From the NCBI GenBank assembly GCA_963791765.1, contig CAWBTL010000005.1, positions 302,235-366,234 on the forward strand: DNA of 64,000 nucleotides, in the 5' to 3' direction. This DNA is from an uncultured Alphaproteobacteria bacterium. GTDB taxonomy: Bacteria; Pseudomonadota; Alphaproteobacteria; Sphingomonadales; Sphingomonadaceae. Every line of letters starts with the position of its first letter. Within the stretch, counting starts at the first letter, position 1. Positions 1 through 64,000 of this stretch are shown here, in pieces. The notes below the pieces were generated by a model that did not search any database, had not been told where the DNA came from, and saw nothing but the letters and a program-made list of their open reading frames with translations. Both the position numbers and the translations under genes were made by a program.

Positions 1-701
1 CAGCGAATAACTGGCTCGCGGTCTTTAAGAAGCTGATGTCATATGCTGTTGATGCCGAGTGGCGAGACGACAATCCGGCAATGGGTATCTCACTTCTCAC
101 AACGGGCGAACACGAGCCTTGGCCAACCGAAGTGCTTAATGACGCACTCGAACATGCATCTCTGATGATGAGGCTTACCATCGTTACCGGCCTATGTAGC
201 GGGGCAAGAGTTAGCGACGCAATCAAGATGCAACACAATTGGCATGACGGTCACATCATGCGATTCGTCACATCGAAGGCCGTCGGGCGCGAGAAAAAGG
301 GCGTAGCGGTCGCTGTCCCGATGCATCCAATCTGGCTTTCAGCAATTGACGCGATTCCTCGCGTTGGTCCTACGCTCCTTTATGATCGCTCTGGAGAGCC
401 GTTTTCCAGTGCCAAGGCCATACAAGCGCGAATGCGGACATTGATGGAATCCATTGGCTCACCAACATATATGAGCAATGGAAAAGCCCGTCTCTATAGC
501 TTTCATGGCCTTAGAAAAAATGCAGCATGCTATTTGGCGGAATTGGGCCTCAACGATAGTGAGATCGGCGCAATTTGCGGCATGACGCCTGATACAGTCC
601 GTCACTATACCAAGCGCGCTCGGTCGCTGACGATCGCCCGCACTGTGGCAGACAAAATCACCCGGGGGGACGTCTTACCCACTTCGGGGGGACGGAATTA
701 A
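1..701 (+). CDS. Tyrosine recombinase/phage integrase, C-terminal catalytic part (5' truncated by window edge)
   Basis: Frame is open from the window start (ANNWLAVFKKLM...). Motifs GARVSD (Arg), HGLRK (HxxR) and terminal RHYT (Tyr). Ends 32 bp from the tRNA 3' end. Confidence 0.9.
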   Translation, partial: ANNWLAVFKKLMSYAVDAEWRDDNPAMGISLLTTGEHEPWPTEVLNDALEHASLMMRLTIVTGLCSGARVSDAIKMQHNWHDGHIMRFVTSKAVGREKKGVAVAVPMHPIWLSAIDAIPRVGPTLLYDRSGEPFSSAKAIQARMRTLMESIGSPTYMSNGKARLYSFHGLRKNAACYLAELGLNDSEIGAICGMTPDTVRHYTKRARSLTIARTVADKITRGDVLPTSGGRN

Positions 702-733
702 CAATGGAAGGAAAATACCATGCAAAAACAATA

Positions 734-808
734 TGGTGACCCCTACGGGAATCGAACCCGTGTTTCAGCCGTGAAAGGGCCGCGTCCTAACCGCTAGACG
801 AAGGGGCC
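734..808 (-). tRNA. tRNA-Glu (anticodon TTC), CCA encoded
   Basis: Reverse complement GGCCCCTTCGTCTAGCGGTTAGGACGCGGCCCTTTCACGGCTGAAACACGGGTTCGATTCCCGTAGGGGTCACCA; acceptor stem, TTC anticodon and GTTCGA T-loop present. Confidence 0.97.
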
Positions 809-902
809 ATGCCGGCAAGCGCCGTTGGCAAGGTGAGGGCCATTAGGCAAGGCCGGGGAAAGGGTCAAGTGTTGTGTCGATGGCGGCCGCGGCTGGCACC
901 GC

Positions 903-2702
903 CTAATCCGCCCAGGCGGCATCATCGATATGCAGCTCGGCCTGGACCCGGCTGGACCAGTCGTCGATCTTTGCCCGGCCCGCCAGCCAGAAGCGGCGGT
1001 GCTGAGCGCCGTGGAGCAGCGCCTGGCCCATGTCGCTTTCGGCCGCCCTGAAAGCGACGGCCTTGAAGCTACCGCCGTCCTCGCCGCGTACGATCAGCCG
1101 GACGTGATCCTTGCCGACCACGTCCGCCTTGACCAGCCGCAGCGGGCCGATGGCAATGCGCGGGCCGGGCCAGCCCATGCCGAATGGTCCGGCGCTTTCC
1201 AGCGTGGTGACCAGTTCGGGCTGCAGTCCGCGCGGGGCCAGCGCCAGGTCGAGCAGCAGCGCCTGGTTGGCCGAAGCCGCTGCCACCGCCGCGCCCAGCC
1301 GGGTGTCGAGCCAATCGCCCAGCGCGTCGAGCTGGCCGGGCGCGATGGTCAGCCCCGCCGCCATGGCGTGACCGCCGCCGGCAATGAGCAGCCCGGCCTC
1401 GCGTGCGGCGATGATCTCTGCGCCAAGATCGACTCCGGCGATCGAGCGGCCCGATCCCTTGCCATTGCCGTCCGCGTCGGCATCAAGCGCGATGACGATG
1501 GCGGGTTTGCCGCACTTCTCCTTGACCCGCCCGGCGACGATGCCGATCACCCCGGGATGCCAGCCAAGCCCGGCGAGCAGCAGCACCGCGCGGTTGTGTT
1601 GCCCGGCGATCTGCGCTTCGGCCTCTTCCTGGACCACGGCTTCGATGCCGCGGCGTTCCTCGTTGAGGCGCGAGAGCTGTTCGGCCAGCGCGCGGGCTTC
1701 CTCCGGGTCTTCGGTGATCAGCAGGCGCACCCCCAGCGTCGATTCGCCGACCCGCCCGCCGGCATTGATGCGCGGGCCGAGTGCGAAGCCCAGATCGCTG
1801 CAGGCCGGCGCGCGGGTGAGGCGGCTGGCGTCGATCAGCGCGGACATGCCCACATTCTCGCGCCGCGCCATGACCTTCAGCCCCTGCGCCACGAAAGCGC
1901 GGTTGAGGCCGCGCAACGAGGCGACGTCGGCAACCGTGCCCAGCGCCACCAGATCGAGCAGGCCGAACAGGTCAGGCTCCTTACGGCCCTCGAAAAAGCC
2001 GCGCTGGCGCAGCGCCCGCAGCGTGGCAACTGCCAGCAGGAAAGCGACACCGACGGCGGCGAGGTGGCCATGCGCGGCGCCGATATCGCCCTCGTCGAGC
2101 CGGTTGGGATTGACCAGCGCGGCGGTCACCGGCAGCTCGGCGGAGCATTTGTGGTGATCGACGACGATGACATCGACCCCGGCGTCATGCGCCTGTGCCA
2201 GCGCTTCATGCGCCATTGCCCCGCAATCGACGGTGACGATCAGGCTGCTGCCCTGCTCGGCGATCCGCACCAGCGCCTCCCCCGAGGGGCCGTAACCCTC
2301 GAGCAGGCGGTCGGGGATGTAATAGTGCGCCGCCAGCCCCAGCGACCGCAGCAGCCGGATCAGCAGCGCCGCGCTGGTAGCGCCATCGACATCGTAGTCG
2401 CCGTAGATGGTGACGGTTTCGCCAGTGAGCACGGCCTGCGCCAGCCGTTCGGCGGCTGCGTCCATGTCGCGAAATTCGGAGGGGTTGGGCAGGAAGGCGC
2501 GCAGCGATGGGCTGCGGTGGCGATCTATATCCTCGCGCGCCACTCCGCGTGACAGCAGCAGCTGCGAGACGATGTCGTCCTCCAGCCCGGCCGGGCCTTC
2601 GATCCGCGCGCTTCCAAGGTCCATGTTGCCGCCCCGCCAGCGCCACGCCTTGCCGCTCAGCGAGCTGTCGATGCCGAAGATGGATGCGGGGGTTGAAGCC
2701 AT
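903..2702 (-). CDS. recJ: ssDNA-specific exonuclease RecJ
   Basis: GDYDVDG, TVDCG, DHH, PRINAGGR and GGGHAMAAG motifs of the DHH family RecJ. Confidence 0.96.
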   Translation of the reverse strand: MASTPASIFGIDSSLSGKAWRWRGGNMDLGSARIEGPAGLEDDIVSQLLLSRGVAREDIDRHRSPSLRAFLPNPSEFRDMDAAAERLAQAVLTGETVTIYGDYDVDGATSAALLIRLLRSLGLAAHYYIPDRLLEGYGPSGEALVRIAEQGSSLIVTVDCGAMAHEALAQAHDAGVDVIVVDHHKCSAELPVTAALVNPNRLDEGDIGAAHGHLAAVGVAFLLAVATLRALRQRGFFEGRKEPDLFGLLDLVALGTVADVASLRGLNRAFVAQGLKVMARRENVGMSALIDASRLTRAPACSDLGFALGPRINAGGRVGESTLGVRLLITEDPEEARALAEQLSRLNEERRGIEAVVQEEAEAQIAGQHNRAVLLLAGLGWHPGVIGIVAGRVKEKCGKPAIVIALDADADGNGKGSGRSIAGVDLGAEIIAAREAGLLIAGGGHAMAAGLTIAPGQLDALGDWLDTRLGAAVAAASANQALLLDLALAPRGLQPELVTTLESAGPFGMGWPGPRIAIGPLRLVKADVVGKDHVRLIVRGEDGGSFKAVAFRAAESDMGQALLHGAQHRRFWLAGRAKIDDWSSRVQAELHIDDAAWAD

Positions 2703-2824
2703 TGGGCCGGATTAACCCATCGCCGCCGGCGCGCAAAGCGCGGCGCATCGCTTTGACGTGGATTGACAATTAATGGTCACAGGCGTTCGCTATGGCTGTC
2801 GTCCTTTCAGGGGAGAGACTCGCC

Positions 2825-4042
2825 ATGAAATCCAGTCAGATCATCGCTGTCGCCGCCGCCGCCGCCGCCATCGCCGCCATTCCTATCCTCGCCCAGCAGC
2901 GACCCGCCAGCGGTCCGGTTGCCCGGTACGACATGCGCGCGGGGACAATTTCCGGGATGGGCGCGATGGGCGGACGCGGCGGCGGCATGTTCGGCATGAT
3001 GACGGGCGGCGGCCGCAGCAATAATGTCCAGCACGAACTGCTGCTGCGGCTGGGTTCGACGCGCCCGCCCGACAAGGGTGCGGCCAAGGCGGATCACTTC
3101 ATGCCGCCGGGCGTCAAACTCGGCAAATCGGTGGCGCTGGTGACCCCGCGCGAGGAACGCGGTCCCGTCGATGGGTTGCCTGAAAAGCCCCAGGGGCGGA
3201 TGCTGATCTACTGGGGCTGCGGCGAACACGCGCCCAAGGGCCAGCCGGTGGTGATCGATTTCGCCAGGCTCGCCGCCGGGCAGGTGCCGCCAGGGTTGTG
3301 GAGCACTTCGATCATCCGTGACTGGGGTCCGACGCTGCAAAATAGCCGCAGCTTCGGACGCTGGCCGGCGGAAGACGGCAAATACGCCAAGCCTGACAGC
3401 GCGCTGCCCGGGGCGCACCGGGTGGCCGGTAATTATTCTCCGGAGATCGCCTTTACCCTCGCCAGGGACTTCATGACGCCGCTGCGTTCGACCACGGCGG
3501 CCAGGCCCAGCGGGGCGACCTTGCTGAGCTGGACCGGCATTGCCGACGCTACCGGCTATATCGCCACGCTGTTCGGCGGCAAGCAGGGGCCGGGCGGCAG
3601 AATGGGCGACATGGTGATGTGGTCCAGCAGCGCCAGCCGCCAATTCGGCGGCGGGCTGAGCGACTGGCTGACGCCGGGCCAGGTCGCGCCGCTGGTACGC
3701 GATCGCACGGTGATGGCTCCGGCCTCAACCAGCTGCATCATCCCCGCCGAGGTCAAGCGCGATGCGCCCGACTTCCGCTTCGGCACGCTGACCGCCTTCG
3801 GCCCGATGGAGGAATTCTCCTACCCGCCGCGTCCGGCCAATCCCAAGCTGGCGTGGAACCTTGAATGGACCGCGAGGATCCGTCATCGCTCCAGCACCAG
3901 CTGGATGGAAGCGCAGGGCATGACCATGGGCGCACAGGGCGATACCGCCGCGCCGCCGCAGGAATGCAAGCCCAAGCGCGGCCTCGGCGGCGGACTGGGC
4001 GGCGTGCTCGGCGGGGTGCTGGGCGGCGGTGGCGGTTGCTAG
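2825..4042 (+). CDS. Hypothetical secreted protein with Gly-rich C-terminus
   Basis: ATG at 2825 after a GGGAGAG RBS; signal-peptide-like MKSSQIIAVAAAAAAIAAIPILAQ; about 400 aa. Confidence 0.75.
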   Translation: MKSSQIIAVAAAAAAIAAIPILAQQRPASGPVARYDMRAGTISGMGAMGGRGGGMFGMMTGGGRSNNVQHELLLRLGSTRPPDKGAAKADHFMPPGVKLGKSVALVTPREERGPVDGLPEKPQGRMLIYWGCGEHAPKGQPVVIDFARLAAGQVPPGLWSTSIIRDWGPTLQNSRSFGRWPAEDGKYAKPDSALPGAHRVAGNYSPEIAFTLARDFMTPLRSTTAARPSGATLLSWTGIADATGYIATLFGGKQGPGGRMGDMVMWSSSASRQFGGGLSDWLTPGQVAPLVRDRTVMAPASTSCIIPAEVKRDAPDFRFGTLTAFGPMEEFSYPPRPANPKLAWNLEWTARIRHRSSTSWMEAQGMTMGAQGDTAAPPQECKPKRGLGGGLGGVLGGVLGGGGGC

Positions 4043-4509
4043 CGATCGTCTGGCACAGCCGGACCGGTGCTGCCCGCGCCATGGCCGAAGCTGCGCTGGA
4101 AGGGGCTGGCGAGGGCGCTGTTCTGATTGCGGCGGATGCGGCCGGGCCGGAAGAACTGCTGGCGGCGAGTGGCTACCTGTTCGTTTGCCCCGAAAATCTC
4201 GCCGGGCTTACCGGTGTCATGAAGGAGCTGTTCGACCGCTGCTATTACCCGCTGCTTGGCCGGATCGAGGGCCGGCCCTATGCCACTGCAATCGCCGCCG
4301 GATCGGACGGCCACGGTGCGCAGGCCCAGCTTGACCGGATCGCCACCGGCTGGCGACTGCGCCGGGTGGCAGAGCCGTTGATCGTCAATCTGGGCGCGCA
4401 GACACCGGAGCAGATCCTTGCCGCCAAGACCGTCCTCCCGCCCGATTTGCAGCGCTGCCGCGGCTTGGGCGAAGCGCTGGGAGAGGGCCTGCGGCAGGGG
4501 ATTTTCTGA
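4036..4509 (+). CDS. Flavodoxin/NAD(P)H-dependent oxidoreductase family protein
   Basis: Probable TTG start overlapping the upstream stop; HSRTG FMN-binding loop, CPENLAG and AGSDG motifs. Confidence 0.8.
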   Translation: MLAIVWHSRTGAARAMAEAALEGAGEGAVLIAADAAGPEELLAASGYLFVCPENLAGLTGVMKELFDRCYYPLLGRIEGRPYATAIAAGSDGHGAQAQLDRIATGWRLRRVAEPLIVNLGAQTPEQILAAKTVLPPDLQRCRGLGEALGEGLRQGIF

Positions 4510-4605
4510 TAGACTGATCCAATATGGCGCAATCACTCAAGCCGGGACTCGCTTGTGTGTTGATTTGGTGCCACAAACCGCCGGGGACAAGGGACGTGAA
4601 GCGGG

Positions 4606-5384
4606 ATGAGGGTCACGGGAAATAATCTGCAAGTACAGCAGCCTGCGGCTGGACTGTGTCTTGTGTTTGCGGTCGGCGATCGTCCTACGGCGGATGATAT
4701 CGAACGCCTGCTTGCCGCGCCCGCGTATCCGTCAATGCAACCGGCGATCGGTGCGCAGGTCAGCCTGAGGCCGCCAGACAGCGCAGACTGGCTTGAACTG
4801 CTAGCCAGCGGGCTTGCTTTCGATCTCACTGGTCTGGCACCGGGCGCAGCGGATACCGCGCCCGAAGCGGCGCATCTGTTCGGCGTGGACCGCGCTCTCG
4901 CCGCCTCCCCGGGTGAGGCGACTACGCTCGCGCCGGGCCCGCATATTGCCAGTGGCAGTGCGATGATGGCCATCGTCCGGGTCATGACCGGGCTGGCCGC
5001 CGGGCTGGCCCTGGCGCTGCCGGTCAAGGCAGTGTGCTGGCGTCCGGCGGGCTGCTGGATGGAGCCAGCCTATTTCGCGCGGATCGTCGAATCATGGCTT
5101 GCGGGCGGGGCCTTTCCGGCGCTGGGCCTCACCGGGCTGGAACGTGCGAAGGATGGATCGGTGACCAGCCATGGTCTGGCCTACTTCATCGGGCAGGAGT
5201 TGCGGGTCGAAACGCGAGCGGGCGAAAGTGCTGCCGATACCGCCAAACTCGCCGCGCGGGTGATTGACGAACTGGTCCGCCACGGCCCGCTCGCCGGGTC
5301 GCGGGATATGACCGGCCCGCATGGGGAGGCTCTGCGCGCCAAAACATCCGCTGATGCCCGCCTTGTCGTCGTCAGGCGCGGGGC

Positions 5385-5388
<4 letters not shown>
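4606..5388 (+). CDS. Hypothetical protein, possibly DUF4261-like C-terminus
   Basis: 260-aa ORF with coding-like composition; SHGLAYFIGQEL resembles the DUF4261 T.GL..FG..E pattern. Confidence 0.6.
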
Positions 5389-8054
<2,666 letters not shown>

Positions 8055-8059
8055 TCAAG

Positions 8060-8122
8060 TCACGCCCGGGGGCGGATAAGTCGCAGGGTCAGGCCCAAAG
8101 CCGGAAGGCGCCGAGTGGTCAT
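8060..8122 (-). promoter_or_regulatory. Putative leuA leader peptide MTTRRLPALGLTLRLIRPRA (attenuator-like)
   Basis: 20-codon ORF with 5 Leu codons ending 87 nt upstream of leuA, followed by a GC-rich hairpin (about 8014-8051). Confidence 0.7.
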
Positions 8123-8486
8123 GGGGCCAAGCTATGGGGAACGGCGCGCGGGATGTAAAGAGGGCGACAAAGGCGACACAGTGTCACCCTGTTGTCACTG
8201 CGATTATTTGGCATGAAATCAATATCCTGTGCCCGAAAGGTGACGGGTGACACATTGTCCTGAGCGGACGCCTTGTGCGGCGGCGAAGTGCATCGACGCA
8301 AGGCTGGCGCAGGGACTGTGACAGCTCGGGGGGATGTAGGAAAACGGAATGGCGGGTTTCTGTAGCGGAGGTGGGCGTTCCCGCGACTGGCAGCTGCTTT
8401 CCAAAAAACGGTGGTTGAGGGCATTCGTGACAGGCGCAGCACAGTTTTCGGTTGCCACTATATAATATTTTGTATATCCATGGCCT

Positions 8487-8828
8487 GTGACCGAGAGAAG
8501 CAAACCCGTCGAGTTTCGCGGTACGTCGTTAGCTGACCTGCGTGATTTTCCCGATGGTGCGCGTCGCGAGGCGGGTTTTCAACTGGGACTGGTCGAACTG
8601 GGCCGTGACCCGTTTGATTGGAAGCCGATGGTGAGCATCGGCAGCGGCGTCAGAGAGATACGCATTCGCGAGCCAGATGGAGCGTTCCGTGTGATTTATG
8701 TCGCGAAATTTGAAACGGCGATATTCGTGCTGCACTGTTTTCAAAAGAAAACACGGACGACGAGTCAGCAAGACATCGACCTGGCAACCCGGCGCTACAA
8801 GGATTTGGTGAAGGAATTGAAGTCATGA
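8487..8828 (+). CDS. Type II toxin, RelE/ParE (HigB/Gp49-like) family
   Basis: GTG start; GVREIRI...FRVIY...VLHCFQKKT motif; toxin-first order with an HTH partner. Confidence 0.88.
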   Translation: MTERSKPVEFRGTSLADLRDFPDGARREAGFQLGLVELGRDPFDWKPMVSIGSGVREIRIREPDGAFRVIYVAKFETAIFVLHCFQKKTRTTSQQDIDLATRRYKDLVKELKS

Positions 8829-9106
8829 AACAGGAACGATTTGCCAGTGTGTGGGATGCCATTGAGGCGACGCCTGCCGAGGCTGAGAATATGAAACTGC
8901 GGGCCTCGCTCATGCTGGCGCTGCAGGATCGGATCAAGGCTGCCGCGATGACGCAGGTTCAGGCTGCGAAACTGTTCGGCGTCACCCAGCCCCGCATCTC
9001 CGATCTGATGCGCGGCAAGATTGATCTGTTTTCTATTGATACACTGATCGCCATGCTGGCAACCGCAGGCCTCCATGTCGAAATGCACATCGCTGAGGCG
9101 GCTTGA
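8825..9106 (+). CDS. XRE-family HTH antitoxin (HigA-like)
   Basis: SVWDAI...NMKLRA.LM, TQVQAAKLFGVTQPRISDL HTH; ATGA overlap with the toxin. Confidence 0.88.
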   Translation: MKQERFASVWDAIEATPAEAENMKLRASLMLALQDRIKAAAMTQVQAAKLFGVTQPRISDLMRGKIDLFSIDTLIAMLATAGLHVEMHIAEAA

Positions 9107-9313
9107 ACGGCCCATTCCGAGGAGATTTCGGTCGTTCGCGCCCTTCACAGCTTTCCTCGAAAACTACCTTCCGTTCAGTTTTTACTTTGCGCCGTTAGTG
9201 GCCCGTTCGCTCAACGCCATCCAGAGACCCAAGGTTGGTGTTACGCTTCCAATCCCTGAGGGCACGACAGGGATTGAACGGACATAGGGTGCTTTCTGCG
9301 CGCCTACCCGCGA

Positions 9314-10447
9314 TCACTCCGCTGGGCGCGCCTTAGGGCTAGGCTTGGCCGCTCTTGGGATATCGAGCGCCGAAAGGTCAGCTTCTGGAAAGTACTTAGC
9401 GGCGAGATCTTCTGTTTCGCCCGCTTTTTCGTCCTGCACGGCCGATTTCCTCTCGCTAATCATGTCGCGCGCAACGGCGAAGCTATCATCTGGATCGATT
9501 ACAAACCTGTGCGCAAAGAATGCCTGCAGCGAATTGTAATATTGGACCTGCTGTGGACCGATCTCGATCGCTTGCCCCCCTTTGATTGCCTTTATCATCG
9601 CGGCGACAGGATCGAGATCGCGAGCGGCAACGACAGCTTCTTTCATCTGCGCGGCAGAAATCTCACCCGCCATCAGCTTCGCCAGCGCATAACCCGCCAC
9701 CTCTTTGTTGCGAGCTTCATCAGCTGCCTTCATCATGTTGCCCAACACCGCCTTGTCGTAAGCGCACAGCAGTACATCCGATGAGAGCGGCAAGTAAATT
9801 TGGATATAGGCTGCCCCAATGCCCAAATGGCCAGTATGCACGGTCTTGGGTTCGTCATTGTGAAGCACGACCGGATGATCACCGATGTAAAATGAGTGAC
9901 CAGCCGGGGCGGTCATCAAAAAGAACTCTTTCTCTGCGATTATCTCGGCATACTTCTCGATGTTCTGCACCTGGTGCCTGATGTGCTGGCGCTTAAGCCC
10001 TTCGGCGTCGAGGTCGAAAAGACCGTGTATCCGGTTCGTGTCGAGCCCCATCGAGCGCACGTGCTTCCGCATCTGTGCATCGAACCGCTCTGGAAGCAGG
10101 CGCATACCTTTGGTTCGCACGAACTGAAAGGCGACGAGCAAAGACAAATCCCCAAACTCCTCGCTCGTCCGCTCGAGAGTTTTCTCGGCCCTGATCCGTT
10201 GCACCAGTGGTGCGACATGAGACTCTACTCGGTTCGTCCAAGGCTCGATGCTGGCCAGTGTCTCGTCGTCGACCCAAAAATCGTTAAAGCGGGTCTCGCC
10301 CATGATCTTGTCAATTGAGGCTGGAAAGGAACGTTCGTTTTCGAAGTCGAATACGTGAACCTGCCTCTGTTCGGCGCGCTTTGCATCCCGGCTCAAGAAA
10401 CCGCGAAGCAGGAGTTTCGGTACATAGTGTTGATGCTGGGCAGCCAT
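9314..10447 (-). CDS. DUF4238-domain protein
   Basis: N-terminal HQHYVPKLLLRGF and internal F.IGDHPV...YLPLSSD.LL patterns; lower GC than flanking genes. Confidence 0.75.
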   Translation of the reverse strand: MAAQHQHYVPKLLLRGFLSRDAKRAEQRQVHVFDFENERSFPASIDKIMGETRFNDFWVDDETLASIEPWTNRVESHVAPLVQRIRAEKTLERTSEEFGDLSLLVAFQFVRTKGMRLLPERFDAQMRKHVRSMGLDTNRIHGLFDLDAEGLKRQHIRHQVQNIEKYAEIIAEKEFFLMTAPAGHSFYIGDHPVVLHNDEPKTVHTGHLGIGAAYIQIYLPLSSDVLLCAYDKAVLGNMMKAADEARNKEVAGYALAKLMAGEISAAQMKEAVVAARDLDPVAAMIKAIKGGQAIEIGPQQVQYYNSLQAFFAHRFVIDPDDSFAVARDMISERKSAVQDEKAGETEDLAAKYFPEADLSALDIPRAAKPSPKARPAE

Positions 10448-10728
10448 TGGAAAAAGATACACGAGAGCACCTCAAAATCCAGATCTCTCCGCAGGAAAGC
10501 TAGCAGCGCGTGCCAACCACTGAACGGCTGCTTTCGGGATGGTCCCTTGATCGAACTGGGGGTTGAGATTGTGGCGCTTTGCTGTCGCCACCTGCACCGT
10601 ATGAACGTCCGCTATTAATACTAACGGCCCAAATCCCGACAGTCCCCTCCCCCCCAACCCCCGCCATCACAAGCCCCACTTCCCATCACCCTCTTCCCCG
10701 CCCCGAAAAATCCCCTACCATCCCCCCC

Positions 10729-11868
10729 ATGACCCAAATCCGCCCCTTCACTCTCGCCGTCCCGCAAGCGCAGCTGGATGACCTCCACGCCCGCCTCGAT
10801 CTCGCCCGCTGGCCCGAGACGGAGCCGGTGGATGACTGGTCGCAAGGGGTGCCTCTCTCCGCCCTGCAGGAACTCGTCCAATACTGGCGGCATGGCTATG
10901 ACTGGCGCATCTTCGAGGCGCGGCTGAATGCGCTGGGGCAGTTCGTCACCGAGATTGACGGGCTGGACATCCACTTCCTCCACATCCGCTCGCCGCACGC
11001 CGACGCCGCGCCGCTGATCATGACCCATGGCTGGCCGGGTTCGGTGGCGGAGTTCATGGCGGTGGTGGAGCCGCTGACCGATCCCGTCGCGCATGGCGGC
11101 AGGGCGGAGGACGCCTTTCACCTCGTGATCCCGTCGCTGCCGGGCTACGGCTTTTCGGGCAAGCCCGCGCGTACCGGCTGGGGGGTCGAGCGGATCGGCC
11201 GGGCCTGGGCGGAGCTGATGGCGCGGCTGGGCTATACCCGCTGGTTCGCGCAAGGCGGCGATTGGGGGGCGATCGTCACCACGCCGATGGGTGCCATGGC
11301 GCCGCCGGGGTTGGCCGGGATCCATGTCAACATGCCCATGGCGCGGCGCACCAGCGAGGATTTCGACGATCCAAGTCCCGAAGCGCAGGCCGCGATTGCT
11401 GCGGGCGAGCATTATCAGCAGTTCGAATCGGGCTATTCGGCGCAGCAGCGCACCCGCCCGCAGACCATCGGCTATTCGCTCGTCAATTCGCCGGTGGGGC
11501 TGGCGGCGTGGATCTATGAGAAGATGATGACCTGGACCGACAATAAGGGGCGGCCCGAGGATGCGCTGTCGCGCGACGCGATTCTCGATAATATCACGCT
11601 CTACTGGCTGACGGCCTCGGGTGCGTCGGCGGCCAGGCTCTATTGGGAAAGCTTCGGTTCGATTGGCAACCCCGCGCCGGTGCTGCTGCCTGCCGGAGTG
11701 AGCAATTTCCCCAAGGAAATCAGCAAGGCCCCGCGCGAATGGGCCGAGCGGACCTATCGCAATCTGGTCTATTGGGGCGAGGTGGACAAGGGCGGGCACT
11801 TCGCCGCCTGGGAGCAGCCGGAGCTGTTTGTGGATGAGCTGCGCAAGTGCTTCGCGCTGATGCGGTGA
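10729..11868 (+). CDS. Epoxide hydrolase (alpha/beta hydrolase with EHN N-terminus)
   Basis: HGWPGS, QGGDWG nucleophile elbow and GGHFAAWEQP motifs. Confidence 0.92.
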   Translation: MTQIRPFTLAVPQAQLDDLHARLDLARWPETEPVDDWSQGVPLSALQELVQYWRHGYDWRIFEARLNALGQFVTEIDGLDIHFLHIRSPHADAAPLIMTHGWPGSVAEFMAVVEPLTDPVAHGGRAEDAFHLVIPSLPGYGFSGKPARTGWGVERIGRAWAELMARLGYTRWFAQGGDWGAIVTTPMGAMAPPGLAGIHVNMPMARRTSEDFDDPSPEAQAAIAAGEHYQQFESGYSAQQRTRPQTIGYSLVNSPVGLAAWIYEKMMTWTDNKGRPEDALSRDAILDNITLYWLTASGASAARLYWESFGSIGNPAPVLLPAGVSNFPKEISKAPREWAERTYRNLVYWGEVDKGGHFAAWEQPELFVDELRKCFALMR

Positions 11869-11894
11869 GCGGGCCGGGCGAGGGTTGCGCGTGT

Positions 11895-11967
11895 GCTTCG
11901 ACAAGCTCAGCATGAGCGGGTGTGGTGATTAACTCCAACCCCCGCTCGCCCTGAGCTTGTCGAAGGG
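11895..11967. repeat. REP-like doublet (CTTCGACAAGCTCAG / CTGAGCTTGTCGAAG)
   Basis: Inverted pair between convergent genes; same core as the 13031, 27183 and 41094 elements. Confidence 0.85.
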
Positions 11968-11995
11968 CCGCGCGCAACCCTCGCCCCAACCCCAA

Positions 11996-13024
<1,029 letters not shown>

Positions 13025-13030
13025 TTATCC

Positions 13031-13189
13031 TAGAGCGGGTTGCGCTTAATCTGCACCAGACCCGCTCATGCTGAGCTTGTCGAAGCACAGGGTTGTTACG
13101 GTGAGCTCACCGGAGCACGAGGGTCCTTCGACAAGCTCAGGATGAGCGGAAATTTGAAGTTTGATTCAGATTAAACGCAAGTTGATCTA
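13031..13189 (+). repeat. About 160-bp MITE-like element with TAGA..TTGCG.TTAATCTG terminal inverted repeats, copy 1
   Basis: Left end TAGAGCGGGTTGCGCTTAATCTG, right end CAGATTAAACGCAAGTTGATCTA; internal REP doublet; near-identical reverse copies at 27183 and 41094. Confidence 0.88.
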
Positions 13190-13192
13190 ATT

Positions 13193-13306
13193 CGTCATGC
13201 TGAACTCGGTTGAGCTGCGCTCGTCTCCGACTCCAGCACGATTGTGCCTCGTTCACCGAACTGCGCCTTTAGGCACAATAGGCCCTGAAACAAGTTCAGG
13301 GTGACG
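13193..13306. repeat. REP-like doublet, family GTCATCCTGAACTTGTTTCAGG (left arm degenerate)
   Basis: CGTCATGCTGAAC... CCCTGAAACAAGTTCAGGGTGACG; family also at 51027-51168 and 61679-61817. Confidence 0.8.
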
Positions 13307-13329
13307 GTGAAAGTGAAAATTCGTTAGCG

Positions 13330-13842
13330 TCAGGCCCCCTCGGCTCCCCGCATCAGGCCGACAACACCGCTGCGGCCCACTTCGACCAGTCCCAGATCGC
13401 GCATCAGCGCAACGAAAGTATCGATCCGGTCCGAAGTATCGGTCAGCTCGAAAATCGAGCTTTGCGGGGTACTGTCGATCACCCTTGCGCCAAATGCGTC
13501 GGCGTGGCGCCGGGCGTCGGCGAGACCGGCCCCGGCCACCTTGATCAGCGCCAGCTCGCGCTCGACATGCGGGCCGAGTTCGGTGAGATCGACCACCCGG
13601 TGTACCGGCACCAGCCGCTCAAGCTGGGCGTGGATCTGGTCGATCATCGCAGGTGGCCCCTGGGTGACGATGGTGATCCGGCTGACGGCGTGGTTTTCGG
13701 TGATGTCGGCCACGGTCAGGCTGTCGATATTATAGCCGCGCGCGGTGAACAGCCCGGCGATCTTGGCGAGAATCCCCGCCTCGTTATCGACCGTGATGGC
13801 GAGGACGTGACGCTCGGCCAGTTCGTGCTTGATCTTCATCAT
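13330..13842 (-). CDS. ilvN: Acetolactate synthase small (regulatory) subunit
   Basis: VDNEAGILAKIAGLFTARGYNIDSL ACT domain; located between ilvB and ilvC. Confidence 0.95.
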   Translation of the reverse strand: MMKIKHELAERHVLAITVDNEAGILAKIAGLFTARGYNIDSLTVADITENHAVSRITIVTQGPPAMIDQIHAQLERLVPVHRVVDLTELGPHVERELALIKVAGAGLADARRHADAFGARVIDSTPQSSIFELTDTSDRIDTFVALMRDLGLVEVGRSGVVGLMRGAEGA

Positions 13843-13846
13843 CTAG

Positions 13847-13986
13847 ATCCTCCCCGGAACGGGGAGGGGGACCATGCGAAGCATGGTGGAGGGGTCGCGA
13901 CCTATCCCCAAACTCAACGCAAGCGGCGAGGTTCCGACCCCTCCGTCACACCTTCGGCGCGCCACCTCCCCGTTCCGGGGAGGATT
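13847..13986. repeat. REP-like doublet (TCCTCCCCGGAACGGGGAGG / CCTCCCCGTTCCGGGGAGGA)
   Basis: GC-rich inverted pair filling the ilvN-ilvB spacer. Confidence 0.85.
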
Positions 13987-14003
13987 TGAGAAAGTAATAC
14001 CCA

Positions 14004-15746
14004 TCACACCAGCGCCTTTGCTTCGTCATCCATCGTACCCGCAACCACATCCCCTTGCAGGATCATGTCGGTATGCGCCGCGCCGCTGGGGATCATCGGG
14101 AAGCAGTTCGCCTCGTTGGAGACGCGGCAATCGACGATCACCGGGCCCGGATGGTCGATCATCGCCTGTATCCCGGCGTCGAGGTCGGCCTCGTTTTCAA
14201 TGCAGATGCCCTTCCACCCGTAAGCATCGGCGAGCTTGACGAAATCCGGCAGGCTGTCCGAATAGCTATTCGAATAGCGGCTTTCGTAAGTCAGTTCCTG
14301 CCACTGGCGGACCATGCCCATCCACAAATTGTTGAGGATGAACACCTTCACCGGCAGCCGGTATTGCGTCGCGGTGCCCATTTCCTGGATGTTCATCTGG
14401 ATCGAGGCATCGCCGGCGATGTCGATCACCAGATCATCGGGATTGCCGCACTGCGCGCCGATGGCCGCCGGAAGCCCATAACCCATCGTCCCCAGCCCGC
14501 CCGAGGTCAGCCAGCGGTTGGGCTGGAAGAAATGGAAGTGCTGCGCCGCCCACATCTGGTGCTGGCCAACTTCGGTGGCGATGATCGGGTTGCGATGTTT
14601 GGTCAGCTCGTAAAGCCGCTGCACCGCAAGTTGCGGCATGATCGCCTGCTTGTTCACCGGATAGGCCAGACTGTCACGCGAACGCCAGCCGTCGATGCTG
14701 GCTTTCCACGCGCCCAGGTCCTGCGGCTTGCGGGTTCCCCAGGCCTCGATCAGCTGCGCCAGAACGGTTGCGCAATCGCCAACAATTGGCAGATCGACGT
14801 GAACCGTCTTGTTGATCGAAGACCGGTCTATATCGATGTGGATCTTGGCCGATCCGGGCGCGAAGGCATCGAGCCGCCCGGTGACCCGGTCGTCAAAGCG
14901 CGCGCCGATGCAGACCATCAGATCGGCCTGGTTCATCGCCATATTGGCTTCGTAGGTGCCGTGCATGCCGAGCATGCCCAGCCAGTCGGCGTGATCGGCG
15001 GGGAACGCGCCAAGCCCCATCAAGGTCGAGGTCAGCGGCGCGCCGGTCAGCGCCTGCAACTCGCGCAGCAGCTGCGCCGCGCGTGGTCCGGAATTGATCA
15101 CGCCGCCGCCGGTGTAGAAGATCGGGGCTTTCGCCTTGGCCAGCATTTCGATGGCGCGGGCGATGTCGTCCGCGCCGCCTTCGATCTGCGGGGTGTAGCG
15201 GTTGCGGCGCTGCGGCGCGCCGGGGTGCCACGGTGCCGAGGCGATCTGGACGTCCTTGGGAATGTCGATCAGCACCGGTCCGGGGCGGCCGGTGGTGGCG
15301 ATCTGGAAGGCCTCGTCGACAATTGCGGCGAGTTCAGCCGGGTCCTTCACCAGATAGTTGTGCTTGGTGCAGTGGCGCGAGATGCCAACCGTGTCGGCCT
15401 CCTGAAAGGCGTCCGAGCCGATCAAGGCAGATGGCACCTGGCCGGTGATGACCACCAGCGGGATCGAATCCATGAAAGCGTCGGCAATGCCGGTGATGGC
15501 ATTGGTCGCGCCGGGACCGGAGGTGACCAGAACAACCCCGGGCTTGCCGGTGGAACGGGCATAGCCCTCCGCTGCATGCGCCGCGCCGGCCTCGTGCCGC
15601 ACCAGGATGTGGCGGATGCGCTCATCGCCGAACAGGGCGTCATAGATCGGCAACACCGCGCCGCCGGGATAGCCGAACACGAATTCGACCCCCTGCCGGA
15701 CCAGCCCTTCGACCAGAATATTCGCGCCGCTGCGCTCTTCGCTCAC
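14004..15746 (-). CDS. ilvB: Acetolactate synthase large (catalytic) subunit
   Basis: [24 protein letters not shown] and GDASIQMN ThDP motif; GTG start after an AGGA RBS. Confidence 0.96.
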
Positions 15747-15771
15747 TGTGTTCGTCCTTCTCAACTTTTTA

Positions 15772-15947
15772 CCTCCCCCTTGATGGGGGAGGGTTACGCA
15801 GGCTTGGCAGCTTGCTGCCTAGCCGTAGTTGGGAGGGGGTGTGCTCGCCGCACAGAGCAGCTCTTGCAGAGAGCACACCCCCATCCAACTTCGCCTGGAC
15901 CTCATCGAGGCCAAGGCTTTCGTATCCTTCCCCCACCAAGGGGGAAG
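15772..15947. repeat. REP-like element, subfamily shared with 55859-56022 and 61848-61975
   Basis: CCTCCCCC..GGGGGAGG arms with shared internal CTAGCCG.AGTTGG.AG.GGG / CACACCCC.TCC segments. Confidence 0.8.
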
Positions 15948-15958
15948 AAGGTAGTTCA

Positions 15959-16000
15959 TAAAAAAGAGCCGACCCGGCACAGCAACCGCCATGCCGGGTC
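15959..16000 (-). terminator. Intrinsic terminator between miaA and ilvB
   Basis: Minus strand GACCCGGCA-loop-TGCCGGGTC followed by GGCTCTTTTTT. Confidence 0.75.
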
Positions 16001-16077
16001 TCGTCTCAAACTCGCGCGACACCCGCCGGGGCGGATTTGTGCGGCGCAATATAAGACAGGAAATATCGTGTCAAGTG

Positions 16078-17037
16078 CTATTGTTGAAACAATGATGCGA
16101 AATTGACGTCGATATCGACATCAAATGACTCGATCAGCGGCCACTCCGCCGGCGGCTGGCGGCGGAACCAGGTATATTGGCGCTTGGCGTAGTTGCGGGT
16201 GGCCTGACTGGCGCGGGCCTGTGCGTCCTCAAGCGCCCATTCGCCGCACAGATAGCCCGCCACTTCGCCTACACCGATGGCGCGCATGACGGGCAGTGCC
16301 GGATCGAGATTGCGGGAGAGCAGGGCCTCGACCTCGGCAATCGCGCCGGCCTCCAGCATCCGGGCAAAGCGCAGGTCGCAGCGCTGGTAGAGGAGTTGGC
16401 GGTCGGGCAGCAGGATGGCGGGGTGCAGCTCCACATCATCGCCGATCCCGCCTGTTTTCTCGGCCTGCCAGCTGGCGAGGCCGCGTCCGGTTGATCGCAC
16501 CACTTCCAGCGCGCGGGCGATGCGGGCAGCGTCGGCCGGGGCGAGCGCGGCGGCACGCTGTGGGTCTTCGCAGGCGAGCGCAGCATAGGCCTCGTCCACG
16601 GGAAGAGCGCGAACCTGTTCCCGCACCGCCGGGTCGATCTGCGGCACCGGGGCAATGCCGTCGAGCAATGTGCGGATATAGAGACCGGTGCCACCCACCA
16701 GGATCGGCACACCGCCTGCCCGATGCACTTCCGCAATCACCCCGCGCGCCGCCGCCGCCCAATCCGCCGCCGAACAGGCCATGGCTCCGTCCCATGCGCC
16801 GAACAGGCGGTGCTCGATCCCTAGCATCTCCTCCGGCGAGGGCCGCGCGCTCAGCACCGTGAGATCGGCATAGACCTGCGCGCTGTCGGCGTTGATCACC
16901 ACGGCATGCTTGCCCGACGCTTCCAGTGCCAGCGCCAGGCGCACCGCAACATCGCTCTTGCCGCTCGCCGTCGGCCCTGCAATGAGCGCCAGCGGCGGCA
17001 GTTGGGCTGTGCCTGAAGGAGAATCCCCGGTGATCAT
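16078..17037 (-). CDS. miaA: tRNA dimethylallyltransferase
   Basis: [22 protein letters not shown] and [12 protein letters not shown] motifs. Confidence 0.97.
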
Positions 17038-17905
17038 CGCCCGGCTGATAGCAGATGCTTCCGCGCTGTCCGCAAATTGTGAACGTGCCGTCGCCGCCTT
17101 GGCGGGGCAGGGGATCGCGGCCCGCGCCTCGCCTTTCGGGGCGAGCGGCTGGCAGTTCAGCGCCGATGCGGGCGATCCGGCGGTGGTGCGAGCCGTGCTC
17201 GACGCGCAGTTCGCACCCTCCGATCTGCTGATTGCCGATCACGAGCCGCGCGTGCCGCAGCTGTTCGTCTCCGACATGGATTCGACGATGATCATGGCCG
17301 AATGCATCGACGAGCTCGCCGATTTCGCCGGGATCAAGCATCATGTTGCCGCCATCACCGAACGCGCCATGCAGGGCGAGCTTGATTTTGAATCTGCGCT
17401 TCGGGAACGCGTGCTGCTGCTGCGCGACCTGTCCGAAGATGCCATCGGCGAATGCCTGCGCACCCGCATCGCGATGATGCCGGGGGCGAAGGTTTTGGTC
17501 GAAACCCTCAAACGCAAGGGCTGCCGCACCGTGCTGGTCACCGGCGGCTTCCACCAGTTCGCCGATCCGGTCGCCGAAGAGCTCGGCTTCGATCTGGTGG
17601 TGGCGAACCGGCTGGAAGTGGCGGAGGGACGGCTGACCGGCGGGCTGGTCGGGCCGATCACCGACAGCGCGGTCAAGCGGGCAGTGCTGCTGGAGGAAGC
17701 GGCGCTGCTGGGCGCGGGAGCGATCACGCTGGCGACCGGCGACGGGGCCAACGACATCCCGATGCTGGAGGCGGCCACTTACGGGGTTGCCTATGCCGCC
17801 AAGCCCAAGGCGAGGGCGGCAGCGGATGGCTGGGTTGATCGGGGGGATCTGACCGGGGTTCTGGAACTGCTGGGGATTGCGCGGAACGAGTGGGTCTGGG
17901 AGTAG
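17030..17905 (+). CDS. serB: Phosphoserine phosphatase
   Basis: HAD motifs DMDSTMI, LVTGGF and GDGANDIPM; probable GTG start. Confidence 0.93.
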
Positions 17906-17909
17906 GAGG

Positions 17910-18287
17910 TCAGGGCTGATAGGCGAGGCCGAGGCGTTCGGCCTGGGCGTGAAGGTTCTTGTCGCGAGTCCAGATACGCACCGGCTCGTCATCCGCAGAG
18001 GCTCGGGCAGCGGTCAGCAGGTGCGCGTCGATATAGCTGAGTTCGCTGCCGTGAAGCGCCGCGGTTTCGACCAGCAGTCGCACCTCGTGGTCTTCGGCGG
18101 TTGGTATCCGGTGCAGGTCGCTCAGGAACGCAAGTTGCCCGGTTCTGTCCTTGAGCGACCCCATGGCGATTTCGCCGACCACGAAATCGTGCATGACCAC
18201 GGATTCCCCGGCCATGAGATCGGCAAGGTGTCCGTCAGAGCCGCGGTTGATGTGATCGATCCAGACCGACGTATCGACCAGGATCAT
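17910..18287 (-). CDS. vapC: VapC PIN-domain toxin
   Basis: MILVDTSVWIDH...GEIAMG...SYIDAHLL...WTRDK PIN motif. Confidence 0.9.
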   Translation of the reverse strand: MILVDTSVWIDHINRGSDGHLADLMAGESVVMHDFVVGEIAMGSLKDRTGQLAFLSDLHRIPTAEDHEVRLLVETAALHGSELSYIDAHLLTAARASADDEPVRIWTRDKNLHAQAERLGLAYQP

Positions 18288-18481
18288 GCAGCTTCCGGAC
18301 GCCGACGCGGAGCAGCCCAGGCATCGGGGTCCGAACCGCCAAGACGCGCCAGCCGCCGACCTGCTTCACGGGCGACAAGGCTTTCGAGCGCCATGCGGAT
18401 CACGGTCGCCCGCTCTTTTACGCCGGTATACTCCATCGCCTTGGCAAGGAGCTCGTCGTCGATGGTGACTGTTGTTCGCAT
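18284..18481 (-). CDS. vapB: VapB antitoxin
   Basis: MRTTVTIDDELL...LARLGGSDP; overlaps the vapC start. Confidence 0.88.
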   Translation of the reverse strand: MRTTVTIDDELLAKAMEYTGVKERATVIRMALESLVAREAGRRLARLGGSDPDAWAAPRRRPEAA

Positions 18482-18528
18482 GCAGGGATAATAGCATCAA
18501 TTGATGCATTGCGCAATGCAACCGCGCT

Positions 18529-18921
18529 TCAGATAAACACTGCCCCGACCCCGACATCGGGATGCACCGTCGATTTGCCCGGCGGGTGCAGCGTGAAGAT
18601 GCTGCCGTCGGAATTCATCGCATTGAACACTTCCATCTGCATCGGCGCCGAGCAGCAATCAAGCAGCTTGCCGACCAGTTCGACGAAGCCCGGATCGGCG
18701 CGGACCGCGGCGACGATCGCGGGGCTTTTCCAGCTCTCGATAGCGACGAATTCGCCCGGGCGGCTCCAGCCGTAGAACACGAAGTTGGTGGTCTCGCCCA
18801 TGGCGTCGCGGAAGCCATCGACCAGTGCGGTGAACATGCCGAGGAATTCCTCACGCCGTTCGGGCTTGAGCGTGAAGCGCGAGATGAAGCAATCGCCTTC
18901 GGTGATCAGCGGGGCAGTCAT
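18529..18921 (-). CDS. ABM-like (dimeric alpha-beta barrel) protein
   Basis: F.LKPERREEF...FVAIESWKS pattern; overlaps the P450 stop codon. Confidence 0.7.
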   Translation of the reverse strand: MTAPLITEGDCFISRFTLKPERREEFLGMFTALVDGFRDAMGETTNFVFYGWSRPGEFVAIESWKSPAIVAAVRADPGFVELVGKLLDCCSAPMQMEVFNAMNSDGSIFTLHPPGKSTVHPDVGVGAVFI

Positions 18922-20177
18922 AACCGGTTTCCTTTGTCAAAGCCCAGCCGCACACTGGTGACGCCGCGGTGGAGCAGGCCGGGCCAGTAGGCGGTGTCGC
19001 TGCCCTCCAGCAGGCGCAGGTTCTTGAGCCGCGCCAGCAGGGTGTTGATGCCCACCGCCAGCTCCTTGCGCGCGAGCATCTGGCCCAGGCAGCGGTGCTG
19101 GCCAAAGCCGCCGAAGGCGACATGCTGGTGCGCGTTCTTGCGGCGGATGTCGAATTTGCCGGGGTCATCGAACTTGCCGGGATCGCGGTTGGCGGCGTCA
19201 TAGCGCAGCAGCAGCGCCGCGCCTTGCGGGATGGCCACGCCGCCAAGCTCGGTATCGCGCGCCGCCACCCGCCACATCGACGTAGCCGGCGTTTCATAGC
19301 GCAGCAGTTCCTCGACCGCACCCCGGGTCAGCTCGGGATCGTCCGTCAGCGCCTGCAACTGCGCGGGATCGCCGATCAGGCGGACGATGCCGCTCATCAG
19401 CGTGTTGCGCGTGGTCTCGTTGCCCGCCACTGCGATTTCGAAGGCGGACGGGGCGATCTCGTCGTCGGTGAAGGGCTCCATGCCATCGACCCGCGCGGCG
19501 ATCAGCAGCGAGATCAGATCGTCTGCGGGCTGCGCGCGCCGCGCGGCCACGGTGGCCTTGATGAAGCGGCGCATTTCCAGCACCATCTTCGCCGCTTCGA
19601 GTTCCTCTGCGGGGGTGCCCATCCGGCTGACGATCCGGATCACCCCGTCCGACCATTTGCGCACCTTGTCATAATCGGCGCGCGGCAGGCCGAGGATGTC
19701 GGCGATGATATAGGTTGGCAGCAGCACCGCGTACTGGTTGACGAAATCGCACTCGCCCGCCTCGATGAAATCGTCGATCAGCTCGTTGGCGATGCGCTCG
19801 ATGGTCGGGGCCATGTTGGCAATGCGGCCCTGCGCGAAGACGGCGTTGACCAGCGCGCGGTAGCGCTTGTGCTCGGGATCGTCGGAGATCAGCAGCCGCG
19901 CCGGGTCGATCCAGTCCTGCGCCAGCACCGCCGCAACTTCGGGCGAGCTTTCGCCCCCGGCCATCAGCAAATGGCCCATCTTGCTGGAGAAATCACCCGC
20001 GCGCTTGGATACTTCCTCGACCAGCGCATAGGAAGTGACGAGATAGAACTGCTGCCCGCCCGGCCCTTCCGCCAGCGCCACCGGCGCCTCGTTGCGCAAC
20101 TTTTCGTAGAAGGGGAAGGGGTTGGCCAGCAGCTGCGGATCGCTGAAAGGTACCGGCGGTGCGGCAAGCGTAGCCAT
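18918..20177 (-). CDS. Cytochrome P450
   Basis: AGNETT I-helix, EELLR (ExxR) and FGGFGQHRCLG heme motif. Confidence 0.96.
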   Translation of the reverse strand: MATLAAPPVPFSDPQLLANPFPFYEKLRNEAPVALAEGPGGQQFYLVTSYALVEEVSKRAGDFSSKMGHLLMAGGESSPEVAAVLAQDWIDPARLLISDDPEHKRYRALVNAVFAQGRIANMAPTIERIANELIDDFIEAGECDFVNQYAVLLPTYIIADILGLPRADYDKVRKWSDGVIRIVSRMGTPAEELEAAKMVLEMRRFIKATVAARRAQPADDLISLLIAARVDGMEPFTDDEIAPSAFEIAVAGNETTRNTLMSGIVRLIGDPAQLQALTDDPELTRGAVEELLRYETPATSMWRVAARDTELGGVAIPQGAALLLRYDAANRDPGKFDDPGKFDIRRKNAHQHVAFGGFGQHRCLGQMLARKELAVGINTLLARLKNLRLLEGSDTAYWPGLLHRGVTSVRLGFDKGNRL

Positions 20178-20287
20178 CCTCGTCTCCTGTCGTTTTTCCA
20201 CGATTGTAATCAAGCATACTATTGGTTAGCGTCAGGGCTGTCAAAACGAATCCCGGCCTTCGGGGTCGAGGCGAGAGGACGCGGCGC

Positions 20288-21496
20288 ATGCTGACCCCCT
20301 ATGACGAATTTCCGGTCCACCAGTCGGCCTACAGCTTCAGCCATGTGCCCTCGACGGACTACAGCTGGGACGATGGCTATTACTTCGGGGTGATGAGTCC
20401 GGAGCACGGGGTGTTCCTGGCGACCGGTCTGCGGGTCAATCCCAACAGCGACATGGTCGGCGGCTATGCCCTGCTCAACATCCGCGGGCGGCAGTTCACG
20501 CTGCGTTTCAACCGCTGTTGGCGGCCCGATTTCTCGTTGCGGATCGGCCCTTACGAGATCACATTTGTCGAGCCACTCAAGAAGATCCGGCTGACACTCG
20601 ATCCCAATGACAGCGGTCTGGAGTTCGATATCCTGTGGGAGGGAACCTCCGCCGCCTATCTCGAAGGGCACCACTTCGCCGAAAACCGCGGACGGCGCAC
20701 CACCGAGCAGTCGCGCTATTCGCAGCCCGGCGTGGCCAGCGGCCATATCGCACTGGCGGGCGAGCGCTGGGAAGTGACGCCGGACAAGTGGACCGGCACC
20801 CGCGATCACAGCTGGGGGCTCTACACCGCACGCGCGCCGCTGGCACCCGATCCGGCGCTGCTGCCGCCCCGTCAGAACAGTGGCCCGGCCCGCGCTCTGC
20901 GCTTCTGGTCGGTGTTCCGCACCGAAGACTACAGCGGCTTTTACCACCTCCACGAAACCGCCCAGGGCGAACAGCTCAAGATGAACGACGTTTTCGGCAC
21001 GCCGTTCGAAGGCAAGCTGTTCAGGGGCTGGGATGACGAGACGGTCGATCTGGCCACCGGCCGCCACGAGCTGAGCTTCCAGCCCGGCACGCGCATTCTC
21101 TCCGGCGCGACGATCCACCTGACCGACACCCAGGGGCGACCGTGGCGGCAGGAATTCCGCTTCGATACGCCGCCCTGGGTGGTGCAGACGATGGGCTACC
21201 ACGCCGGCAGCTGGAAGGACGGCGGCACTTTTCACACGTATCACGGATCGGAAACGCTGGCGCTGGAATGGGATGATTTCGATTTCTCGGTCCAGCCGTT
21301 CAAGTTCACCCCCTATGTCATCGGCGACAAGGCGCGCGACGATTTCAACCTGGGGCTCGATACCAATGCGCTGATCCACGGGCTGGAGTATCTGGGGGAC
21401 ATCACCACCATCGCGCCCGACGGTTCGCGTTATCGCGGTGCAGGGCAGGTCGAATGCATGATCAGCGGGCCCTTTGCGCCCTATGGCTTCGCATGA
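20288..21496 (+). CDS. Conserved hypothetical protein, predicted beta-rich; paralog of 27359-28498
   Basis: Shared pattern D...HQ...N/D.Y.F/W...PN...G..RDH/RxWG with the 27359 ORF. Confidence 0.75.
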   Translation: MLTPYDEFPVHQSAYSFSHVPSTDYSWDDGYYFGVMSPEHGVFLATGLRVNPNSDMVGGYALLNIRGRQFTLRFNRCWRPDFSLRIGPYEITFVEPLKKIRLTLDPNDSGLEFDILWEGTSAAYLEGHHFAENRGRRTTEQSRYSQPGVASGHIALAGERWEVTPDKWTGTRDHSWGLYTARAPLAPDPALLPPRQNSGPARALRFWSVFRTEDYSGFYHLHETAQGEQLKMNDVFGTPFEGKLFRGWDDETVDLATGRHELSFQPGTRILSGATIHLTDTQGRPWRQEFRFDTPPWVVQTMGYHAGSWKDGGTFHTYHGSETLALEWDDFDFSVQPFKFTPYVIGDKARDDFNLGLDTNALIHGLEYLGDITTIAPDGSRYRGAGQVECMISGPFAPYGFA

Positions 21497-22554
21497 TGGA
21501 CCTGCTGGTCCAGCCGCTTGAGGCCTATGCAAGGGCGCGTTTCGGTCCCGGTGCACTGATCGATCATGCCGAAAAGTTCCCGCGCGGTTCCTCGCGCGAG
21601 ACATGGTTCATCACCCTGCGGCGCGAGGCCGGGGCGGCTCCGGAGAAGTTTGTTTTCCGCGCCGATCACCCCAGCGGCTCGACGATCCCGACATCGCTGC
21701 GGCAGGAGCACGACATCTATGCTGCGCTCGGCCGCACTGCCGTGCCGATTGCCCGGGTGCTGTGGTGGGAGGACGATCCGCAGTGGGCAGCGAGGCCGTT
21801 CTTCGTGCGCGAGCAGGTGGAGGGCAGCTGGGAACTGCCCGATTTCATCAATCTCGATCCGAAATTCGACGATTACCGCATCGCCATATCGAAAGAGCAT
21901 ATGCGCAAGCTGGCCATGGTCCACACGGCGGACTGGCGGGCGGCGGGGCTGGGCGATCTGCTATCTGCGCCTGGAAACGAAGCCGATTGCGGCGCGCATT
22001 GCCTGCGGATCATCCGCGCGCAACTCGCTGAATTCCAGAGCGAGGCGATCCCGGTGATGACCGCGGCCTTCGGCTGGCTGGCGAAAAATGCTCCGCCCGC
22101 GCCCTGCGTCAGCCTGTGCAAGGGCACCAATGGCCTGGGCGAGGAAGTGTTTCGCGATGGAACAATTGTCGCGATGAGCGACTGGGAAGAAGCGCTGATC
22201 GGCGATCCCGCCAATGATTTCGCGCATTGCCAGAACTTCATCCCCAGTGTCGTCCACGATGGCGAGGCGGTGTGGGGACTGCCGCAGGCGCTCGACTATT
22301 ACCATTCGCTCAGCGGCATCCGGGTGACACCGGAGGCCGTCGGCTATTACGGGGTGATGCGGGCGCTGCGGATGGTGGTGTTCAGTCACAAGACCGCGAC
22401 CATCGTCGAGGGCAATCCCGCCGCCAACATCCGCCAGACCTGGACGGCGAGCGAGGTCATGCACCTGGGCAAGCAGGCACTTGGTGCCGCCATCGGCCTC
22501 TGCGCAGCGCCATCGGCGGCGCATTATCTCGAACTCAACGATACCGTGGAGTAG
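21493..22554 (+). CDS. APH/ACAD10-like phosphotransferase-fold protein with atypical catalytic loop
   Basis: RGSSRETW, PFFVREQVEG and SDWEEALIGDP motifs; HGD replaced by KGT. Confidence 0.85.
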   Translation: MMDLLVQPLEAYARARFGPGALIDHAEKFPRGSSRETWFITLRREAGAAPEKFVFRADHPSGSTIPTSLRQEHDIYAALGRTAVPIARVLWWEDDPQWAARPFFVREQVEGSWELPDFINLDPKFDDYRIAISKEHMRKLAMVHTADWRAAGLGDLLSAPGNEADCGAHCLRIIRAQLAEFQSEAIPVMTAAFGWLAKNAPPAPCVSLCKGTNGLGEEVFRDGTIVAMSDWEEALIGDPANDFAHCQNFIPSVVHDGEAVWGLPQALDYYHSLSGIRVTPEAVGYYGVMRALRMVVFSHKTATIVEGNPAANIRQTWTASEVMHLGKQALGAAIGLCAAPSAAHYLELNDTVE

Positions 22555-22559
22555 GCGCA

Positions 22560-23045
22560 ATGATCGTTCCGACCGCAGCGCAGATGCTCAAGACCGTCCA
22601 GCATACCTTCGATGCCGAACTGCGCCCCGATCTGTCCAGCACCGCCACCCGCAGCGCCGCCGCGACGATCAGCCACATGCTGCGCGTGGTCACGCTGCGG
22701 ATCGAGACCGAGGGGCAACTGCTGCTCGACGAAGGCTTGCGGCTGGACGCGCTGCTGCCGCGGGTGCGGCGCTGGCTGGAGGAGCAGGGACTGCCCTCGG
22801 CTGCCAGTATCGCTGCCGCCCCGCCGCATGCGCCCGGCACCTATCCCAGCCTTGCCCTGATGGCAGAGCGGAACGGAGCACTGCGGCAGGGAGTCTGCGA
22901 CGCGCTCGAAGTGTTGCAGGCGGCAGAACTCGACGCCGATGGCAGGGCGCTGCTGGACGAGCTGCACGGCATGATCGCCTGGCAGCTCGAACAGGAAGGC
23001 CGGATGATCGATCCCGCCACCATCGGCCACGGGCCCAGACGCTGA
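22560..23045 (+). CDS. Small helical partner of APH protein (LvaB/DUF6285-like, tentative)
   Basis: 161-aa ORF immediately after the APH gene; similar N-terminus (P....L..V...L...L.P) to 31978-32376. Confidence 0.6.
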   Translation: MIVPTAAQMLKTVQHTFDAELRPDLSSTATRSAAATISHMLRVVTLRIETEGQLLLDEGLRLDALLPRVRRWLEEQGLPSAASIAAAPPHAPGTYPSLALMAERNGALRQGVCDALEVLQAAELDADGRALLDELHGMIAWQLEQEGRMIDPATIGHGPRR

Positions 23046-23090
23046 TGAGCGCCGCAAATCTACGCCGCTAAGATTTACTGGAGAACAAAT

Positions 23091-23930
23091 ATGCCCGATC
23101 CCGATCCCAAGATCTTCGAAGGCTTCAGCGTCGATCTTTCAGGCAAGGTTGCCGTCGTGCTCGGCTGTTCGGCCGAAGGCGGCACCGGCTGGGCGGTGGC
23201 CGAGGCATTGGCGAGAAATGGCGCAAAAGTCGTGGTCGGATCGCGCACACGCACCGAGCTTGACCGGCTGGCGGCGAAGATCGGCGGCACTGCGGTGACC
23301 TGCGATGCAGGCGACGAGGCGCAGGTCAAGGCGCTGGCGCAGGCGGCGCTCGACACTTACGGGCGGCTCGACATCGCGGTGAATTCCGCCGGTCAGCCGG
23401 TCATCAGCCTGATTGCCGATATCGAACAGGAACAGCTCGACCAGGCCGTGCGGGTCAATCTGTTCGGCAATTTCTACTTCGTCAAACATATGGCCGCAGC
23501 CATCGGTTCGAACGGGTCCATCGTCATCATATCGTCGATCAGTTCGACGCATCCGATCCTGCCTCATGCCGGCTATGCAGCGGCCAAGGCGGCGAGCGAC
23601 TGTCTGGTGCGCTATGCCGCGCTTGAATATGGCCCGAAGAATATCCGCATCAACTCGATCCTGCCCGCATCGATCAAATCCGACATGGCGAAGGAAGCCT
23701 TCGCGCTGGCGGAGTTTGAAGCGATCCAGGCGCGCGAAGTGCCGCTGGGACGGGTCGGGTTTCCCGAGGACTTTGCCAACGGCGTGCTGTTCCTTGCCGG
23801 GCCTTCCTATATGACCGGTGTGAACTGGCAATTGAACGGCGGCAACCAGCTGACCCGCCTGCCCTATCTCGACGAGCTCCCCGGCGGACGCGAAGCCTAT
23901 GGTTCGGGCAAGGTGCTGGGCGACCGTTAG
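23091..23930 (+). CDS. SDR oxidoreductase
   Basis: GKVAVVLG, VNSAG, YAAAK (YxxxK) and IRINSILP motifs. Confidence 0.92.
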   Translation: MPDPDPKIFEGFSVDLSGKVAVVLGCSAEGGTGWAVAEALARNGAKVVVGSRTRTELDRLAAKIGGTAVTCDAGDEAQVKALAQAALDTYGRLDIAVNSAGQPVISLIADIEQEQLDQAVRVNLFGNFYFVKHMAAAIGSNGSIVIISSISSTHPILPHAGYAAAKAASDCLVRYAALEYGPKNIRINSILPASIKSDMAKEAFALAEFEAIQAREVPLGRVGFPEDFANGVLFLAGPSYMTGVNWQLNGGNQLTRLPYLDELPGGREAYGSGKVLGDR

Positions 23931-24026
23931 CCTGCTTCGGCCCGCACTTGCGCTGGATTGATACGGTTGTATACGGTTCGTTTTTGAACGTATCTCCCCT
24001 AACGGGCAATCGGGAACGACACGCGC

Positions 24027-24530
24027 ATGGCAAACAGGACAAAAGCCGCGAAGGCAGTCGAGACGGCCAAAATCCGCAAAGTCGCGCCGCAGCCCTACCT
24101 CAAGATCGGCTTTCTGGTGCATGACGTATCGCGCATGCGCCGGACCCTGTTCGATCAGCGGCTCAAGGATCTGGGCATAACCCGGGCGCAGTGGTCGGCG
24201 CTGGCGGCGCTGTCGCGGCACGAAATCGAAGGCACCATCCAGAGCCATCTCGCGCGCGAGCTGGAGGTCGGCAAGGTCACCATCGGCGGGCTGATCGACC
24301 GGCTGGAGGCCAGCGGCATCGTCGAGCGCCAGACCGACGCCGAAGATCGCCGCATCCGCCGCGTGTTCATCACCGCCAAGGGCTATGACGTGATCGAGCA
24401 GATGCAATCCATCGGCCGCGAGCTCAACACGGTGATCATGAAAGACATCACCACCGACCAGATCCACCTGGCCGAGGAAGTGCTCCACCAGATGAAGGTC
24501 AATCTGCGCGAGGCTCTGCTGCAGGAATGA
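24027..24530 (+). CDS. MarR family regulator
   Basis: GITRAQW.AL, Q..LA.EL.V.K.T...LIDRLE..G...R...DRR winged HTH. Confidence 0.93.
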   Translation: MANRTKAAKAVETAKIRKVAPQPYLKIGFLVHDVSRMRRTLFDQRLKDLGITRAQWSALAALSRHEIEGTIQSHLARELEVGKVTIGGLIDRLEASGIVERQTDAEDRRIRRVFITAKGYDVIEQMQSIGRELNTVIMKDITTDQIHLAEEVLHQMKVNLREALLQE

Positions 24531-24673
24531 GTGGGGCTGCAGGAATAAACACCTGCCGAATCCGGTTGATCGGGAAAGTCAGCTAGCATATCGTTACCTA
24601 GCGAGCTTGATTGGCTCGGCGGAGGGATGGGCTGTATTGCCGGGCCCGCGCCAGCCCGGGTAATGGCCAGGTT

Positions 24674-25588
24674 ATGGAGCACCAAGTGGGAAGATTGCTG
24701 GAGGGTAAGGTTGCCATCGTGACCGGAGCGGGGCGAGGGCTGGGCCGGGCCTATGCGCTGATGCTGGCAAAGCATGGTGCCAAAGTCGTGATAAATGACC
24801 TTGGCAGCGCCGTCGATGGATCGACCTCGGACGATACGCCCGCCGAAGAAGTCGCCGCGCTGATCCGCGCCGACGGCGGCGAGGCGGCGGTCAACACCGG
24901 CGACGTCACCAGCTGGGACGCGGCAAAGGCGATGGTCGAGCAGGCGGTGGACAGCTTCGGCACGCTCGACATCCTGATCAACAACGCCGGCATCCTGCGC
25001 GACCGGATGCTGATCAACATGACCGAAAGCGAATGGGACCAGGTGGTGAATGTCCACCTCAAGGGCACCTTCGCGCCGATGCACCACGCCGCCAATTTCT
25101 GGCGGCTGGAGCAGAAGGCCGGCAAGCCGGTCGACGCGCGGATCATCAACACCACCTCGCACAGCGCGCTGTTCGCCAACATTGGCCAGACGAATTACGC
25201 CGCAGCCAAGGCGGGCATCGCCACCATGTCGATCGTCGCTGCGCGCGAACTGGCGCGCTACGGGGTTACCGTCAACGCCATCGCCCCGCGCGCCAACACC
25301 CGGATGACCGAAGGCCTGCGCGAGTGGACGCCCGAACAGGTCGAAAAGCGCAAGCCTGACTGGATCGCAGCGCTGGTTGCATGGCTCGCCAGCCCCGAGG
25401 CGAAAAGCGTCAGCGGCCGCGTGTTCGAAGCCTGGGGATACGGCTATGCGGTGATGGAAAGCTGGCAGCACGGTCCCGCCATGGAGGCCTCGCAAGACCC
25501 GACGGCGATCGGCGAGGATGTGAAGCGGATCGTGCGGTTTGCCCGGGCCAACGCCGGGATCAATGCCAACGAATGGCTCGATCCCTAA
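24674..25588 (+). CDS. SDR oxidoreductase (MFE-2/17beta-HSD4-like hydroxyacyl-CoA dehydrogenase type)
   Basis: TGAGRGLGRAYA, NNAGILRDR, VHLKGTF and NYAAAKAG motifs. Confidence 0.9.
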   Translation: MEHQVGRLLEGKVAIVTGAGRGLGRAYALMLAKHGAKVVINDLGSAVDGSTSDDTPAEEVAALIRADGGEAAVNTGDVTSWDAAKAMVEQAVDSFGTLDILINNAGILRDRMLINMTESEWDQVVNVHLKGTFAPMHHAANFWRLEQKAGKPVDARIINTTSHSALFANIGQTNYAAAKAGIATMSIVAARELARYGVTVNAIAPRANTRMTEGLREWTPEQVEKRKPDWIAALVAWLASPEAKSVSGRVFEAWGYGYAVMESWQHGPAMEASQDPTAIGEDVKRIVRFARANAGINANEWLDP

Positions 25589-25603
25589 TTGGCCTGATCC
25601 GAC

Positions 25604-27145
25604 TCAGCTCCCGGCCACGCGGGTATCGCGATCGGCCCAGTAGGGCTCGCGCAGGGCCTTGCGCATGATCTTGCCGACCGGGCTGCGCGCAAGTGGCTCG
25701 GCTTGCAACACCACCTGCGCGGGCTTCTTGTAGCTGCCCAGCTGCGCCGCAACCAGCTCGACGATCTCGGCTTCGGTTACCGTGTGGTCCGGCTTCACCA
25801 CGCACAGCGCCAGCGGCGCTTCGCCCCATTTGGGGTGCGGCACCCCGAACACGGCCACTTCGGCAATTTCGGGATGGTGAGCGATCACCTGTTCCAGTTC
25901 GGAGGGCCAGATGTTGTAGCCGCCCGAAATGATCATGTCGTCGCTGCGGTCGACGACATAGAGGTAGCCGTTGCCATCGATCCGCCCGATGTCGCCGGTC
26001 TTGACCCAGCCATCGACGATGCGCTGGGCAGTGGTTTCGGGGTTGTCCCAGAAGCAGGTCAACTGGCCATCGGCCCGCGCGACAATCTCGCCGGTTTCGC
26101 CAAGCGGGAGGGGGGTGTTGTCCTCGTCCCAGATGGCGACCTGCGAGAACGGCATGACCATTCCCGAGGCGCGCAGCGGAGTGGAGCCTTCGACCTCGGC
26201 AAACCATTGCTCCGGCCCCATGAAGGCGATGGGCAGGACTTCGGTCTGGCCGTAGCCCTGATAAAGCACGTCTCCGAGCAGCTTGCGCCCGGCCAGCGCC
26301 GTGGCTTCGTGGATCGGTGCCGCGCCGATCAGCACGCATTTGAGGCTCGAAAAATCGCGGGTTTCCGCACCCGGATAATCGACCAGCGACCGCAACATCG
26401 TCGCGACCATCATGCAATAGGCGATCCGCTCGCGCTCGATCAGCGCAATCGCTTCGCCCGGATCGAAGTGGTTGACCATGACATTGCAGCCGCCTGCAAA
26501 CCAGACCGGCAGATACTGGTAGCCCGACCCGTGCGAGACCGGCCCGATATGCAGGCAGCTGTCGCCCGGCACGACCTGCGGGAAAATATAGAACCAGTCG
26601 CGCACGCCAGCGAGCCATGAGCGGTGCGAAAAGGCGACGGCCTTGGGCTTGCCAGTGGTGCCCCCGGTGTGGCGGATGAGGTAGATATCGTCGGGCTGGA
26701 TGGCGACGACGGGCTCGATAAGGCTCTGCGCCGCCAGCCATTGTTCATAATCGGGGCCGCGCACCATGACGTGCCGCAGATCGGGCAGCGAGCCGCGAAT
26801 GGCCTCGATCTCGGCGGCATAGTGATCGCTGACCACCACCCCCTTGCAGCCGGTGTGGCCGATCATGTGCTGGTGCGCTTCGGGGGCGTTGCGGGCGTAG
26901 AGCGGCACCCTCACGAGGCCCGCAATGGCGCAGGCCTGGATGAAATCGGCGGCCTCGATGCTATTGTCCTCGAGCACCGCGACCCGGTCCCCCGGTTCCA
27001 GCCCGATGGCAAGCAAGCCATTGGCGAGCCGCACGCCGCGCTCCCACGCCTGGTTGAACGTCAACCGCCGGTCGCCATGAATGACCGCGATCCGCTCGCC
27101 ATGGTAGCGGACGGCCTGTGCCATCAAGGCTCTGACATTGATCAT
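25604..27145 (-). CDS. Acyl-CoA synthetase (AMP-binding)
   Basis: TGGTTGKPK, YGQTE, TGDIG, DRSDDMIISGGYNI and VGKIMRK motifs. Confidence 0.94.
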   Translation of the reverse strand: MINVRALMAQAVRYHGERIAVIHGDRRLTFNQAWERGVRLANGLLAIGLEPGDRVAVLEDNSIEAADFIQACAIAGLVRVPLYARNAPEAHQHMIGHTGCKGVVVSDHYAAEIEAIRGSLPDLRHVMVRGPDYEQWLAAQSLIEPVVAIQPDDIYLIRHTGGTTGKPKAVAFSHRSWLAGVRDWFYIFPQVVPGDSCLHIGPVSHGSGYQYLPVWFAGGCNVMVNHFDPGEAIALIERERIAYCMMVATMLRSLVDYPGAETRDFSSLKCVLIGAAPIHEATALAGRKLLGDVLYQGYGQTEVLPIAFMGPEQWFAEVEGSTPLRASGMVMPFSQVAIWDEDNTPLPLGETGEIVARADGQLTCFWDNPETTAQRIVDGWVKTGDIGRIDGNGYLYVVDRSDDMIISGGYNIWPSELEQVIAHHPEIAEVAVFGVPHPKWGEAPLALCVVKPDHTVTEAEIVELVAAQLGSYKKPAQVVLQAEPLARSPVGKIMRKALREPYWADRDTRVAGS

Positions 27146-27182
27146 TCGTTTCCTCTCGGCATGGGGCTTATGCCAGCTAGAA

Positions 27183-27336
27183 CATATTGAACTTAGTCTG
27201 AATCGAGCCTCAAATTTCCGCTCATCCTGAGCTTGTCGAAGGACCCTCGTGCTCCGTTGAGTTCACCTTAACAACCCTGTGCTTCGACAAGCTCAGCATG
27301 AGCGGGTCTGGTGCAGATTAAGCGCAATTCGCACTA
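27183..27336 (-). repeat. MITE-like element, copy 2 (one terminus degenerate)
   Basis: Reverse-complement match to 13031-13189 over about 130 bp. Confidence 0.85.
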
Positions 27337-27358
27337 AGCTCTCGGAACTCGGCTTGTG

Positions 27359-28498
27359 TCATCTCAGAAATGCCCATCCCTTGTCCCCGCGAAGGCAAGC
27401 CTCATAAGCGTCGGGCTCAAGCGGCTGCAAGATGCCCGTCGTCACTTCGCCGTCGCAGTTGATGCGGCAGTGATGTTCGTTGAGGCCGCGCAGGTGCAGC
27501 CGGTTGGCGGGGTCAGACAGGTCGAAGCGATCGCCCTGGACCAGATTGTCGCCGACATAGTCGCCCTGCCAGATAGTCTTGTCGGGCGATCCGCCATAGA
27601 GGCCGCAGGTCATGTAGGCGGTCTGGTTGCCGATGCGTTCAAAGCACACGCGCTTCACTTCGCCGCCATCGAGCGTGTAATCGATTTCGCCTTCGAGGAA
27701 GATCCTGGTGTCCTCCTCGAAGCGCAACCGCCGTTCGACTTTCCTGACTTTGCCGTGGCCCGCGCGAGGGTCGCCGTGGCGGTAGAGCACGATCGGTCCC
27801 CAGATCGCGAAGTCCCGGAAGGCGAACCAGTTGCCGCCGATCCAGCCAGCCTTGGGAGGCTTGGCACCTTCCTGGAAGCGCGGGCCGCCGACACCGCGGC
27901 CGATGCCCCAGTGCCGGTCACGGGTGCCGCGTCCGGTCAGCGCAATGCGCGTCCCGTCGATCTCGACCCAGCCCTCGACTTCGCCAAAGCTTTCGAACCC
28001 CGCGGTGACGTGGCGCTGGCGACCATCGCTGAGCGGGCTGTAGGCCGAGCGGTACATCTGGCGGTGGGTATCGTGCCAAGAAAGGTCGAATGCGATGCCG
28101 TGATCGTTGGGCGCGAGCACATGCCGCCATTCGCGCATCCCGGCGATGATCGTCGGCTGGATCGGGCCGACATGGATATTGCCGCGATTGGCCCCGATCC
28201 GCCGGAAGGCGCGGACCGAAGTCTGCACGCCCTTCCAGGTGACGATGGCATAGGCTTCGGCGGTGTCGAGATTGGGATAGAAGCTGCCCCCGGTCGCGAT
28301 CAGCAGCTCGCCTGCCTCGTCGTGGAAGACATTCCAGTGGCGTTCGAAAAAGCGCGGGTTGGTGGAAGCGACCACCCGGATCGGGTTGGGGGTCTGGTGG
28401 ATCAGGTGATCGTCGAGCGGTGACAGCGGGGCCTGCGCGCCGAAATGCGCGTCCGCTTCGAAGGCCCAATCGCCCGTCATGCCTATGCCTTTCGTCAT
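27359..28498 (-). CDS. Conserved hypothetical protein, paralog of 20288-21496
   Basis: DDHLIHQTP...RFFERHW...YPNLD...GTRDRHWG; overlaps the P450 stop codon. Confidence 0.75.
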   Translation of the reverse strand: MTKGIGMTGDWAFEADAHFGAQAPLSPLDDHLIHQTPNPIRVVASTNPRFFERHWNVFHDEAGELLIATGGSFYPNLDTAEAYAIVTWKGVQTSVRAFRRIGANRGNIHVGPIQPTIIAGMREWRHVLAPNDHGIAFDLSWHDTHRQMYRSAYSPLSDGRQRHVTAGFESFGEVEGWVEIDGTRIALTGRGTRDRHWGIGRGVGGPRFQEGAKPPKAGWIGGNWFAFRDFAIWGPIVLYRHGDPRAGHGKVRKVERRLRFEEDTRIFLEGEIDYTLDGGEVKRVCFERIGNQTAYMTCGLYGGSPDKTIWQGDYVGDNLVQGDRFDLSDPANRLHLRGLNEHHCRINCDGEVTTGILQPLEPDAYEACLRGDKGWAFLR

Positions 28499-29718
28499 GA
28501 CAATTTCAGCGGCAGGCGGGTTGGCCCGCGCGTGACCATGGAATTGATCCAGGGAATGTCTGCCTCCGGCTCGGCCAGCTCGATGCGGCTGAAGCGTTCA
28601 AGCAGGCATTCCACCGCCACCTGACCTTCGATCCGCGCGAGCGGGGTGCCGAGGCAGAAATGGTGCCCCTTGCCGAACGCCATGTGCGGGTTCGGGTTGC
28701 GCGTAATATCGAGCATGTCGGGATCGGCAAAAACCTGCCCGTCGCGGTTGGCGGCCACCAGCATGGCGAAAATCCGTTCACCCGGGGAGAGTTGCTTGCC
28801 GCCCAATTCGGTCTCCCTCGCTACCATCCGGCCGATTGACAGCACCGGACTGTCATAGCGCAGAAATTCATCGACGGCACGCGCCATGCCATCGGGGTTC
28901 TGCCGCAGCGCCTCAGCCTGGTCCGGGTGATGCGCCAGCGCCAGCAGTGAATTGTTGATCAGATTGGCGGTGGTCTCGTGCCCGCCGTTGAGCACCATCA
29001 TCAGGCTGCCGATCAGCTCGTCGTCGTTCAGTCGCTCCCCCCCGGCTTCGGACAGGATCAGCTGCGAGAGCATGTCATCGCGAGGGTCGGTGCGGCGCTC
29101 CTCGATCATGCCCTGGAACAGGCCTGCCATCGCCACCGCGCCGCGCCGGGCACGTTCGTATTTATCGGGCACACCGCGCGCGCTGCCGATGAACAGCATC
29201 ATGTCGTCCGACCAGCCCTTGACCTCCAGCAGCCGGTTACGCGGCACCCCCATCAGGTCCATGATCACCATGCCCGGCAGCTGGATCGAGAATGCCGGGA
29301 GAATGTTGACAACCTCGCCGCGTGGCAAGCCGTCGAGCAGGGTTCCGGCAATCTCGCGGATCGAACCGCGCAGTGCTTCGAACACCGGCAGGTTGAGCAC
29401 CCGGTTCATGTGGCGGCGCAGGCGGGTGTGATCGGGCGGATCGCGGAACACCATCCAGTGGCTCAGCCAGCGCAGGATCTGGGTGGCAATTTCCTGGACC
29501 GGCGCGGGCAAATGCTTGCGCACGCTGCCCAGGCGCTCGGCGGAATAGGTTTCGGCGTCGATCAGCACATTGCCCGCCAGTTCGTAGCGCGTCACGATCC
29601 AGGCCTGCATCGGATCGCTCCAGTGCACCGGATCTTCTGCGCGAAGCTGCGCAAATATGGCATGCGGATTGCGCAAGGTCGCCGGGTTGGAGGGATCATA
29701 GACAAGGTCGTCGATCAT
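28495..29718 (-). CDS. Cytochrome P450
   Basis: GGHETT, DEFLR and FGKGHHFCLG motifs. Confidence 0.96.
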   Translation of the reverse strand: MIDDLVYDPSNPATLRNPHAIFAQLRAEDPVHWSDPMQAWIVTRYELAGNVLIDAETYSAERLGSVRKHLPAPVQEIATQILRWLSHWMVFRDPPDHTRLRRHMNRVLNLPVFEALRGSIREIAGTLLDGLPRGEVVNILPAFSIQLPGMVIMDLMGVPRNRLLEVKGWSDDMMLFIGSARGVPDKYERARRGAVAMAGLFQGMIEERRTDPRDDMLSQLILSEAGGERLNDDELIGSLMMVLNGGHETTANLINNSLLALAHHPDQAEALRQNPDGMARAVDEFLRYDSPVLSIGRMVARETELGGKQLSPGERIFAMLVAANRDGQVFADPDMLDITRNPNPHMAFGKGHHFCLGTPLARIEGQVAVECLLERFSRIELAEPEADIPWINSMVTRGPTRLPLKLS

Positions 29719-30368
29719 CGGACCGTTCCTGTCTGCGGGCTCAGCCGCGAGAAGATCAGATCGAGATGTTCGGACAGAACCGCCTCGCGCTTGCGCCCCT
29801 CGAACACCCAGCCCTTGAGCGCGCGCATATGCGACAGCAGGATGATCTCATGCGCCAGCAGCCGGTCATCGACCTTGCGAAACACATCGATGGCGACTTC
29901 GGCGCGGATCAGGTCGCCAAAGAATTCGGCGATCTTGCGTTCCTCGGCGGTGTAGCGTTTCTTGGCTTCCTCACCGAGCGACTGGTATTCCCGGTAGGCG
30001 ACGAGGATCGATGCGGCTGCGTCCCAGTGCCGGTTCCAGTAGGTGCAGATTGCTGCCTGCAGCTTGTCTTCCACGCCCCGCGCGGCCTCGGTGGCTGCGA
30101 TCATGTCCTCGATCAGATTGTCGTTGATCTCGTCGCAGACCATTTCGAGCAGGTCGCTTTTGGTGTCGATATGGCGGTACAGTCCGCCGATGCTCATGGC
30201 GGCGCGCTGCGCCACTTCATTGACCGAAACCGCGTCAAAGCCGCGCTCCTCGATCAGTTGCATGACGACTTGCGAGAGGTGATGCCGCCGCTGCCGCGCG
30301 CGCTCCTGCCGGATGCCGGTGCGCGGCCTGGGCGGGTTTTCCGGCGGTGGCTTGAGGGCGGTTTCCAT
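29715..30368 (-). CDS. TetR family regulator
   Basis: GFDAVSVNEVAQRAAMSIGGLYRHI.TK HTH. Confidence 0.92.
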   Translation of the reverse strand: METALKPPPENPPRPRTGIRQERARQRRHHLSQVVMQLIEERGFDAVSVNEVAQRAAMSIGGLYRHIDTKSDLLEMVCDEINDNLIEDMIAATEAARGVEDKLQAAICTYWNRHWDAAASILVAYREYQSLGEEAKKRYTAEERKIAEFFGDLIRAEVAIDVFRKVDDRLLAHEIILLSHMRALKGWVFEGRKREAVLSEHLDLIFSRLSPQTGTVR

Positions 30369-30375
30369 GTGCGAC

Positions 30376-31872
30376 CTAATCCTGAAACCGGGCGAGCAGC
30401 ATGATCGACCCGTCCGCGTCGCCGCCCACCGCGATGCTGCCGTCTGCCAGCGCGGCAATGTCCGAGAAGGGCAGCAGCGGTCCCGGCATCAGCAGATCGA
30501 TACCCGGCAATGTGTTGATTTTCATTCCCGAGCTCGCGCCAACCGGAAGCTGCGTGGCGACAATTTCGGATGCGCCGTCCGCCAACCTGTGGAGCGATCC
30601 CGTGCCCCGATCCAGCACGAAGACCGCGCCGCCCGAAGAGGTCACACCGTGCGGCTCGACCAGCCCCTCGAGCATGGTCGCGACGTGGCCGTCCTTGATA
30701 TGCACGACCCGGCCCGCGCCCGCTTCGGATACGACCACGCTGCCATCGGCATGACAATGAACCCCGGTCGGCACGGACAGTCCGCTCGCCAGAACCTGCG
30801 TTTCTCCGCCCGCGCCGATGCTTAGCACGCGGCCCGCGCCCGCTTCGCACACCACGACATCGCCGGTGGCCGCCAGCGCCACGCCCATGGCGCGGTCAAG
30901 CCCTTCGAGCAGCGGGACGGCCTCTTCGCCCAGACGGTAGCGCGCGACCATGCCCGCGCTGTTGCTGGTGATATGGGCGCCGTCGGGCGCAACTGCGATG
31001 CCGCGCACATAACCGGGAAAGCCATGCTGCAGCAGCATAGCCGGTCGATGGACGCTGCCATCCTCGCCGATCTGCGCCAGGCTCATCCCGTCCGCCGCGA
31101 CCAGTGACCCGCCGGGGTCGGCGGCAAGACCGAACGGTCCAAGCATGCCGCCGCACACGGCCTGCCGGGTAGTGCCACCCGGCGAAACTTCAACCACCCC
31201 GCCGTCGGTGAAATGCGAGACGAACATCCGTCCGTCAGGCGCGAATTCGAAATTGTCGATCCCGAAGGCGAGGCGGGCGAATTCGGTCTTCCTGCCCGAT
31301 GCCAGGTCGAAATGGGTCACCGCGCCGCTGCCCGATTCGACGACAAACAACCGCCCGGCGGCATCGAATTTCACCGCAGTCGGGATGCTGAAATCCCCCG
31401 CCACCCGTTCTGCCGCTCCGCCGGCGACGGGAACCCGCCAGACCTCGTTCAGCGGCACCAGCGGGAAGTAGAGGCAATCGTCGGGGCCAAGGCACAGCGC
31501 GTTGGGCATCATCAACCCGCTGGCAATCACCCGCGGCGTTGCACCATCGGCGAACAGTTCGAGAATGCGGCCATCGGGGTTGAATTCGCTCATGAAGATG
31601 CGGTCACCGTGCACGGTGATGCCGTTGGCAACCGGGACATCGGCGGCGATCACATCGACTTTGCCGCCGGGCCGCCAGGCACTCACCCGCGCGCTCATCA
31701 CTTCGGTCGCATACATGGTGCCGTGGCTGTCGAAGGCGAGATCGTCGGGGGCGATGATGGGGCCGCCTGCCGGGCTGATGATTTCTGCCGCACCGCTCGC
31801 GACATCGACGGCGCTCACCTGTCCGCCAAATGCCTGCGCGACGTAGAGCCGCCCGTCGGGCCCCCAGCGCAT
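30376..31872 (-). CDS. SMP-30/gluconolactonase/NHL-type beta-propeller protein (true start probably about 80-100 nt further upstream)
   Basis: Repeated GPDG/PDDLAFD/ANGI/PNAL/PTAV/PFGLA/PTGV/PHGV blades; frame stays open upstream of the annotated ATG (WTLQTRAAPAALIGANG). Confidence 0.8.
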   Translation of the reverse strand: MRWGPDGRLYVAQAFGGQVSAVDVASGAAEIISPAGGPIIAPDDLAFDSHGTMYATEVMSARVSAWRPGGKVDVIAADVPVANGITVHGDRIFMSEFNPDGRILELFADGATPRVIASGLMMPNALCLGPDDCLYFPLVPLNEVWRVPVAGGAAERVAGDFSIPTAVKFDAAGRLFVVESGSGAVTHFDLASGRKTEFARLAFGIDNFEFAPDGRMFVSHFTDGGVVEVSPGGTTRQAVCGGMLGPFGLAADPGGSLVAADGMSLAQIGEDGSVHRPAMLLQHGFPGYVRGIAVAPDGAHITSNSAGMVARYRLGEEAVPLLEGLDRAMGVALAATGDVVVCEAGAGRVLSIGAGGETQVLASGLSVPTGVHCHADGSVVVSEAGAGRVVHIKDGHVATMLEGLVEPHGVTSSGGAVFVLDRGTGSLHRLADGASEIVATQLPVGASSGMKINTLPGIDLLMPGPLLPFSDIAALADGSIAVGGDADGSIMLLARFQD

Positions 31873-31977
31873 GCCGTTTGCACCGATCAGGGCAGCGGGG
31901 GCAGCGCGGGTTTGCAGCGTCCAGCCTTGGGCGCATTGGGGAGCAGGTGCGGATTGTCCAAGCCGGTCAGTCAGAAG

Positions 31978-32376
31978 TCAGCCCTCCCGTTCCCCATCGC
32001 CGACAAACCGGCAGTCCCGCGCATTCATCCGCCGATGGAGCGCTTCGATTTCAGGCGTGGGCTCCTGCCGGGCGACAATGTCCTGCAACTGCAGATTGCG
32101 CGCGGCGGCGCGGCGCAGGGCGGGGTCGTTATAGCCGGGTGGCTCTACGGCTGGCGGCGGCGCATCGGCGAGCGGGCCAAGCACTCGCTCCATGTCGGCA
32201 TTGTCCTCGCCAATATGGGTGGGGGCGAGGTCCCAGCTCTTCTCCAGCCGCCCCAGCAGATGCAGCGCGGCCTTGATCTGGCTATGCGCAGCGCCCTTGG
32301 GGACCGCCGGCAGCACGCCCTCTGTAAGGCTGGCGCGCAGCCCGGCGAGCAGTTCCCCGGTGCTAGGCCGCAGCAC
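31978..32376 (-). CDS. Small helical partner of APH protein (LvaB/DUF6285-like, tentative)
   Basis: Probable GTG start overlapping the APH stop; LRPSTGELLAGLRASL.EGVLP N-terminus. Confidence 0.6.
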   Translation of the reverse strand: MLRPSTGELLAGLRASLTEGVLPAVPKGAAHSQIKAALHLLGRLEKSWDLAPTHIGEDNADMERVLGPLADAPPPAVEPPGYNDPALRRAAARNLQLQDIVARQEPTPEIEALHRRMNARDCRFVGDGEREG

Positions 32377-33325
32377 TTGCCGCCTCCCGGTTCTCGCCAT
32401 CGATCCAGTCGAAGCACAGCCGCACGCATTCGGGGATCTTGGCCGCCCGGTCGATATGGCGGAGGTTGGCGGTATCGCCGCGCGCGAAGGATGCCGCGGC
32501 AGAAACCGAAATGACCGCGAATTTCACCTCGCTGAAAATGCGGTAGTACAGGATGTTGCGGCGGGGGATGCCGAGTCCATGCGCGCCTGCGAACTCTTCA
32601 AGGCTCATGAACCGTTCCGGGCTCCACAGCACGCGATAGGCCCATGCCACGTCTTCGGCCGGATCGCCGATATGCGCCATTTCCCAGTCGAGCAGGGCCT
32701 CGATCCGGTCGCCCTCGAACAGGAAATTGCCGGGGCGCAGGTCGCCGTGGATCAGGCTCAGGCGGGAGGGCGGCGGCACTTGCGCCTTGAGCCAGCGGAA
32801 CAGCCACGCCAGCGCGGGCAGGGGCTCGAGGCGGTGGGCGAGGAAGCGCGATTCCCAGAGCAGCACTTCATCGAGCGGGTTCCGAGCCGTCAGACCCGCT
32901 GCGGCCCAATCGAAGCTGTGCACTCTGGCGATCGCCTGGGCCAGTGCTGCGGTCGCGGAGCGCCCTGTATCCCGGTCAAGCTTCAGAAACTCGACCGCGC
33001 CCGCCTGCCCCTCGATCCGTTCGAGCACCAGAGCCGGGCCGCCGGTCACAACGCCGTCCGCATCCAGCGCCAGCGCGGCGGGGGCGCACAGCCCGTGCCC
33101 GGTCATGGCCCGCAGGACGCGGAATTCCTCGGCGGTATCGGATTCGACATGCTTGCCCGCCACTTGCGCGAGCAGGATGCAGGGCTGAATTCTGCCGTCA
33201 CCGGCAACAGCGTCGAACGACCAGGCCCGCCGGGCATTCCCGCCCGAGACCGGCTGCAAACCGGCAATCGCCACCCCGCCGCCCAGCAGTGCGGCCAGCC
33301 TCTCGGCGAGGCCCGGGTCGCTCAC
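32363..33325 (-). CDS. APH/ACAD10-like phosphotransferase
   Basis: SGGNARRAW, IHGDLRPGN and LDWEMAHIGDP motifs. Confidence 0.9.
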   Translation of the reverse strand: MSDPGLAERLAALLGGGVAIAGLQPVSGGNARRAWSFDAVAGDGRIQPCILLAQVAGKHVESDTAEEFRVLRAMTGHGLCAPAALALDADGVVTGGPALVLERIEGQAGAVEFLKLDRDTGRSATAALAQAIARVHSFDWAAAGLTARNPLDEVLLWESRFLAHRLEPLPALAWLFRWLKAQVPPPSRLSLIHGDLRPGNFLFEGDRIEALLDWEMAHIGDPAEDVAWAYRVLWSPERFMSLEEFAGAHGLGIPRRNILYYRIFSEVKFAVISVSAAASFARGDTANLRHIDRAAKIPECVRLCFDWIDGENREAASAAA

Positions 33326-34087
33326 CGTGTCCCCGCCGAAACGCGAATGACCTCGCCGGTGATCGCATCGGACAAAGGTTCGAGCAAGAAGGCTATCATC
33401 TCCGCCTCGTCGATCACCGTCGCGAACTTGCCCAGCGCAGTCGCGGCGAGGTGGCGTTCGACATAGGCGCCGCCGAAGGTTTCGGTCACCTTGTCGCTGA
33501 ACACCAGCCCGGGGGCGACGGCATTGACCCGGATGCCGCTCTTGCCAAGCAGCAGGCTCAGCGTCTGCGTCAGCGCGACCACTGCCGCCTTGGCGGGGTT
33601 ATAGGCGGCATCGCCGAGGTCATGCCGGTTGGCGAAAGCCGCGAGCGAGGCCAAGTTGACGATCTTGCCATAGCCCTTCTTCACGAAATGTGGCTCGCTG
33701 TGCTTGGCCATCAGGAAGGCGGTATCGACGTTGACCTGAAAGGTCCGGCGGAAATAGCCGATCTCGATCTGGGCCAGCGGGCGGTCCATTGAACTCGGCA
33801 ACGATGTCGATCATCCCGCCCGCGATATTGGCGACACCCTGAAGATCGCCGAAGGTTGCAAGGGCGCAATCGACTGCCGCTTTGGCCTCTTCATCGACCG
33901 AAATATCGGCACGGTAGGTCGCCAGCCTGCCGGGGAGGTCGGCGCAGCCCGCCGCGAATGTGTCGAGCCGCCGCTGGCTGATGTCCACGCCGAGCACATT
34001 GCTGCCGACGCCGAGCAGGCGCTTGGCGGTCGCCCCGCCAATGCCGCCGGCAGCGCCGGTGACGATATAGGTCCGCACTTCAGACAT
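33322..34087 (-). CDS. SDR oxidoreductase with apparent frameshift near 33790
   Basis: TGAAGGIG in one frame; YNPAK and IRVNAVAPG in another. Confidence 0.85.
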
Positions 34088-34880
34088 AGGACACCGGATT
34101 AAAATTGGGCGGGCGCTTCTCCTTGAGTGCGTCGAGCCCTTCGCGCGCTTCGGGGCCGGTGAAGCCCAGGATCCCGAAGGCCAGCGATGCCTCAAACGCG
34201 GGCCACGATGCCTTCATCCAGTTGTTGAGCGACAGCTTGGTCCAGCGCACGGCAGCGGGCGGGCCCTTGGCGAGGCGTGTCGCGATCTCCAGCGCGCGCG
34301 GCACGCATTCCTCGTCGGGCACGCAGAAACTGACCAGTCCGATCCGCTCCGCCTCGGGGCCCGGGATCGGTTCGCTGGTCATCAGATAATACTTGGCCTT
34401 GGCCATGCTGGTGAGCAGCGGCCAGATCGCCACCGCATGATCGTCCGCTGCGACACCCAGCGCGGTATGCCCATCGACCAGCTTGGCCGATTGTGCCGCG
34501 ACCGAAACATCCGCGAGCAAGGCGACGGCAAGGCCACCCCCGGCCGCTGCGCCGTTGATCGCGGAGACGATCGGCTTGGAGCAGTTGATCATGGCATCGA
34601 CCATCCGCCGCCCGTCCTTCCACATCTTCATGCGGAAATCGTTGCTGGCGATGATCTCCTCGATCATGTCAAACTCGCCGCCCGCGGAAAAGGCGCGGCC
34701 CTCGCCGGTGACCAGCACGGCATTGACGTCGGGGTCCTGATCGATCAGCGACCAGATACCCGCCAGATCGTGGTGCAGGTTGTAATCCATCGCATTCATC
34801 TTGCCCCGGCAGATGGTGATCCGCAGCACGCGTTCAGCCGGCCAATCGAGCTTGAGACTGGCATATTCCGGATAGGTCAT
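34080..34880 (-). CDS. Enoyl-CoA hydratase/isomerase family protein
   Basis: GRAFSAGG, AINGAAAGGG and AERIGLV motifs. Confidence 0.92.
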   Translation of the reverse strand: MTYPEYASLKLDWPAERVLRITICRGKMNAMDYNLHHDLAGIWSLIDQDPDVNAVLVTGEGRAFSAGGEFDMIEEIIASNDFRMKMWKDGRRMVDAMINCSKPIVSAINGAAAGGGLAVALLADVSVAAQSAKLVDGHTALGVAADDHAVAIWPLLTSMAKAKYYLMTSEPIPGPEAERIGLVSFCVPDEECVPRALEIATRLAKGPPAAVRWTKLSLNNWMKASWPAFEASLAFGILGFTGPEAREGLDALKEKRPPNFNPVSYV

Positions 34881-35050
34881 GGGCTGGCCCTGGCTGGATG
34901 AAATGTGCGAGCAATCACTCGCATAACCGATCCTATCGCTTGACCGGAGTTCAAGTCAAGCAGCTTGACAGGCAGATGCCAGCATATACAAATGCGAGGG
35001 TTAGCTCGCTTATTTCAGCGGCGGGTGATCCTTGGCAGTGGTGGGAAAGC

Positions 35051-36673
35051 ATGTCGGCAGAGCATTACGACGCGGTGATCATCGGGGCCGGTTTCGGCGG
35101 CCTGCGGGCGCTTTACGAGCTCCGCGAAATGGGGCTTTCGGTGCGGGGGATCGAAGCCGCATCCGACATCGGCGGCACCTGGTACTGGAACCGCTACCCC
35201 GGCGCGCGGACTGACAGCGAGGCCTGGGTCTATTGCTATGCCTTCTCCAAGGAAGTGCTCGAAGAGTACGACTGGCCCGAGCGCATGCCCAATTGGGAGC
35301 ATGTGCTCGATTACCTCGATTTCGTCGCGAAGAAGTTCGATCTCAGGAAAGACTTCCAGTTCGACACCCGCGTCAGGTCTGCGGTCTATGACCAGGAGGC
35401 CAATCGCTGGACCATCACCAGCGAGGCCGGTGAGGCTTTCACCTGCATCTATTTCGTCGCTGCCAGCGGCCTGCTGTCGGTTCCGGTCGATCCGCCATAC
35501 CCCGGCAAGGAGCGGTTTCAGGGCGAAACCTACATGTCGATGCGCTGGCCGCACACGCCTGTCGACTTTGCCGGCAAGCGGGTCGGCATAGTCGGCAGCG
35601 GATCGACCGCTGTGCAGATGCTGCCGATCATCGCCCAGACCGCGGCGCAGGTCACCATGTTCCAGCGCACGCCGAACTATGTGATGCCGGGGCGCAATTA
35701 TCCGCTCGACGATGCCACCCGGGCGGGGATCAAGGGCGATTACGACGCGATCTGGCAGCAGGTGCGCAACCACGTGTTTGCCTTCCCGATGGATTACACC
35801 GGTCGCGATTTCGATGGGATGACGCCCGCACAGATCCACGCGGCGTTTGATGGCGCCTGGGAGGATGGCGGCTTTCGCTACATCTTCCGCGCCTTCGACG
35901 ATCTGCTGGTCAACCCGCGCTCCAATGCCGCTGCGGCGGAGTTTTTCCGGGGCAAGGTGCGCGCGATCGTCAAGGACCCGGAAGTGGCGGAACTGCTATG
36001 CCCCGACTATCCGATCGCGCTCAAGCGGCCGCCGCTCGGCAATTTCTATTATGAGGCGTTCAATCGCCCCAATGTGAAGCTGGTCGATGTCCGCACCAAC
36101 CCGGTGCAGGAAATCACCGAAACCGGCCTGCGCACCGGCAACACCGAATACGAATTCGACATCCTGATTTTCGCCATGGGCTTCGATGCGATGACCGGGT
36201 CGCTCACCCACATGGACGTGCGCGGGCTGGACAATGTTTCCATCGCCGAGAAATGGGCGCCGGGCGCGCGCACCAATTTCGGGCTGACGATTGACGGGTT
36301 TCCGAACTTCTTCATGGTCTCGGGGCCGCAAACCCCCTTCGCCAATGTTCCGCCGCTGGTGGAAAGCGCGTCGCAGTGGATCGGCAAGGCGATTGCCCAT
36401 GCCAGGGCCTCGGGCAGCGATTATTTCGAGGCGACGCCGGATGCGGTGCAAGCCTGGGTCGACAAGATCCAGATGCTGCTGGACGCGACTTTGCTGGGCG
36501 GGGCAACCGAACTGCATTCATGGTTCATGGGCGCGAACATCCCCGGCAAGGCACATGCGCCGCTGTTTTACTTCGGCGGGGCAACCGCCTATTTCGACGA
36601 ATTGCAGCATTCCATGGACTCCGGCTTTCCCGGATTCACCACCAAGCCCGCGCGGGCGAGGGAACTGGCGTAA
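35051..36673 (+). CDS. Baeyer-Villiger monooxygenase (type I)
   Basis: GAGFGG, GGTWYWNRYPGARTD, GSGSTAVQ and FQRTPNY motifs; fingerprint reads FQGETYMSMRWP. Confidence 0.93.
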   Translation: MSAEHYDAVIIGAGFGGLRALYELREMGLSVRGIEAASDIGGTWYWNRYPGARTDSEAWVYCYAFSKEVLEEYDWPERMPNWEHVLDYLDFVAKKFDLRKDFQFDTRVRSAVYDQEANRWTITSEAGEAFTCIYFVAASGLLSVPVDPPYPGKERFQGETYMSMRWPHTPVDFAGKRVGIVGSGSTAVQMLPIIAQTAAQVTMFQRTPNYVMPGRNYPLDDATRAGIKGDYDAIWQQVRNHVFAFPMDYTGRDFDGMTPAQIHAAFDGAWEDGGFRYIFRAFDDLLVNPRSNAAAAEFFRGKVRAIVKDPEVAELLCPDYPIALKRPPLGNFYYEAFNRPNVKLVDVRTNPVQEITETGLRTGNTEYEFDILIFAMGFDAMTGSLTHMDVRGLDNVSIAEKWAPGARTNFGLTIDGFPNFFMVSGPQTPFANVPPLVESASQWIGKAIAHARASGSDYFEATPDAVQAWVDKIQMLLDATLLGGATELHSWFMGANIPGKAHAPLFYFGGATAYFDELQHSMDSGFPGFTTKPARARELA

Positions 36674-36712
36674 ATCTGCAAAACCCAAATCAATCTCGAG
36701 AGGATCCGGAAC

Positions 36713-37459
36713 ATGGGCAAGCTTTCAGGCAAAGTCGCAATCATCACAGGCGCATCTCAGGGCATGGGCGAGGCGCATGCCAAGGCTTTCGTCGCAGCCG
36801 GTGCCAGGGTGATCCTGACCGACGTCAACGACAAGGATGGTCAGGCGCTGGCAGACAGCCTTGGCGAGAATGCGATGTTCATCAAGCACGATGTCCGCTT
36901 CGCCGATCAGTGGCACGACGTGGTCGCCAAGGGTGAGGCGCGCTTCGGCAAGGTGACGGTGCTGGTCAACAACGCCGGGATCATCGGCACTCTGTCTGAC
37001 ACCATCAACATGAAGCAGGAAGAGTATCAGCTGGTTTGCGACATCAACCAGCTTGGCGTGTTCCTGGGCATGCAGGCGGTGCTTCCCTCGATGATTGCGG
37101 CGGGCGGCGGAGCTATCGTCAACATATCATCGATTGCCGGGATGCTGGCCTGTGCCGGTGCGCCGAACCTGGCCTATGTCGGCAGCAAGTTCGCGGTGCG
37201 CGGCATGACCAAGCAGGTTGCAAACGAGTATGGCCCGCAGAACATCCGCTGCAATTCGGTCCACCCCGGCTACATCCTCACCCCGATGATGGTCGCGGCA
37301 ACCGACGAAAACGGTGGCGGGGCAGGCGACCTGACCCCGCTCAGGCGCATGGCCAAGCCGGACGAAGTCTCGCAACTGGTGATGTTCCTGGCCTCCGAGG
37401 AATCCTCGTTCATTACGGGCATGGAACATGTGATCGACGGCGGGATGACGGCTTGTTGA
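36713..37459 (+). CDS. SDR oxidoreductase (3alpha,20beta-HSD-like)
   Basis: TGASQGMG, NNAGI, YVGSKFAVRGMTK and NSVHPG motifs. Confidence 0.92.
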   Translation: MGKLSGKVAIITGASQGMGEAHAKAFVAAGARVILTDVNDKDGQALADSLGENAMFIKHDVRFADQWHDVVAKGEARFGKVTVLVNNAGIIGTLSDTINMKQEEYQLVCDINQLGVFLGMQAVLPSMIAAGGGAIVNISSIAGMLACAGAPNLAYVGSKFAVRGMTKQVANEYGPQNIRCNSVHPGYILTPMMVAATDENGGGAGDLTPLRRMAKPDEVSQLVMFLASEESSFITGMEHVIDGGMTAC

Positions 37460-38104
37460 TCAACGGCACCCCGGCGCGAAAGTGACCGGGGGATCGCCCG
37501 GCGACCAGGGTGCAACCCGCGTCATGATCGCATCGAAAAGGGCAGATGCGAGGTGGCCGGCCAGCCAGGCCCTGAGATGGGGTAGCGTCTGCGCGTCGAA
37601 CCAATCCCGGTCCACCGCCGCGAACTGCCGCACAAAGGGCATGATCGCGGCGTCGGTCAACCCGCGCGCAGCTCCGCAAAGCTGGTCTGCACCGGCCAGC
37701 CGTCCATCGATCTGGCGCAGGAACGCCAGACCCCGCTCGCGATGGACGAGGGCGCAGGCGCCGTGGCGTTGGGGATATTTGTAGCGGTCAAGATCGTACT
37801 TGAAAGGGCCGTCGTTCGCAGCAATCAGCGCCGCGTCATCGCGTCCAAGCCAGCCTTCGGGATCCCACTCCGACAGAGCCCACCGCATGATGTCGAGGCT
37901 TTCGTCGATCACTTTGCCGTCTGGCAGGACCAGCACGGGAACAGTTCCCTTGGGCGAGGCGGCAAGCATTGCCAGGGGCTTGGCCGAGAGCCTGACCTCG
38001 CGCAGCTCGCACTGCGTCCCGCTGACGGCCAGCGCCAGCCGCGCCCGCATCGCGTAGGGGCAGCGGCGGAAGCTGTAGAGGACCGGATCAGTCGGAGCAG
38101 TCAT
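37460..38104 (-). CDS. Glutathione S-transferase family protein
   Basis: [23 protein letters not shown] and DESLDIM motifs. Confidence 0.9.
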
Positions 38105-39095
38105 CTGCCCGATCGATCCGGACCGCACCGATATGCGCGCGGCCTTGTGCAGCGGCGAGCATCTCCTGCCGCTGGCGTTCGCGATAGGAGCCGCGCTGCT
38201 CTTCGGTCCGCTCGGAATGGCACGCGGCACAGCTTACCCCGGCTTCGTATTGCGGCAAGAGGCAGTCATCGCCGCTGACCGGGCGGCGGCATGCATGGCA
38301 AAGCATATGCGAGCCTTCGGCAAGGCCGTGACCAACTGTCACCCGCTGGTCGAACACGAAGCACTCCCCCCGCCAGAGACTGTGTGCCTCAGGCACCGTA
38401 TCCAGATACTTCAGGATGCCGCCCTTGAGGTGGTAGACAGTCTCGACCCCCTCTTGCTTGAGAAAGGCAGTCGACTTCTCGCAGCGGATGCCGCCGGTGC
38501 AGAACATCGCGACCTTTGGCGGTTTGCTTTGCTTGCCGGAACCGGCGCCCAGCAAATTCTCGCGCTCGCGGCGAAACCATTCGGGGAAATCGCGAAAGCT
38601 GGCCGTTTTCGGGTTGATCGCGCCCTCGAAGCTGCCCACCGCCACCTCGTAATCGTTGCGGGTGTCGATCACGATTGTGTCGGGATCGGAGATCAGCGCG
38701 TTCCACTCATCCGGCAAAACGTATGTTCCGGCACTCCCCCGTGGATCAATGCCGGGCTCACCCATGGTGACGATTTCGCGCTTGAGCCGCACCTTCATGC
38801 GATGGAACGGCATGGCGGATGCGCTTGTCAGTTTGACGTCGATCTCGGCGCAGTCCGGCAGGGTGCGAATAAAGGTCAGGACATGTGCGATCCCATCGCG
38901 GGGTCCGGCAATGGTGCCGTTGATACCCTCTGCGGCCAGCAGCAGCGTGCCGCGAATGCCTTGCTCGCGGCACAGGCGCTCCAGCGGTGCGCGCAGGCTC
39001 GCGCAATCCTCGAAGTGCGCGAAGCGGTAGAGGGTAGCGACCTGGAGCGGCTCGGGGGATTCGCGGTGCGGCGGTTGCATGGCAGGACCCTTCAT
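38088..39095 (-). CDS. trhO: Rhodanese-domain tRNA U34 hydroxylase (TrhO/YceA)
   Basis: [36 protein letters not shown] and GECFVFD.R motifs; start overlaps the Rieske stop (TGATG). Confidence 0.85.
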
Positions 39096-40186
39096 CAGCC
39101 CAGCCGCTTTGCAATCTCCCGGTGGAAGGCGGTCAGCCGGCCCTCCGCCGTGTTGAACATGTAGCGCTTCTGTCCCAGCGAATGCGCGACCTTGCCCCAG
39201 CCGTTGATCACGGCTGCGTCCTCGGTGGAAACATCGACGAAGTTCTGCCAGTCGCGTTCGTTCTGGCTCTGCCACTTCTCCTCGGTCAGCCCCTCGGGGC
39301 AGGGGCCGACCATGCCCCATGCGGTGAGGCGGGTTTCGCATGCGGAGACCGGCCAGATGTTCCAGGTCTGCAAATGCGACGGGAAGCAGCTGAAGAAGGT
39401 GCCCGGAAACGCCAGGTAATGCGTGATGTGCGAGGCGCGGTGGTCGGCCCCTGCGCCGGCGCGGTCGGTCAGGCCCTTGACCGGGATCGACATCCAGCTG
39501 TGCGGGTCGCAAATCCGCAGGTGCGCCTTGCCCCACTGGACGATCTCGGACAGCGTCGGCCCGTGGGTATAGGGCACGTGCCAGGTCTCGTTGAAAGCAT
39601 CGACCACGGTCTTCCAGTTGGCATTGAGAGTCAGTTCGAAGCGGAAGCGGGTGTCGAATTTCTCCATGCCGAACCAGTCGAGTTCGGTGGCTATATCGCC
39701 CAGGTATGAGCGCAGATCGGGCACATCGTCTGACAGGCAGATCCAGACAAAGCCAGCATATTCGGCTACGCGGACGGGCGGCGCGCGCAGGCCGTCGAGC
39801 AGTTCCTGATCGAACGCGGCCTTCATCGGGGTGAAACGGACCTTGCCGGTCAGATCGTACTGGAAACCGTGCCAGGGGCAGGTGAAGCGCGCTTTCTCGC
39901 AGTGGCCAGATGCGGCGACAATCCTTGTGCCGCGATGCTGGCAGACATTGTGCCACGCCAGAATTTCGCCCGCGTCGCCGCGAACCACCACCACCGACTG
40001 GCCCAGCTGTTCGAACACCACAAAGTCGCGCGGGCTGGCCACATCCGCCGAGGGGCAGGCCGGAAACCAGGTCTTGTAGAAAACCGCCTCCACCTCGCGC
40101 CGGAACCGCGCCGGGTCGGTATAGGTCCGCGCGTCAACCACGCTGGGCGGCAGCGGATATTGCTCGATCGGTTCAGAGCTTGTCAT
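39095..40186 (-). CDS. Rieske non-heme iron oxygenase alpha subunit
   Basis: CQH...CPWH Rieske motif; NWK..VD.F.E.WH.PYTH iron-binding region; distal ED. Confidence 0.93.
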
Positions 40187-40285
40187 CGCTTCCTGCTTGC
40201 ATCAAAACCTGCGGGCATGTCACGCATTCACTTCATGTCGCGCGTGAATCAGCTAGCAAGGATGTTCAGCCATGGGTGAGCCAGA

Positions 40286-41081
40286 ATGAGTGCGGGACCG
40301 GCCCCGCGCCTCGAACAGTACCGCGAGCGCTACGAGAACATCGCGCTCAGCCGCGATGCCGACGGCGATACTTCTGATGCGGTTCCACACCCAAGGCGGC
40401 CCGCTGGTGTGGAGCGCGCTGGCGCATGAGGAGCTGGGCTATTGCTTCACCGATGTCGGGGCAGACCGGGACAACAAGGTGGTCGTCATGACCGGCACCG
40501 GGGCGAGCTGGTGCGAGCAAATTGACGCCGGCAGCTTCAAGCTGAGCACCGCCGGTGACTGGGACCTGACCTTCTACGACGGCCGCCGCCTGCTCGGCAA
40601 TCTGCTCGATATCGAAGTGCCGGTGATCAGCGCGATCAACGGCCCGGCGCGCATTCACCCGGAAATCCCGGTGATGTCGGACATCGTCATCGCCAGCGAC
40701 ACCGCTCTGTTTCAGGACGCGCCGCACTTCATGTCGGGGATCGTCCCGGGCGACGGTGCGCATGTCGTCTGGCCGCATCTGCTGGGGGCGAACCGCGGAC
40801 GCTATTTCCTGCTCATGGGGCAGGAACTCGGCGCGGCGCAGGCGCTGGAATGGGGCGCGGTGAGCGAGGTTGTCCCGGCGGACCGGGTAATGGCGCGCGC
40901 GTTGGAAATCGCCGCGATGATCGCCGCCAAGCCGATGCTGACCCGGCGCTACACCCGCGTCGCGCTGACCCAGCGCTACAAGCGCCTGATGCACGAGGGC
41001 CTGAGCCTTGGCCTTGGCCTCGAGGCTCTGGCTGCGACCGATGCTCTGCCCACCGAGGGCCGGATGAAGGACGCGCAGTAG
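40286..41081 (+). CDS. 6-oxocamphor-hydrolase-like crotonase (beta-diketone retro-Claisenase), apparent +1 frameshift near 40367
   Basis: [46 protein letters not shown] and NRGRYFLL closely match my recollection of Rhodococcus OCH/CamK; removing one G at 40367 joins the N-terminus. Confidence 0.85.
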
Positions 41082-41093
41082 GTGCAGGTTACT

Positions 41094-41272
41094 TAGATCA
41101 ACTTGCATTTAATCTGAATCAAGCTTCAAATTTCCGCTCATCCTGAGCTTGTCGAAGGACCCTCGTGCTCCGTTGAGTTCACCGTAACAACCCTGTGGTT
41201 GACTTCGGTCGCCTTCGGCTCGACAAGCTCAGCATGAGCGGGTCTGGTGCAGATTAAGCGCAACCCGCTCTA
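41094..41272 (-). repeat. MITE-like element, copy 3 (with an internal hairpin insertion near 41207-41222)
   Basis: Both termini intact (TAGATCAACTTGCATTTAATCTG ... CAGATTAAGCGCAACCCGCTCTA). Confidence 0.88.
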
Positions 41273-41301
41273 ATCCCTCCTCCTTGAGGGGGACTATGCC
41301 G

Positions 41302-42071
41302 CTAAAAATCCATGGAAAGGCTGGCAACCAGCGTGTCGTCGGTAAAGTCTTCCACTCGCGGTCCGCCAATGCCGAAATACTCCAGCCCCAGGCGAATGGC
41401 GGGGACAGGCCGGAAACCCACGCCAGCCGACCAGTCGACCGTGGTCCGCTTCGCGGCGATCGAATAGGCACCCTTGGTATAGCCCGCGTGTAGCTTGGCG
41501 TCGAACGAGGTGCCCGGCACACGCCACACCAGATCGCCGAACAGGTAGATGTTGTCCCTGTTTCCGAACGCCGCCTGCTCCCACGCATACCAGACGCCAA
41601 CCTTCGGGGTGAAGGCGCCGAATTGGCCGGTCAGCTGCACCGCCGTTTCAAACGAATTGGTGTGGGGAACAGCCGGATTGCCATCGGGGTAATAGTAATA
41701 ATACAGGCTCACTTCGGCCGTGATGCCGGGCGCAATCGGTTTTGCCAGACCGGCAAACACATCGACCTCCAGCGCACCATAGGCGGGATGGTTGCCGAGC
41801 GTGCTGACAAAGAGGCCGCCAAACAGCCCGCTTTCGTGCGCCGCAACCAGCGATGCCTGCGCCACCGGCTTCCCTTCCGAATAGGAGGTGCCGCGAAAGC
41901 GATAGTCGCTCGTCAGCACAGCATTCGCCGAGAAATGAATTGCGGCGGGCGGATGTCCGTCTGTGCGACGACAGAACTGTCCTGCGCCTCGGACGAACTT
42001 GCCCGTACCACGCCTGGCATCATGCCCGCCATCACGGCGACGACACAAAAACCAGCCCTCATCGAGCCCAT
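41302..42071 (-). CDS. TorF/TIGR02001-type outer-membrane protein with apparent frameshift near 41950-41990
   Basis: SDYRFRG.S.S..KP..Q, EVD.FAG and terminal Phe; signal peptide MGSMRAGFCVVAVMAGMM lies in a different frame. Confidence 0.8.
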
Positions 42072-42140
42072 GCTCCCCCCGTTCTTATTGTTTGCGCGGC
42101 TCAAACCTCGAGCTGCGGCTGACCCTCATCAGGCCGAACC

Positions 42141-42434
42141 TCACAGTATCTCGAAATGTTCCATGTTCGGCGCACCGGCGAAGAACGGTCCGACCAGCGC
42201 CTTGAAGCGGTCGAACTCCGGCGTCTGGGTGAAGGCAACGTGCAATTCGACGCTGTCCCATTCGAGCAGAAGGACGAATTTCCCGGGGTTCTCGACGCCG
42301 CGCCCAACTCGTGCGGATGAGCAGCCCGCAGCGCCTGCGAGGATGGCGGTGCCGGCGCTGGCCATGGCCTGGGCGAAGTCTGCTTCCTTGCCCGGGGCGA
42401 CGGGGATTTCTGCGCGTTCGACGAACATGTTCAT
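42141..42434 (-). CDS. Antibiotic biosynthesis monooxygenase (ABM) family protein
   Basis: PGKEADF...RGVENPGKFVLLLEWDSVE.H pattern; AGGAG RBS. Confidence 0.85.
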   Translation of the reverse strand: MNMFVERAEIPVAPGKEADFAQAMASAGTAILAGAAGCSSARVGRGVENPGKFVLLLEWDSVELHVAFTQTPEFDRFKALVGPFFAGAPNMEHFEIL

Positions 42435-44094
42435 TCTCCTCGGGTTAACTTGAGACGCTCGACCGCGAGTGCGGCGAGCTTGAATTTCTGGGGCCGTCCG
42501 GTGACGGTCAGCGGGATCTCGTCCGCCTGCATAAACAGCACATGGCGCGGGACTTTGAAGCGCGCAAGCCGCTCCGCACAGACCGCGCGAAGTGCTTCCG
42601 GATCGGGACGCTCGCCGCGCCGCGCAACGATGCACAGGCAGCCGGTTTCGCCCGCCCGCGCGTCGGGCACGCCGACCACCAGCGCCTGCTCGATCTGCGG
42701 ATGATCGTCGAACAGCATCTCGATCTCGCGCGGCATCACCATTTCGCCGTTGCAGCGATAGGTCTCCTTGATGCGGCCGGTCAGAGTTACATATTCGTCC
42801 GCGCTGACCCGGCCGACATCGCCGGTGCGAAGCCAGCCATCGGGGGTGAAAGCCGCAGCGGTCTCTTCGGGCTTCTTGTAATAGCCGCGGGTGACGATGG
42901 GGCCTTTCACTACCAGTTCGCCTTCGGCATCGGGCGGCAAGTCGGCGAGCGTTTCCGGGTCGATCGTCTTGTAGATCGCCACGCGCCCGCCGATCGCGGG
43001 ATCGCCCGCAACGCTGGGCGGTTTGAAGCGGCCATGCGTTGTCAGCAGCATGGTATCGTCATCCTCGGGCACGCTCGATGTGGCGGAGGCCGAGGTTTCG
43101 GTCATGCCATAGCCCATCCGCATTTCGCGGGGGCGCAGCACTTCGCGGATCGCTTCCCAGATGCCGGGCGGGTTGGCCCCGCCGCTGTTGAACATCACCC
43201 GCAGATGCGCCGAATCGAAGCCGCGTGTTCGCGCGAGTTCGATCAGCTTGACGGTGGTGATCGGCACCGCGACCAGTTCGGTGGTGCGGTGACGCTCGGC
43301 CGCGTCGAGCATGTCCGCCGCGTCGAACACCAGATGCGGAATGATCGCGCCGCCTGCGAACAGCACCGCCAGCAGGCACTCGGCATAGCCGAACACATGA
43401 TACATCGGCATCGCAAACTGCATCCGCCGCCCGTCCTCGAAGGCGCCTGCGATAACCGAGGAAAAGGCTGCGCGAAGAACCATGTCATGGGTCAGCATCA
43501 CGCCTTTGGAGCGCCCGGTGGTGCCCGAGGTGTAAAGGATGTCGCTGAGCGCAGTGCCATCCGCCGCAGCCTCGCGCCGGGCCAGTTCGGCGTCGCTCTC
43601 GGAGGTGGCGCTGGCGATCAGCGCGTCGATGCCGGGTAGCGTGAAGATATGCCGCAATGCCGGGGAGATCAGGCCTGATCCGCGCAAGGTCGGCGAGATA
43701 GTCATGCCCGCGAAACTCTTCCATCGTGATCAGCATCGCCGAATCCGACTGGTCGAGCACATAGGCTAGCTCCTGCCCGCGCAGCATGAAATTGACCGGA
43801 ATGCATACCGCCCCGGCGCGGGCGATGGCGAATTTGATCGCGGTGAACTCGGGATGGTTGGCCATATCGAGCGCGACATGCTCGCCCGCTTTCAGGCCGT
43901 GCGCGATCAGCCCCGATGCGATCCGGCGCGACCATGCCTGCACCTCGGCATAGCTCCACTCGCGCGCGTCGGTGATGATCAGCGGGCGGTCGGGCCATTG
44001 CCTCCACCGCGCGGTCCAGCCGGCCGGAAATGGTCAGCACCTCCCAGGCCGGGTAACGCGCTTCCAGCAAGGCGCGGCGCTGTTGCGGGGTCAT
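42431..44094 (-). CDS. Acyl-CoA synthetase with two apparent frameshifts (near 44000 and near 43680)
   Basis: YTSGTTGRSKG, YGMTE, RTGDVG and TGRPQK motifs; N-terminal segments are spread over ORFs 43702-44706 and 43485-43943. Confidence 0.87.
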
Positions 44095-44141
44095 CCAGTC
44101 CACTCGATTCTGCCCGATTGACGGCATGGTGCAATCGTCAT

Positions 44142-44155
44142 AACAAACATTTGTT
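44142..44155. promoter_or_regulatory. Palindromic operator AACAAACATTTGTT in a divergent promoter region
   Basis: Near-perfect 14-bp palindrome overlapping a TTGACG(44118)-N17-TAACAA promoter; second copy at 45994. Confidence 0.7.
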
Positions 44156-44187
44156 TCTTGGCAAATGCAGGTTGACGGAGCTGCGCC

Positions 44188-45337
44188 ATGGATTTCCGCT
44201 TCAATGACGAACAGCGGATGTGGAACGACACGGTTCAGGACTTCATGGTCCGCGAAGTCGGTCAGGATTATACGCTCGAACACGATCTGTCGCGCGAATT
44301 TCCCGAGGATGTCTATCGCAAGATGGCGGATCTCGGCTGGCTCGGTCTGCTCGTGCCCGAAGAGCAGGGCGGCATGGCGACCGATCCGGTGATGTTCGCG
44401 ATTTTCTGCGAGGCCATCGGCAAATACAGCCTCGATACCGCCGCCTGCATCATGACCTCGGTGTTCACTGTCACCAACATCTGCCGCCATGGCACGCCCG
44501 AACAGGTCGAGCGCTACATCAAGCCCTTCCTGCGCGGCGACCAGAAGTTCTCGATCTCGATCAGCGAACCGCAATCGGGCTCCGACGCTGCCGGGCGGGC
44601 GCTCGACGGCGCGGCTGGAGGGCGATGAGTGGGTGCTCAACGGCAACAAGGTGTGGTGTTCCGGCGCGCAGCTTCCCGGCGCGGTCATCGCCATCCTCGC
44701 GCGCACCAGCCAGGAGCGTTACGACGGCTTCTCGATGTTCCTGGTCCCCAACGATACGCCGGGGCTGCACATCAAGAAGATGCAGACGCTGGTCCGCAAA
44801 AGCCTCGGCACCACCGAATTCTTCATGGACGATATGAGGATCCCGAAGGATGCGCTGCTTGGCGAGGTTGGCAAGGGCTGGCACTATATCGGCGAGCATC
44901 TCGATCTCGAGCGGCTGAGCATTGCTGCCTCGCAGGTCGGTAATGCCCGGACAGCGCTGGATGACACGAAGAAATACCTCAGCGAGCGCGACGCCTTCGG
45001 GAAAAAGCTCTCGTCCTATCAGGTGCTCAAGCACCGCATGGCTGACGACGAAACCGAACTCGCCGCCGCGCGGTTGATGGTCTATTACGCGGCGGACAAG
45101 CTGGCGCGCGGCGAAAAGGCCAATGCCGACGTCGCCAAGGCCAAGCTGTTCACCGCCAAGACCCTTTTCCAGATCGCCTTCAACGGCATGCAGGCGCTCG
45201 GCGGTTATGCCCAGCTCCCCGAATATCACATGGAACGCTATTTCCGCGAGGCCAAGCACGGCATGGTCGGCGGGGGCACCAACGAAATCCTGCGCAGCAT
45301 CATCGCCAAATCGATGGGGCTGGGGCGTGACGGCTAG
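44188..45337 (+). CDS. Acyl-CoA dehydrogenase with apparent frameshift near 44595
   Basis: SISEPQSGSDA, LNGNKVWCSG, ALGGY and GGTNEILRSII motifs across two frames. Confidence 0.9.
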
Positions 45338-45347
45338 GGGGCGAGAC

Positions 45348-45939
45348 GTGGCGGAGGCGATTGAAGCTGTAGCAGGCCCGCGCGAGGCGATCATGGATGC
45401 TGCGATGCATCTGTTCGGCAAGCAGGGCTATTCGGGCACTTCGATGCGCGACATTGCCGGCGCGGTCGGCGTTCTGCCGGGCAGCCTCTATGCGCATATC
45501 GCCAGCAAGGAAGCCCTGCTCGTCGATATCGTCGAAGGCGGGATCAACCGGTTTCTGGCCGCGATCCGCCCGCACGCCGCGTCGAGGGCAGGCGCCGGCC
45601 GAAAGGCTGCGCGCGATGATCGTTGCGCATGTCGTCGTGGTTGCGGATAATCCCGAACGCTCGCTGGTGGTCTTCCACCAGTGGCGCTTTCTGGGCGAGG
45701 CCAGCATGCAGGCGGCCATTGGCAAGCGCCGCGATTATGAGCAGGCGTATATCGGCGTGATCGAAGCGGGGATGAAGGAGGGGGTGTTCCGTGCCGACCT
45801 CAACCTGCGGATCGCGGTTTTGACCCTGCTGGGCGCGCTCAACTGGTCTGCGGAATGGCTGTCCCCCGACGGCAGGCTTTCGCCCGAGGAGGTGGGCGGG
45901 TTGATGGCGGATACGCTGCTGGCGGGCGTACTGGGATAG
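45348..45939 (+). CDS. TetR family regulator (KstR2/PaaR-like) with apparent frameshift near 45585
   Basis: GYSGTSMRDIA..VG..PGSLY.HI.SKE HTH; C-terminus in ORF 45397-45939 (LGALNW..EW...G.LS.EE). Confidence 0.85.
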
Positions 45940-45993
45940 GGAGCGGCATGGCATTCCCGAAACTTGACTCCCGCACACGCCCGCCATACCAAA

Positions 45994-46007
45994 AACAAAT
46001 GATTGTT
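45994..46007. promoter_or_regulatory. Palindromic operator AACAAATGATTGTT
   Basis: Lies within CAAAAACAAATGATTGTTTTG, downstream of TTGACT(45964) and just upstream of the MaoC start codon. Confidence 0.7.
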
Positions 46008-46018
46008 TTGAGGACAGC

Positions 46019-46489
46019 ATGACAGGTCGCAGCTTCACCGACCCCCAGGCGAAATGGTTCGAAGATTTCGAACTCGGCGATACCATGACCACGCGCGGGC
46101 GCACGGTGGACATTGGCGATATCACCGCTTTTGCAGGGCTGACGGGGGATCATTACCAGCTCCACACCGATGCCGCTTTCATGGAAAAGCTCGCGCTTCG
46201 GGCAGCGGATCGCGCATGGGCCGCTGACCTTTCGCTCGCTGTCGGACTGGTTGGTGGCAGCGGGTTTTACGGCGATGCGATTGCCGCGCTTGTCGAGATT
46301 ACCGGGTCTCAAGGCGACCAGACCGGTGTTTGCCGGGGATACGCTGCATGTCGTCGCCGAGGTCGCCGGGCTCGAGGCGAGCGGCGAGCAAATATGGCAC
46401 ACTGGCAGTGGCCTATTCGGTGCGCAATCAGAGCCGGCGACGAAGTGATGACATTCCTCCAGACCATGCTGGCAAAGCGGAGAGCGTGA
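46019..46489 (+). CDS. MaoC/PaaZ-type (R)-hydratase with several apparent frameshifts
   Basis: FEDFELG, FAGLTGDH..LH.D, RFGQRIAHG and PVFAGDTL pieces alternate between frames. Confidence 0.8.
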   Translation: MTGRSFTDPQAKWFEDFELGDTMTTRGRTVDIGDITAFAGLTGDHYQLHTDAAFMEKLALRAADRAWAADLSLAVGLVGGSGFYGDAIAALVEITGSQGDQTGVCRGYAACRRRGRRARGERRANMAHWQWPIRCAIRAGDEVMTFLQTMLAKRRA

Positions 46490-47712
46490 ATGGCTGAAAA
46501 CTGGCAGCTGCATGTCGATGCGGGGCAGGACAATGACCCGCTGTTTGTCGGCGTCGGCGAAATTCCCTCGGGGAAATTTCCTGATCGCAGCTTTATCGAA
46601 GCGCTGACCAGGGTGGCGATCCTGGCGCTCAGGGATGCCGGCATGGTGCCACGCGATATCGACACGATCCTGCTGATCCCCTGCCTGCACAGCGGCGAGG
46701 ATCAGGCCGATCTGGTGTTCTCGCGCATGGTCGAGGAACTGGGCATCCACGGCTCGTGCAAATCGAGCTACATGGTCCATTCGGGCGGATCGACCAGCGA
46801 CAACGCGGTGCGCGCCGCGCACGGCCTGATCGCGACCGGGCATGCGCACAATGTGCTGGTGCTGCAATGCGAGCGCTGGGGTTCTGCGGACCTCAACGCG
46901 ATGATCACGATGCTGTCGAAGAACGGCATCCCCGGCGAATGGGAACTGCCCACCGGCATCCAGTTCAACGCCATCGGCGCGATGATCATGCGGCGCTATA
47001 TGCATGCCTCGGGCAGCACGGCGGCAGGAAATGGCCTCGGTCTGCGTGACCTTGCGCAACTGGGCAAACCTCAACGAAAACGCGATGTTCTACACCAAGC
47101 CGCTGACGGTCGAGCAGATTCTCGCCTCGCGGATGGTCGCCGATCCGCTGCACAGCTTCGAATGCCCGCCGATGGCCGATGGCGCGGTGGCGTTCGTGAT
47201 GACCAGCACCGGCATCGCCAGAAAGCGCGGGATCAGCCATGGCATCCGCGTTGCGGGATCGGGCGGCTGTGTCAGCCATTATTGCCTGAGCCAGGAAGCG
47301 GATCAGGCCGTGCTCGGCTGGCCTTTGGCGGCAGAGCGGGCGTGGAACCAGTCGGGCTGGGGGCCGGGCGATGCCGATATTGCCGAGATCTATGACAGCT
47401 ACGCCGCCGTCACCGCGATTGCGCTGGAGGGCATCGGCATCTGCGAGAAGGGCGAGGGCGCGCGCTGGTTCGCGGCGGGTCACGGCGATCCGGGCGGCAA
47501 GTTGCCGATGAACACCAATGGCGGGCTGCTTTCGGCGGGGCATACCGGCGTCGGCGGCGGAACGGCGCTGCTGGTCGAAGGGATTCGCCAATTGCTCCAC
47601 CGCGCACCGGTCGAAGCGGCAGGTCGAAAGCTGCGAACGCGCGATCATCGGCGGGACTGGCGGCAGTTACATGGATGCGCAAATCCTGCTGCTCGAACGC
47701 ACCAGGCTAGGA
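46490..47712 (+). CDS. Thiolase-fold protein lacking the canonical Cys (Ltp2/SCP-x-like), several apparent frameshifts
   Basis: HSGGST in place of the NxxCxS motif; CPPMADGAVA, AEIYDSY and NTNGGLLSAGH motifs; end coordinate approximate. Confidence 0.78.
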
Positions 47713-47722
47713 GGTCTGAGCG

Positions 47723-48125
47723 ATGAAGACACCGGTGATCGTTTCCGACTTTCGCGCAGGCCTGGCAGGCGGCGAGCTGCTGATCCAGCACTGCAACGAT
47801 TGCGGCAAGCCCAACATGTGGCCGCGCTATGCCTGTCCGCATTGCCAGTCGGATAATCTTGGCTGGGTAAAATCGGCGGGCAGGGGCGTGCTGCACAGCT
47901 TTTGCGTGCTGCGGCAGGGCGCGCCGGAGCGGGTTCGAGGATGATCTGCCCTATGCCATCGGCGTGGTGAAGCTGGCCGAGGGCGTGCAGCTGCTCGCTC
48001 GGCTTGAGCCGAGCGGCGAGGATGACTGGTCGGCATACAGTTGCGACGATGCGGTCGAATTCGTCGCGGCCAGCGCCGGCGAGATCGATCGCCGCCCTTG
48101 CGCCACTTTCCGCCGCGCGGGATAA
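47723..48125 (+). CDS. DUF35 Zn-ribbon/OB-fold protein with apparent frameshift near 47928
   Basis: CNDCG...WPR..CPHC, then LPYAIGVVKLAEGVQL in the next frame. Confidence 0.85.
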
Positions 48126-49687
48126 TGAACAGCTTTGCTTTCCTTGAGAAATCGGCGCGGCAGTGGCCCGATACGGTGGCGCTGCTGCAGGGCGAGGAGA
48201 GCTACACCTACGCCGAATTCCGCGATCGGGCGCTGGCGGTGGGGGGCAATCTCCGCGCGCTGGGCTGCGAGCCGGGTGACCGCGTGGCCTTCTGCCTCGC
48301 CAACTCGCCGCGGATGATGGAAGTTATCTTCGGCTGCTTCGCGGCGGGACTGGTGGTGGTTCCGGTCAACGCGCGGCTGCATGCGCGCGAAATGGCCTAT
48401 ATTATCGGCAACTGCGGCGCGAAGGTCCTGATCCATGGGCCGGAGTTTGCTCAAGGCATCGCCGCCCATGCCGATCTGTTCGGCGGGCTGGCGCACCACA
48501 TATCGAGCCGACGATTTCGGGCTCACTGCTCAATCCCGCCAATGCCCTCGCCTGCGCGGTCGATGCCGCACCTGAGGACATCTGCTGGCTGTTCTACACC
48601 TCCGGCACCACCGGCAAGCCCAAGGGCGCGATCTGGAACCACCGGATGGTCGCGCGAGTGATCATGAATTACCTCGCCGATCTGCATAATATCCAGCCCG
48701 GCGAGATGGTGTTGCACTGCGCGCCGATGTCACACGGCAGCGGCATCGTCGCGCTGCCGGCGGTGGCGCGCGGGGCGACCAATGCGATCACCGAGAGCGC
48801 CAGCTTCGATGTCGATCATTTGCTCGGCGGCTGTCGAGCGGCTCAAGGTCTCGCATATTGCCTTCATGGCCCCGACCCAGATCATCAAGCTGCTCGAGGA
48901 TCATATGCCGGGCCGCTACGATCTCTCCAGCCTTCAGGCGATCTGCTATGGCGGCGCGCCGATCTATGTCGATCAGCTCAAGCAGGCGATGGCCATGTTC
49001 GGGCCGGTGTTTGTCCAGCTCTACGGTCAGGGTGAGGCACCGATCACGATCACCGGGCTGACGGCGGCGGCGCACCGGACGCTGCTCGATGCTGACGATC
49101 CCCGGATTGGCTCGGCCGGGCAGGTGCGCACCGACGTGGAGGCGCACTGCGTTGACGGGGATGACAACCCGTTGCCCGCTGGCAAGGCGGGCGAAGTCGT
49201 CGTGCGCGGCGATGTCGTGATGCCCGGCTACTGGAACGACCCCGAGGCGAGCGCCGAGGCGCTGCGCGGCGGCTGGCTGCACACCGGGGACATCGGCTAT
49301 TTTGACGATCAGGGCTATCTGTTCCTGCTCGACCGCGCCAAGGACATGGTGATCAGCGGCGGCAACAATGTCTATCCGCGCGAAGTGGAGGAAGTCATCA
49401 TTCTCCATCCCCAGGTGGCCGCTTGCGTGGTGTTCGGCATTCCCGACGACTATTGGGGCGAGGCCGTTCATGCGGTGGTCGTCGCCAAGCCCGGCGCAGA
49501 ACTCTCCGCCGCAGAAATCATCGCCTTTTGCGGGGAGCATATGGCGGGGTACAAGAAGCCCAAGGCAGTCGATTTCGTCGATGAGCTGCCGGTGAGCGGC
49601 TATGGCAAGGTGCTGCGCCGCGAGGTGCGTGAGGCCTATTGGGCCGGGCACGAAACCCGCATCGGTGGTGGAAGGGCTTCAGCATGA
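48125..49687 (+). CDS. Acyl-CoA synthetase with apparent frameshifts (about 48500-48560 and about 48830)
   Basis: FYTSGTTGKPKG, YGQGE, HTGDIG, DRAKDMVISGG and GYGKVLRR motifs over three frames. Confidence 0.88.
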
Positions 49688-50850
49688 AGGGCGTCGCCAT
49701 CGCCGGGATCGGGATGACCCGGTTCGGCAAGCAGACAGGCCGCGGCCTGCGCAGCCTGGCCTTGGCTGCCATCGACGACGCCATCGCCGACAGCGGGATT
49801 GCGTCCGAGCGGATCGAACGCATCTATTTCGGCAACGCCATCGCCGGGACGGTCACCCAGCAGGAAATGATCCGCGGGCAGGTCGCGCTTCGCCATCAGC
49901 CGCTGGGCAGGGTGCCGCTGTTCAACATCGAAAACGCCTGCGCATCGGGAGGCTCCGCCTTCAGCCTCGCCTGCGAGGCGGTGGCGAGCGGGGTGGTGGA
50001 AGTGGCCCTCGCCGTCGGTGCGGAGCAGATGAGCCATGCCGACCGCAGCCGCCCCTTCAATGCCCTGCGCGGCTCGACCGATATCGAGGAAATCGGCGAA
50101 TCCGAACCGGGGCAGATCAGCGCAAACTCGCTGCTGATGGATTATTACGCCGCCGTGGCGCAGCGCTATCTCGATGACTATGGCGCGGAGGCCTCTGACT
50201 TTGCCCGGGTCGCCGTCAAGAACCGGCGGCATGCGGCGATGAACCCGCTGGCCCATTTGCGCGAGCCGCAGTCGCTGGAGGAAGTGCTGGCCAGCCGGAT
50301 GATCGTTGCGCCGCTGTCGCTGCCGATGTGTTCGCCGGTGACCGATGGCGCGGCGGCGGTACTGGTGTGTTCGGAGAAACTCGCGGCGTCGCTGGGCGGA
50401 CCGACGGTGCGGGTGCTGGCCTCTTCGGTGGCATCGGGCGCGGGCGGCAAGCCGGTCGATGATGCCGCGGCCAAGGCTTACGCGGAGACGGGCATGGGCG
50501 CGCAGGACTTTGACGTGATCGAACTCCACGATGCCGCAGCCCCCGCCGAGCTGATGCAGTATCACGAGATCGGCCTGTGCGCCGAGGGCGACGGGTTCAA
50601 GCTGATCCGCGAGGGCACCACCGATCTTGGCGGGCGCACCCCGGTCAACACCAGCGGCGGACTGCTCAGCCGGGGGCATCCCCTGGGCGCGACCGGGGCC
50701 GCGCAGATCGTCGAACTCGTCCTCCAGCTGCGCGGCACGGCGGGGCAGCGCCAGGTCGAAGGCGCGCGGCGGGCGCTGGCGGTCAATGGCGGCGGCTGGC
50801 TCGATGGAACCTATGCGCTGGCGATAGCCACTGTGCTTGAGCGGGTGTAG
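49684..50850 (+). CDS. Thiolase family protein (SCP-x type)
   Basis: NIENACASG, VKNRRHA, CSPVTDGAAA, IELHDA and GGLLSRGHPLGATG motifs. Confidence 0.92.
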   Translation: MKGVAIAGIGMTRFGKQTGRGLRSLALAAIDDAIADSGIASERIERIYFGNAIAGTVTQQEMIRGQVALRHQPLGRVPLFNIENACASGGSAFSLACEAVASGVVEVALAVGAEQMSHADRSRPFNALRGSTDIEEIGESEPGQISANSLLMDYYAAVAQRYLDDYGAEASDFARVAVKNRRHAAMNPLAHLREPQSLEEVLASRMIVAPLSLPMCSPVTDGAAAVLVCSEKLAASLGGPTVRVLASSVASGAGGKPVDDAAAKAYAETGMGAQDFDVIELHDAAAPAELMQYHEIGLCAEGDGFKLIREGTTDLGGRTPVNTSGGLLSRGHPLGATGAAQIVELVLQLRGTAGQRQVEGARRALAVNGGGWLDGTYALAIATVLERV

Positions 50851-50877
50851 TGCGGCGGGCCGAAAATTTCTGCCAGT

Positions 50878-51226
50878 CAATCCTCCCCCGTTGGGGGAGG
50901 TGGGCCACCGCAGGTGGGTTGGTGGGGGTCAGTCGCGGTTCAGGGCATGACCCCCACCGCCTTCACTGCGTTCAGGCACCTCCCCCAAGGGGCAGGGCTA
51001 TCGCATATTCACCTCAACTCTCACCGTTCGTCATCCTGAACTTGTTTCAGGACCCATTTCTCGGCACAACCGGAGCGTAGTTTTCGGGAGGAAACCTACC
51101 GATTTGCGCCCTTTCGGCTTGCTCCGGGCTTGCGGCACGATGGGCCCTGAAACAAGTTCAGGGTGACGAATTTGGAGAGAATTGGGAATATGCGATAGCC
51201 CTGCCCCAAGAGGGAGGATTTTAAGT
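50878..51226. repeat. Mosaic REP-like element: same outer frame as 5945-6262 (reversed) around a GTCATCCTGAAC doublet
   Basis: GGGCAGGGCTATCGCATATTC ... GGAATATGCGATAGCCCTGCCCC arms enclose the 51027-51168 doublet. Confidence 0.85.
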
Positions 51227-51263
51227 GAGTAACAATTCGCGCGTTTTACAATAGGCTGCCGGC

Positions 51264-52071
51264 ATGACCTACGAAACCATCCTGCTTGATCGCCCGGCCC
51301 CCGGAGTCGCGATGATCACGCTCAACCGCCCGGATCGCGGCAACGGGGTGGTGCCCGAAATGGCGCGCGATCTGCTCGCGGCGCTCGAAGCCCTGGAGGC
51401 CGACAAGTCGGTGCGCGTGCTGGTGCTGACCGGGGCCGGCAAGCAGTTCTGCGCCGGGGCGGATCTTGTGCGAGTTCCAGAAATATCTCGCCGAGGATCA
51501 TGCGCGCGAGCAGGAGCCCTACAACGCCCGCGTGCTGTGGCCGGTGACGCAGCGGTTGGTTTCATGCCGCCTGCCGGTGGTGGCTGCAATCAACGGCGGC
51601 GCTACCGCAGGGGGCCTCGATCTGGCGCTGGCCTGCGACATCCGCATTGCCTCGACCAGGGCGAAAATGGGCGAGACCTACATCAAGCTGGGCCTCAATC
51701 CCGGCAATGGCGGCACGTATTTCCTGCCGCGCCTGGTTGGCAGCGGGATGGCGGCGGAGCTGGCGCTGACGGGCGATCTGGTCGATGCCGAACGTGCCCT
51801 GGCGATCGGTCTGGTCAACAGCATCGCCGAGCCTGACGCGCTGATCGCAACCGCAGTGGCACTGGCTGCGCGGATCGCCGAGCGGCCCCGGCTCGCCATA
51901 GAGGCAACCAAGCAGCAGCTTCGCCAGAGCTGGCACATGGATCTGGCCGGATCGATGAACGCCAGTTTCTGGGCCGTCGCGGCGCTGACCTACAGCGACG
52001 ATCTGCGCGAAGGCGTGGCCGCTGCGCTGGAGAAGCGCGATCCGGTTTACAACAAGGGTGATTTGGGGTGA
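51264..52071 (+). CDS. Enoyl-CoA hydratase/isomerase family protein with apparent frameshift near 51470
   Basis: LNRPDRGN and FCAGADL in one frame; AINGGATAGG.DLALACDIR in another. Confidence 0.87.
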
Positions 52072-53099
52072 TCATCGACGCTGTCGTCCACCCATGGAAC
52101 ATGTCGCCCGAAAACCAGAATCCGGCGGCGCAGGCGCAGATCGATGCAGTCTATGCCTCGCACCGGCTCTCCTACGACGAGGCGCACGCCGACTACATCC
52201 TGCAGCCGCATGAATTTTTCCGCGACCTGAGCTTCGATGTGATCGCACGCGCGGAATTTGTCGAAAGCCCGGTGGATTTCGCGATCCTGCATTCGCTCCC
52301 CAATCTCGGCTTCGGGCTTGGACACATTACCCTGCCGGAGAAATGCGCCGCGTTCAGGGATCGCTTCCCGCATCGCTGCAAGATGCTCGGCACTGTCGGC
52401 ACGCCGGTTGCGGCCACGGCCATCGAGGAGATCACCCGCCAGCATGGCGAGCTCGGGATTGACGGGGTCAAGCTCTATCCCGCGTTCTTCTATGACGGCA
52501 AGGGCGAGGGCTGGCGGATGGACGGCGAGGATTGGGCGACGCCCTTCCTGGAGGCATGCCGCAAGCTGGGGCTGACGCGGATCGCGATCCACAAGGCGCT
52601 CTGGCTCGAACCTGCGCCGAAGTCGGCCTTTGGTATTGACGATATGGGTCCGCCGCTCGACCGCTATCCGGACATGACCTTCGAGATGGTGCACGGCGGC
52701 GCGGCGTTTCTCGACGAGACGATCGCCCTGATGCAGCGCCATCCCAACCTTTATCTTACGTTGGAGACGACCTTCTCCTACGTCCTCACCCGCCCGCGGG
52801 TGTTTGCCAAGGTGCTGGGCAAGCTGGTCAGCGAAGTGGGATCGGAGCACCTGCTGTTCGCCAGCGGCAACAACCTGGCGCACCCACGGCCGCTGATCGA
52901 GGCGTTCGATGGCTATCAGTTTCCCGAGGCGCTTCAGCAGGAGTTTGGCATCCGCCCGCTGACGCACCAGGATCGCGCCAATATCATGGGGCTGAACGCC
53001 GCCCGCCTCTATGGCTTCGACCAGCAGCCCATCGACGACCTCTTCTCCCGCGCGCGCGCTGCCGGGGTTCCGGGGCCGTGGAGTGCGATCCGGCCATGA
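52068..53099 (+). CDS. Amidohydrolase_2-fold protein
   Basis: IIDAVVH, GVKLYP, IHK, FEMVHGG, LYLTLE and GLNAARLY motifs. Confidence 0.85.
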   Translation: MIIDAVVHPWNMSPENQNPAAQAQIDAVYASHRLSYDEAHADYILQPHEFFRDLSFDVIARAEFVESPVDFAILHSLPNLGFGLGHITLPEKCAAFRDRFPHRCKMLGTVGTPVAATAIEEITRQHGELGIDGVKLYPAFFYDGKGEGWRMDGEDWATPFLEACRKLGLTRIAIHKALWLEPAPKSAFGIDDMGPPLDRYPDMTFEMVHGGAAFLDETIALMQRHPNLYLTLETTFSYVLTRPRVFAKVLGKLVSEVGSEHLLFASGNNLAHPRPLIEAFDGYQFPEALQQEFGIRPLTHQDRANIMGLNAARLYGFDQQPIDDLFSRARAAGVPGPWSAIRP

Positions 53100-53395
53100 C
53101 CGATCCTGCGCTGATCGCCCGCATCGAGGCGGCACTCACCCGGGTCACCGAGCCGTGCAGCATCGCCTTTGGCAGGCCGATCAGCATCGTCGAAATGGGG
53201 CTGGTCGAGGGGATCGAGGTTTTGGACGGTCATGCCGAAGTCACCCTCTGCCTCACCGACGCGGCCTGTGTTCATTTCGCGGGAATGCAGCGTTTCATCC
53301 GCGACGAGCTGCTCACGCTGCCCGAAATCCATTCGGTCGAAGTCCGGCAAACGCTCGACCAGCTGTGGACGCCGGACCGGCGGCGGGTGGCATGA
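53096..53395 (+). CDS. DUF59/MIP18 (SufT/PaaD-like) protein
   Basis: EPCS...SIVEMGLV...LT...C...WTPDR pattern. Confidence 0.82.
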   Translation: MTDPALIARIEAALTRVTEPCSIAFGRPISIVEMGLVEGIEVLDGHAEVTLCLTDAACVHFAGMQRFIRDELLTLPEIHSVEVRQTLDQLWTPDRRRVA

Positions 53396-54565
53396 ACCTC
53401 GGCCAGACTCTTCCCGGACTCAAGGTGCTCGACCTGAGCACCAATATCGCCGGGCCGTTCGCGGCGATGATCCTCGGCGACATGGGCGCGGATGTGATCA
53501 AGATCGAGCGCCCCCCGCATGGCGACGATACACGCGCACTGCCGCCACAGTTCGAGAGCCAGGCGACTGTCTTCCTCGCCGTTAACCGCGGCAAGCGCAG
53601 CCTGCTGCTGGATATCAAGTCGCCGGAAGGCAAGGAGGCGCTGCTGCGGCTGGTCGAAAGTGCCGATGTGGTGATCGAAAGCTTTCCGCCCGGCCTGGGT
53701 GAGAAGCTGGGCATCACTTTCGAGGCGCTGAAGGCGCGCAACCCGCGTATCCTCATGGCCTCGATATCGGCGTTCGGCGATGGCCCGATAGGCCGGACCA
53801 TGCCAGGCTACGATGCGCTGGTGCAGGCGGTGAGCGGGATGATGAGCTTCACCGGCTCGCCCGGCACGCCCACCGTCCGGCTTGCGCCTTCGGTGCTCGA
53901 TCTCACCACCGGCATGTGGGCGGCGATGGGGCTGCTGGCGGCAGTGATGCGGCGAAATGCCGGGGGAGGGGCCGAGCATGTCCGCCCCAGCCTGATCGAT
54001 TCAGCCTTCACGCTGATGAATCACCAGCTGCTCGGCATGCTTGCGACCGGCCAGCCCCCCGAAAAGCTTGGCTCGGGCGCGCCCAGTGCGGCTCCCTACG
54101 GGGTCTTCCGGACCGCCGATGGCGAAATCATGATTGCCACCGCGAGCGAGCCCCAGTTCCCGCGGCTGTGTGCAGCGCTGGGTCTGGAGGAAGTGGCGGC
54201 CGATCCCCGCTTCGGGGCGATGGCGGACCGGCTGGCCAACCGCGGGCCGCTCGATCGGGCCATCGCGGCTGTTATCGCCGGGCAATCGACCGATCATTGG
54301 CTCGGTCATCTGGGCCATGCGGGGATATCCTGCGGGCGGGTCAACGATCTCGCCGAAGCCCTGGTGCTGCCGGTGGTAGCCGAGCGCGGACTGCTTGAAC
54401 TCGATGCAGCTGCGCCTGCCAATCGAGCCGCCGGGTCAGCCGGCCCGGAGACCGGCTCCCGCGTTGGGCGAACATTCGCAAGAAGTGCTGCAGCAGGCCG
54501 GATTCGATGCACAAGAAATCGCACGGCTGGGTTTCGACCAGGCGACTGGCCTTCTGAGGGGGTAA
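53392..54565 (+). CDS. CaiB/BaiF family III CoA-transferase with apparent frameshift near 54410
   Basis: DLSTNIAGPF, DMGADVIKIE.P..GD, NRGKRS, GYD and VLD motifs; PAPALGEHS.EVL C-terminus continues in another frame to TAA 54563-54565. Confidence 0.88.
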
Positions 54566-54581
54566 AGCTAAGGCTGACATC

Positions 54582-55256
54582 ATGGCAAGACAGACGAAGA
54601 AAATAGCCGAACCGACGACTTTGATTGGCAAGCGCCGGTCTGCCGCAGGGATCGATTCCCGCGAATCCTATGCAATCCGGCGACAGGAAATTGCCGAGGC
54701 CGCTGTCCGCGTGTTCAACCGGCTGGGTTACAAGGGCGCCAGCCTGAGCGCCGTGGCCAGCGAGCTGGGCGTCGACCGCGCCACGCTTTATTACTACTTC
54801 TCGTCGAAGGAGCAGATGTTCGACGAAACCGTGCGCGCGGTGATCGAGGGCAATGACGAGCTGGTCCGGCGCATCGCCGCCAGCGCGATCAGCCCCAACC
54901 GCAAGTTGCGCGAACTGATCACTTCGATGATGGTATCCTACGCCGCGAATTATCCGCTGCTGTACATCTACATCCGCGAGGACCTGAGCCACGTCAGCGA
55001 CAAACGCTCGACCTGGTCCGCGGAAATGCGCGCGCTCAACCGCAGCATCGAGAAATCGTTCATCGGCATCATCGAACAGGGCTATGCCGACGGCAGCTTC
55101 CGCCGGGTCGGGTCTGCCCGCACGGTAGCTTACGGCATTCTCGGCATGCTCAACTGGAGCCACCGCTGGTTCAAACCCGGCCAGGCAGAATCCGCCGACG
55201 AGATCGGCAAGGTGTTCGCCGAAATGGTGCTCTCCGGGCTGGAAACGCCCTATTGA
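54582..55256 (+). CDS. TetR family regulator
   Basis: GYKGASLSAVASELGVDRATLYYYFSSKE HTH; GMLNWSHRWF C-terminus. Confidence 0.93.
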   Translation: MARQTKKIAEPTTLIGKRRSAAGIDSRESYAIRRQEIAEAAVRVFNRLGYKGASLSAVASELGVDRATLYYYFSSKEQMFDETVRAVIEGNDELVRRIAASAISPNRKLRELITSMMVSYAANYPLLYIYIREDLSHVSDKRSTWSAEMRALNRSIEKSFIGIIEQGYADGSFRRVGSARTVAYGILGMLNWSHRWFKPGQAESADEIGKVFAEMVLSGLETPY

Positions 55257-55272
55257 GCCGGCGCGATCCGGC

Positions 55273-55797
55273 TCACAGTGACAGGATATCGCGGGTTTCA
55301 CGTAAATAGAGCGTGCCGCTGGACGTGTCGGTCACGGTCACTTCATGCCGCACATAGCGGCGGCCGCGCTTCTCGTACTTGTCGATCGCCCGGGTGGTGA
55401 TGCGGACCGTGGCCCCCACCGGGATCGGCTCGAGAATTTCGGAATCGTGGTAGGTGTGGATCGATCCGATCGCAAAGGGTTTGGTGTGATCGAACTGCAC
55501 CGACAACACGAAATGCGACACCAGCAGCGGCGGCACGATCGCGCTGCCGAAGGGCGATTCACCCGGGATGTACCAGGTGTTCATCCGCCACCCTTCGTAC
55601 CACGGATTGAAGTCCTCGACGGCATCGGCATAGAGGATGACGAGTTCGGGCGTGATATGGAGGTCGCGGGACAGCTCGTCGCCGATCTCGACCATATCCC
55701 AATAGGTCTGCGATTCCTGCTCCAGCCCTTTGATAAAGGCGCGCGTCTGGGCCTCCTGGATGGGGCTTTGGGGGTGGAGGTCTGTGTCATTGGTCAT
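55273..55797 (-). CDS. Hot-dog fold (MaoC-like) protein
   Basis: YADAVEDFNPWY, IVPP and EILEPIPVG...DKYEKRGR pattern. Confidence 0.75.
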   Translation of the reverse strand: MTNDTDLHPQSPIQEAQTRAFIKGLEQESQTYWDMVEIGDELSRDLHITPELVILYADAVEDFNPWYEGWRMNTWYIPGESPFGSAIVPPLLVSHFVLSVQFDHTKPFAIGSIHTYHDSEILEPIPVGATVRITTRAIDKYEKRGRRYVRHEVTVTDTSSGTLYLRETRDILSL

Positions 55798-55858
55798 CGG
55801 CAATAGTCCTTTGATCTGACGGGAAGTCTGCTCGGTCGATTGGAGTGTCGAGCAACTT

Positions 55859-56022
55859 CCCCTCTCCCCTCGAGGGGAGAGGATACGAAGGCTTGCAAGC
55901 TTGCTTGCTAGCCGCAGTTGGAGAGGGGTGCTCTGCCCTGTCGGCGTGGCACACCCCTCTCCAAGCTTCGCTAGCCCCTGAAGGGGCAAGCTGCGCTATC
56001 CTCTCCCCTCCAGGGGAGAGGG
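55859..56022. repeat. REP-like element (CTCTCCCCTC.AGGGGAGAGG arms)
   Basis: Inverted arms; internal segments shared with the 15772 and 61848 copies. Confidence 0.85.
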
Positions 56023-56030
56023 CAAGTGAA

Positions 56031-56477
56031 TCAAACGCCAACATCGACTTCCACCCATCCGACGGTCTTCTTTTCACCCGCCTCGTTGTCGCACCAGATG
56101 TCGACGGTGAACCGGTAGCCGTTGCCTTTGGGCGTCTTCTCGCGAACCACGCCGTGGGTGGTGATCACTTCGCCCGCGAGTGTCGAGGCGACATATTTGC
56201 AGACTACCCGCGCATTCCTGAACATCTGCGCGCCGAAGTGATTGACGCACATCTCGGTCAGATAGGCCGACGACATCTCGCCAGTCTGGATCGGCGCTTT
56301 GAGCCCGGTGGCTGCCGCATATTCGGGATCCCAGTGGTTGGGATTGAACCGCCCCCACAGCCGCGATCCCATGAGCTGGATCGCCGCGCGCTTCTTGATC
56401 GGCGCCAGCTCGAAACCGACTGGGGTGTCCTTCGTGACCAGGGGAAATGCCTTTGAAACCGCTGCGTCGTCCATCAT
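56031..56477 (-). CDS. MaoC-like dehydratase subunit
   Basis: FNPNHWDPEYA..TGLKAPIQTG and GEVIT.HG.V.E pattern. Confidence 0.78.
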   Translation of the reverse strand: MMDDAAVSKAFPLVTKDTPVGFELAPIKKRAAIQLMGSRLWGRFNPNHWDPEYAAATGLKAPIQTGEMSSAYLTEMCVNHFGAQMFRNARVVCKYVASTLAGEVITTHGVVREKTPKGNGYRFTVDIWCDNEAGEKKTVGWVEVDVGV

Positions 56478-56487
56478 AGTCTCCCAC

Positions 56488-58104
56488 TCAGCTATTGGCC
56501 GTCCGCTCCGTGCCGAGCAGCACGAAGCCTTCATATCCCTTTGCCGCCGTCTTCTCCAGGATCCGGCGATAGCCGCGTACACCTCCCGAGTAGGGCATGA
56601 AGACCTGCGGCTTCCCCGGCATTTCCGCTCCGAGATAGTAGGACGGCGTCAAGGGGTAGAGCGTCTCCAGCGCGCGTTCGTTGACATGCGCGACCCAGTC
56701 CCGCTCTGCTTCGGCGGTGACTTCGATCTCGGAGACACCCTGGCTGCGGGCGAATTCGAACAGCCCTGCCAGCCAGTCGATCTGCTCCTCCGATGACAGC
56801 AGCACATTGCTCAGCAGCGAGGGACTACCCGGTCCGACGATGATGAACATGTTCGGAAAGCCGTGGACGCCAATGCCCAGATAGCTGACCGGCCCGGCCG
56901 ACCACTTGTCCCGCAGCGTCAGGCCGCCGCGCCCGGCAATTTCGGGCTTGAGCAGCGACCCGGTGAAGGCATCGAACCCGGTCGCGTAAATGATGACATC
57001 CAGCGGGATTTCCCCCGCCGACGTGCGAATTCCGCCCGGCGTGATCGCCTCGATCGGGGTTGCGCTGATATCGACCAGAGAAACATTGGCGCGGTTGAAG
57101 GTGGCGAAATAGCCGCTGTCGACCGAGGGACGGCGGGTGCCGAAGGGAAAGCCCTTCGGCGTCAATTTCTCCAGGACCACCGGATCGTCGACCTGCTCGG
57201 CGATCTTGGCGCGGATGAATTCGGCTGCGGTCTCGTTCGAGCGGAGGTCGAGCAGGATGTCCTTGAAGGTCAGCGCGAAACCGAAGCCAAGCCGGTTCCA
57301 CGAAGCCTCGAAGGCGGCGCGTCGCTCGTCTTCGGGAACGTCGGTGGCCGATCGCGTGTCGGGCACGAAGCCCAGGCCGCTGGGCGAATTGCGCGCCGCT
57401 TCGCGCCGTTCGGCATAGTTCGCCTTCACCTCGCGGTCTTCCTCGTCGGAGACCGGGGCATTGGCGGCGGGGATCGAGAAGTTGGCGGTTCGCTGGAACA
57501 CCGAAAGATGCGACGCGACCGCAGCGACTACCGGTGTCATCTGCACGCCGGACGATCCGGTGCCGATGATGCCCACGCGCTTGCCGGCAAGTTCGACGTG
57601 GTCCTTCGGCCAGCGCGCGCTGTAAACAATGCGCCCGGCGAAGCTATCCTGCCCGGGATAGACGGTGTCCTTGGGCGCGGACAGCTGCCCCATCGCCAGG
57701 ATCAGCTTGCCAGCTTGCCAGCGCCGCCCATCCTCAACCTCGACATCCCAGACAGCATGCGCCTCGTCATAGCTTGCGCGCGTCACCCGCGTGTTCAGCT
57801 CGATATCGCGGCGCAGGTCGAAGCGGTCGACGACATGGGCGATATAGCGCAGAATTTCGGGCTGGGTGGCGTAGCGTTCGCTCCAGCGCCACTCCTGCTC
57901 CAGCTCGGGCGAGAACCGGTAGGAATAATCGAAGCTTTCGACATCGCAGCGCGCGCCGGGATAGCGGTTGAAATTCCACACCCCTCCCACGTCATCGTCC
58001 GCTTCCAGCACAGCGACCGACATTCCCATCGACCGCAGCGTGTGGAGCGCGCGCAGCCCCGCAAATCCGGCACCGATCACAACAGCATCTACTTGCGCAG
58101 CCAT
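56488..58104 (-). CDS. Baeyer-Villiger monooxygenase (PAMO/STMO-like)
   Basis: GAGFAG, GGVWNFNRYPGARCD, GTGSSGVQ, FQRTANF and YATGFD motifs; fingerprint reads FAGRIVYSARWP. Confidence 0.93.
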   Translation of the reverse strand: MAAQVDAVVIGAGFAGLRALHTLRSMGMSVAVLEADDDVGGVWNFNRYPGARCDVESFDYSYRFSPELEQEWRWSERYATQPEILRYIAHVVDRFDLRRDIELNTRVTRASYDEAHAVWDVEVEDGRRWQAGKLILAMGQLSAPKDTVYPGQDSFAGRIVYSARWPKDHVELAGKRVGIIGTGSSGVQMTPVVAAVASHLSVFQRTANFSIPAANAPVSDEEDREVKANYAERREAARNSPSGLGFVPDTRSATDVPEDERRAAFEASWNRLGFGFALTFKDILLDLRSNETAAEFIRAKIAEQVDDPVVLEKLTPKGFPFGTRRPSVDSGYFATFNRANVSLVDISATPIEAITPGGIRTSAGEIPLDVIIYATGFDAFTGSLLKPEIAGRGGLTLRDKWSAGPVSYLGIGVHGFPNMFIIVGPGSPSLLSNVLLSSEEQIDWLAGLFEFARSQGVSEIEVTAEAERDWVAHVNERALETLYPLTPSYYLGAEMPGKPQVFMPYSGGVRGYRRILEKTAAKGYEGFVLLGTERTANS

Positions 58105-58153
58105 GGGACTCCTATCCTTCGCTGCCGCCGATTTGTCACACGCGGCGACAATC

Positions 58154-58171
58154 GTCAACGCAGTCGTGGAA
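58154..58171. promoter_or_regulatory. Operator-like 18-mer GTCAACGCAGTCGTGGAA
   Basis: Reverse complement with flank (TTCCACGACTGCGTTGACGAT) matches 61985-62005 (TTCCACGATGGTGTTGACGAT). Confidence 0.65.
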
Positions 58172-58225
58172 AATTTGCGTAGCAGCATTGACGCATGATC
58201 CGCGCCTTGGGTAATCTTTGGGCAC

Positions 58226-58999
58226 ATGACCGGGCAATTCGCACCTCCGTCGCGTAAAATCGCCATCGTTACCGGGGCTGCACGGGGCATTGGCGCTGCC
58301 ATTGCGCGCCGATTGGCGCAGGATGGCCATGACGTCGCGGTGGTCGATCTCAAGCTCGATGCCTGCGCGGATACTGTCGCCGCCGTCGAGGCGCTCGGCC
58401 AGCGCAGCGTGGCGATCGCTGCCGATGTGTCGGACGAAGCGGCGGTGCGGCGCGGGGTGGCCGAGGTGGTGGGTGCTCTGGGAGCGCCGACGGTGCTGGT
58501 CAACAATGCCGGCATCCTGCGCGATCGCACCCTGGCCAGGCTCACTCTTGAAGACTGGGAAACCGTCATCGACGTCAATCTGCGCTCGGTTTTCCTGATG
58601 TGCCGCGAAGTGCAGGCTCACATGCGGGCGGCGCGCTGGGGCCGGATCGTGAACCTTTCCAGCATCGCCGCGCTCGGCGTGTTCGGAGAGGCCAATTATG
58701 CCGCGGCCAAGGCCGGGATCCAGGGCTTCACCAAAACCATCGCCATCGAACTGGGCCAATACGGGATCACCGCCAATGTCGTGGCGCCGGGCTTCGTGGT
58801 CACCGACATGACCCGCGAAGTGGCGGAGCGGATGAAGGTGAGCATGGAAGAGATGACCGAGCAGATGCTGCGCGACATTCACGTCGGACGCCCCGGCGCG
58901 CCCGACGACATCGCCAACGCCGTGGCTTTTTTCGCGGATGAGCGGTCCGGTTTCGTTACCGGGCAAGTGCTCTACGTCGCGGGAGCGCCGCGCGGATGA
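58226..58999 (+). CDS. SDR oxidoreductase (FabG-like)
   Basis: TGAARGIG, NNAGILRD, NYAAAKAG and ANVVAPG motifs. Confidence 0.93.
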   Translation: MTGQFAPPSRKIAIVTGAARGIGAAIARRLAQDGHDVAVVDLKLDACADTVAAVEALGQRSVAIAADVSDEAAVRRGVAEVVGALGAPTVLVNNAGILRDRTLARLTLEDWETVIDVNLRSVFLMCREVQAHMRAARWGRIVNLSSIAALGVFGEANYAAAKAGIQGFTKTIAIELGQYGITANVVAPGFVVTDMTREVAERMKVSMEEMTEQMLRDIHVGRPGAPDDIANAVAFFADERSGFVTGQVLYVAGAPRG

Positions 59000-59057
59000 G
59001 GGCATCTGTGGCATTTTTCGCACAGGCGCGGCCAAAACCGCAACCGGCCTGCAAAAC

Positions 59058-59075
59058 GTCAACGCCGGTGTTGAC
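59058..59075. promoter_or_regulatory. Palindromic operator GTCAACGCCGGTGTTGAC overlapping a TTGACA -35
   Basis: Near-perfect 18-bp palindrome upstream of the TonB-dependent receptor. Confidence 0.68.
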
Positions 59076-59145
59076 ATGGCCAATGGCCGATTATAAGACC
59101 GCTTCAAATCAATAAACCTGCAGATTTGCTATGGGGAGTATCATT

Positions 59146-61545
59146 ATGACAATTCGGAACTCTGCTCTGCGTTCGGCGCTGTTCGCGCTTGCATGCAGCA
59201 CCAGCGGCGTAGCGCTGGCGCAATCCGACACCAGTGCGCAATCGTCCGATGAGAACGAAGGCCTTGGCGAAATCATCGTCACCGCAACCAAGCGCAGCGA
59301 AAACCTGCAGGACGTTCCGGTCTCGATCTCGGCAATCGGGGCCGAGCAGCTCCAGTCGCGCGGGGTTACCTCGTCGAATGATCTTGCTGCCGTGGTGCCC
59401 AACCTGCAGGTCAGTTCGCAATACGGCGAAACCTCTCCGAACTTCTCGCTGCGCGGCGTGGGCGTGGCGAACGAGTTTACCGCCAACACGGCGTCGCCGA
59501 TCGGCGTCTATGTCGATGAAGTCAGCCAGTCCTACCGTTACACACACGGTCTGCAACTTTACGATCTGGACCGGGTCGAAGTGCTGCGCGGGCCGCAGGG
59601 CACCCTGTTCGGCCGCAACACCACCGGCGGCGCGATCAGCCTGTACACCCGCCAGCCGAAGCTGGGCGAGGCCAACGGTTATTTCACCGCCGGTTACGGC
59701 AATTATGACCGCATGAAGCTGCAAGGCGCGGTCGAAGTCACCCCCGTGGAAGACAAGGTCGGCCTCCGCGTCGCCTTCAATCTACAGGCGGGTGACGGCT
59801 ATTTCAAAGAACCGGACACTGTCGCCGGCGCTCAGAAAACCTACGGGTTCGCCGATTCCGTCGGCCTGCGCGCCAACCTGCGCCTGAAGCCGTCCGAAGA
59901 TCTGGATATCAAGATCGGTGCCTATTACGCCAAGGACAATCCGATCGGATATCCGCTGCACTATATTGGCCTGGTCGGCAGGAATCCCACCACTGGCGCT
60001 GGCGGAACCGACTTCTTCGGTAACACCCGCAATGGCGACACTACGCCCGGCGGCGCAATCTGCTGCAACTATAACGAAGTCTCACTTGACAAGGGTGGGC
60101 ACTTCCTGACGGAATCCTGGGGCCTCAACCTCAACCTGAATTATCAGCTCAACGATAACTGGTCGATTACTTCGGTCACCGGATATACGGATTCCAAGTA
60201 TAATCTTGATATCGATAATGATGCGACGCCGTCGGATGCCTACTTCATCTTCTATCGTTCCAAGGGTAAGGATTTCAGCCAGGACTTCCGCATCAATTAC
60301 AGCAGCGACAGCGTAAAGGCCCTGCTCGGGTTCTTCTACGGTAATGACACGCTCGATACCAACAACACTGTTCTGGCTTATAACGTGCTGCCCGACGCGC
60401 CTGCAGGCCAGGACCCGTCGCTCTGGGCCCCCGGCATCTCCAACTCCTTCAACGTGCGCTTTGGTTTCAAACAAAAGCGTAAGACATTTGCTGTCTACGG
60501 CGAAGGAACTGTCAGTGTCACGCCGCAGCTGGAATTGACGGCCGGCCTTCGTTACACGAAGGACAAGATGAAATATGCTGACGGTTACTCGGTGCCGATT
60601 ACCGATGTGCCGGGCTCGGACCTCTTCACTCTATACCAGAACCTCAACATCCCGAATGATTACGAGAACTGGTCAGGCCGGGCGATCGTGAACTATGCTT
60701 GGACCGATTCGATCAAGACCTATGTCAGTTTCAGCCGCGGCTTTCGCTCGGGCAGCTACAATGGTTTCGGTTTTGTCACGCCTGCCGCTGTGTACTTCGT
60801 CAAGCCCGAGCGGCTGGATTCATGGGAAGTCGGCTTCAAGACCCGCTTCGCCGATGACCGGATCCAGCTCAACGGTGCCGCGTTCCACTATGATTACAAG
60901 AACCAGCAGGTCAGCGAAGTTCGCGGCGGCCTTGCCTTCCCGCAGAACCTCAACGCGAAGGTGAAGGGTGCCGAGCTCGAATTGCTTGCCAAGCCGATCT
61001 CGGCGCTGACACTGCGCGGTTCGGTTGGTTACCTCGACACCAAATACACTGACGACAACCCCTGCCTGAGCCCGGCAGGGACACCTCCCTCGCCCGCTTG
61101 TCCAACTGGCGGCACGCCCGTTGCCGGCAACAAGGTGCCGTTCGCGTCCAAATGGACACTCAGCTTTGGCGGCGATCTGACGCTGGCCACGGTAGCCGAA
61201 GGCGACATCGTGCTTAGCGGCGAAGTCGCGTACAAGAGCAGCTTCTGGTACGATATGTTCAACGAGAACGCCCGTCCGCCAGCACTTGTTCAAGATGGTG
61301 AGGGTGGAACCACCCAGCTCTATCCGGGCGGCAGGACGACTTTGGTCGGATCGAAGGGCTATGCTCTCATCAACGCCGGCCTCGCCTGGAACGGCGAAAG
61401 GGTTCAGGTCCGCGTCTGGGGCAAGAATATCACTAACAAGAAGTATTATCCCTTTGGCTATGACACCGCCGGTGCCTTCGGCACGGTGCTGCTGACACCC
61501 GGCACGCCGCGCACCTACGGAGTCGAGGCAACATTCAAGTTCTAG
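59146..61545 (+). CDS. TonB-dependent receptor
   Basis: Signal peptide; EIIVTATKR TonB box; VEVLRGPQGTLFGRNTTGGAI plug motif; C-terminal PRTYGVEATFKF. Confidence 0.96.
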   Translation: MTIRNSALRSALFALACSTSGVALAQSDTSAQSSDENEGLGEIIVTATKRSENLQDVPVSISAIGAEQLQSRGVTSSNDLAAVVPNLQVSSQYGETSPNFSLRGVGVANEFTANTASPIGVYVDEVSQSYRYTHGLQLYDLDRVEVLRGPQGTLFGRNTTGGAISLYTRQPKLGEANGYFTAGYGNYDRMKLQGAVEVTPVEDKVGLRVAFNLQAGDGYFKEPDTVAGAQKTYGFADSVGLRANLRLKPSEDLDIKIGAYYAKDNPIGYPLHYIGLVGRNPTTGAGGTDFFGNTRNGDTTPGGAICCNYNEVSLDKGGHFLTESWGLNLNLNYQLNDNWSITSVTGYTDSKYNLDIDNDATPSDAYFIFYRSKGKDFSQDFRINYSSDSVKALLGFFYGNDTLDTNNTVLAYNVLPDAPAGQDPSLWAPGISNSFNVRFGFKQKRKTFAVYGEGTVSVTPQLELTAGLRYTKDKMKYADGYSVPITDVPGSDLFTLYQNLNIPNDYENWSGRAIVNYAWTDSIKTYVSFSRGFRSGSYNGFGFVTPAAVYFVKPERLDSWEVGFKTRFADDRIQLNGAAFHYDYKNQQVSEVRGGLAFPQNLNAKVKGAELELLAKPISALTLRGSVGYLDTKYTDDNPCLSPAGTPPSPACPTGGTPVAGNKVPFASKWTLSFGGDLTLATVAEGDIVLSGEVAYKSSFWYDMFNENARPPALVQDGEGGTTQLYPGGRTTLVGSKGYALINAGLAWNGERVQVRVWGKNITNKKYYPFGYDTAGAFGTVLLTPGTPRTYGVEATFKF

Positions 61546-61577
61546 GCTGACCGCAACAGCCCGGCGAAACGCCGTTC

Positions 61578-61612
61578 GCGCCAGCATTGACCCTTACGGT
61601 CGATGCTGGCGC
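61578..61612 (+). terminator. Probable terminator hairpin after the TBDR
   Basis: GCGCCAGCATTGACC-loop-GGTCGATGCTGGCGC followed by TTTGCGTTT. Confidence 0.6.
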
Positions 61613-61678
61613 TTTGCGTTTGGGGGGGCGTACTTCCCTCTCCGCTGGTGGGAGCATGTTTCCATTTTACCTTATTTC

Positions 61679-61817
61679 GTCACCCTGAACTTGTTTCAGG
61701 GCCCATCGTGCCGCAAGCGCTGAGCAAGCCGCATGAGCGCAGGTCGTGAGGTGTTCTCCCCGAATTTACGCTCCGGATGTTTCGAGAAATGGGTCCTGAA
61801 ACAAGTTCAGGATGACG
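61679..61817. repeat. REP-like doublet, reverse copy of 51027-51168
   Basis: GTCACCCTGAACTTGTTTCAGGGCCCATCGTGCCGCAAG ... GGGTCCTGAAACAAGTTCAGGATGACG. Confidence 0.88.
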
Positions 61818-61847
61818 AGCAGTGAGAGTTGAGGTGCCATGCGTCAG

Positions 61848-61975
61848 TTGGAGAGGGGGGGCGCCGCCCTCTCGATGTCGCACACCCCTCTCCCAGCTTC
61901 ACTAGCCCCCAGCGGGGCAAGCTGCGCCAGCTCTCCCCTCCAGGGGGGAGGTGAAGTTTGCGCCCCGCCACCCCC
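61848..61975. repeat. REP-like element, partial copy of the 55859 subfamily
   Basis: GTTGGAGAGGGG...CACACCCCTCTCC...CTAGCCCC...GGGGCAAGCTGCGC...CTCTCCCCTCCAGGGG. Confidence 0.8.
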
Positions 61976-61984
61976 ATCAAAAAA

Positions 61985-62002
61985 TTCCACGATGGTGTTG
62001 AC
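61985..62002. promoter_or_regulatory. Operator-like 18-mer overlapping a TTGACG-N17-TAGCAT promoter
   Basis: TTCCACGATGGTGTTGAC; -35 at 61998, -10 at 62021. Confidence 0.68.
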
Positions 62003-62072
62003 GATCGCAAAAACCGCACCTAGCATCATGCCAAAGGGCGCGCTGCGACTCGCCTGCGGTTTGGAGAGTGTC

Positions 62073-63176
62073 ATGATCGACGGGCTTTTCGTGCTTGATG
62101 CGGTGGCGCATGCCTACAACCATCTTCCCACCAACTGGGAAGATCCGGTGCTGGGCGAAGCGATGGTCGATCTCGCCTATGCCCTCGCCGCCGATCCGCC
62201 CGATCCGCAATACGCGATGAGCCGCCGCGATTACCTGCGCGACTGGACGGTGGACGATGCCGCCAATCTGCTGTTCGGTGAAAGCCAGACCGATATCGCC
62301 GTGGTCCACCCGCTGGCAATCTCCTCGTTCAAGGATGGCTATTCGTCGGTCGCCAAAGCAGTCGAGGCGACGTCGAAATATCCCTCGCGGTTCATCGGTG
62401 CCTATGTCTGCGTCGATCCGCTCAAGGGTGCCGATGCGATCCGGTCGATGGACGAGCAGGTCGAACTCTACAGACCGCTTGGGCTCAAGCTTTACCCCAC
62501 CAGCTGGGATGGCAAGGGCCCGGTATCCTGGCGCATGGACGATCCCAAGCTGATCTATCCGCTCTATGAGCATGCCGCCAAGCTTGGTCTCAAGCATGTC
62601 GCGGTCCACAAGGCCGTGCCGATCGGGCCGTTTGCCGTCGGCAATGCCTACAACCCCAGCGATATCGAAAATGCCGCAACCGACTTTCCCGATCTGACCT
62701 TCGAGATCGTCCATGGCGGCCTCGCGTTTCTGGAGGAAACGGCGTGGCTGCTGGGGCGGTTCGGCAACATCCAGATCAACATGGAAATCCAGAACATCAT
62801 CGTCGAACGGCGGCCGCGGGTGTTCGCCCAGATCTTGCTCGGGCTGTGCAAGGTGGGCGGAACCGGCATGCTCGACCGGCTGTTCTGGGGTTCGGGCGGA
62901 ACGCTCCACCATCCGCAACCGGGCCTGGAGGCCTTCGCCAAGTTCGAATTCCCCGAGGATATGCTCGAGAATGCCGGGCTGTTCATGCCGATGAAGCAGA
63001 TCACCCGGGCCAACAAGGAGAACATGCTGAGCGGCACCTTTGCCAGGTCGCATGGCATCGACCTCGAAGCCTGCAAGCGCGCGATTGTCGGCGACCAGTT
63101 CAGCCTGCCGGAAGGCGCGGCGCTGCCCGCGCCCTATTCGACCATCGCCATGGGCGAGCAGCTCACCCATGCCTGA
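62073..63176 (+). CDS. Amidohydrolase_2-fold protein (paralog of 52068-53099)
   Basis: LDAVAH, GLKLYP, VHKA, FEIVHGG and INME motifs; ATG after a GGAG RBS. Confidence 0.85.
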   Translation: MIDGLFVLDAVAHAYNHLPTNWEDPVLGEAMVDLAYALAADPPDPQYAMSRRDYLRDWTVDDAANLLFGESQTDIAVVHPLAISSFKDGYSSVAKAVEATSKYPSRFIGAYVCVDPLKGADAIRSMDEQVELYRPLGLKLYPTSWDGKGPVSWRMDDPKLIYPLYEHAAKLGLKHVAVHKAVPIGPFAVGNAYNPSDIENAATDFPDLTFEIVHGGLAFLEETAWLLGRFGNIQINMEIQNIIVERRPRVFAQILLGLCKVGGTGMLDRLFWGSGGTLHHPQPGLEAFAKFEFPEDMLENAGLFMPMKQITRANKENMLSGTFARSHGIDLEACKRAIVGDQFSLPEGAALPAPYSTIAMGEQLTHA

Positions 63177-63516
63177 TACGCGTGCCGCCATCGTCGCCCA
63201 GCTGGACGAGATCAAGGATCCGTGCAGCGTGGCAAGCGGCGTGCCGATGGGGCTCGCGGAAATGGGCCTGGTCGATACCATCGATATTTCACCCGCCGGT
63301 GATGTTGCCATCCGGCTGCGGCTGACCTCGCCGTTTTGCCACATGATCGGCTTTTTCAAGACCGAGGTTCAGCGCCGGGTCTCGGCCTTGCCGGGAGTGT
63401 CCAGCGTCTCGCTCAGCGCCGATAACGGGCTTGACTGGTCGCCGGACCGGATCTCCGCACCCGCACAGGCGCGCCGCGCCGCCCATCTGCAAGACATGGA
63501 AGCCAGACTGGCCTGA
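63169..63516 (+). CDS. DUF59/MIP18-like protein (paralog of 53096-53395)
   Basis: DPCS...EMGLV...LTSPFC...WSPDR pattern. Confidence 0.82.
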   Translation: MPDTRAAIVAQLDEIKDPCSVASGVPMGLAEMGLVDTIDISPAGDVAIRLRLTSPFCHMIGFFKTEVQRRVSALPGVSSVSLSADNGLDWSPDRISAPAQARRAAHLQDMEARLA

Positions 63517-63525
63517 AGGAACCGG

Positions 63526-64000
63526 ATGATGAGTGGACGCCTCGCAGGAAAAGTCGCGGTGGTTACCGGCGCGGGTTCGGGCATGGGCCGGGCGATGGTC
63601 CGCCAGTTCTGCGCGCAGGGGGCGAAAGTGCTCGCCGCCGATGTCTCGGGCAAGCAGGACGATCTGCCGGCGGAACTGGGCGCTGCCTGCATCGCCACCC
63701 ATGCCGATGTCTCCAAAAGCGCCGATGTCCGCGCGATGCTCGATCTTGCCGTGGAGCACTTCGGGCGGCTCGATGTGCTGTGCAACAATGCCGGCATCCA
63801 GGGTCAGATCGCCCCGACCGCCGAGCATGACGACGACGCCTTCGACGAAGTGATCGCGGTCAACCTGCGCGGGGTGTTCCTCGGCATGAAATACGCGATC
63901 CCGCTGATGCTGCGCACCGGCGGCGGATCGATCGTCAACACCTCGTCGATGGCCTCGCTGGTCGCTTTCACCGGGATGCCAGGATACTCGGCGTCAAAGG
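63526..64000 (+). CDS. SDR oxidoreductase, 3' truncated by window edge
   Basis: MMSGRLAGKVAVVTGAGSGMG...LCNNAGI; frame open to the end of the window. Confidence 0.88.
   Translation, partial: MMSGRLAGKVAVVTGAGSGMGRAMVRQFCAQGAKVLAADVSGKQDDLPAELGAACIATHADVSKSADVRAMLDLAVEHFGRLDVLCNNAGIQGQIAPTAEHDDDAFDEVIAVNLRGVFLGMKYAIPLMLRTGGGSIVNTSSMASLVAFTGMPGYSASK

Follow-up and report, generated by a model that had tools for sequence, protein, structure and literature searches.

Do the catabolic genes at positions 18529-64000 of the window (the whole stretch of DNA analysed, 64,000 nucleotides) form one complete degradation route for a terpenoid- or steroid-like compound, as proposed in a sequence-only reading? 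The large catabolic cluster reported there is confirmed to be real. For our explanation as a whole, we lean, with moderate confidence, towards the segment being an authentic catabolic island of accessory genes, carried by a chromosomal contig of a Novosphingobium genome.

Extent, content and rarity of the island

The host assembly, with 11 contigs and 91.5% completeness, resembles a metagenome-assembled genome. The left boundary drawn earlier holds, as the genes left of 18.3 kb are of the housekeeping type (recJ, leuA-like, ilvC/H/I, miaA and serB), together with a PIN toxin gene. On the right side, catabolic genes extend at least 25 kb past the window end. Pfam and NCBIfam scans of 18529-64000 recovered the announced enzyme classes, namely two P450s, a Rieske oxygenase and two type I Baeyer-Villiger monooxygenases (BVMOs), three ligases, an acyl-CoA dehydrogenase (ACAD), two thiolase-fold proteins, MaoC/hotdog proteins and a family III CoA-transferase, as well as six SDRs, a TonB-dependent receptor and four regulators, MarR and three TetR (Table 1). 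The window harbours three crotonases (ECH_1, the 6-oxocamphor hydrolase (OCH)-type protein and ECH_3), and no redox partners of the P450s or the Rieske enzyme were seen within it. The island is rare in the genus: orthologues of P450_1 were found in only 5 of 376 genomes, and those of the thiolase at 49684-50850 in 18. The sequence-only reading mentioned neither the split frames, the unrelated GST and TrhO genes and the lyase-like identities described below, nor the continuation past the right end.

Table 1. Features of the catabolic island (window coordinates)
Feature	Position	Strand	Signatures and remarks
Small conserved protein, 130 aa	18529-18921	-	Downstream of P450_1; no Pfam match
Cytochrome P450_1	18918-20213	-	Pfam p450; closest solved relatives CYP125/CYP142
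Rv3169-family/25-phosphosteroid-lyase (PSL)-like protein 1	20222-21496	+	NCBIfam NF053593, 240 bits
APH-fold kinase-like protein 1 (APH_1)	21454-22554	+	Pfam APH; non-canonical catalytic loop CKGTNGLGEE
Small helical partner protein 1	22560-23045	+	No family match; N. lentum orthologue in same position, 59% identical
SDR_a	23091-23930	+	Pfam adh_short; 82% orthologue in N. lentum M1 copy
MarR regulator	24027-24530	+	Pfam MarR_2; 80% orthologue in N. lentum
SDR_b	24611-25588	+	Pfam adh_short; between M1 and M2
Acyl-CoA ligase 1	25604-27145	-	Pfam AMP-binding; 83% orthologue, collinear in locus L014
25-PSL-like protein 2	27359-28498	-	NF053593, 295 bits; overlaps P450_2 stop by 4 bases
Cytochrome P450_2	28495-29718	-	Pfam p450
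TetR_1 regulator	29715-30458	-	Pfam TetR_N, TetR_C_24; adjoins P450_2 orthologue in most related loci
NHL-repeat beta-propeller protein	30376-31872	-	Pfam Vgb_lyase, SGL, NHL
Small helical partner protein 2	31978-32400	-	No family match
APH-fold kinase 2 (APH_2)	32363-33325	-	Pfam APH, 117 bits; canonical HGDLRPGN/DWE
SDR_c	33322-34100	-	Frame-broken, extra base near 33792; Pfam matches C-terminal part only
Crotonase ECH_1, PRK07327 subfamily	34080-34880	-	NCBIfam NF005595, 371 bits (cut-off 292)
Type I BVMO_1	34898-36673	+	PDB matches 465-482 bits
SDR_d	36713-37459	+	Pfam adh_short; adjoins Rieske gene in relatives
GST and TrhO (UPF0176/rhodanese)	37460-39080	-	Pfam; between SDR_d and Rieske gene
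Rieske non-haem iron oxygenase alpha subunit	39095-40186	-	Pfam Rieske, Ring_hydroxyl_A; alpha-only monooxygenase type
6-Oxocamphor-hydrolase-type beta-diketone (retro-Claisen) hydrolase	40290-41081	+	1O8U, 311 bits
Gcw_chp outer-membrane-type protein	41302-42048	-	Pfam PF09694
ABM-domain protein	42141-42434	-	Pfam ABM
Acyl-CoA ligase 2	42431-~44100	-	Frame-broken near 43658, 43998; Pfam from profile position 153 onward only
Acyl-CoA dehydrogenase	44188-45337	+	Frame-broken near 44591; N-terminal and middle/C-terminal domains in two frames
TetR_2	45340-45939	+	Frame-broken near 45594; TetR_N, TetR_C_24 in two frames
MaoC hydratase	46019-46489	+	~5 break sites, 46188-46433; weak partial Pfam match
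Ltp2-like thiolase-fold protein	46490-~47720	+	Thiolase_C_1 signature only; frame-broken near 47025
DUF35 (zinc ribbon and OB fold) protein	47720-48120	+	Broken near 47930
Acyl-CoA ligase 3	~48120-49687	+	Broken near 48508/48521 and 48825
SCP2/lipid-transfer-type thiolase (BbsB-like)	49684-50850	+	Pfam Thiolase_N, Thiolase_C_1
Multi-copy palindromic (MITE/REP-like) repeats, ~400 bp	50850-51250		Inserted between thiolase and ECH_3
Crotonase ECH_3	51264-52071	+	Frame-broken near 51470; Pfam from profile position 70 onward only
Amidohydro_2 and overlapping DUF59 (FeS_assembly_P), pair 1	52068-53395	+	Pfam
Family III CoA-transferase	53365-~54580	+	Frame-broken near 54398; Pfam CoA_transf_3, 361 bits
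TetR_3	54582-55256	+	Pfam
Hotdog-like protein (55273-55797) and MaoC protein (56031-56582)	55273-56582	-	Pfam MaoC, second gene only
Type I BVMO_2	56488-58080	-	Pfam FMO-like, Pyr_redox_3; 39% identical to BVMO_1
SDR_e	58226-58999	+	Pfam
TonB-dependent receptor	59131-61545	+	Pfam Plug, TonB_dep_Rec_b-barrel
Amidohydro_2 and DUF59, pair 2	61839-63516	+	Pfam
SDR_f	63526-64000	+	Pfam; runs past window end

Modular organization

At least five modules (M1 to M5), each conserved separately elsewhere, are combined in the island as a mosaic; in N. lentum, other Novosphingobium, Zhongshania and Paraburkholderia xenovorans LB400 they lie apart or in a different arrangement. M1 (18.5-24.5 kb) comprises the small protein and P450_1, followed on the other strand by PSL-like protein 1, APH_1, small partner 1, an SDR and MarR. 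M2 (25.6-36.7 kb) consists of a ligase, PSL-like protein 2, P450_2, TetR, the NHL propeller, small partner 2, APH_2, an SDR and a crotonase, with BVMO_1 on the opposite strand. M3 (36.7-41.1 kb) groups an SDR, the Rieske monooxygenase and the OCH-type hydrolase. M4 (41.3-55.3 kb), which contains ligases, the ACAD, MaoC, an Ltp2-like/DUF35 pair, a thiolase, a crotonase, an Amidohydro_2/DUF59 pair and the CoA-transferase, is predicted to be a CoA-dependent chain-shortening unit. M5 (55.3 kb onward) holds the hotdog pair, BVMO_2, an SDR, the TonB receptor and the second Amidohydro_2/DUF59 pair. Judging from our own reading of its sequence, the first protein of the hotdog pair appears hotdog-like, and it might form a two-subunit hydratase with its MaoC neighbour; the pair is conserved beside BVMO_2 in genomes G238 and G218.

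Orthologues of P450_2 (60-88% identity) were found at 14 loci of alpha-, beta- and gammaproteobacteria, surrounded by M2 genes in Novosphingobium, Altererythrobacter, Zhongshania, Paraburkholderia and Spongiibacteraceae, with five to ten M2 genes present in 11 of the loci. M1 is conserved in N. lentum, and the 130-aa protein has orthologues (85-88% identity) adjoining that of P450_1 in N. lentum and genome G297. Collinear copies of M3 and M4 occur in at least 8 Novosphingobium genomes.

The proposal of a complete route acting as one unit is not supported, since the modules are separate elsewhere, the window end cuts the island and ten genes are out of frame as assembled. The locus might even be a chromosomal hot spot of independent small catabolic units, each with its own regulator and substrate and with no single pathway; P450/kinase/lyase, BVMO, OCH and bbs-like beta-oxidation units would be examples. 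Consistent with this alternative, which we regard as doubtful, the window contains four regulators and further ones lie beyond it, no M1 or M3-M5 genes were found near M2 genes within the fetched flanks in Zhongshania, LB400 and Spongiibacteraceae, and M1 of N. lentum lies ~65 kb beyond the M2-M4 block. The genome also counts 16 BVMO-like, 22 P450-like and 36 ligase-like loci, and therefore such genes are everywhere in it. However, M2, M3 and M4 lie next to one another in N. lentum. Despite rearrangements, M3 still borders on M2 genes in L014 and on M4 genes in genome G216. In addition, M5 follows M4 in G238 and G218, and the chemistries of the modules are complementary (hydroxylation, oxidation, ring opening, activation and shortening). 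The modules may simply share a catabolic hot spot while acting on different substrates, but we retain an accessory island of complementary modules as the preferred reading.

Frame breaks

As assembled, ten genes of the island are spread over more than one reading frame. Relative to four relatives, 19 single-base insertions and 1 deletion were consistently found between 43658 and 54398, as against a single insertion (33.8 kb) in the remainder of the 25.6-62 kb segment. The counterparts are intact: SDR_c is one ORF in all relatives, its extra base being apparent against L014, the ACAD is a single 382-aa ORF, ECH_3 is a 268-aa gene, and ligase 3, whose three ORF pieces correspond to HMM positions 3-118, 146-245 and 234-512, is unbroken in 9 relatives. 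Extra bases are similarly apparent in ligase 2 against relatives and, against 4 relatives, in the CoA-transferase gene, for which the CoA_transf_3 match stops at profile position 330 of 366. The intact MaoC orthologue (L063:1867-2439) matches MaoC_dehydratas at 71 bits, and that of the DUF35 protein (L063:3673-4071) harbours OB_ChsH2_C and zf-ChsH2; tblastn matches of the latter protein to relatives are at 55-80%. Because all relatives are intact, the ten breaks are probably single-base insertion errors of the assembly rather than signs of decay.

Were M4 (43.6-54.4 kb) and SDR_c true pseudogenes, the island would still be real but decaying, its CoA-dependent part lost. In addition to the split genes, this improbable scenario could draw on the accessory nature and rarity of the island, on the GST and TrhO genes between SDR_d and the Rieske gene, and on the repeat element between the thiolase and ECH_3 genes. 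That insertion is missing in relatives, has at least 60 partial blastn matches genome-wide, including window positions 61676-61836, and shows very high metagenome depth. Nevertheless, bacterial gene decay is deletion-biased, whereas +1 insertions account for 19 of the 20 frameshifts here, and four frame-split genes elsewhere in the genome also carry +1 shifts (frames assigned by hand). The broken proteins are 85-98% identical to intact orthologues, with no in-frame stops or large deletions. Finally, in a 96-99% identical environmental strain, represented by a short-read metagenome, none of the three covered sites has the extra base; these sites include 45595 (TetR_2) in a metagenome contig and 51464 (ECH_3) in run X1. 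Assembly error hence remains our preferred explanation.

Substrate and proposed chemistry

The OCH-like crotonase noted previously proved closely homologous to 6-oxocamphor hydrolase, with 61% identity across 226 residues and conservation of W40, H45, H122, H145, D154 and E244 (6/6), which we take to be the active-site residues of that enzyme. This homology and the retained residues support an alicyclic beta-diketone intermediate, and the OCH-type hydrolase together with the two type I BVMOs favours an alicyclic, terpenoid-like substrate. The PDB matches of BVMO_1 are cyclohexanone, phenylacetone and steroid monooxygenases. While the enzyme classes of the earlier interpretation stand, the data do not point to a steroid-nucleus route: among solved structures, the Rieske protein is most closely related to carnitine monooxygenase CntA (6y9c) and further oxygenases of the N-demethylase type (3vca, 4qup), with no KshA chain among these best matches, and no KstD- or Hsa-type gene was detected in the window by Pfam and NCBIfam scans. 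GST and TrhO, found between SDR_d and the Rieske gene in neither L014, G216 nor N. lentum, are unrelated to the catabolic genes.

Based on homology and synteny, the following scheme appears most likely. The TonB receptor would import a terpenoid-like ketone or alcohol with rings and methyl branches, which the P450 or Rieske enzymes would hydroxylate and the SDRs oxidise. Rings would be opened along two routes: the OCH-type hydrolase would cleave a cyclic beta-diketone in a retro-Claisen reaction, and Baeyer-Villiger oxidation would give lactones that are then hydrolysed. The propeller protein is a possible lactonase/hydrolase, but in the PDB it mainly matches NHL-repeat designs and PknD, and lactonases only faintly, and a lactonase assignment is not convincing. 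Non-oxidisable hydroxyls, at tertiary or gamma positions, would be removed through ATP-dependent dehydration, with the APH kinase and its small partner phosphorylating the hydroxyl and the 25-PSL-like lyase eliminating phosphate to yield an alkene. The resulting acids would be activated with CoA and shortened through M4, whose SCP2-type thiolase matches NCBIfam PRK06064 and PRK08256 at ~300 bits; no solved relative of Amidohydro_2/DUF59 pair 1 was found by sequence.

Putative kinase/lyase cassettes and their known relatives

The kinase/lyase logic, not recognised previously, stands out as the cluster's most unusual feature. The two formerly unassigned proteins beside the P450s belong to the Rv3169/25-phosphosteroid lyase family and are, by profile comparison, full-length relatives of that lyase. 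Both exceed the NF053593 cut-off of 150 bits, and a family profile including protein 1 (alignment A1) matches 25-PSL (9fzn) over its full length (residues 2-349 of 362, E 6e-45), the RDxxWG motif falling within the match; protein 2 alone matches 9fzn with an E value of 1e-23. The best PDB matches of P450_1 are a reconstructed ancestral CYP125 (CYP125MRCA) and CYP142 (~214 bits), and CYP125 and CYP142 are sterol C26 monooxygenases. The genome encodes six Rv3169-family members, of which four directly adjoin an APH gene and a fifth shares its operon with one. The lyase, kinase and small partner genes are contiguous in that order in LB400, and no APH gene was found near the Zhongshania M2 copies within the fetched 21 kb.

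As the PSL-like lyases sit with APH-fold kinases and small partners, the cassettes suggest an ATP-driven way of removing non-oxidisable alcohols; the enzymology of 25-HSK and 25-PSL has been described (PMC8449060, PMC11061730). APH_2 keeps the catalytic motifs HGDxxxxN and DWE. Cassette 1 may not phosphorylate, since APH_1 lacks the catalytic Asp loop, as does its N. lentum orthologue, which has the same CKGTNGLGEE loop.

The nearest solved relatives of APH_2 are ACAD10/11-type 4-hydroxyacyl-CoA kinase domains, with the ACAD11 kinase domain and 3dxp among them, and no clear 25-HSK match was found in the PDB comparison. The kinase and small partner might thus form an LvaAB-type 4-hydroxyacyl-CoA kinase whose substrate would be gamma-hydroxyacyl-CoA derived from BVMO lactones, with an unrelated role for the Rv3169-family protein. 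The orthologue of small partner 2 immediately follows that of APH_2 in every related locus that has it, much as LvaB reportedly follows LvaA (Rand et al. 2017). The operon also includes a ligase, an SDR and a crotonase. We nonetheless find this reading rather unlikely: M1 and M2 lack an LvaC-type ACAD, within the operon only the Rv3169-family member is related to an enzyme known to eliminate phosphate, and kinase and lyase genes are adjacent at three other loci of the genome, all without the small partner. As for known pathway layouts, the earlier impression of no match was borne out, no collinear characterised pathway having been found in the plasmids, genomes and literature searched. The preferred kinase/lyase reading and the LvaAB reading are compatible if the lyase replaces LvaC.

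Extent, composition and conservation of the catabolic island

The window corresponds to C5:302235-366234 in a 3.59-Mb genome assembly of 11 contigs (91.5% complete), which related loci assign to the genus Novosphingobium. Because its GC content is approximately 63%, raw ORF lists were full of shadow frames. Genes were called with a codon-usage log-odds model trained on long ORFs of the same genome, and their products were scanned with Pfam and NCBIfam profiles. Left of 18.3 kb, these scans identified a PIN toxin gene and the housekeeping genes recJ, ilvC/H/I, miaA, serB and a leuA-like gene. As the housekeeping genes stop there, the left border proposed in the sequence-only reading is right, and all the oxidative and CoA-pathway enzyme classes that it had listed were found between 18529 and the window end. 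The island is cut off by the window end: it continues over at least 25 kb of the right flank, which encodes three luciferase-like monooxygenases, RibBA, three SnoaL-like proteins, a third P450, a Zn-ADH, two ligases, an SDR, crotonases, a 3-hydroxyacyl-CoA dehydrogenase, an ACAD and a BKACE enzyme. Five modules, M1 to M5, are distinguished in the window.

Coordinates of the modules and features discussed (positions without prefix are those of the window; C1, C2, C3, C5 and C11 are contigs of the same genome)
Feature	Coordinates	Remarks
PIN-domain toxin gene	17910-18287	Left border, between housekeeping genes and first island gene
M1	18.5-24.5 kb	Includes P450_1, lyase_1, APH_1, small partner_1
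lyase_1	20222-21496	Rv3169 family
APH_1	21454-22554	APH fold
M2	25.6-36.7 kb	Includes lyase_2, P450_2, NHL propeller, small partner_2, APH_2, SDR_c, ECH_1, BVMO_1
lyase_2	27359-28498	Rv3169 family
tRNA-Ala call (ARAGORN)	33197-33291	95 nt, inside APH_2 coding region
Single extra base	33792
M3	36.7-41.1 kb	SDR_d, Rieske alpha subunit, ECH_2
GST and TrhO (UPF0176/rhodanese) genes	37460-39080	Between SDR_d and Rieske gene
ECH_2	40290-41081	OCH-type crotonase
M4	41.3-55.3 kb	CoA-dependent unit
Repeated frame switches	42.4-52.1 kb	Sliding six-frame coding-score scan
Frame-broken patch	43658-54398	10.8 kb
Insertion sites covered by metagenome contigs	45595, 46190, 51464	96-99% identical contigs
Palindromic intergenic repeats	50850-51250, 61676-61836	MITE/REP-like, roughly 240 bp
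M5	55.3 kb onward	Includes BVMO_2, TonB receptor
Right flank	C5:366235-392000	Loci L070, L071
Further Rv3169-family genes	C1:80521-83066, C1:366857-369207, C3:47366-49562	Each directly beside an APH-fold kinase gene
Split genes elsewhere (two ligase, two P450)	C2:105283-106891, C2:951266-952844, C11:67604-69089, C5:112057-113335	+1 shifts
Extra thiolase + DUF35 pair	10813-12449 of L063 (G238:C331)	Between TetR_3 and hotdog/BVMO_2 genes

Orthologues of P450_2, the cytochrome P450 of M2, led at 60-88% identity to 14 loci. In most of these, a stretch of approximately 12 kb contains the genes for the lyase, TetR, kinase, small partner, propeller, SDR_c, ECH_1 and BVMO_1. The hosts are Novosphingobium lentum, N. 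colocasiae, N. lubricantis, Altererythrobacter, Zhongshania aliphaticivorans, Paraburkholderia (including chromosome 3 of strain LB400) and a Spongiibacteraceae MAG. M1 is kept as a block in N. lentum, some 65 kb beyond the M2-M4 block of the same contig. At least eight Novosphingobium genomes share the collinear arrangement of M3 and M4, and two related ones, G238 and G218, have M5 after M4. P450_1 orthologues were found in 5 of 376 genomes of the genus and those of the M4 thiolase in 18 of 376. Since the modules are rearranged or apart in relatives and rare in the genus, the 45-kb 'cluster' is specific to this strain and put together from modules that are separately mobile, although several of these do travel together within Novosphingobium. 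The idea of a single complete route, put forward from the sequence alone, is not supported, as the modules are separately conserved and the island continues past the window. Cultured carriers are N. lentum NBRC 107847 (M1-M4) and Paraburkholderia xenovorans LB400 (M2). A megablast search for a near-identical annotated record, with both halves of the window against 72,556 plasmids, yielded short matches of up to approximately 10% coverage, none collinear.

Neither the GST nor the TrhO gene was found between the SDR_d and Rieske genes in the related locus L014, the related genome G216 or N. lentum, and this suggests that the window's strain underwent a local rearrangement. Multi-copy palindromic repeats occupy two intergenic blocks and have at least 60 partial blastn matches genome-wide. 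One of the blocks separates the thiolase gene from ECH_3 in M4; the spacer at this point is 10 bp in relatives. The repeats account for the very high metagenome depth at these positions.

The CoA-dependent unit M4 and its frame-broken genes

The broken genes of M4 were annotated through their intact orthologues in G238. The unit encodes, in order, an ACAD, a TetR regulator, a MaoC hydratase, a thiolase-fold protein with the Thiolase_C_1 signature only, a DUF35 protein (zinc ribbon and OB fold), a ligase, an SCP2-type thiolase and a crotonase, followed in the window by Amidohydro_2 and DUF59 proteins, a family III CoA-transferase and a second TetR. The thiolase is BbsB-like (245 bits), and all NCBIfam scores for M4 are below equivalog cut-offs. 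These enzyme classes match those of steroid side-chain removal (ChsE, ChsH and Ltp2-DUF35) and of the bbs operon. No solved relative of the Amidohydro_2 protein was found at the sequence level, and we know of no counterpart of Amidohydro_2/DUF59 pairs in either system. In G238, locus L063 carries an extra thiolase and DUF35 gene pair that is absent from the window.

Several Pfam matches in this region started mid-profile or were split, N-terminal half and C-terminal half, over two overlapping ORFs, and a coding-score scan revealed repeated frame switches. Alignment of the window DNA with four related Novosphingobium loci (82-86% nucleotide identity) located 19 single-base insertions and 1 deletion in a 10.8-kb patch, with the same picture against all four relatives. 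One further extra base lies in M2, and no other frameshifting differences occur inside genes in the aligned parts of 25.6-62 kb. Ten genes are frame-broken: lig_2, ACAD, TetR_2, MaoC_a, the Ltp2-like gene, DUF35, lig_3, ECH_3, the CoA-transferase gene and SDR_c. The relatives checked have a single intact ORF for each of ACAD, TetR_2, the Ltp2-like gene, lig_3 and SDR_c, and the G238 orthologues of MaoC_a, DUF35 and ECH_3 give full-length Pfam matches.

We attribute the frame breaks, with good but not full confidence, to a poorly polished patch of the assembly rather than to recent, real decay, which we regard as rather unlikely. Insertions make up nearly all of the changes, neither stop codons nor large deletions occur, the proteins retain 85-98% identity to intact orthologues, and a close environmental strain is clean: in short-read metagenome contigs 96-99% identical to the window, the extra base is absent at all three sites covered. 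It is also missing at further sites from contigs of 90-95% identity. Homopolymer slippage was discarded as the cause, as the extra bases are mostly outside homopolymer runs. Elsewhere in the genome, 233 loci from ten enzyme families include only a handful of true splits; the four that were checked are all +1 shifts, an indication that errors of the insertion type occur at a background level genome-wide. Gene calls in the patch should not be trusted as they stand.

Predicted ring cleavage and kinase/phosphate-lyase cassettes

ECH_2 scored 311 bits against 6-oxocamphor hydrolase (OCH, PDB 1O8U; 61% identity over 226 residues) and 245 bits against the Anabaena beta-diketone hydrolase (2J5G/2J5S), compared with at most 77 bits for any enoyl-CoA hydratase. 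All six residues of the OCH active site (W40, H45, H122, H145, D154 and E244) are identical in ECH_2, as counted by hand in the HMMER alignment. The protein is a clear homologue of the 6-oxocamphor-hydrolase-type beta-diketone hydrolases of the crotonase superfamily, with a predicted CoA-independent retro-Claisen activity. Its conserved neighbours are SDR_d and an alpha-only Rieske oxygenase; among solved proteins, the latter is most closely related to CntA and other N-demethylase-type monooxygenases, with no KshA chain listed. Such a set would fit a route in which hydroxylation and oxidation give a cyclic beta-diketone, which is then opened by retro-Claisen cleavage.

BVMO_1 is a typical type I enzyme, with 465-482 bits to cyclohexanone, phenylacetone and steroid monooxygenases and 393 bits to OTEMO; BVMO_2 is 39% identical to it. 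Among 36 species genomes of the genus, the best matches to BVMO_1 reach 43-44%, and this sample therefore holds no orthologue. The best solved relatives of the window P450s are CYP125/142, PksS and CYP107. A lactonase role for the NHL propeller could not be shown. Literature searches for OCH in Novosphingobium and for beta-diketone hydrolases in BVMO and P450 clusters gave nothing relevant.

We consider the kinase/phosphate-lyase cassettes, coupled to P450s in an aerobe, the most interesting element of the island. In Sterolibacterium denitrificans, 25-hydroxysteroid kinase (25-HSK) phosphorylates a tertiary side-chain alcohol and 25-phosphosteroid lyase (25-PSL) eliminates the phosphate to yield a delta-24 alkene (PMC8449060, PMC11061730); no lyase candidate was reported near the 25-HSK gene (PMC8449060). 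PDB entries 9fzn, 9g2i and 9g4c belong to this system. Two window proteins, lyase_1 and lyase_2, belong to the Rv3169 family (NCBIfam NF053593; 240 and 295 bits, respectively, cut-off 150). On its own, lyase_2 matched the 25-PSL entries 9fzn/9g4c over the N-terminal 216 residues only (87 bits, E 1e-23). A nine-sequence family profile aligned with residues 2-349 of the 362 of 9fzn (E 6e-45), including the conserved RDxxWG motif; by this profile comparison, both window proteins are full-length homologues of 25-PSL.

Each lyase gene is linked to an APH-fold kinase gene, itself directly followed by the gene of a small helical protein, and this kinase-small partner order holds for both window copies and for orthologues in 10 loci. 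In M1, lyase_1, APH_1 and small_1 lie beside P450_1. In M2, the order by coordinate is lyase_2, P450_2, TetR, propeller, small_2 and APH_2, on the minus strand, so that APH_2 is transcribed first and lyase_2 last. Lyase, kinase and small partner genes are contiguous in P. xenovorans LB400. Of the six Rv3169-family members of the genome, four have an APH gene as direct neighbour and a fifth shares its operon with one. At the three loci outside the window that pair the two genes directly, neither a small partner nor an adjacent P450 was detected. Literature searches on the function of Rv3168/Rv3169 gave nothing relevant.

The two kinases differ. The catalytic HGDLRPGN and DWE motifs are kept in APH_2 and its orthologues, whereas APH_1 has CKGTNGLGEE in place of the catalytic loop HGDxxxxN. 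The N. lentum orthologue has the identical sequence; the variant is therefore conserved (a pseudokinase, or a protein of different chemistry) rather than an error, and the first cassette may lack an active kinase. The best solved relatives of APH_2 are 9o56, 3dxp and the ACAD11 kinase domain, and the 'APH-like' entry 9fsg was matched at E 1.7e-5 only; APH_2 is not clearly of the 25-HSK type. By analogy with the lva operon and ACAD10/11, a 4-hydroxyacyl-CoA is as plausible a substrate as a free alcohol. No LvaC-type ACAD was found in M1 or M2, the sole ACAD of the window belonging to M4, which makes the lyase homologue the likely eliminating enzyme. The tRNA-Ala called by ARAGORN inside APH_2 has no Rfam support and is most likely a false positive.

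Substrate and comparison with known systems

The gene content is best read as serving an alicyclic, terpenoid-like substrate, as supposed in the sequence-only reading; the main grounds are the OCH homologue and the BVMOs. A steroid-nucleus pathway (9,10-seco, kstR-regulon type) is not indicated, as KshA-, KstD- and HsaABCD-type genes were not found among the window genes. Detailed bacterial degradation routes are, to our knowledge, available for only a few alicyclic terpenoids, such as camphor, cineole and abietanes.

We tentatively propose that aerobes may use P450 hydroxylation, phosphorylation and phosphate elimination, an O2-dependent counterpart of the anaerobic S25DH/25-HSK/25-PSL sequence, for removing or relocating tertiary or non-oxidisable alcohols in terpenoid ring catabolism. 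Two such cassettes, the OCH-type hydrolase, two BVMOs and the retro-aldol/thiolytic unit might then make up a single pathway, so far undescribed, for a terpenoid with a tertiary alcohol or gem-dimethyl group, a possibility that we rate below even. Purely speculative substrates of such a pathway are camphor/fenchone-type ketones, apocarotenoids of the ionone or abscisate type, geosmin and 2-methylisoborneol. The island joins an OCH homologue with Baeyer-Villiger enzymes and with cassettes whose sole characterised relative works in anaerobic cholesterol degradation. Should the cassettes act as homology suggests, they would explain how aerobes dispose of tertiary alcohols, which are beyond dehydrogenases, and would assign a function to the widespread Rv3169/APH gene pair. 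The idea is directly testable, as the cultured N. lentum and P. xenovorans strains carry the modules.

No collinear characterised pathway was found in the collections and literature searched. The CAM-plasmid camphor pathway of Pseudomonas putida (P450cam, diketocamphane monooxygenases, OTEMO) shares with the island P450 hydroxylation, dehydrogenation, Baeyer-Villiger opening and CoA activation, as well as luciferase-like monooxygenases, three of which lie just right of the window; however, collinearity is lacking, and the kinase/lyase, Rieske and OCH genes are extra in the island. A camRDCAB-type layout is absent: judging from their best solved relatives, the P450s are not CYP101-like, and the window holds no ferredoxin (putidaredoxin) or reductase gene. 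The camphor route of Rhodococcus sp. NCIMB 9784 (P450camr, 6-endo-hydroxycamphor dehydrogenase and OCH; PDB 1O8U/1SZO) resembles M3 in the ECH_2 homology, in having an SDR and an oxygenase as partners, and in the same hydroxylate, oxidise and retro-Claisen logic. Its oxygenase is a P450, whereas a Rieske alpha-only enzyme stands beside ECH_2; the host here is alphaproteobacterial, and the remaining island genes have no counterpart there.

M4 resembles the steroid side-chain units (ChsE ACAD, ChsH MaoC hydratase, Ltp2 aldolase with DUF35) and the bbs benzylsuccinate beta-oxidation operon in its ACAD, MaoC, Thiolase_C_1-only protein, DUF35, thiolase, crotonase and family III CoA-transferase. The Chol11 bile-salt side-chain cluster (Rieske, amidase, ACAD and ligase) was ruled out as a parallel; its paper reports no thiolases or aldolases there. 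With the P. putida lvaABCDE levulinate operon, the gene layout shares an APH-fold kinase followed by a small protein, and an SDR, a ligase and a crotonase; APH_2 is also related to the kinase domain of ACAD11, one of the mammalian ACAD10/ACAD11 4-hydroxyacyl-CoA kinases. The kinase-small partner order is thus present, but M1 and M2 have a PSL-like lyase in place of the LvaC-type ACAD, and the window adds P450 and BVMO genes. The S. denitrificans 25-HSK/25-PSL system offers, at low similarity to 25-PSL, lyase homology and linkage to an APH-fold kinase, implying alcohol phosphorylation and then phosphate elimination to an alkene. Its partner enzymes are Mo-dependent C25 hydroxylases, whereas the window organism is an aerobe with P450 partner genes, adjacent kinase and lyase genes and, in addition, a small helical partner protein.

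What the first reader, a model, noticed from the sequence alone, without database searches (positions are those of the whole stretch)
62073..63176. Both amidohydrolase-fold proteins have altered metal/catalytic motifs
Seen: strand-1 motif is DAVVH / DAVAH instead of DxHxH. The strand-8 motif is FASGN / WGSGG instead of the usual GSD. The His residues in HK and HGG are retained. Known: the strand-1 HxH and strand-8 Asp ligate metal or act as catalytic base in this superfamily. Inference: the same two substitutions in two divergent paralogs suggest a distinct subfamily with non-canonical chemistry or cofactor, not random decay.
Basis: partly seen in the sequence, partly recalled or inferred. Interest (0 to 1): 0.6.

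Follow-up and report, generated by a model that had tools for sequence, protein, structure and literature searches.

The report
Rewired amidohydrolase-fold enzymes with DUF59 partners
Two genes in a bacterial catabolic island encode TIM-barrel "amidohydrolase" proteins that lack two textbook active-site residues but carry conserved replacement residues on neighbouring strands, and each is welded to a small two-cysteine DUF59 gene, marking an old, uncharacterised enzyme subfamily, not broken genes.

Summary
Both Amidohydro_2 genes (52068-53099 and 62073-63176) have Val where the first strand-1 His should be, and Gly where the strand-8 Asp should be. The strand-5 HK and strand-6 HGG motifs are kept.

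This is not decay. dN/dS is 0.06-0.10, and the same state occurs in 289 of 311 relatives across several phyla.

The two changes mark one ancient clade ("class III"). The window's two copies sit in different sub-branches of it, so they share the state by descent.

Class III also gained His79, Glu238 and His280. An acid at 238 (strand 7) and an acid at 275 (strand 8) never co-occur, and they switched together three times. This points to a re-plumbed site, not a lost one. I could not measure 3-D proximity.

The DUF59 link is broader than the substitutions. Canonical cousins beside propane monooxygenase genes are DUF59-paired too, but there the DUF59 reads DPE. In the His-less classes it reads DPC.

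Class III fails both defining motifs of the dinuclear oxygenase (ARO) branch. No member is characterised and the reaction is unknown.

This scan already followed up the gene pair on this same window (e1-5257215).

The parts
62073..63176 (+). Amidohydro_2 paralog B (367 aa), class III. Key residues: D9 62097-62099, V11 62103-62105 (canonical first His), H13 62109-62111, H79 62307-62309, K139 62487-62489, H179/K180 62607-62612, H214 62712-62714, E238 62784-62786, G275 62895-62897 (canonical Asp), H280 62910-62912
   Evidence: AF2 model pLDDT 87.9, pTM 0.89; VIA Z 24.9 to 3irs and 21-22 to DHBD/LigW/gamma-RSD
63169..63516 (+). DUF59 (FeS_assembly_P) partner of B, 115 aa. Its ATG overlaps the stop of B by 8 nt (ATGCCTGA). 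Invariant Cys19 (DPCS) and Cys57 (TSPFC)
52068..53099 (+). Amidohydro_2 paralog A (343 aa), class III. Key residues: D4, V6 (52083-52085), H8, H75, K135, H175/K176, H209, E233 (52764-52766), G267 (52866-52868), H272
53096..53395 (+). DUF59 partner of A, 99 aa. ATGA overlap with the stop of A. Motifs EPCS and LTDAAC
   Evidence: (orthologous 99-aa gene in L090)
51264..52071 (+). Enoyl-CoA hydratase gene directly upstream of A, overlapping A's start in orthologous operons. In the window it is split by a 1-nt insertion near 51470
53400..54606 (+). Family III CoA-transferase/racemase-type gene directly downstream of DUF59-A. This order is conserved in Novosphingobium and Steroidobacteraceae operons
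63526..64000 (+). SDR gene directly downstream of DUF59-B (cut by the window end). An SDR is the commonest downstream neighbour of the pair

Best explanation
Both genes encode functional members of an ancient subclade ('class III') of a DUF59-coupled branch of the Amidohydro_2 (PF04909) family. In this subclade the catalytic face of the barrel has been re-plumbed, not lost. The strand-1 first His and the strand-8 Asp are gone. Three residues found only in this subclade are conserved instead: a His just after strand 2 (B His79), a Glu just after strand 7 (B Glu238) and a His in the strand-8 loop (B His280). The shared residues remain: strand-1 His13, strand-4 Lys139/Tyr141, strand-5 His179-Lys180 and strand-6 His214. 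I read this as a carboxylate and a His ligand hopping to neighbouring strands. On that reading the pocket still binds a metal, or at least still does acid/base catalysis, but with a different geometry and therefore a different substrate or reaction from ACMSD/LigW/LigI-type enzymes. The protein is made together with a translationally coupled two-cysteine DUF59 protein, which most likely acts as a subunit or dedicated metal-handling partner. In this genome the two pairs serve two operons of a CoA-dependent alicyclic, isoprenoid or steroid-like catabolic island. My best guess for the chemistry is a non-redox hydrolytic or lyase step (ring or ester hydrolysis, decarboxylation or hydration) on a carboxylate or CoA-linked intermediate. 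Shown: clade membership, residue conservation and covariation, purifying selection, gene coupling and context. Inferred: spatial proximity of the new residues, metal binding, physical association with DUF59, and the reaction.
For: Three residue classes appear among 65 full-length 50%-identity representatives. Class I has H/Q/E11, no H79, small residue at 238, D275. Class II has V11, E275. Class III has V/T/I11, H79, E238, G275, H280. On the tree, class III is a 99% clade and class I lies on one side of a 95% branch; A and B sit in different sub-branches. An acid at 238 and an acid at 275 never co-occur and are never both absent in intact sequences: 289 versus 18 of 311, 0 with both, and 4 with neither, of which 2 are truncated and 2 degenerate. 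Two revertants inside class III (P0264, P0313) swapped Glu238->Ser and Gly275->Asp together, giving 3 of 3 independent contrasts in opposite directions. hhalign confirms the column equivalences. The secondary structure of the confident AF2 model puts H13, H79, Y141, H179, H214 and E238 at or within two residues after the C-terminal ends of strands 1, 2, 4, 5, 6 and 7, and H280 in the strand-8 loop. That is the catalytic face in this superfamily (established knowledge). dN/dS is 0.06-0.10 for A and B and 0.17-0.23 for the DUF59 genes. A DUF59 ORF lies directly downstream on the same strand in 73 of 75 evaluable loci from Sphingomonadales, Actinomycetota, Rhizobiales, Paraburkholderia, Steroidobacteraceae and others. 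Start/stop overlaps are 8 nt in 21 and 4 nt in 7 of 37 loci examined. The DUF59 partners have invariant Cys19 and Cys57. Context: the order ACAD-TetR-MaoC-Ltp-DUF35-ligase-thiolase-ECH-A-DUF59-CoA_transf_3 is conserved in L090 and L092. The order B-DUF59-SDR-MaoC-DUF35-thiolase with a BVMO nearby is seen in L005. An SDR is the commonest downstream neighbour (25 loci) and an alpha/beta hydrolase the next (14 loci).
Against: No coordinates were available, so I did not measure whether His79, Glu238 and His280 point into the pocket. With only three independent 238/275 switches the sign test cannot reach significance (p 0.25). No member of class I, II or III is biochemically characterised in the literature I could search. 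Metal content and reaction are therefore unknown. Contexts differ between lineages: CoA beta-oxidation-like operons, gentisate-like cupin plus FAA hydrolase clusters, and POR/TPP clusters. No single substrate fits all of them. The island already has a gluconolactonase-like beta-propeller (30376-31872) that could be the lactonase after the BVMOs. That weakens the lactone-hydrolase guess.
Confidence: 0.6

Rival explanations
1. Metal-independent acid/base enzyme. As in LigI and the COG3618 lactonases, the barrel works without a metal. His13, His179, His214, Glu238 and Lys139 act as general acid/base and oxyanion-stabilising groups, and the loss of two metal ligands simply reflects that no metal is needed.
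For: Two of the four canonical mononuclear ligands are missing. Structural similarity to the COG3618 lactonase 4dlf (Z 21.2) and to LigI (Z 18.9) is comparable to that to the decarboxylases. SDR and BVMO genes are frequent neighbours, as they are for dehydrogenase-lactonase pairs (my knowledge of LigC/LigI and fucose dehydrogenase/lactonase).
Against: The known metal-free members keep HxH and Asp (my knowledge). Class III carries five conserved His plus Glu on the catalytic face, which is more typical of metal sites. It does not explain the obligate two-Cys DUF59 partner.
Confidence: 0.2
2. Redox enzyme with a DUF59 electron or metal partner. The rewired site holds Fe and/or Mn. The two-Cys DUF59 carries or delivers a metal or Fe-S centre, making an oxygenase/oxidase analogous to the amidohydrolase-related dinuclear oxygenases (AROs) that work with Rieske ferredoxins.
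For: PF04909 is already known to include dinuclear Fe/Mn oxygenases with an alternative ligand set (AibH2, SfbO, PtmU3, and the diterpenoid hydroxylase DitZ; PMC13154177). The model matches SfbO/TruffO/DitZ at Z 18.4-19.8. DUF59 proteins are tied to Fe and Fe-S handling: weak NCBIfam hits to SufT and PaaD. Canonical cousins sit in di-iron propane monooxygenase operons (PMC4428276). The DUF59 motif switches from DPE to DPC on the same branch where the barrel loses His11.
Against: Both ARO-defining motifs are absent in all 326 family sequences checked: strand-1 D-x-H is not at the right position, and there is no C-terminal D-x-P-H-x-D/E. No reductase or ferredoxin gene is consistently adjacent. 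The DPE/DPC switch is a single phylogenetic event.
Confidence: 0.15
3. Non-catalytic pair. The barrel and DUF59 act as a maturation factor or metallochaperone for other metalloenzymes of the pathway (P450, Rieske, BVMO-independent steps), as has been suspected for accessory genes of prm/mim operons.
For: Class I cousins lie between prmD and the GroEL-like chaperonin that is needed for monooxygenase maturation. DUF59 family members are assembly factors.
Against: The Mim-cluster amidohydrolase-like protein makes up about 3.2% of the proteome in acetone- or 2-hydroxyisobutyrate-grown cells (PMC7176365), which looks like an enzyme. Class III loci have no shared metalloenzyme client. According to the SDIMO review read (PMC11825192, citing Furuya 2013), MimABCD was expressed actively in E. 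coli with codon optimisation and co-expressed chaperone proteins. That review names no amidohydrolase or DUF59 gene, and I did not read the primary paper.
Confidence: 0.08
4. Decayed or pseudo-enzyme copies that merely lost catalytic residues.
For: Loss of two textbook residues. Several neighbouring genes in the window carry 1-nt insertions.
Against: dN/dS is 0.06-0.10. There are no indels in A relative to its ortholog and both frames are intact. The state is fixed across phyla and comes with gains of conserved residues.
Confidence: 0.02

Closest known systems
The 'metal-dependent hydrolase / amidohydrolase' plus 'metal-sulfur cluster biosynthetic enzyme' (DUF59) gene pair downstream of prmABCD/mimABCD in Actinomycetes (PMC4428276, PMC6849523, PMC7176365)
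   Same: Same branch of PF04909 (hhalign probability 100%, E 3.9e-76). Same adjacency and strand for the DUF59 gene. Shared strand-4 Lys, strand-5 His-Lys and strand-6 His.
   Different: These class I proteins keep the D-x-H-x-H and strand-8 Asp positions and lack His79 and Glu238; some variants have lost the second His. Their DUF59 is longer (235 aa in L007) and reads DPE, not DPC. They sit in di-iron monooxygenase operons, which the window lacks among the ORFs scanned. Their function is also unknown.
ACMSD-type decarboxylases and hydratases of PF04909 (2,3-DHBD, LigW, gamma-resorcylate decarboxylase, ACMSD, IDCase, LigJ, LigY)
   Same: Same fold (VIA Z 18.6-21.9, rmsd 3.1-4.1 A over 260-280 residues). 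Strand-5 and strand-6 His are present.
   Different: Two of their four metal ligands (strand-1 first His/Glu and strand-8 Asp) are absent. Sequence identity is 10-16%. They have no DUF59 partner.
LigI / COG3618 lactonases (metal-independent members)
   Same: Same fold (Z 18.4-21.2). Frequent SDR neighbours.
   Different: They retain HxH and Asp (my knowledge), which class III lacks. They have no DUF59 partner.
Amidohydrolase-related dinuclear oxygenases (AROs: AibH2, SfbO, PtmU3, DitZ)
   Same: They are a precedent that a PF04909 barrel with an alternative ligand set does different chemistry with a dedicated small partner protein. They include a His ligand from the strand-8 loop and a role in terpenoid catabolism (DitZ). 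Z 18.4-19.8.
   Different: Neither ARO motif is present: no D-x-H on strand 1 and no D-x-P-H-x-D/E. The partner is a DUF59 protein, not a Rieske ferredoxin.
BB4693 of Bordetella bronchiseptica (PDB 3irs/3k4w), uncharacterised TIM-barrel protein
   Same: Closest solved structure (Z 24.9, rmsd 3.1 A over 274 residues) and the only clear PDB sequence match (E 4.6e-9). It has Asp aligned with Glu238.
   Different: 19% identity. The strand-5 His-Lys is not aligned to His-Lys in BB4693. Its function is unknown.

Membership tests
Pfam PF04909 Amidohydro_2 (fold-level family) | Score above the Pfam gathering threshold | tested here: met
   A scores 92.7 bits and B 50.9 bits against a cut-off of 26.4
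Pfam PF04909 Amidohydro_2 (fold-level family) | (beta/alpha)8 barrel superposable on solved members | tested here: met
   AF2 model pLDDT 87.9; Z 18-25 to more than 40 PF04909 structures
Canonical mononuclear Amidohydro_2 enzymes (ACMSD/LigW/gamma-RSD/LigJ type) | Strand-1 HxH (or ExH) metal ligands | tested here: not met
   The first position is Val (A V6, B V11); only the second His is kept
Canonical mononuclear Amidohydro_2 enzymes (ACMSD/LigW/gamma-RSD/LigJ type) | Strand-8 Asp (ligand or catalytic base) | tested here: not met
   Gly at the aligned column (A G267, B G275)
Canonical mononuclear Amidohydro_2 enzymes (ACMSD/LigW/gamma-RSD/LigJ type) | Strand-5 His ligand and strand-6 His | tested here: met
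   H179 and H214 in B, H175 and H209 in A; invariant or nearly invariant
Amidohydrolase-related dinuclear oxygenases (ARO) | Strand-1 D-x-H motif binding M1 | tested here: not met
   Class III has D-x-V-x-H. A D.H in the first 30 residues occurs in 8 of 326 sequences: the four class I sequences with a strand-1 D-x-H-x-H (P0315, P0354, P0367, P0384) and four others where it lies off the strand-1 motif
Amidohydrolase-related dinuclear oxygenases (ARO) | C-terminal D-x-P-H-x-D/E loop binding M2 | tested here: not met
   0 of 326 family sequences carry it; the motif definition is from PMC13154177
Amidohydrolase-related dinuclear oxygenases (ARO) | Genomic association with a Rieske ferredoxin | tested here: inconclusive
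   No Rieske ferredoxin was among the recurrent neighbour clusters that I annotated. Not all clusters were annotated. A Rieske oxygenase alpha subunit lies 12-23 kb away in the window
DUF59-coupled amidohydrolase pair (prm/mim-operon type) | DUF59 (PF01883) gene adjacent on the same strand | tested here: met
   Both window copies; 73 of 75 class III loci; class I loci
DUF59-coupled amidohydrolase pair (prm/mim-operon type) | Location downstream of soluble di-iron monooxygenase genes with ADH and GroEL | tested here: not met
   No Phenol_Hydrox or MmoB genes were found among the window ORFs scanned with Pfam. The class III loci L001-L005, L090 and L092 lack them too

The most novel reading that the evidence does not exclude
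The barrel and its two-cysteine DUF59 form an obligate heteromeric metalloenzyme. In it the DUF59 Cys pair (Cys19 and Cys57) took over part of the metal site when the barrel lost its first strand-1 His, either as a shared inter-subunit site or as a relayed metal or Fe-S centre. That would be a third cofactor architecture in PF04909, beside the mononuclear hydrolase/decarboxylase site and the ARO dinuclear site. It could support redox or otherwise non-hydrolytic chemistry in terpenoid or steroid catabolism.
Probability: 0.15. Interest if true: 0.8.

Novelty: new variant of a known kind. Interest (0 to 1): 0.55.

Why it matters
PF04909 proteins are routinely annotated as "metal-dependent hydrolases". 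The ARO work (PMC13154177) showed that a different ligand set in this fold meant entirely different chemistry for about 17,000 misannotated genes.

The clade described here is a further ligand set with a clear, testable signature: V/T/I at the first-His position, His79, Glu238, Gly275 and His280, plus a DPCS/TSPxC DUF59 partner. It spans at least about 50 clusters at 50% identity across Proteobacteria, Actinomycetota and others.

It also offers a natural example of catalytic residues hopping between barrel strands, with natural revertants to test it against. It ties the long-unexplained amidohydrolase plus DUF59 genes of propane/acetone monooxygenase operons to a wider family. A defined function would fill an unassigned step in CoA-dependent alicyclic, steroid-like and aromatic degradation operons.

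Tried and rejected
1. Complex prediction of B with its DUF59 and a Zn ion returned "no answer". It is evidence neither for nor against binding.

2. Natural fusions as Rosetta-stone evidence.
- L060 has one ORF with both domains. Its translation shows out-of-frame Arg-rich stretches at the N-terminus and at the junction, so it is a frameshift artefact of a MAG.
- P0272 (MFS + barrel + DUF59) is equally doubtful.
- The "longer" search found nothing else.
- I therefore do not use fusions as evidence.

3. ARO membership was considered because SfbO, TruffO and DitZ appeared among the fold matches. It is rejected on both defining motifs.

4. Single-sequence PDB searches found nothing for A and only 3irs for B.

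5. NCBIfam has no model for either barrel.

6. Literature searches for amidohydrolase with DUF59, and for PF04909 with PF01883, found no functional study.

7. The cholate-induced "amidohydrolase" EGO55_16305 of Caenibius tardaugens (PMC12882949) could not be linked to this family. No DUF59 neighbour is described there.

8. I could not obtain model coordinates, so active-site distances were not measured.

9. The 27 of 251 Actinomycetes tally includes two unpublished genomes (G026, G032). Their loci (L113, L117) were left out of all residue tables.
Full report
**What is there**

They are 33% identical over their full length.

Each is followed by a small PF01883 (DUF59, FeS_assembly_P) gene.
- The DUF59 gene after B starts at 63169 and overlaps B's stop by 8 nt (ATGCCTGA).
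- The DUF59 gene after A starts at 53096 with an ATGA overlap.

**Checking the motifs**

Two independent alignments fix the equivalences:
- hhalign of a 48-sequence class III profile against canonical relatives (probability 100%, E 3.9e-76);
- a profile alignment to LigW, in which the Asp of "AMDYPY" falls on B Gly275.

The first His of HxH corresponds to Val (B V11, A V6). The second His is kept (H13, H8). The strand-8 Asp corresponds to the Gly that is the fourth residue of both motifs (B G275, A G267). The strand-5 His-Lys and strand-6 His are kept.

**Not decay**

- Against orthologs at 90-92% protein identity (dS 0.5-1.0), dN/dS is 0.07-0.10 for B and 0.06 for A. It is 0.17-0.23 for the two DUF59 genes.
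- A has no indel relative to its ortholog, whereas several neighbouring genes do.

**A clade, not a coincidence**

An exhaustive profile search of 1.84 billion cluster representatives found 2,102 clusters at E<=1e-3 and 195 at E<=1e-30. In the 65 full-length representatives I tabulated the key columns, using B numbering.

| Class | Position 11 | Position 79 | Position 238 | Position 275 | Position 280 | Count |
|---|---|---|---|---|---|---|
| I | H/Q/E | no His | small residue | Asp | variable | 8 |
| II | Val | usually Gln | Ala/Ser | Glu | mostly His | 8, plus 2 revertants |
| III | V/T/I | His | Glu | Gly (rarely Ala/Thr) | His | 47 |

On a maximum-likelihood tree:
- class III, with the two revertants inside it, is a 99% clade;
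- class I lies on one side of a 95% branch;
- class II is the neighbour of class III;
- A groups with P0250 and B with P0243, in different starred sub-branches.

The paralogs are therefore old, and they share the substitutions by descent, not by independent events.

**Compensation**

- Across 311 family sequences, an acid at 238 and an acid at 275 are mutually exclusive. 289 have only 238, 18 have only 275 and none has both. The 4 with neither are 2 truncated and 2 degenerate sequences.
- Two sequences nested inside class III (P0264, P0313) have Ser238 together with Asp275. This gives three independent switches, all reciprocal. Three pairs cannot reach significance (p 0.25).
- His79 and a polar ligand at position 11 also never co-occur.
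- In the confident AF2 model (pLDDT 87.9, pTM 0.89), H13, H79, Y141, H179, H214 and E238 sit at or within two residues after the C-terminal ends of strands 1, 2, 4, 5, 6 and 7. H280 sits in the strand-8 loop. That is the catalytic face of amidohydrolase barrels (established knowledge).

I infer that the carboxylate hopped from strand 8 to strand 7, and that a His was recruited from strand 2 and/or the strand-8 loop. I could not obtain coordinates, so spatial proximity is inference and was not measured.

**The DUF59 link**

- In 79 loci from one-per-species genomes, 75 have room downstream of the barrel gene. 73 of those carry a DUF59 ORF directly downstream on the same strand.
- The two exceptions are L043 (barrel-DUF59-barrel) and one copy in L046.
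- The start codon overlaps the barrel's stop by 8 nt in 21 and by 4 nt in 7 of 37 loci examined.
- The partners have invariant Pro18, Cys19, Ser20, Ala22, Gly33, Cys57 and Trp90. This gives the motif DPCS...TSPxC.

The link is not confined to the substituted clade.
- P0354, a class I protein with DTHLHFWD and GSDY, lies in MimR-prmA-prmB-prmC-prmD-barrel-DUF59-ADH-GroEL.
- This is the pair described but never explained downstream of propane/acetone monooxygenase genes (PMC4428276, PMC6849523).
- The barrel protein there makes up about 3.2% of the proteome in acetone- or 2-hydroxyisobutyrate-grown cells (PMC7176365).
- 27 of 251 sampled Actinomycetes genomes carry a class I or II gene. That count includes two unpublished genomes, whose loci I excluded from the residue tables.

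Cross-tabulating the barrel state against the partner motif across about 100 loci gives a clean pattern.

| Barrel class | DUF59 motif | Loci |
|---|---|---|
| I | DPE(L)D and LPTxFC | about 20 |
| II | DPCC | 4 |
| III | [DE]PC[SAG] | about 75 |

So the DUF59 Glu-to-Cys change coincides with the barrel's loss of His11. This is one phylogenetic event and therefore only suggestive. From my memory of the TM0487 DUF59 structure paper, which I did not check here, the DPE Glu and the conserved Cys lie together on the surface. If so, class II and III partners would present a Cys pair.

**Fold neighbours**

- The closest solved structure is the uncharacterised BB4693 (3irs; Z 24.9).
- Next come the 2,3-DHB, LigW and gamma-resorcylate decarboxylases (Z 21-22), COG3618 lactonases (21.2), LigJ, LigI and ACMSD (about 19), and the dinuclear oxygenases DitZ, SfbO and TruffO (18.4-19.8).
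- The ARO family is defined by a strand-1 D-x-H and a C-terminal D-x-P-H-x-D/E (PMC13154177). None of 326 family sequences has the C-terminal motif, and class III has D-x-V-x-H. So this is not an ARO.
- AROs are still a precedent that an alternative ligand set in this fold signals different chemistry with a dedicated small partner.

**Context**

The window from about 18.9 kb to its end is a catabolic island. It holds two P450s, two BVMOs, several SDRs, acyl-CoA ligases, ACAD, MaoC hydratases, Ltp-like thiolase with DUF35, thiolase, enoyl-CoA hydratases, a Rieske oxygenase, APH-like kinases, TetR regulators and a TonB receptor.

- The A operon order, ACAD-TetR-MaoC-Ltp-DUF35-ligase-thiolase-ECH-A-DUF59-CoA_transf_3, is conserved in a Novosphingobium MAG and in Steroidobacteraceae.
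- B-DUF59-SDR is followed in Sphingomonas sp. 1P06PA by MaoC, DUF35 and thiolase genes, with a BVMO next to them.
- Actinomycete class III loci instead have CoA_transf_3, MaoC, aldehyde dehydrogenase, an acetyl-CoA hydrolase-type gene, isochorismatase, metallo-beta-lactamase and POR genes.
- Paraburkholderia and rhizobial loci have an alpha/beta hydrolase, a cupin and an FAA hydrolase.
- Class III is rare. It was found in 5 of 200 other sampled Sphingomonadales genomes and in none of the 9 sampled from the same genus. Only this genome among those with a match had two copies.

**Verdict**

But the substitutions are a shared ancestral state, the site appears rewired and not emptied, and DUF59 pairing predates the rewiring.

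The most likely mechanism (about 0.6 for the general statement) is a functional enzyme whose carboxylate and His groups have moved to neighbouring strands. It works with a two-Cys DUF59 subunit on carboxylate or CoA-linked catabolic intermediates, probably in a non-redox hydrolytic or lyase step. Metal content, partner binding and the reaction are all untested.

The gene pair on this same window was already followed up in this scan (e1-5257215). My tests agree with that report on the tight pairing and the prm-operon cousin. They add the three-class residue analysis, the 238/275 exclusivity and the exclusion of ARO membership.

Noticed in passing
window 44593, 47023, 47611, 48508-48825, 51470, 54395: Compared with the orthologous intact operon in L090, the window has single-base insertions in the ACAD, Ltp-like thiolase, AMP-ligase (several), enoyl-CoA hydratase and CoA-transferase genes. 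These split their reading frames. The amidohydrolase A gene has none. Either assembly indel errors or real pseudogenisation of neighbours.
   Followed up: partly
L107-L112, L121, L122 and L103, L104, L119 (class I loci in Actinomycetes): Some prm-type class I barrels read D-x-H-x-A or D-x-H-x-G on strand 1. They have lost the SECOND His while keeping the first and the strand-8 Asp, which is the opposite of class II/III.
   Followed up: no
L087:6080-8323 and L115, L116, L118: Class II barrels (V11, Glu275) have the DUF59 gene (DPCC motif) directly UPSTREAM, not downstream. In L087 an FGE-sulfatase-family gene precedes it.
   Followed up: partly
contig of P0331 (no DNA held): A class I relative with Q-x-H on strand 1 has no DUF59 neighbour. 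It is followed by a Haem_oxygenas_2 (heme-oxygenase-like di-iron family) gene.
   Followed up: no
PDB 3irs, alignment: The closest solved structure, uncharacterised BB4693, has an Asp ('SPDM') aligned with the class III strand-7 Glu238. An acid at this position may therefore predate class III in a wider group.
   Followed up: no
L043:4360-7113: A Solirubrobacteraceae MAG has a tandem arrangement: barrel, DUF59, then a second barrel. One DUF59 gene sits between two class III paralogs.
   Followed up: no
window 30376-31872 (-): A 498-aa protein with SMP-30/gluconolactonase-like and virginiamycin B lyase-like beta-propeller matches lies in the same island as two BVMOs (34898-36673 and 56488-58578). 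It is an alternative candidate for the lactone-opening step.
   Followed up: no
window 20222-21496 (+) and 27359-28498 (-): Two roughly 380-420-aa ORFs beside the two P450 genes have coding-like GC3 but no Pfam match at E<=1e-5.
   Followed up: no
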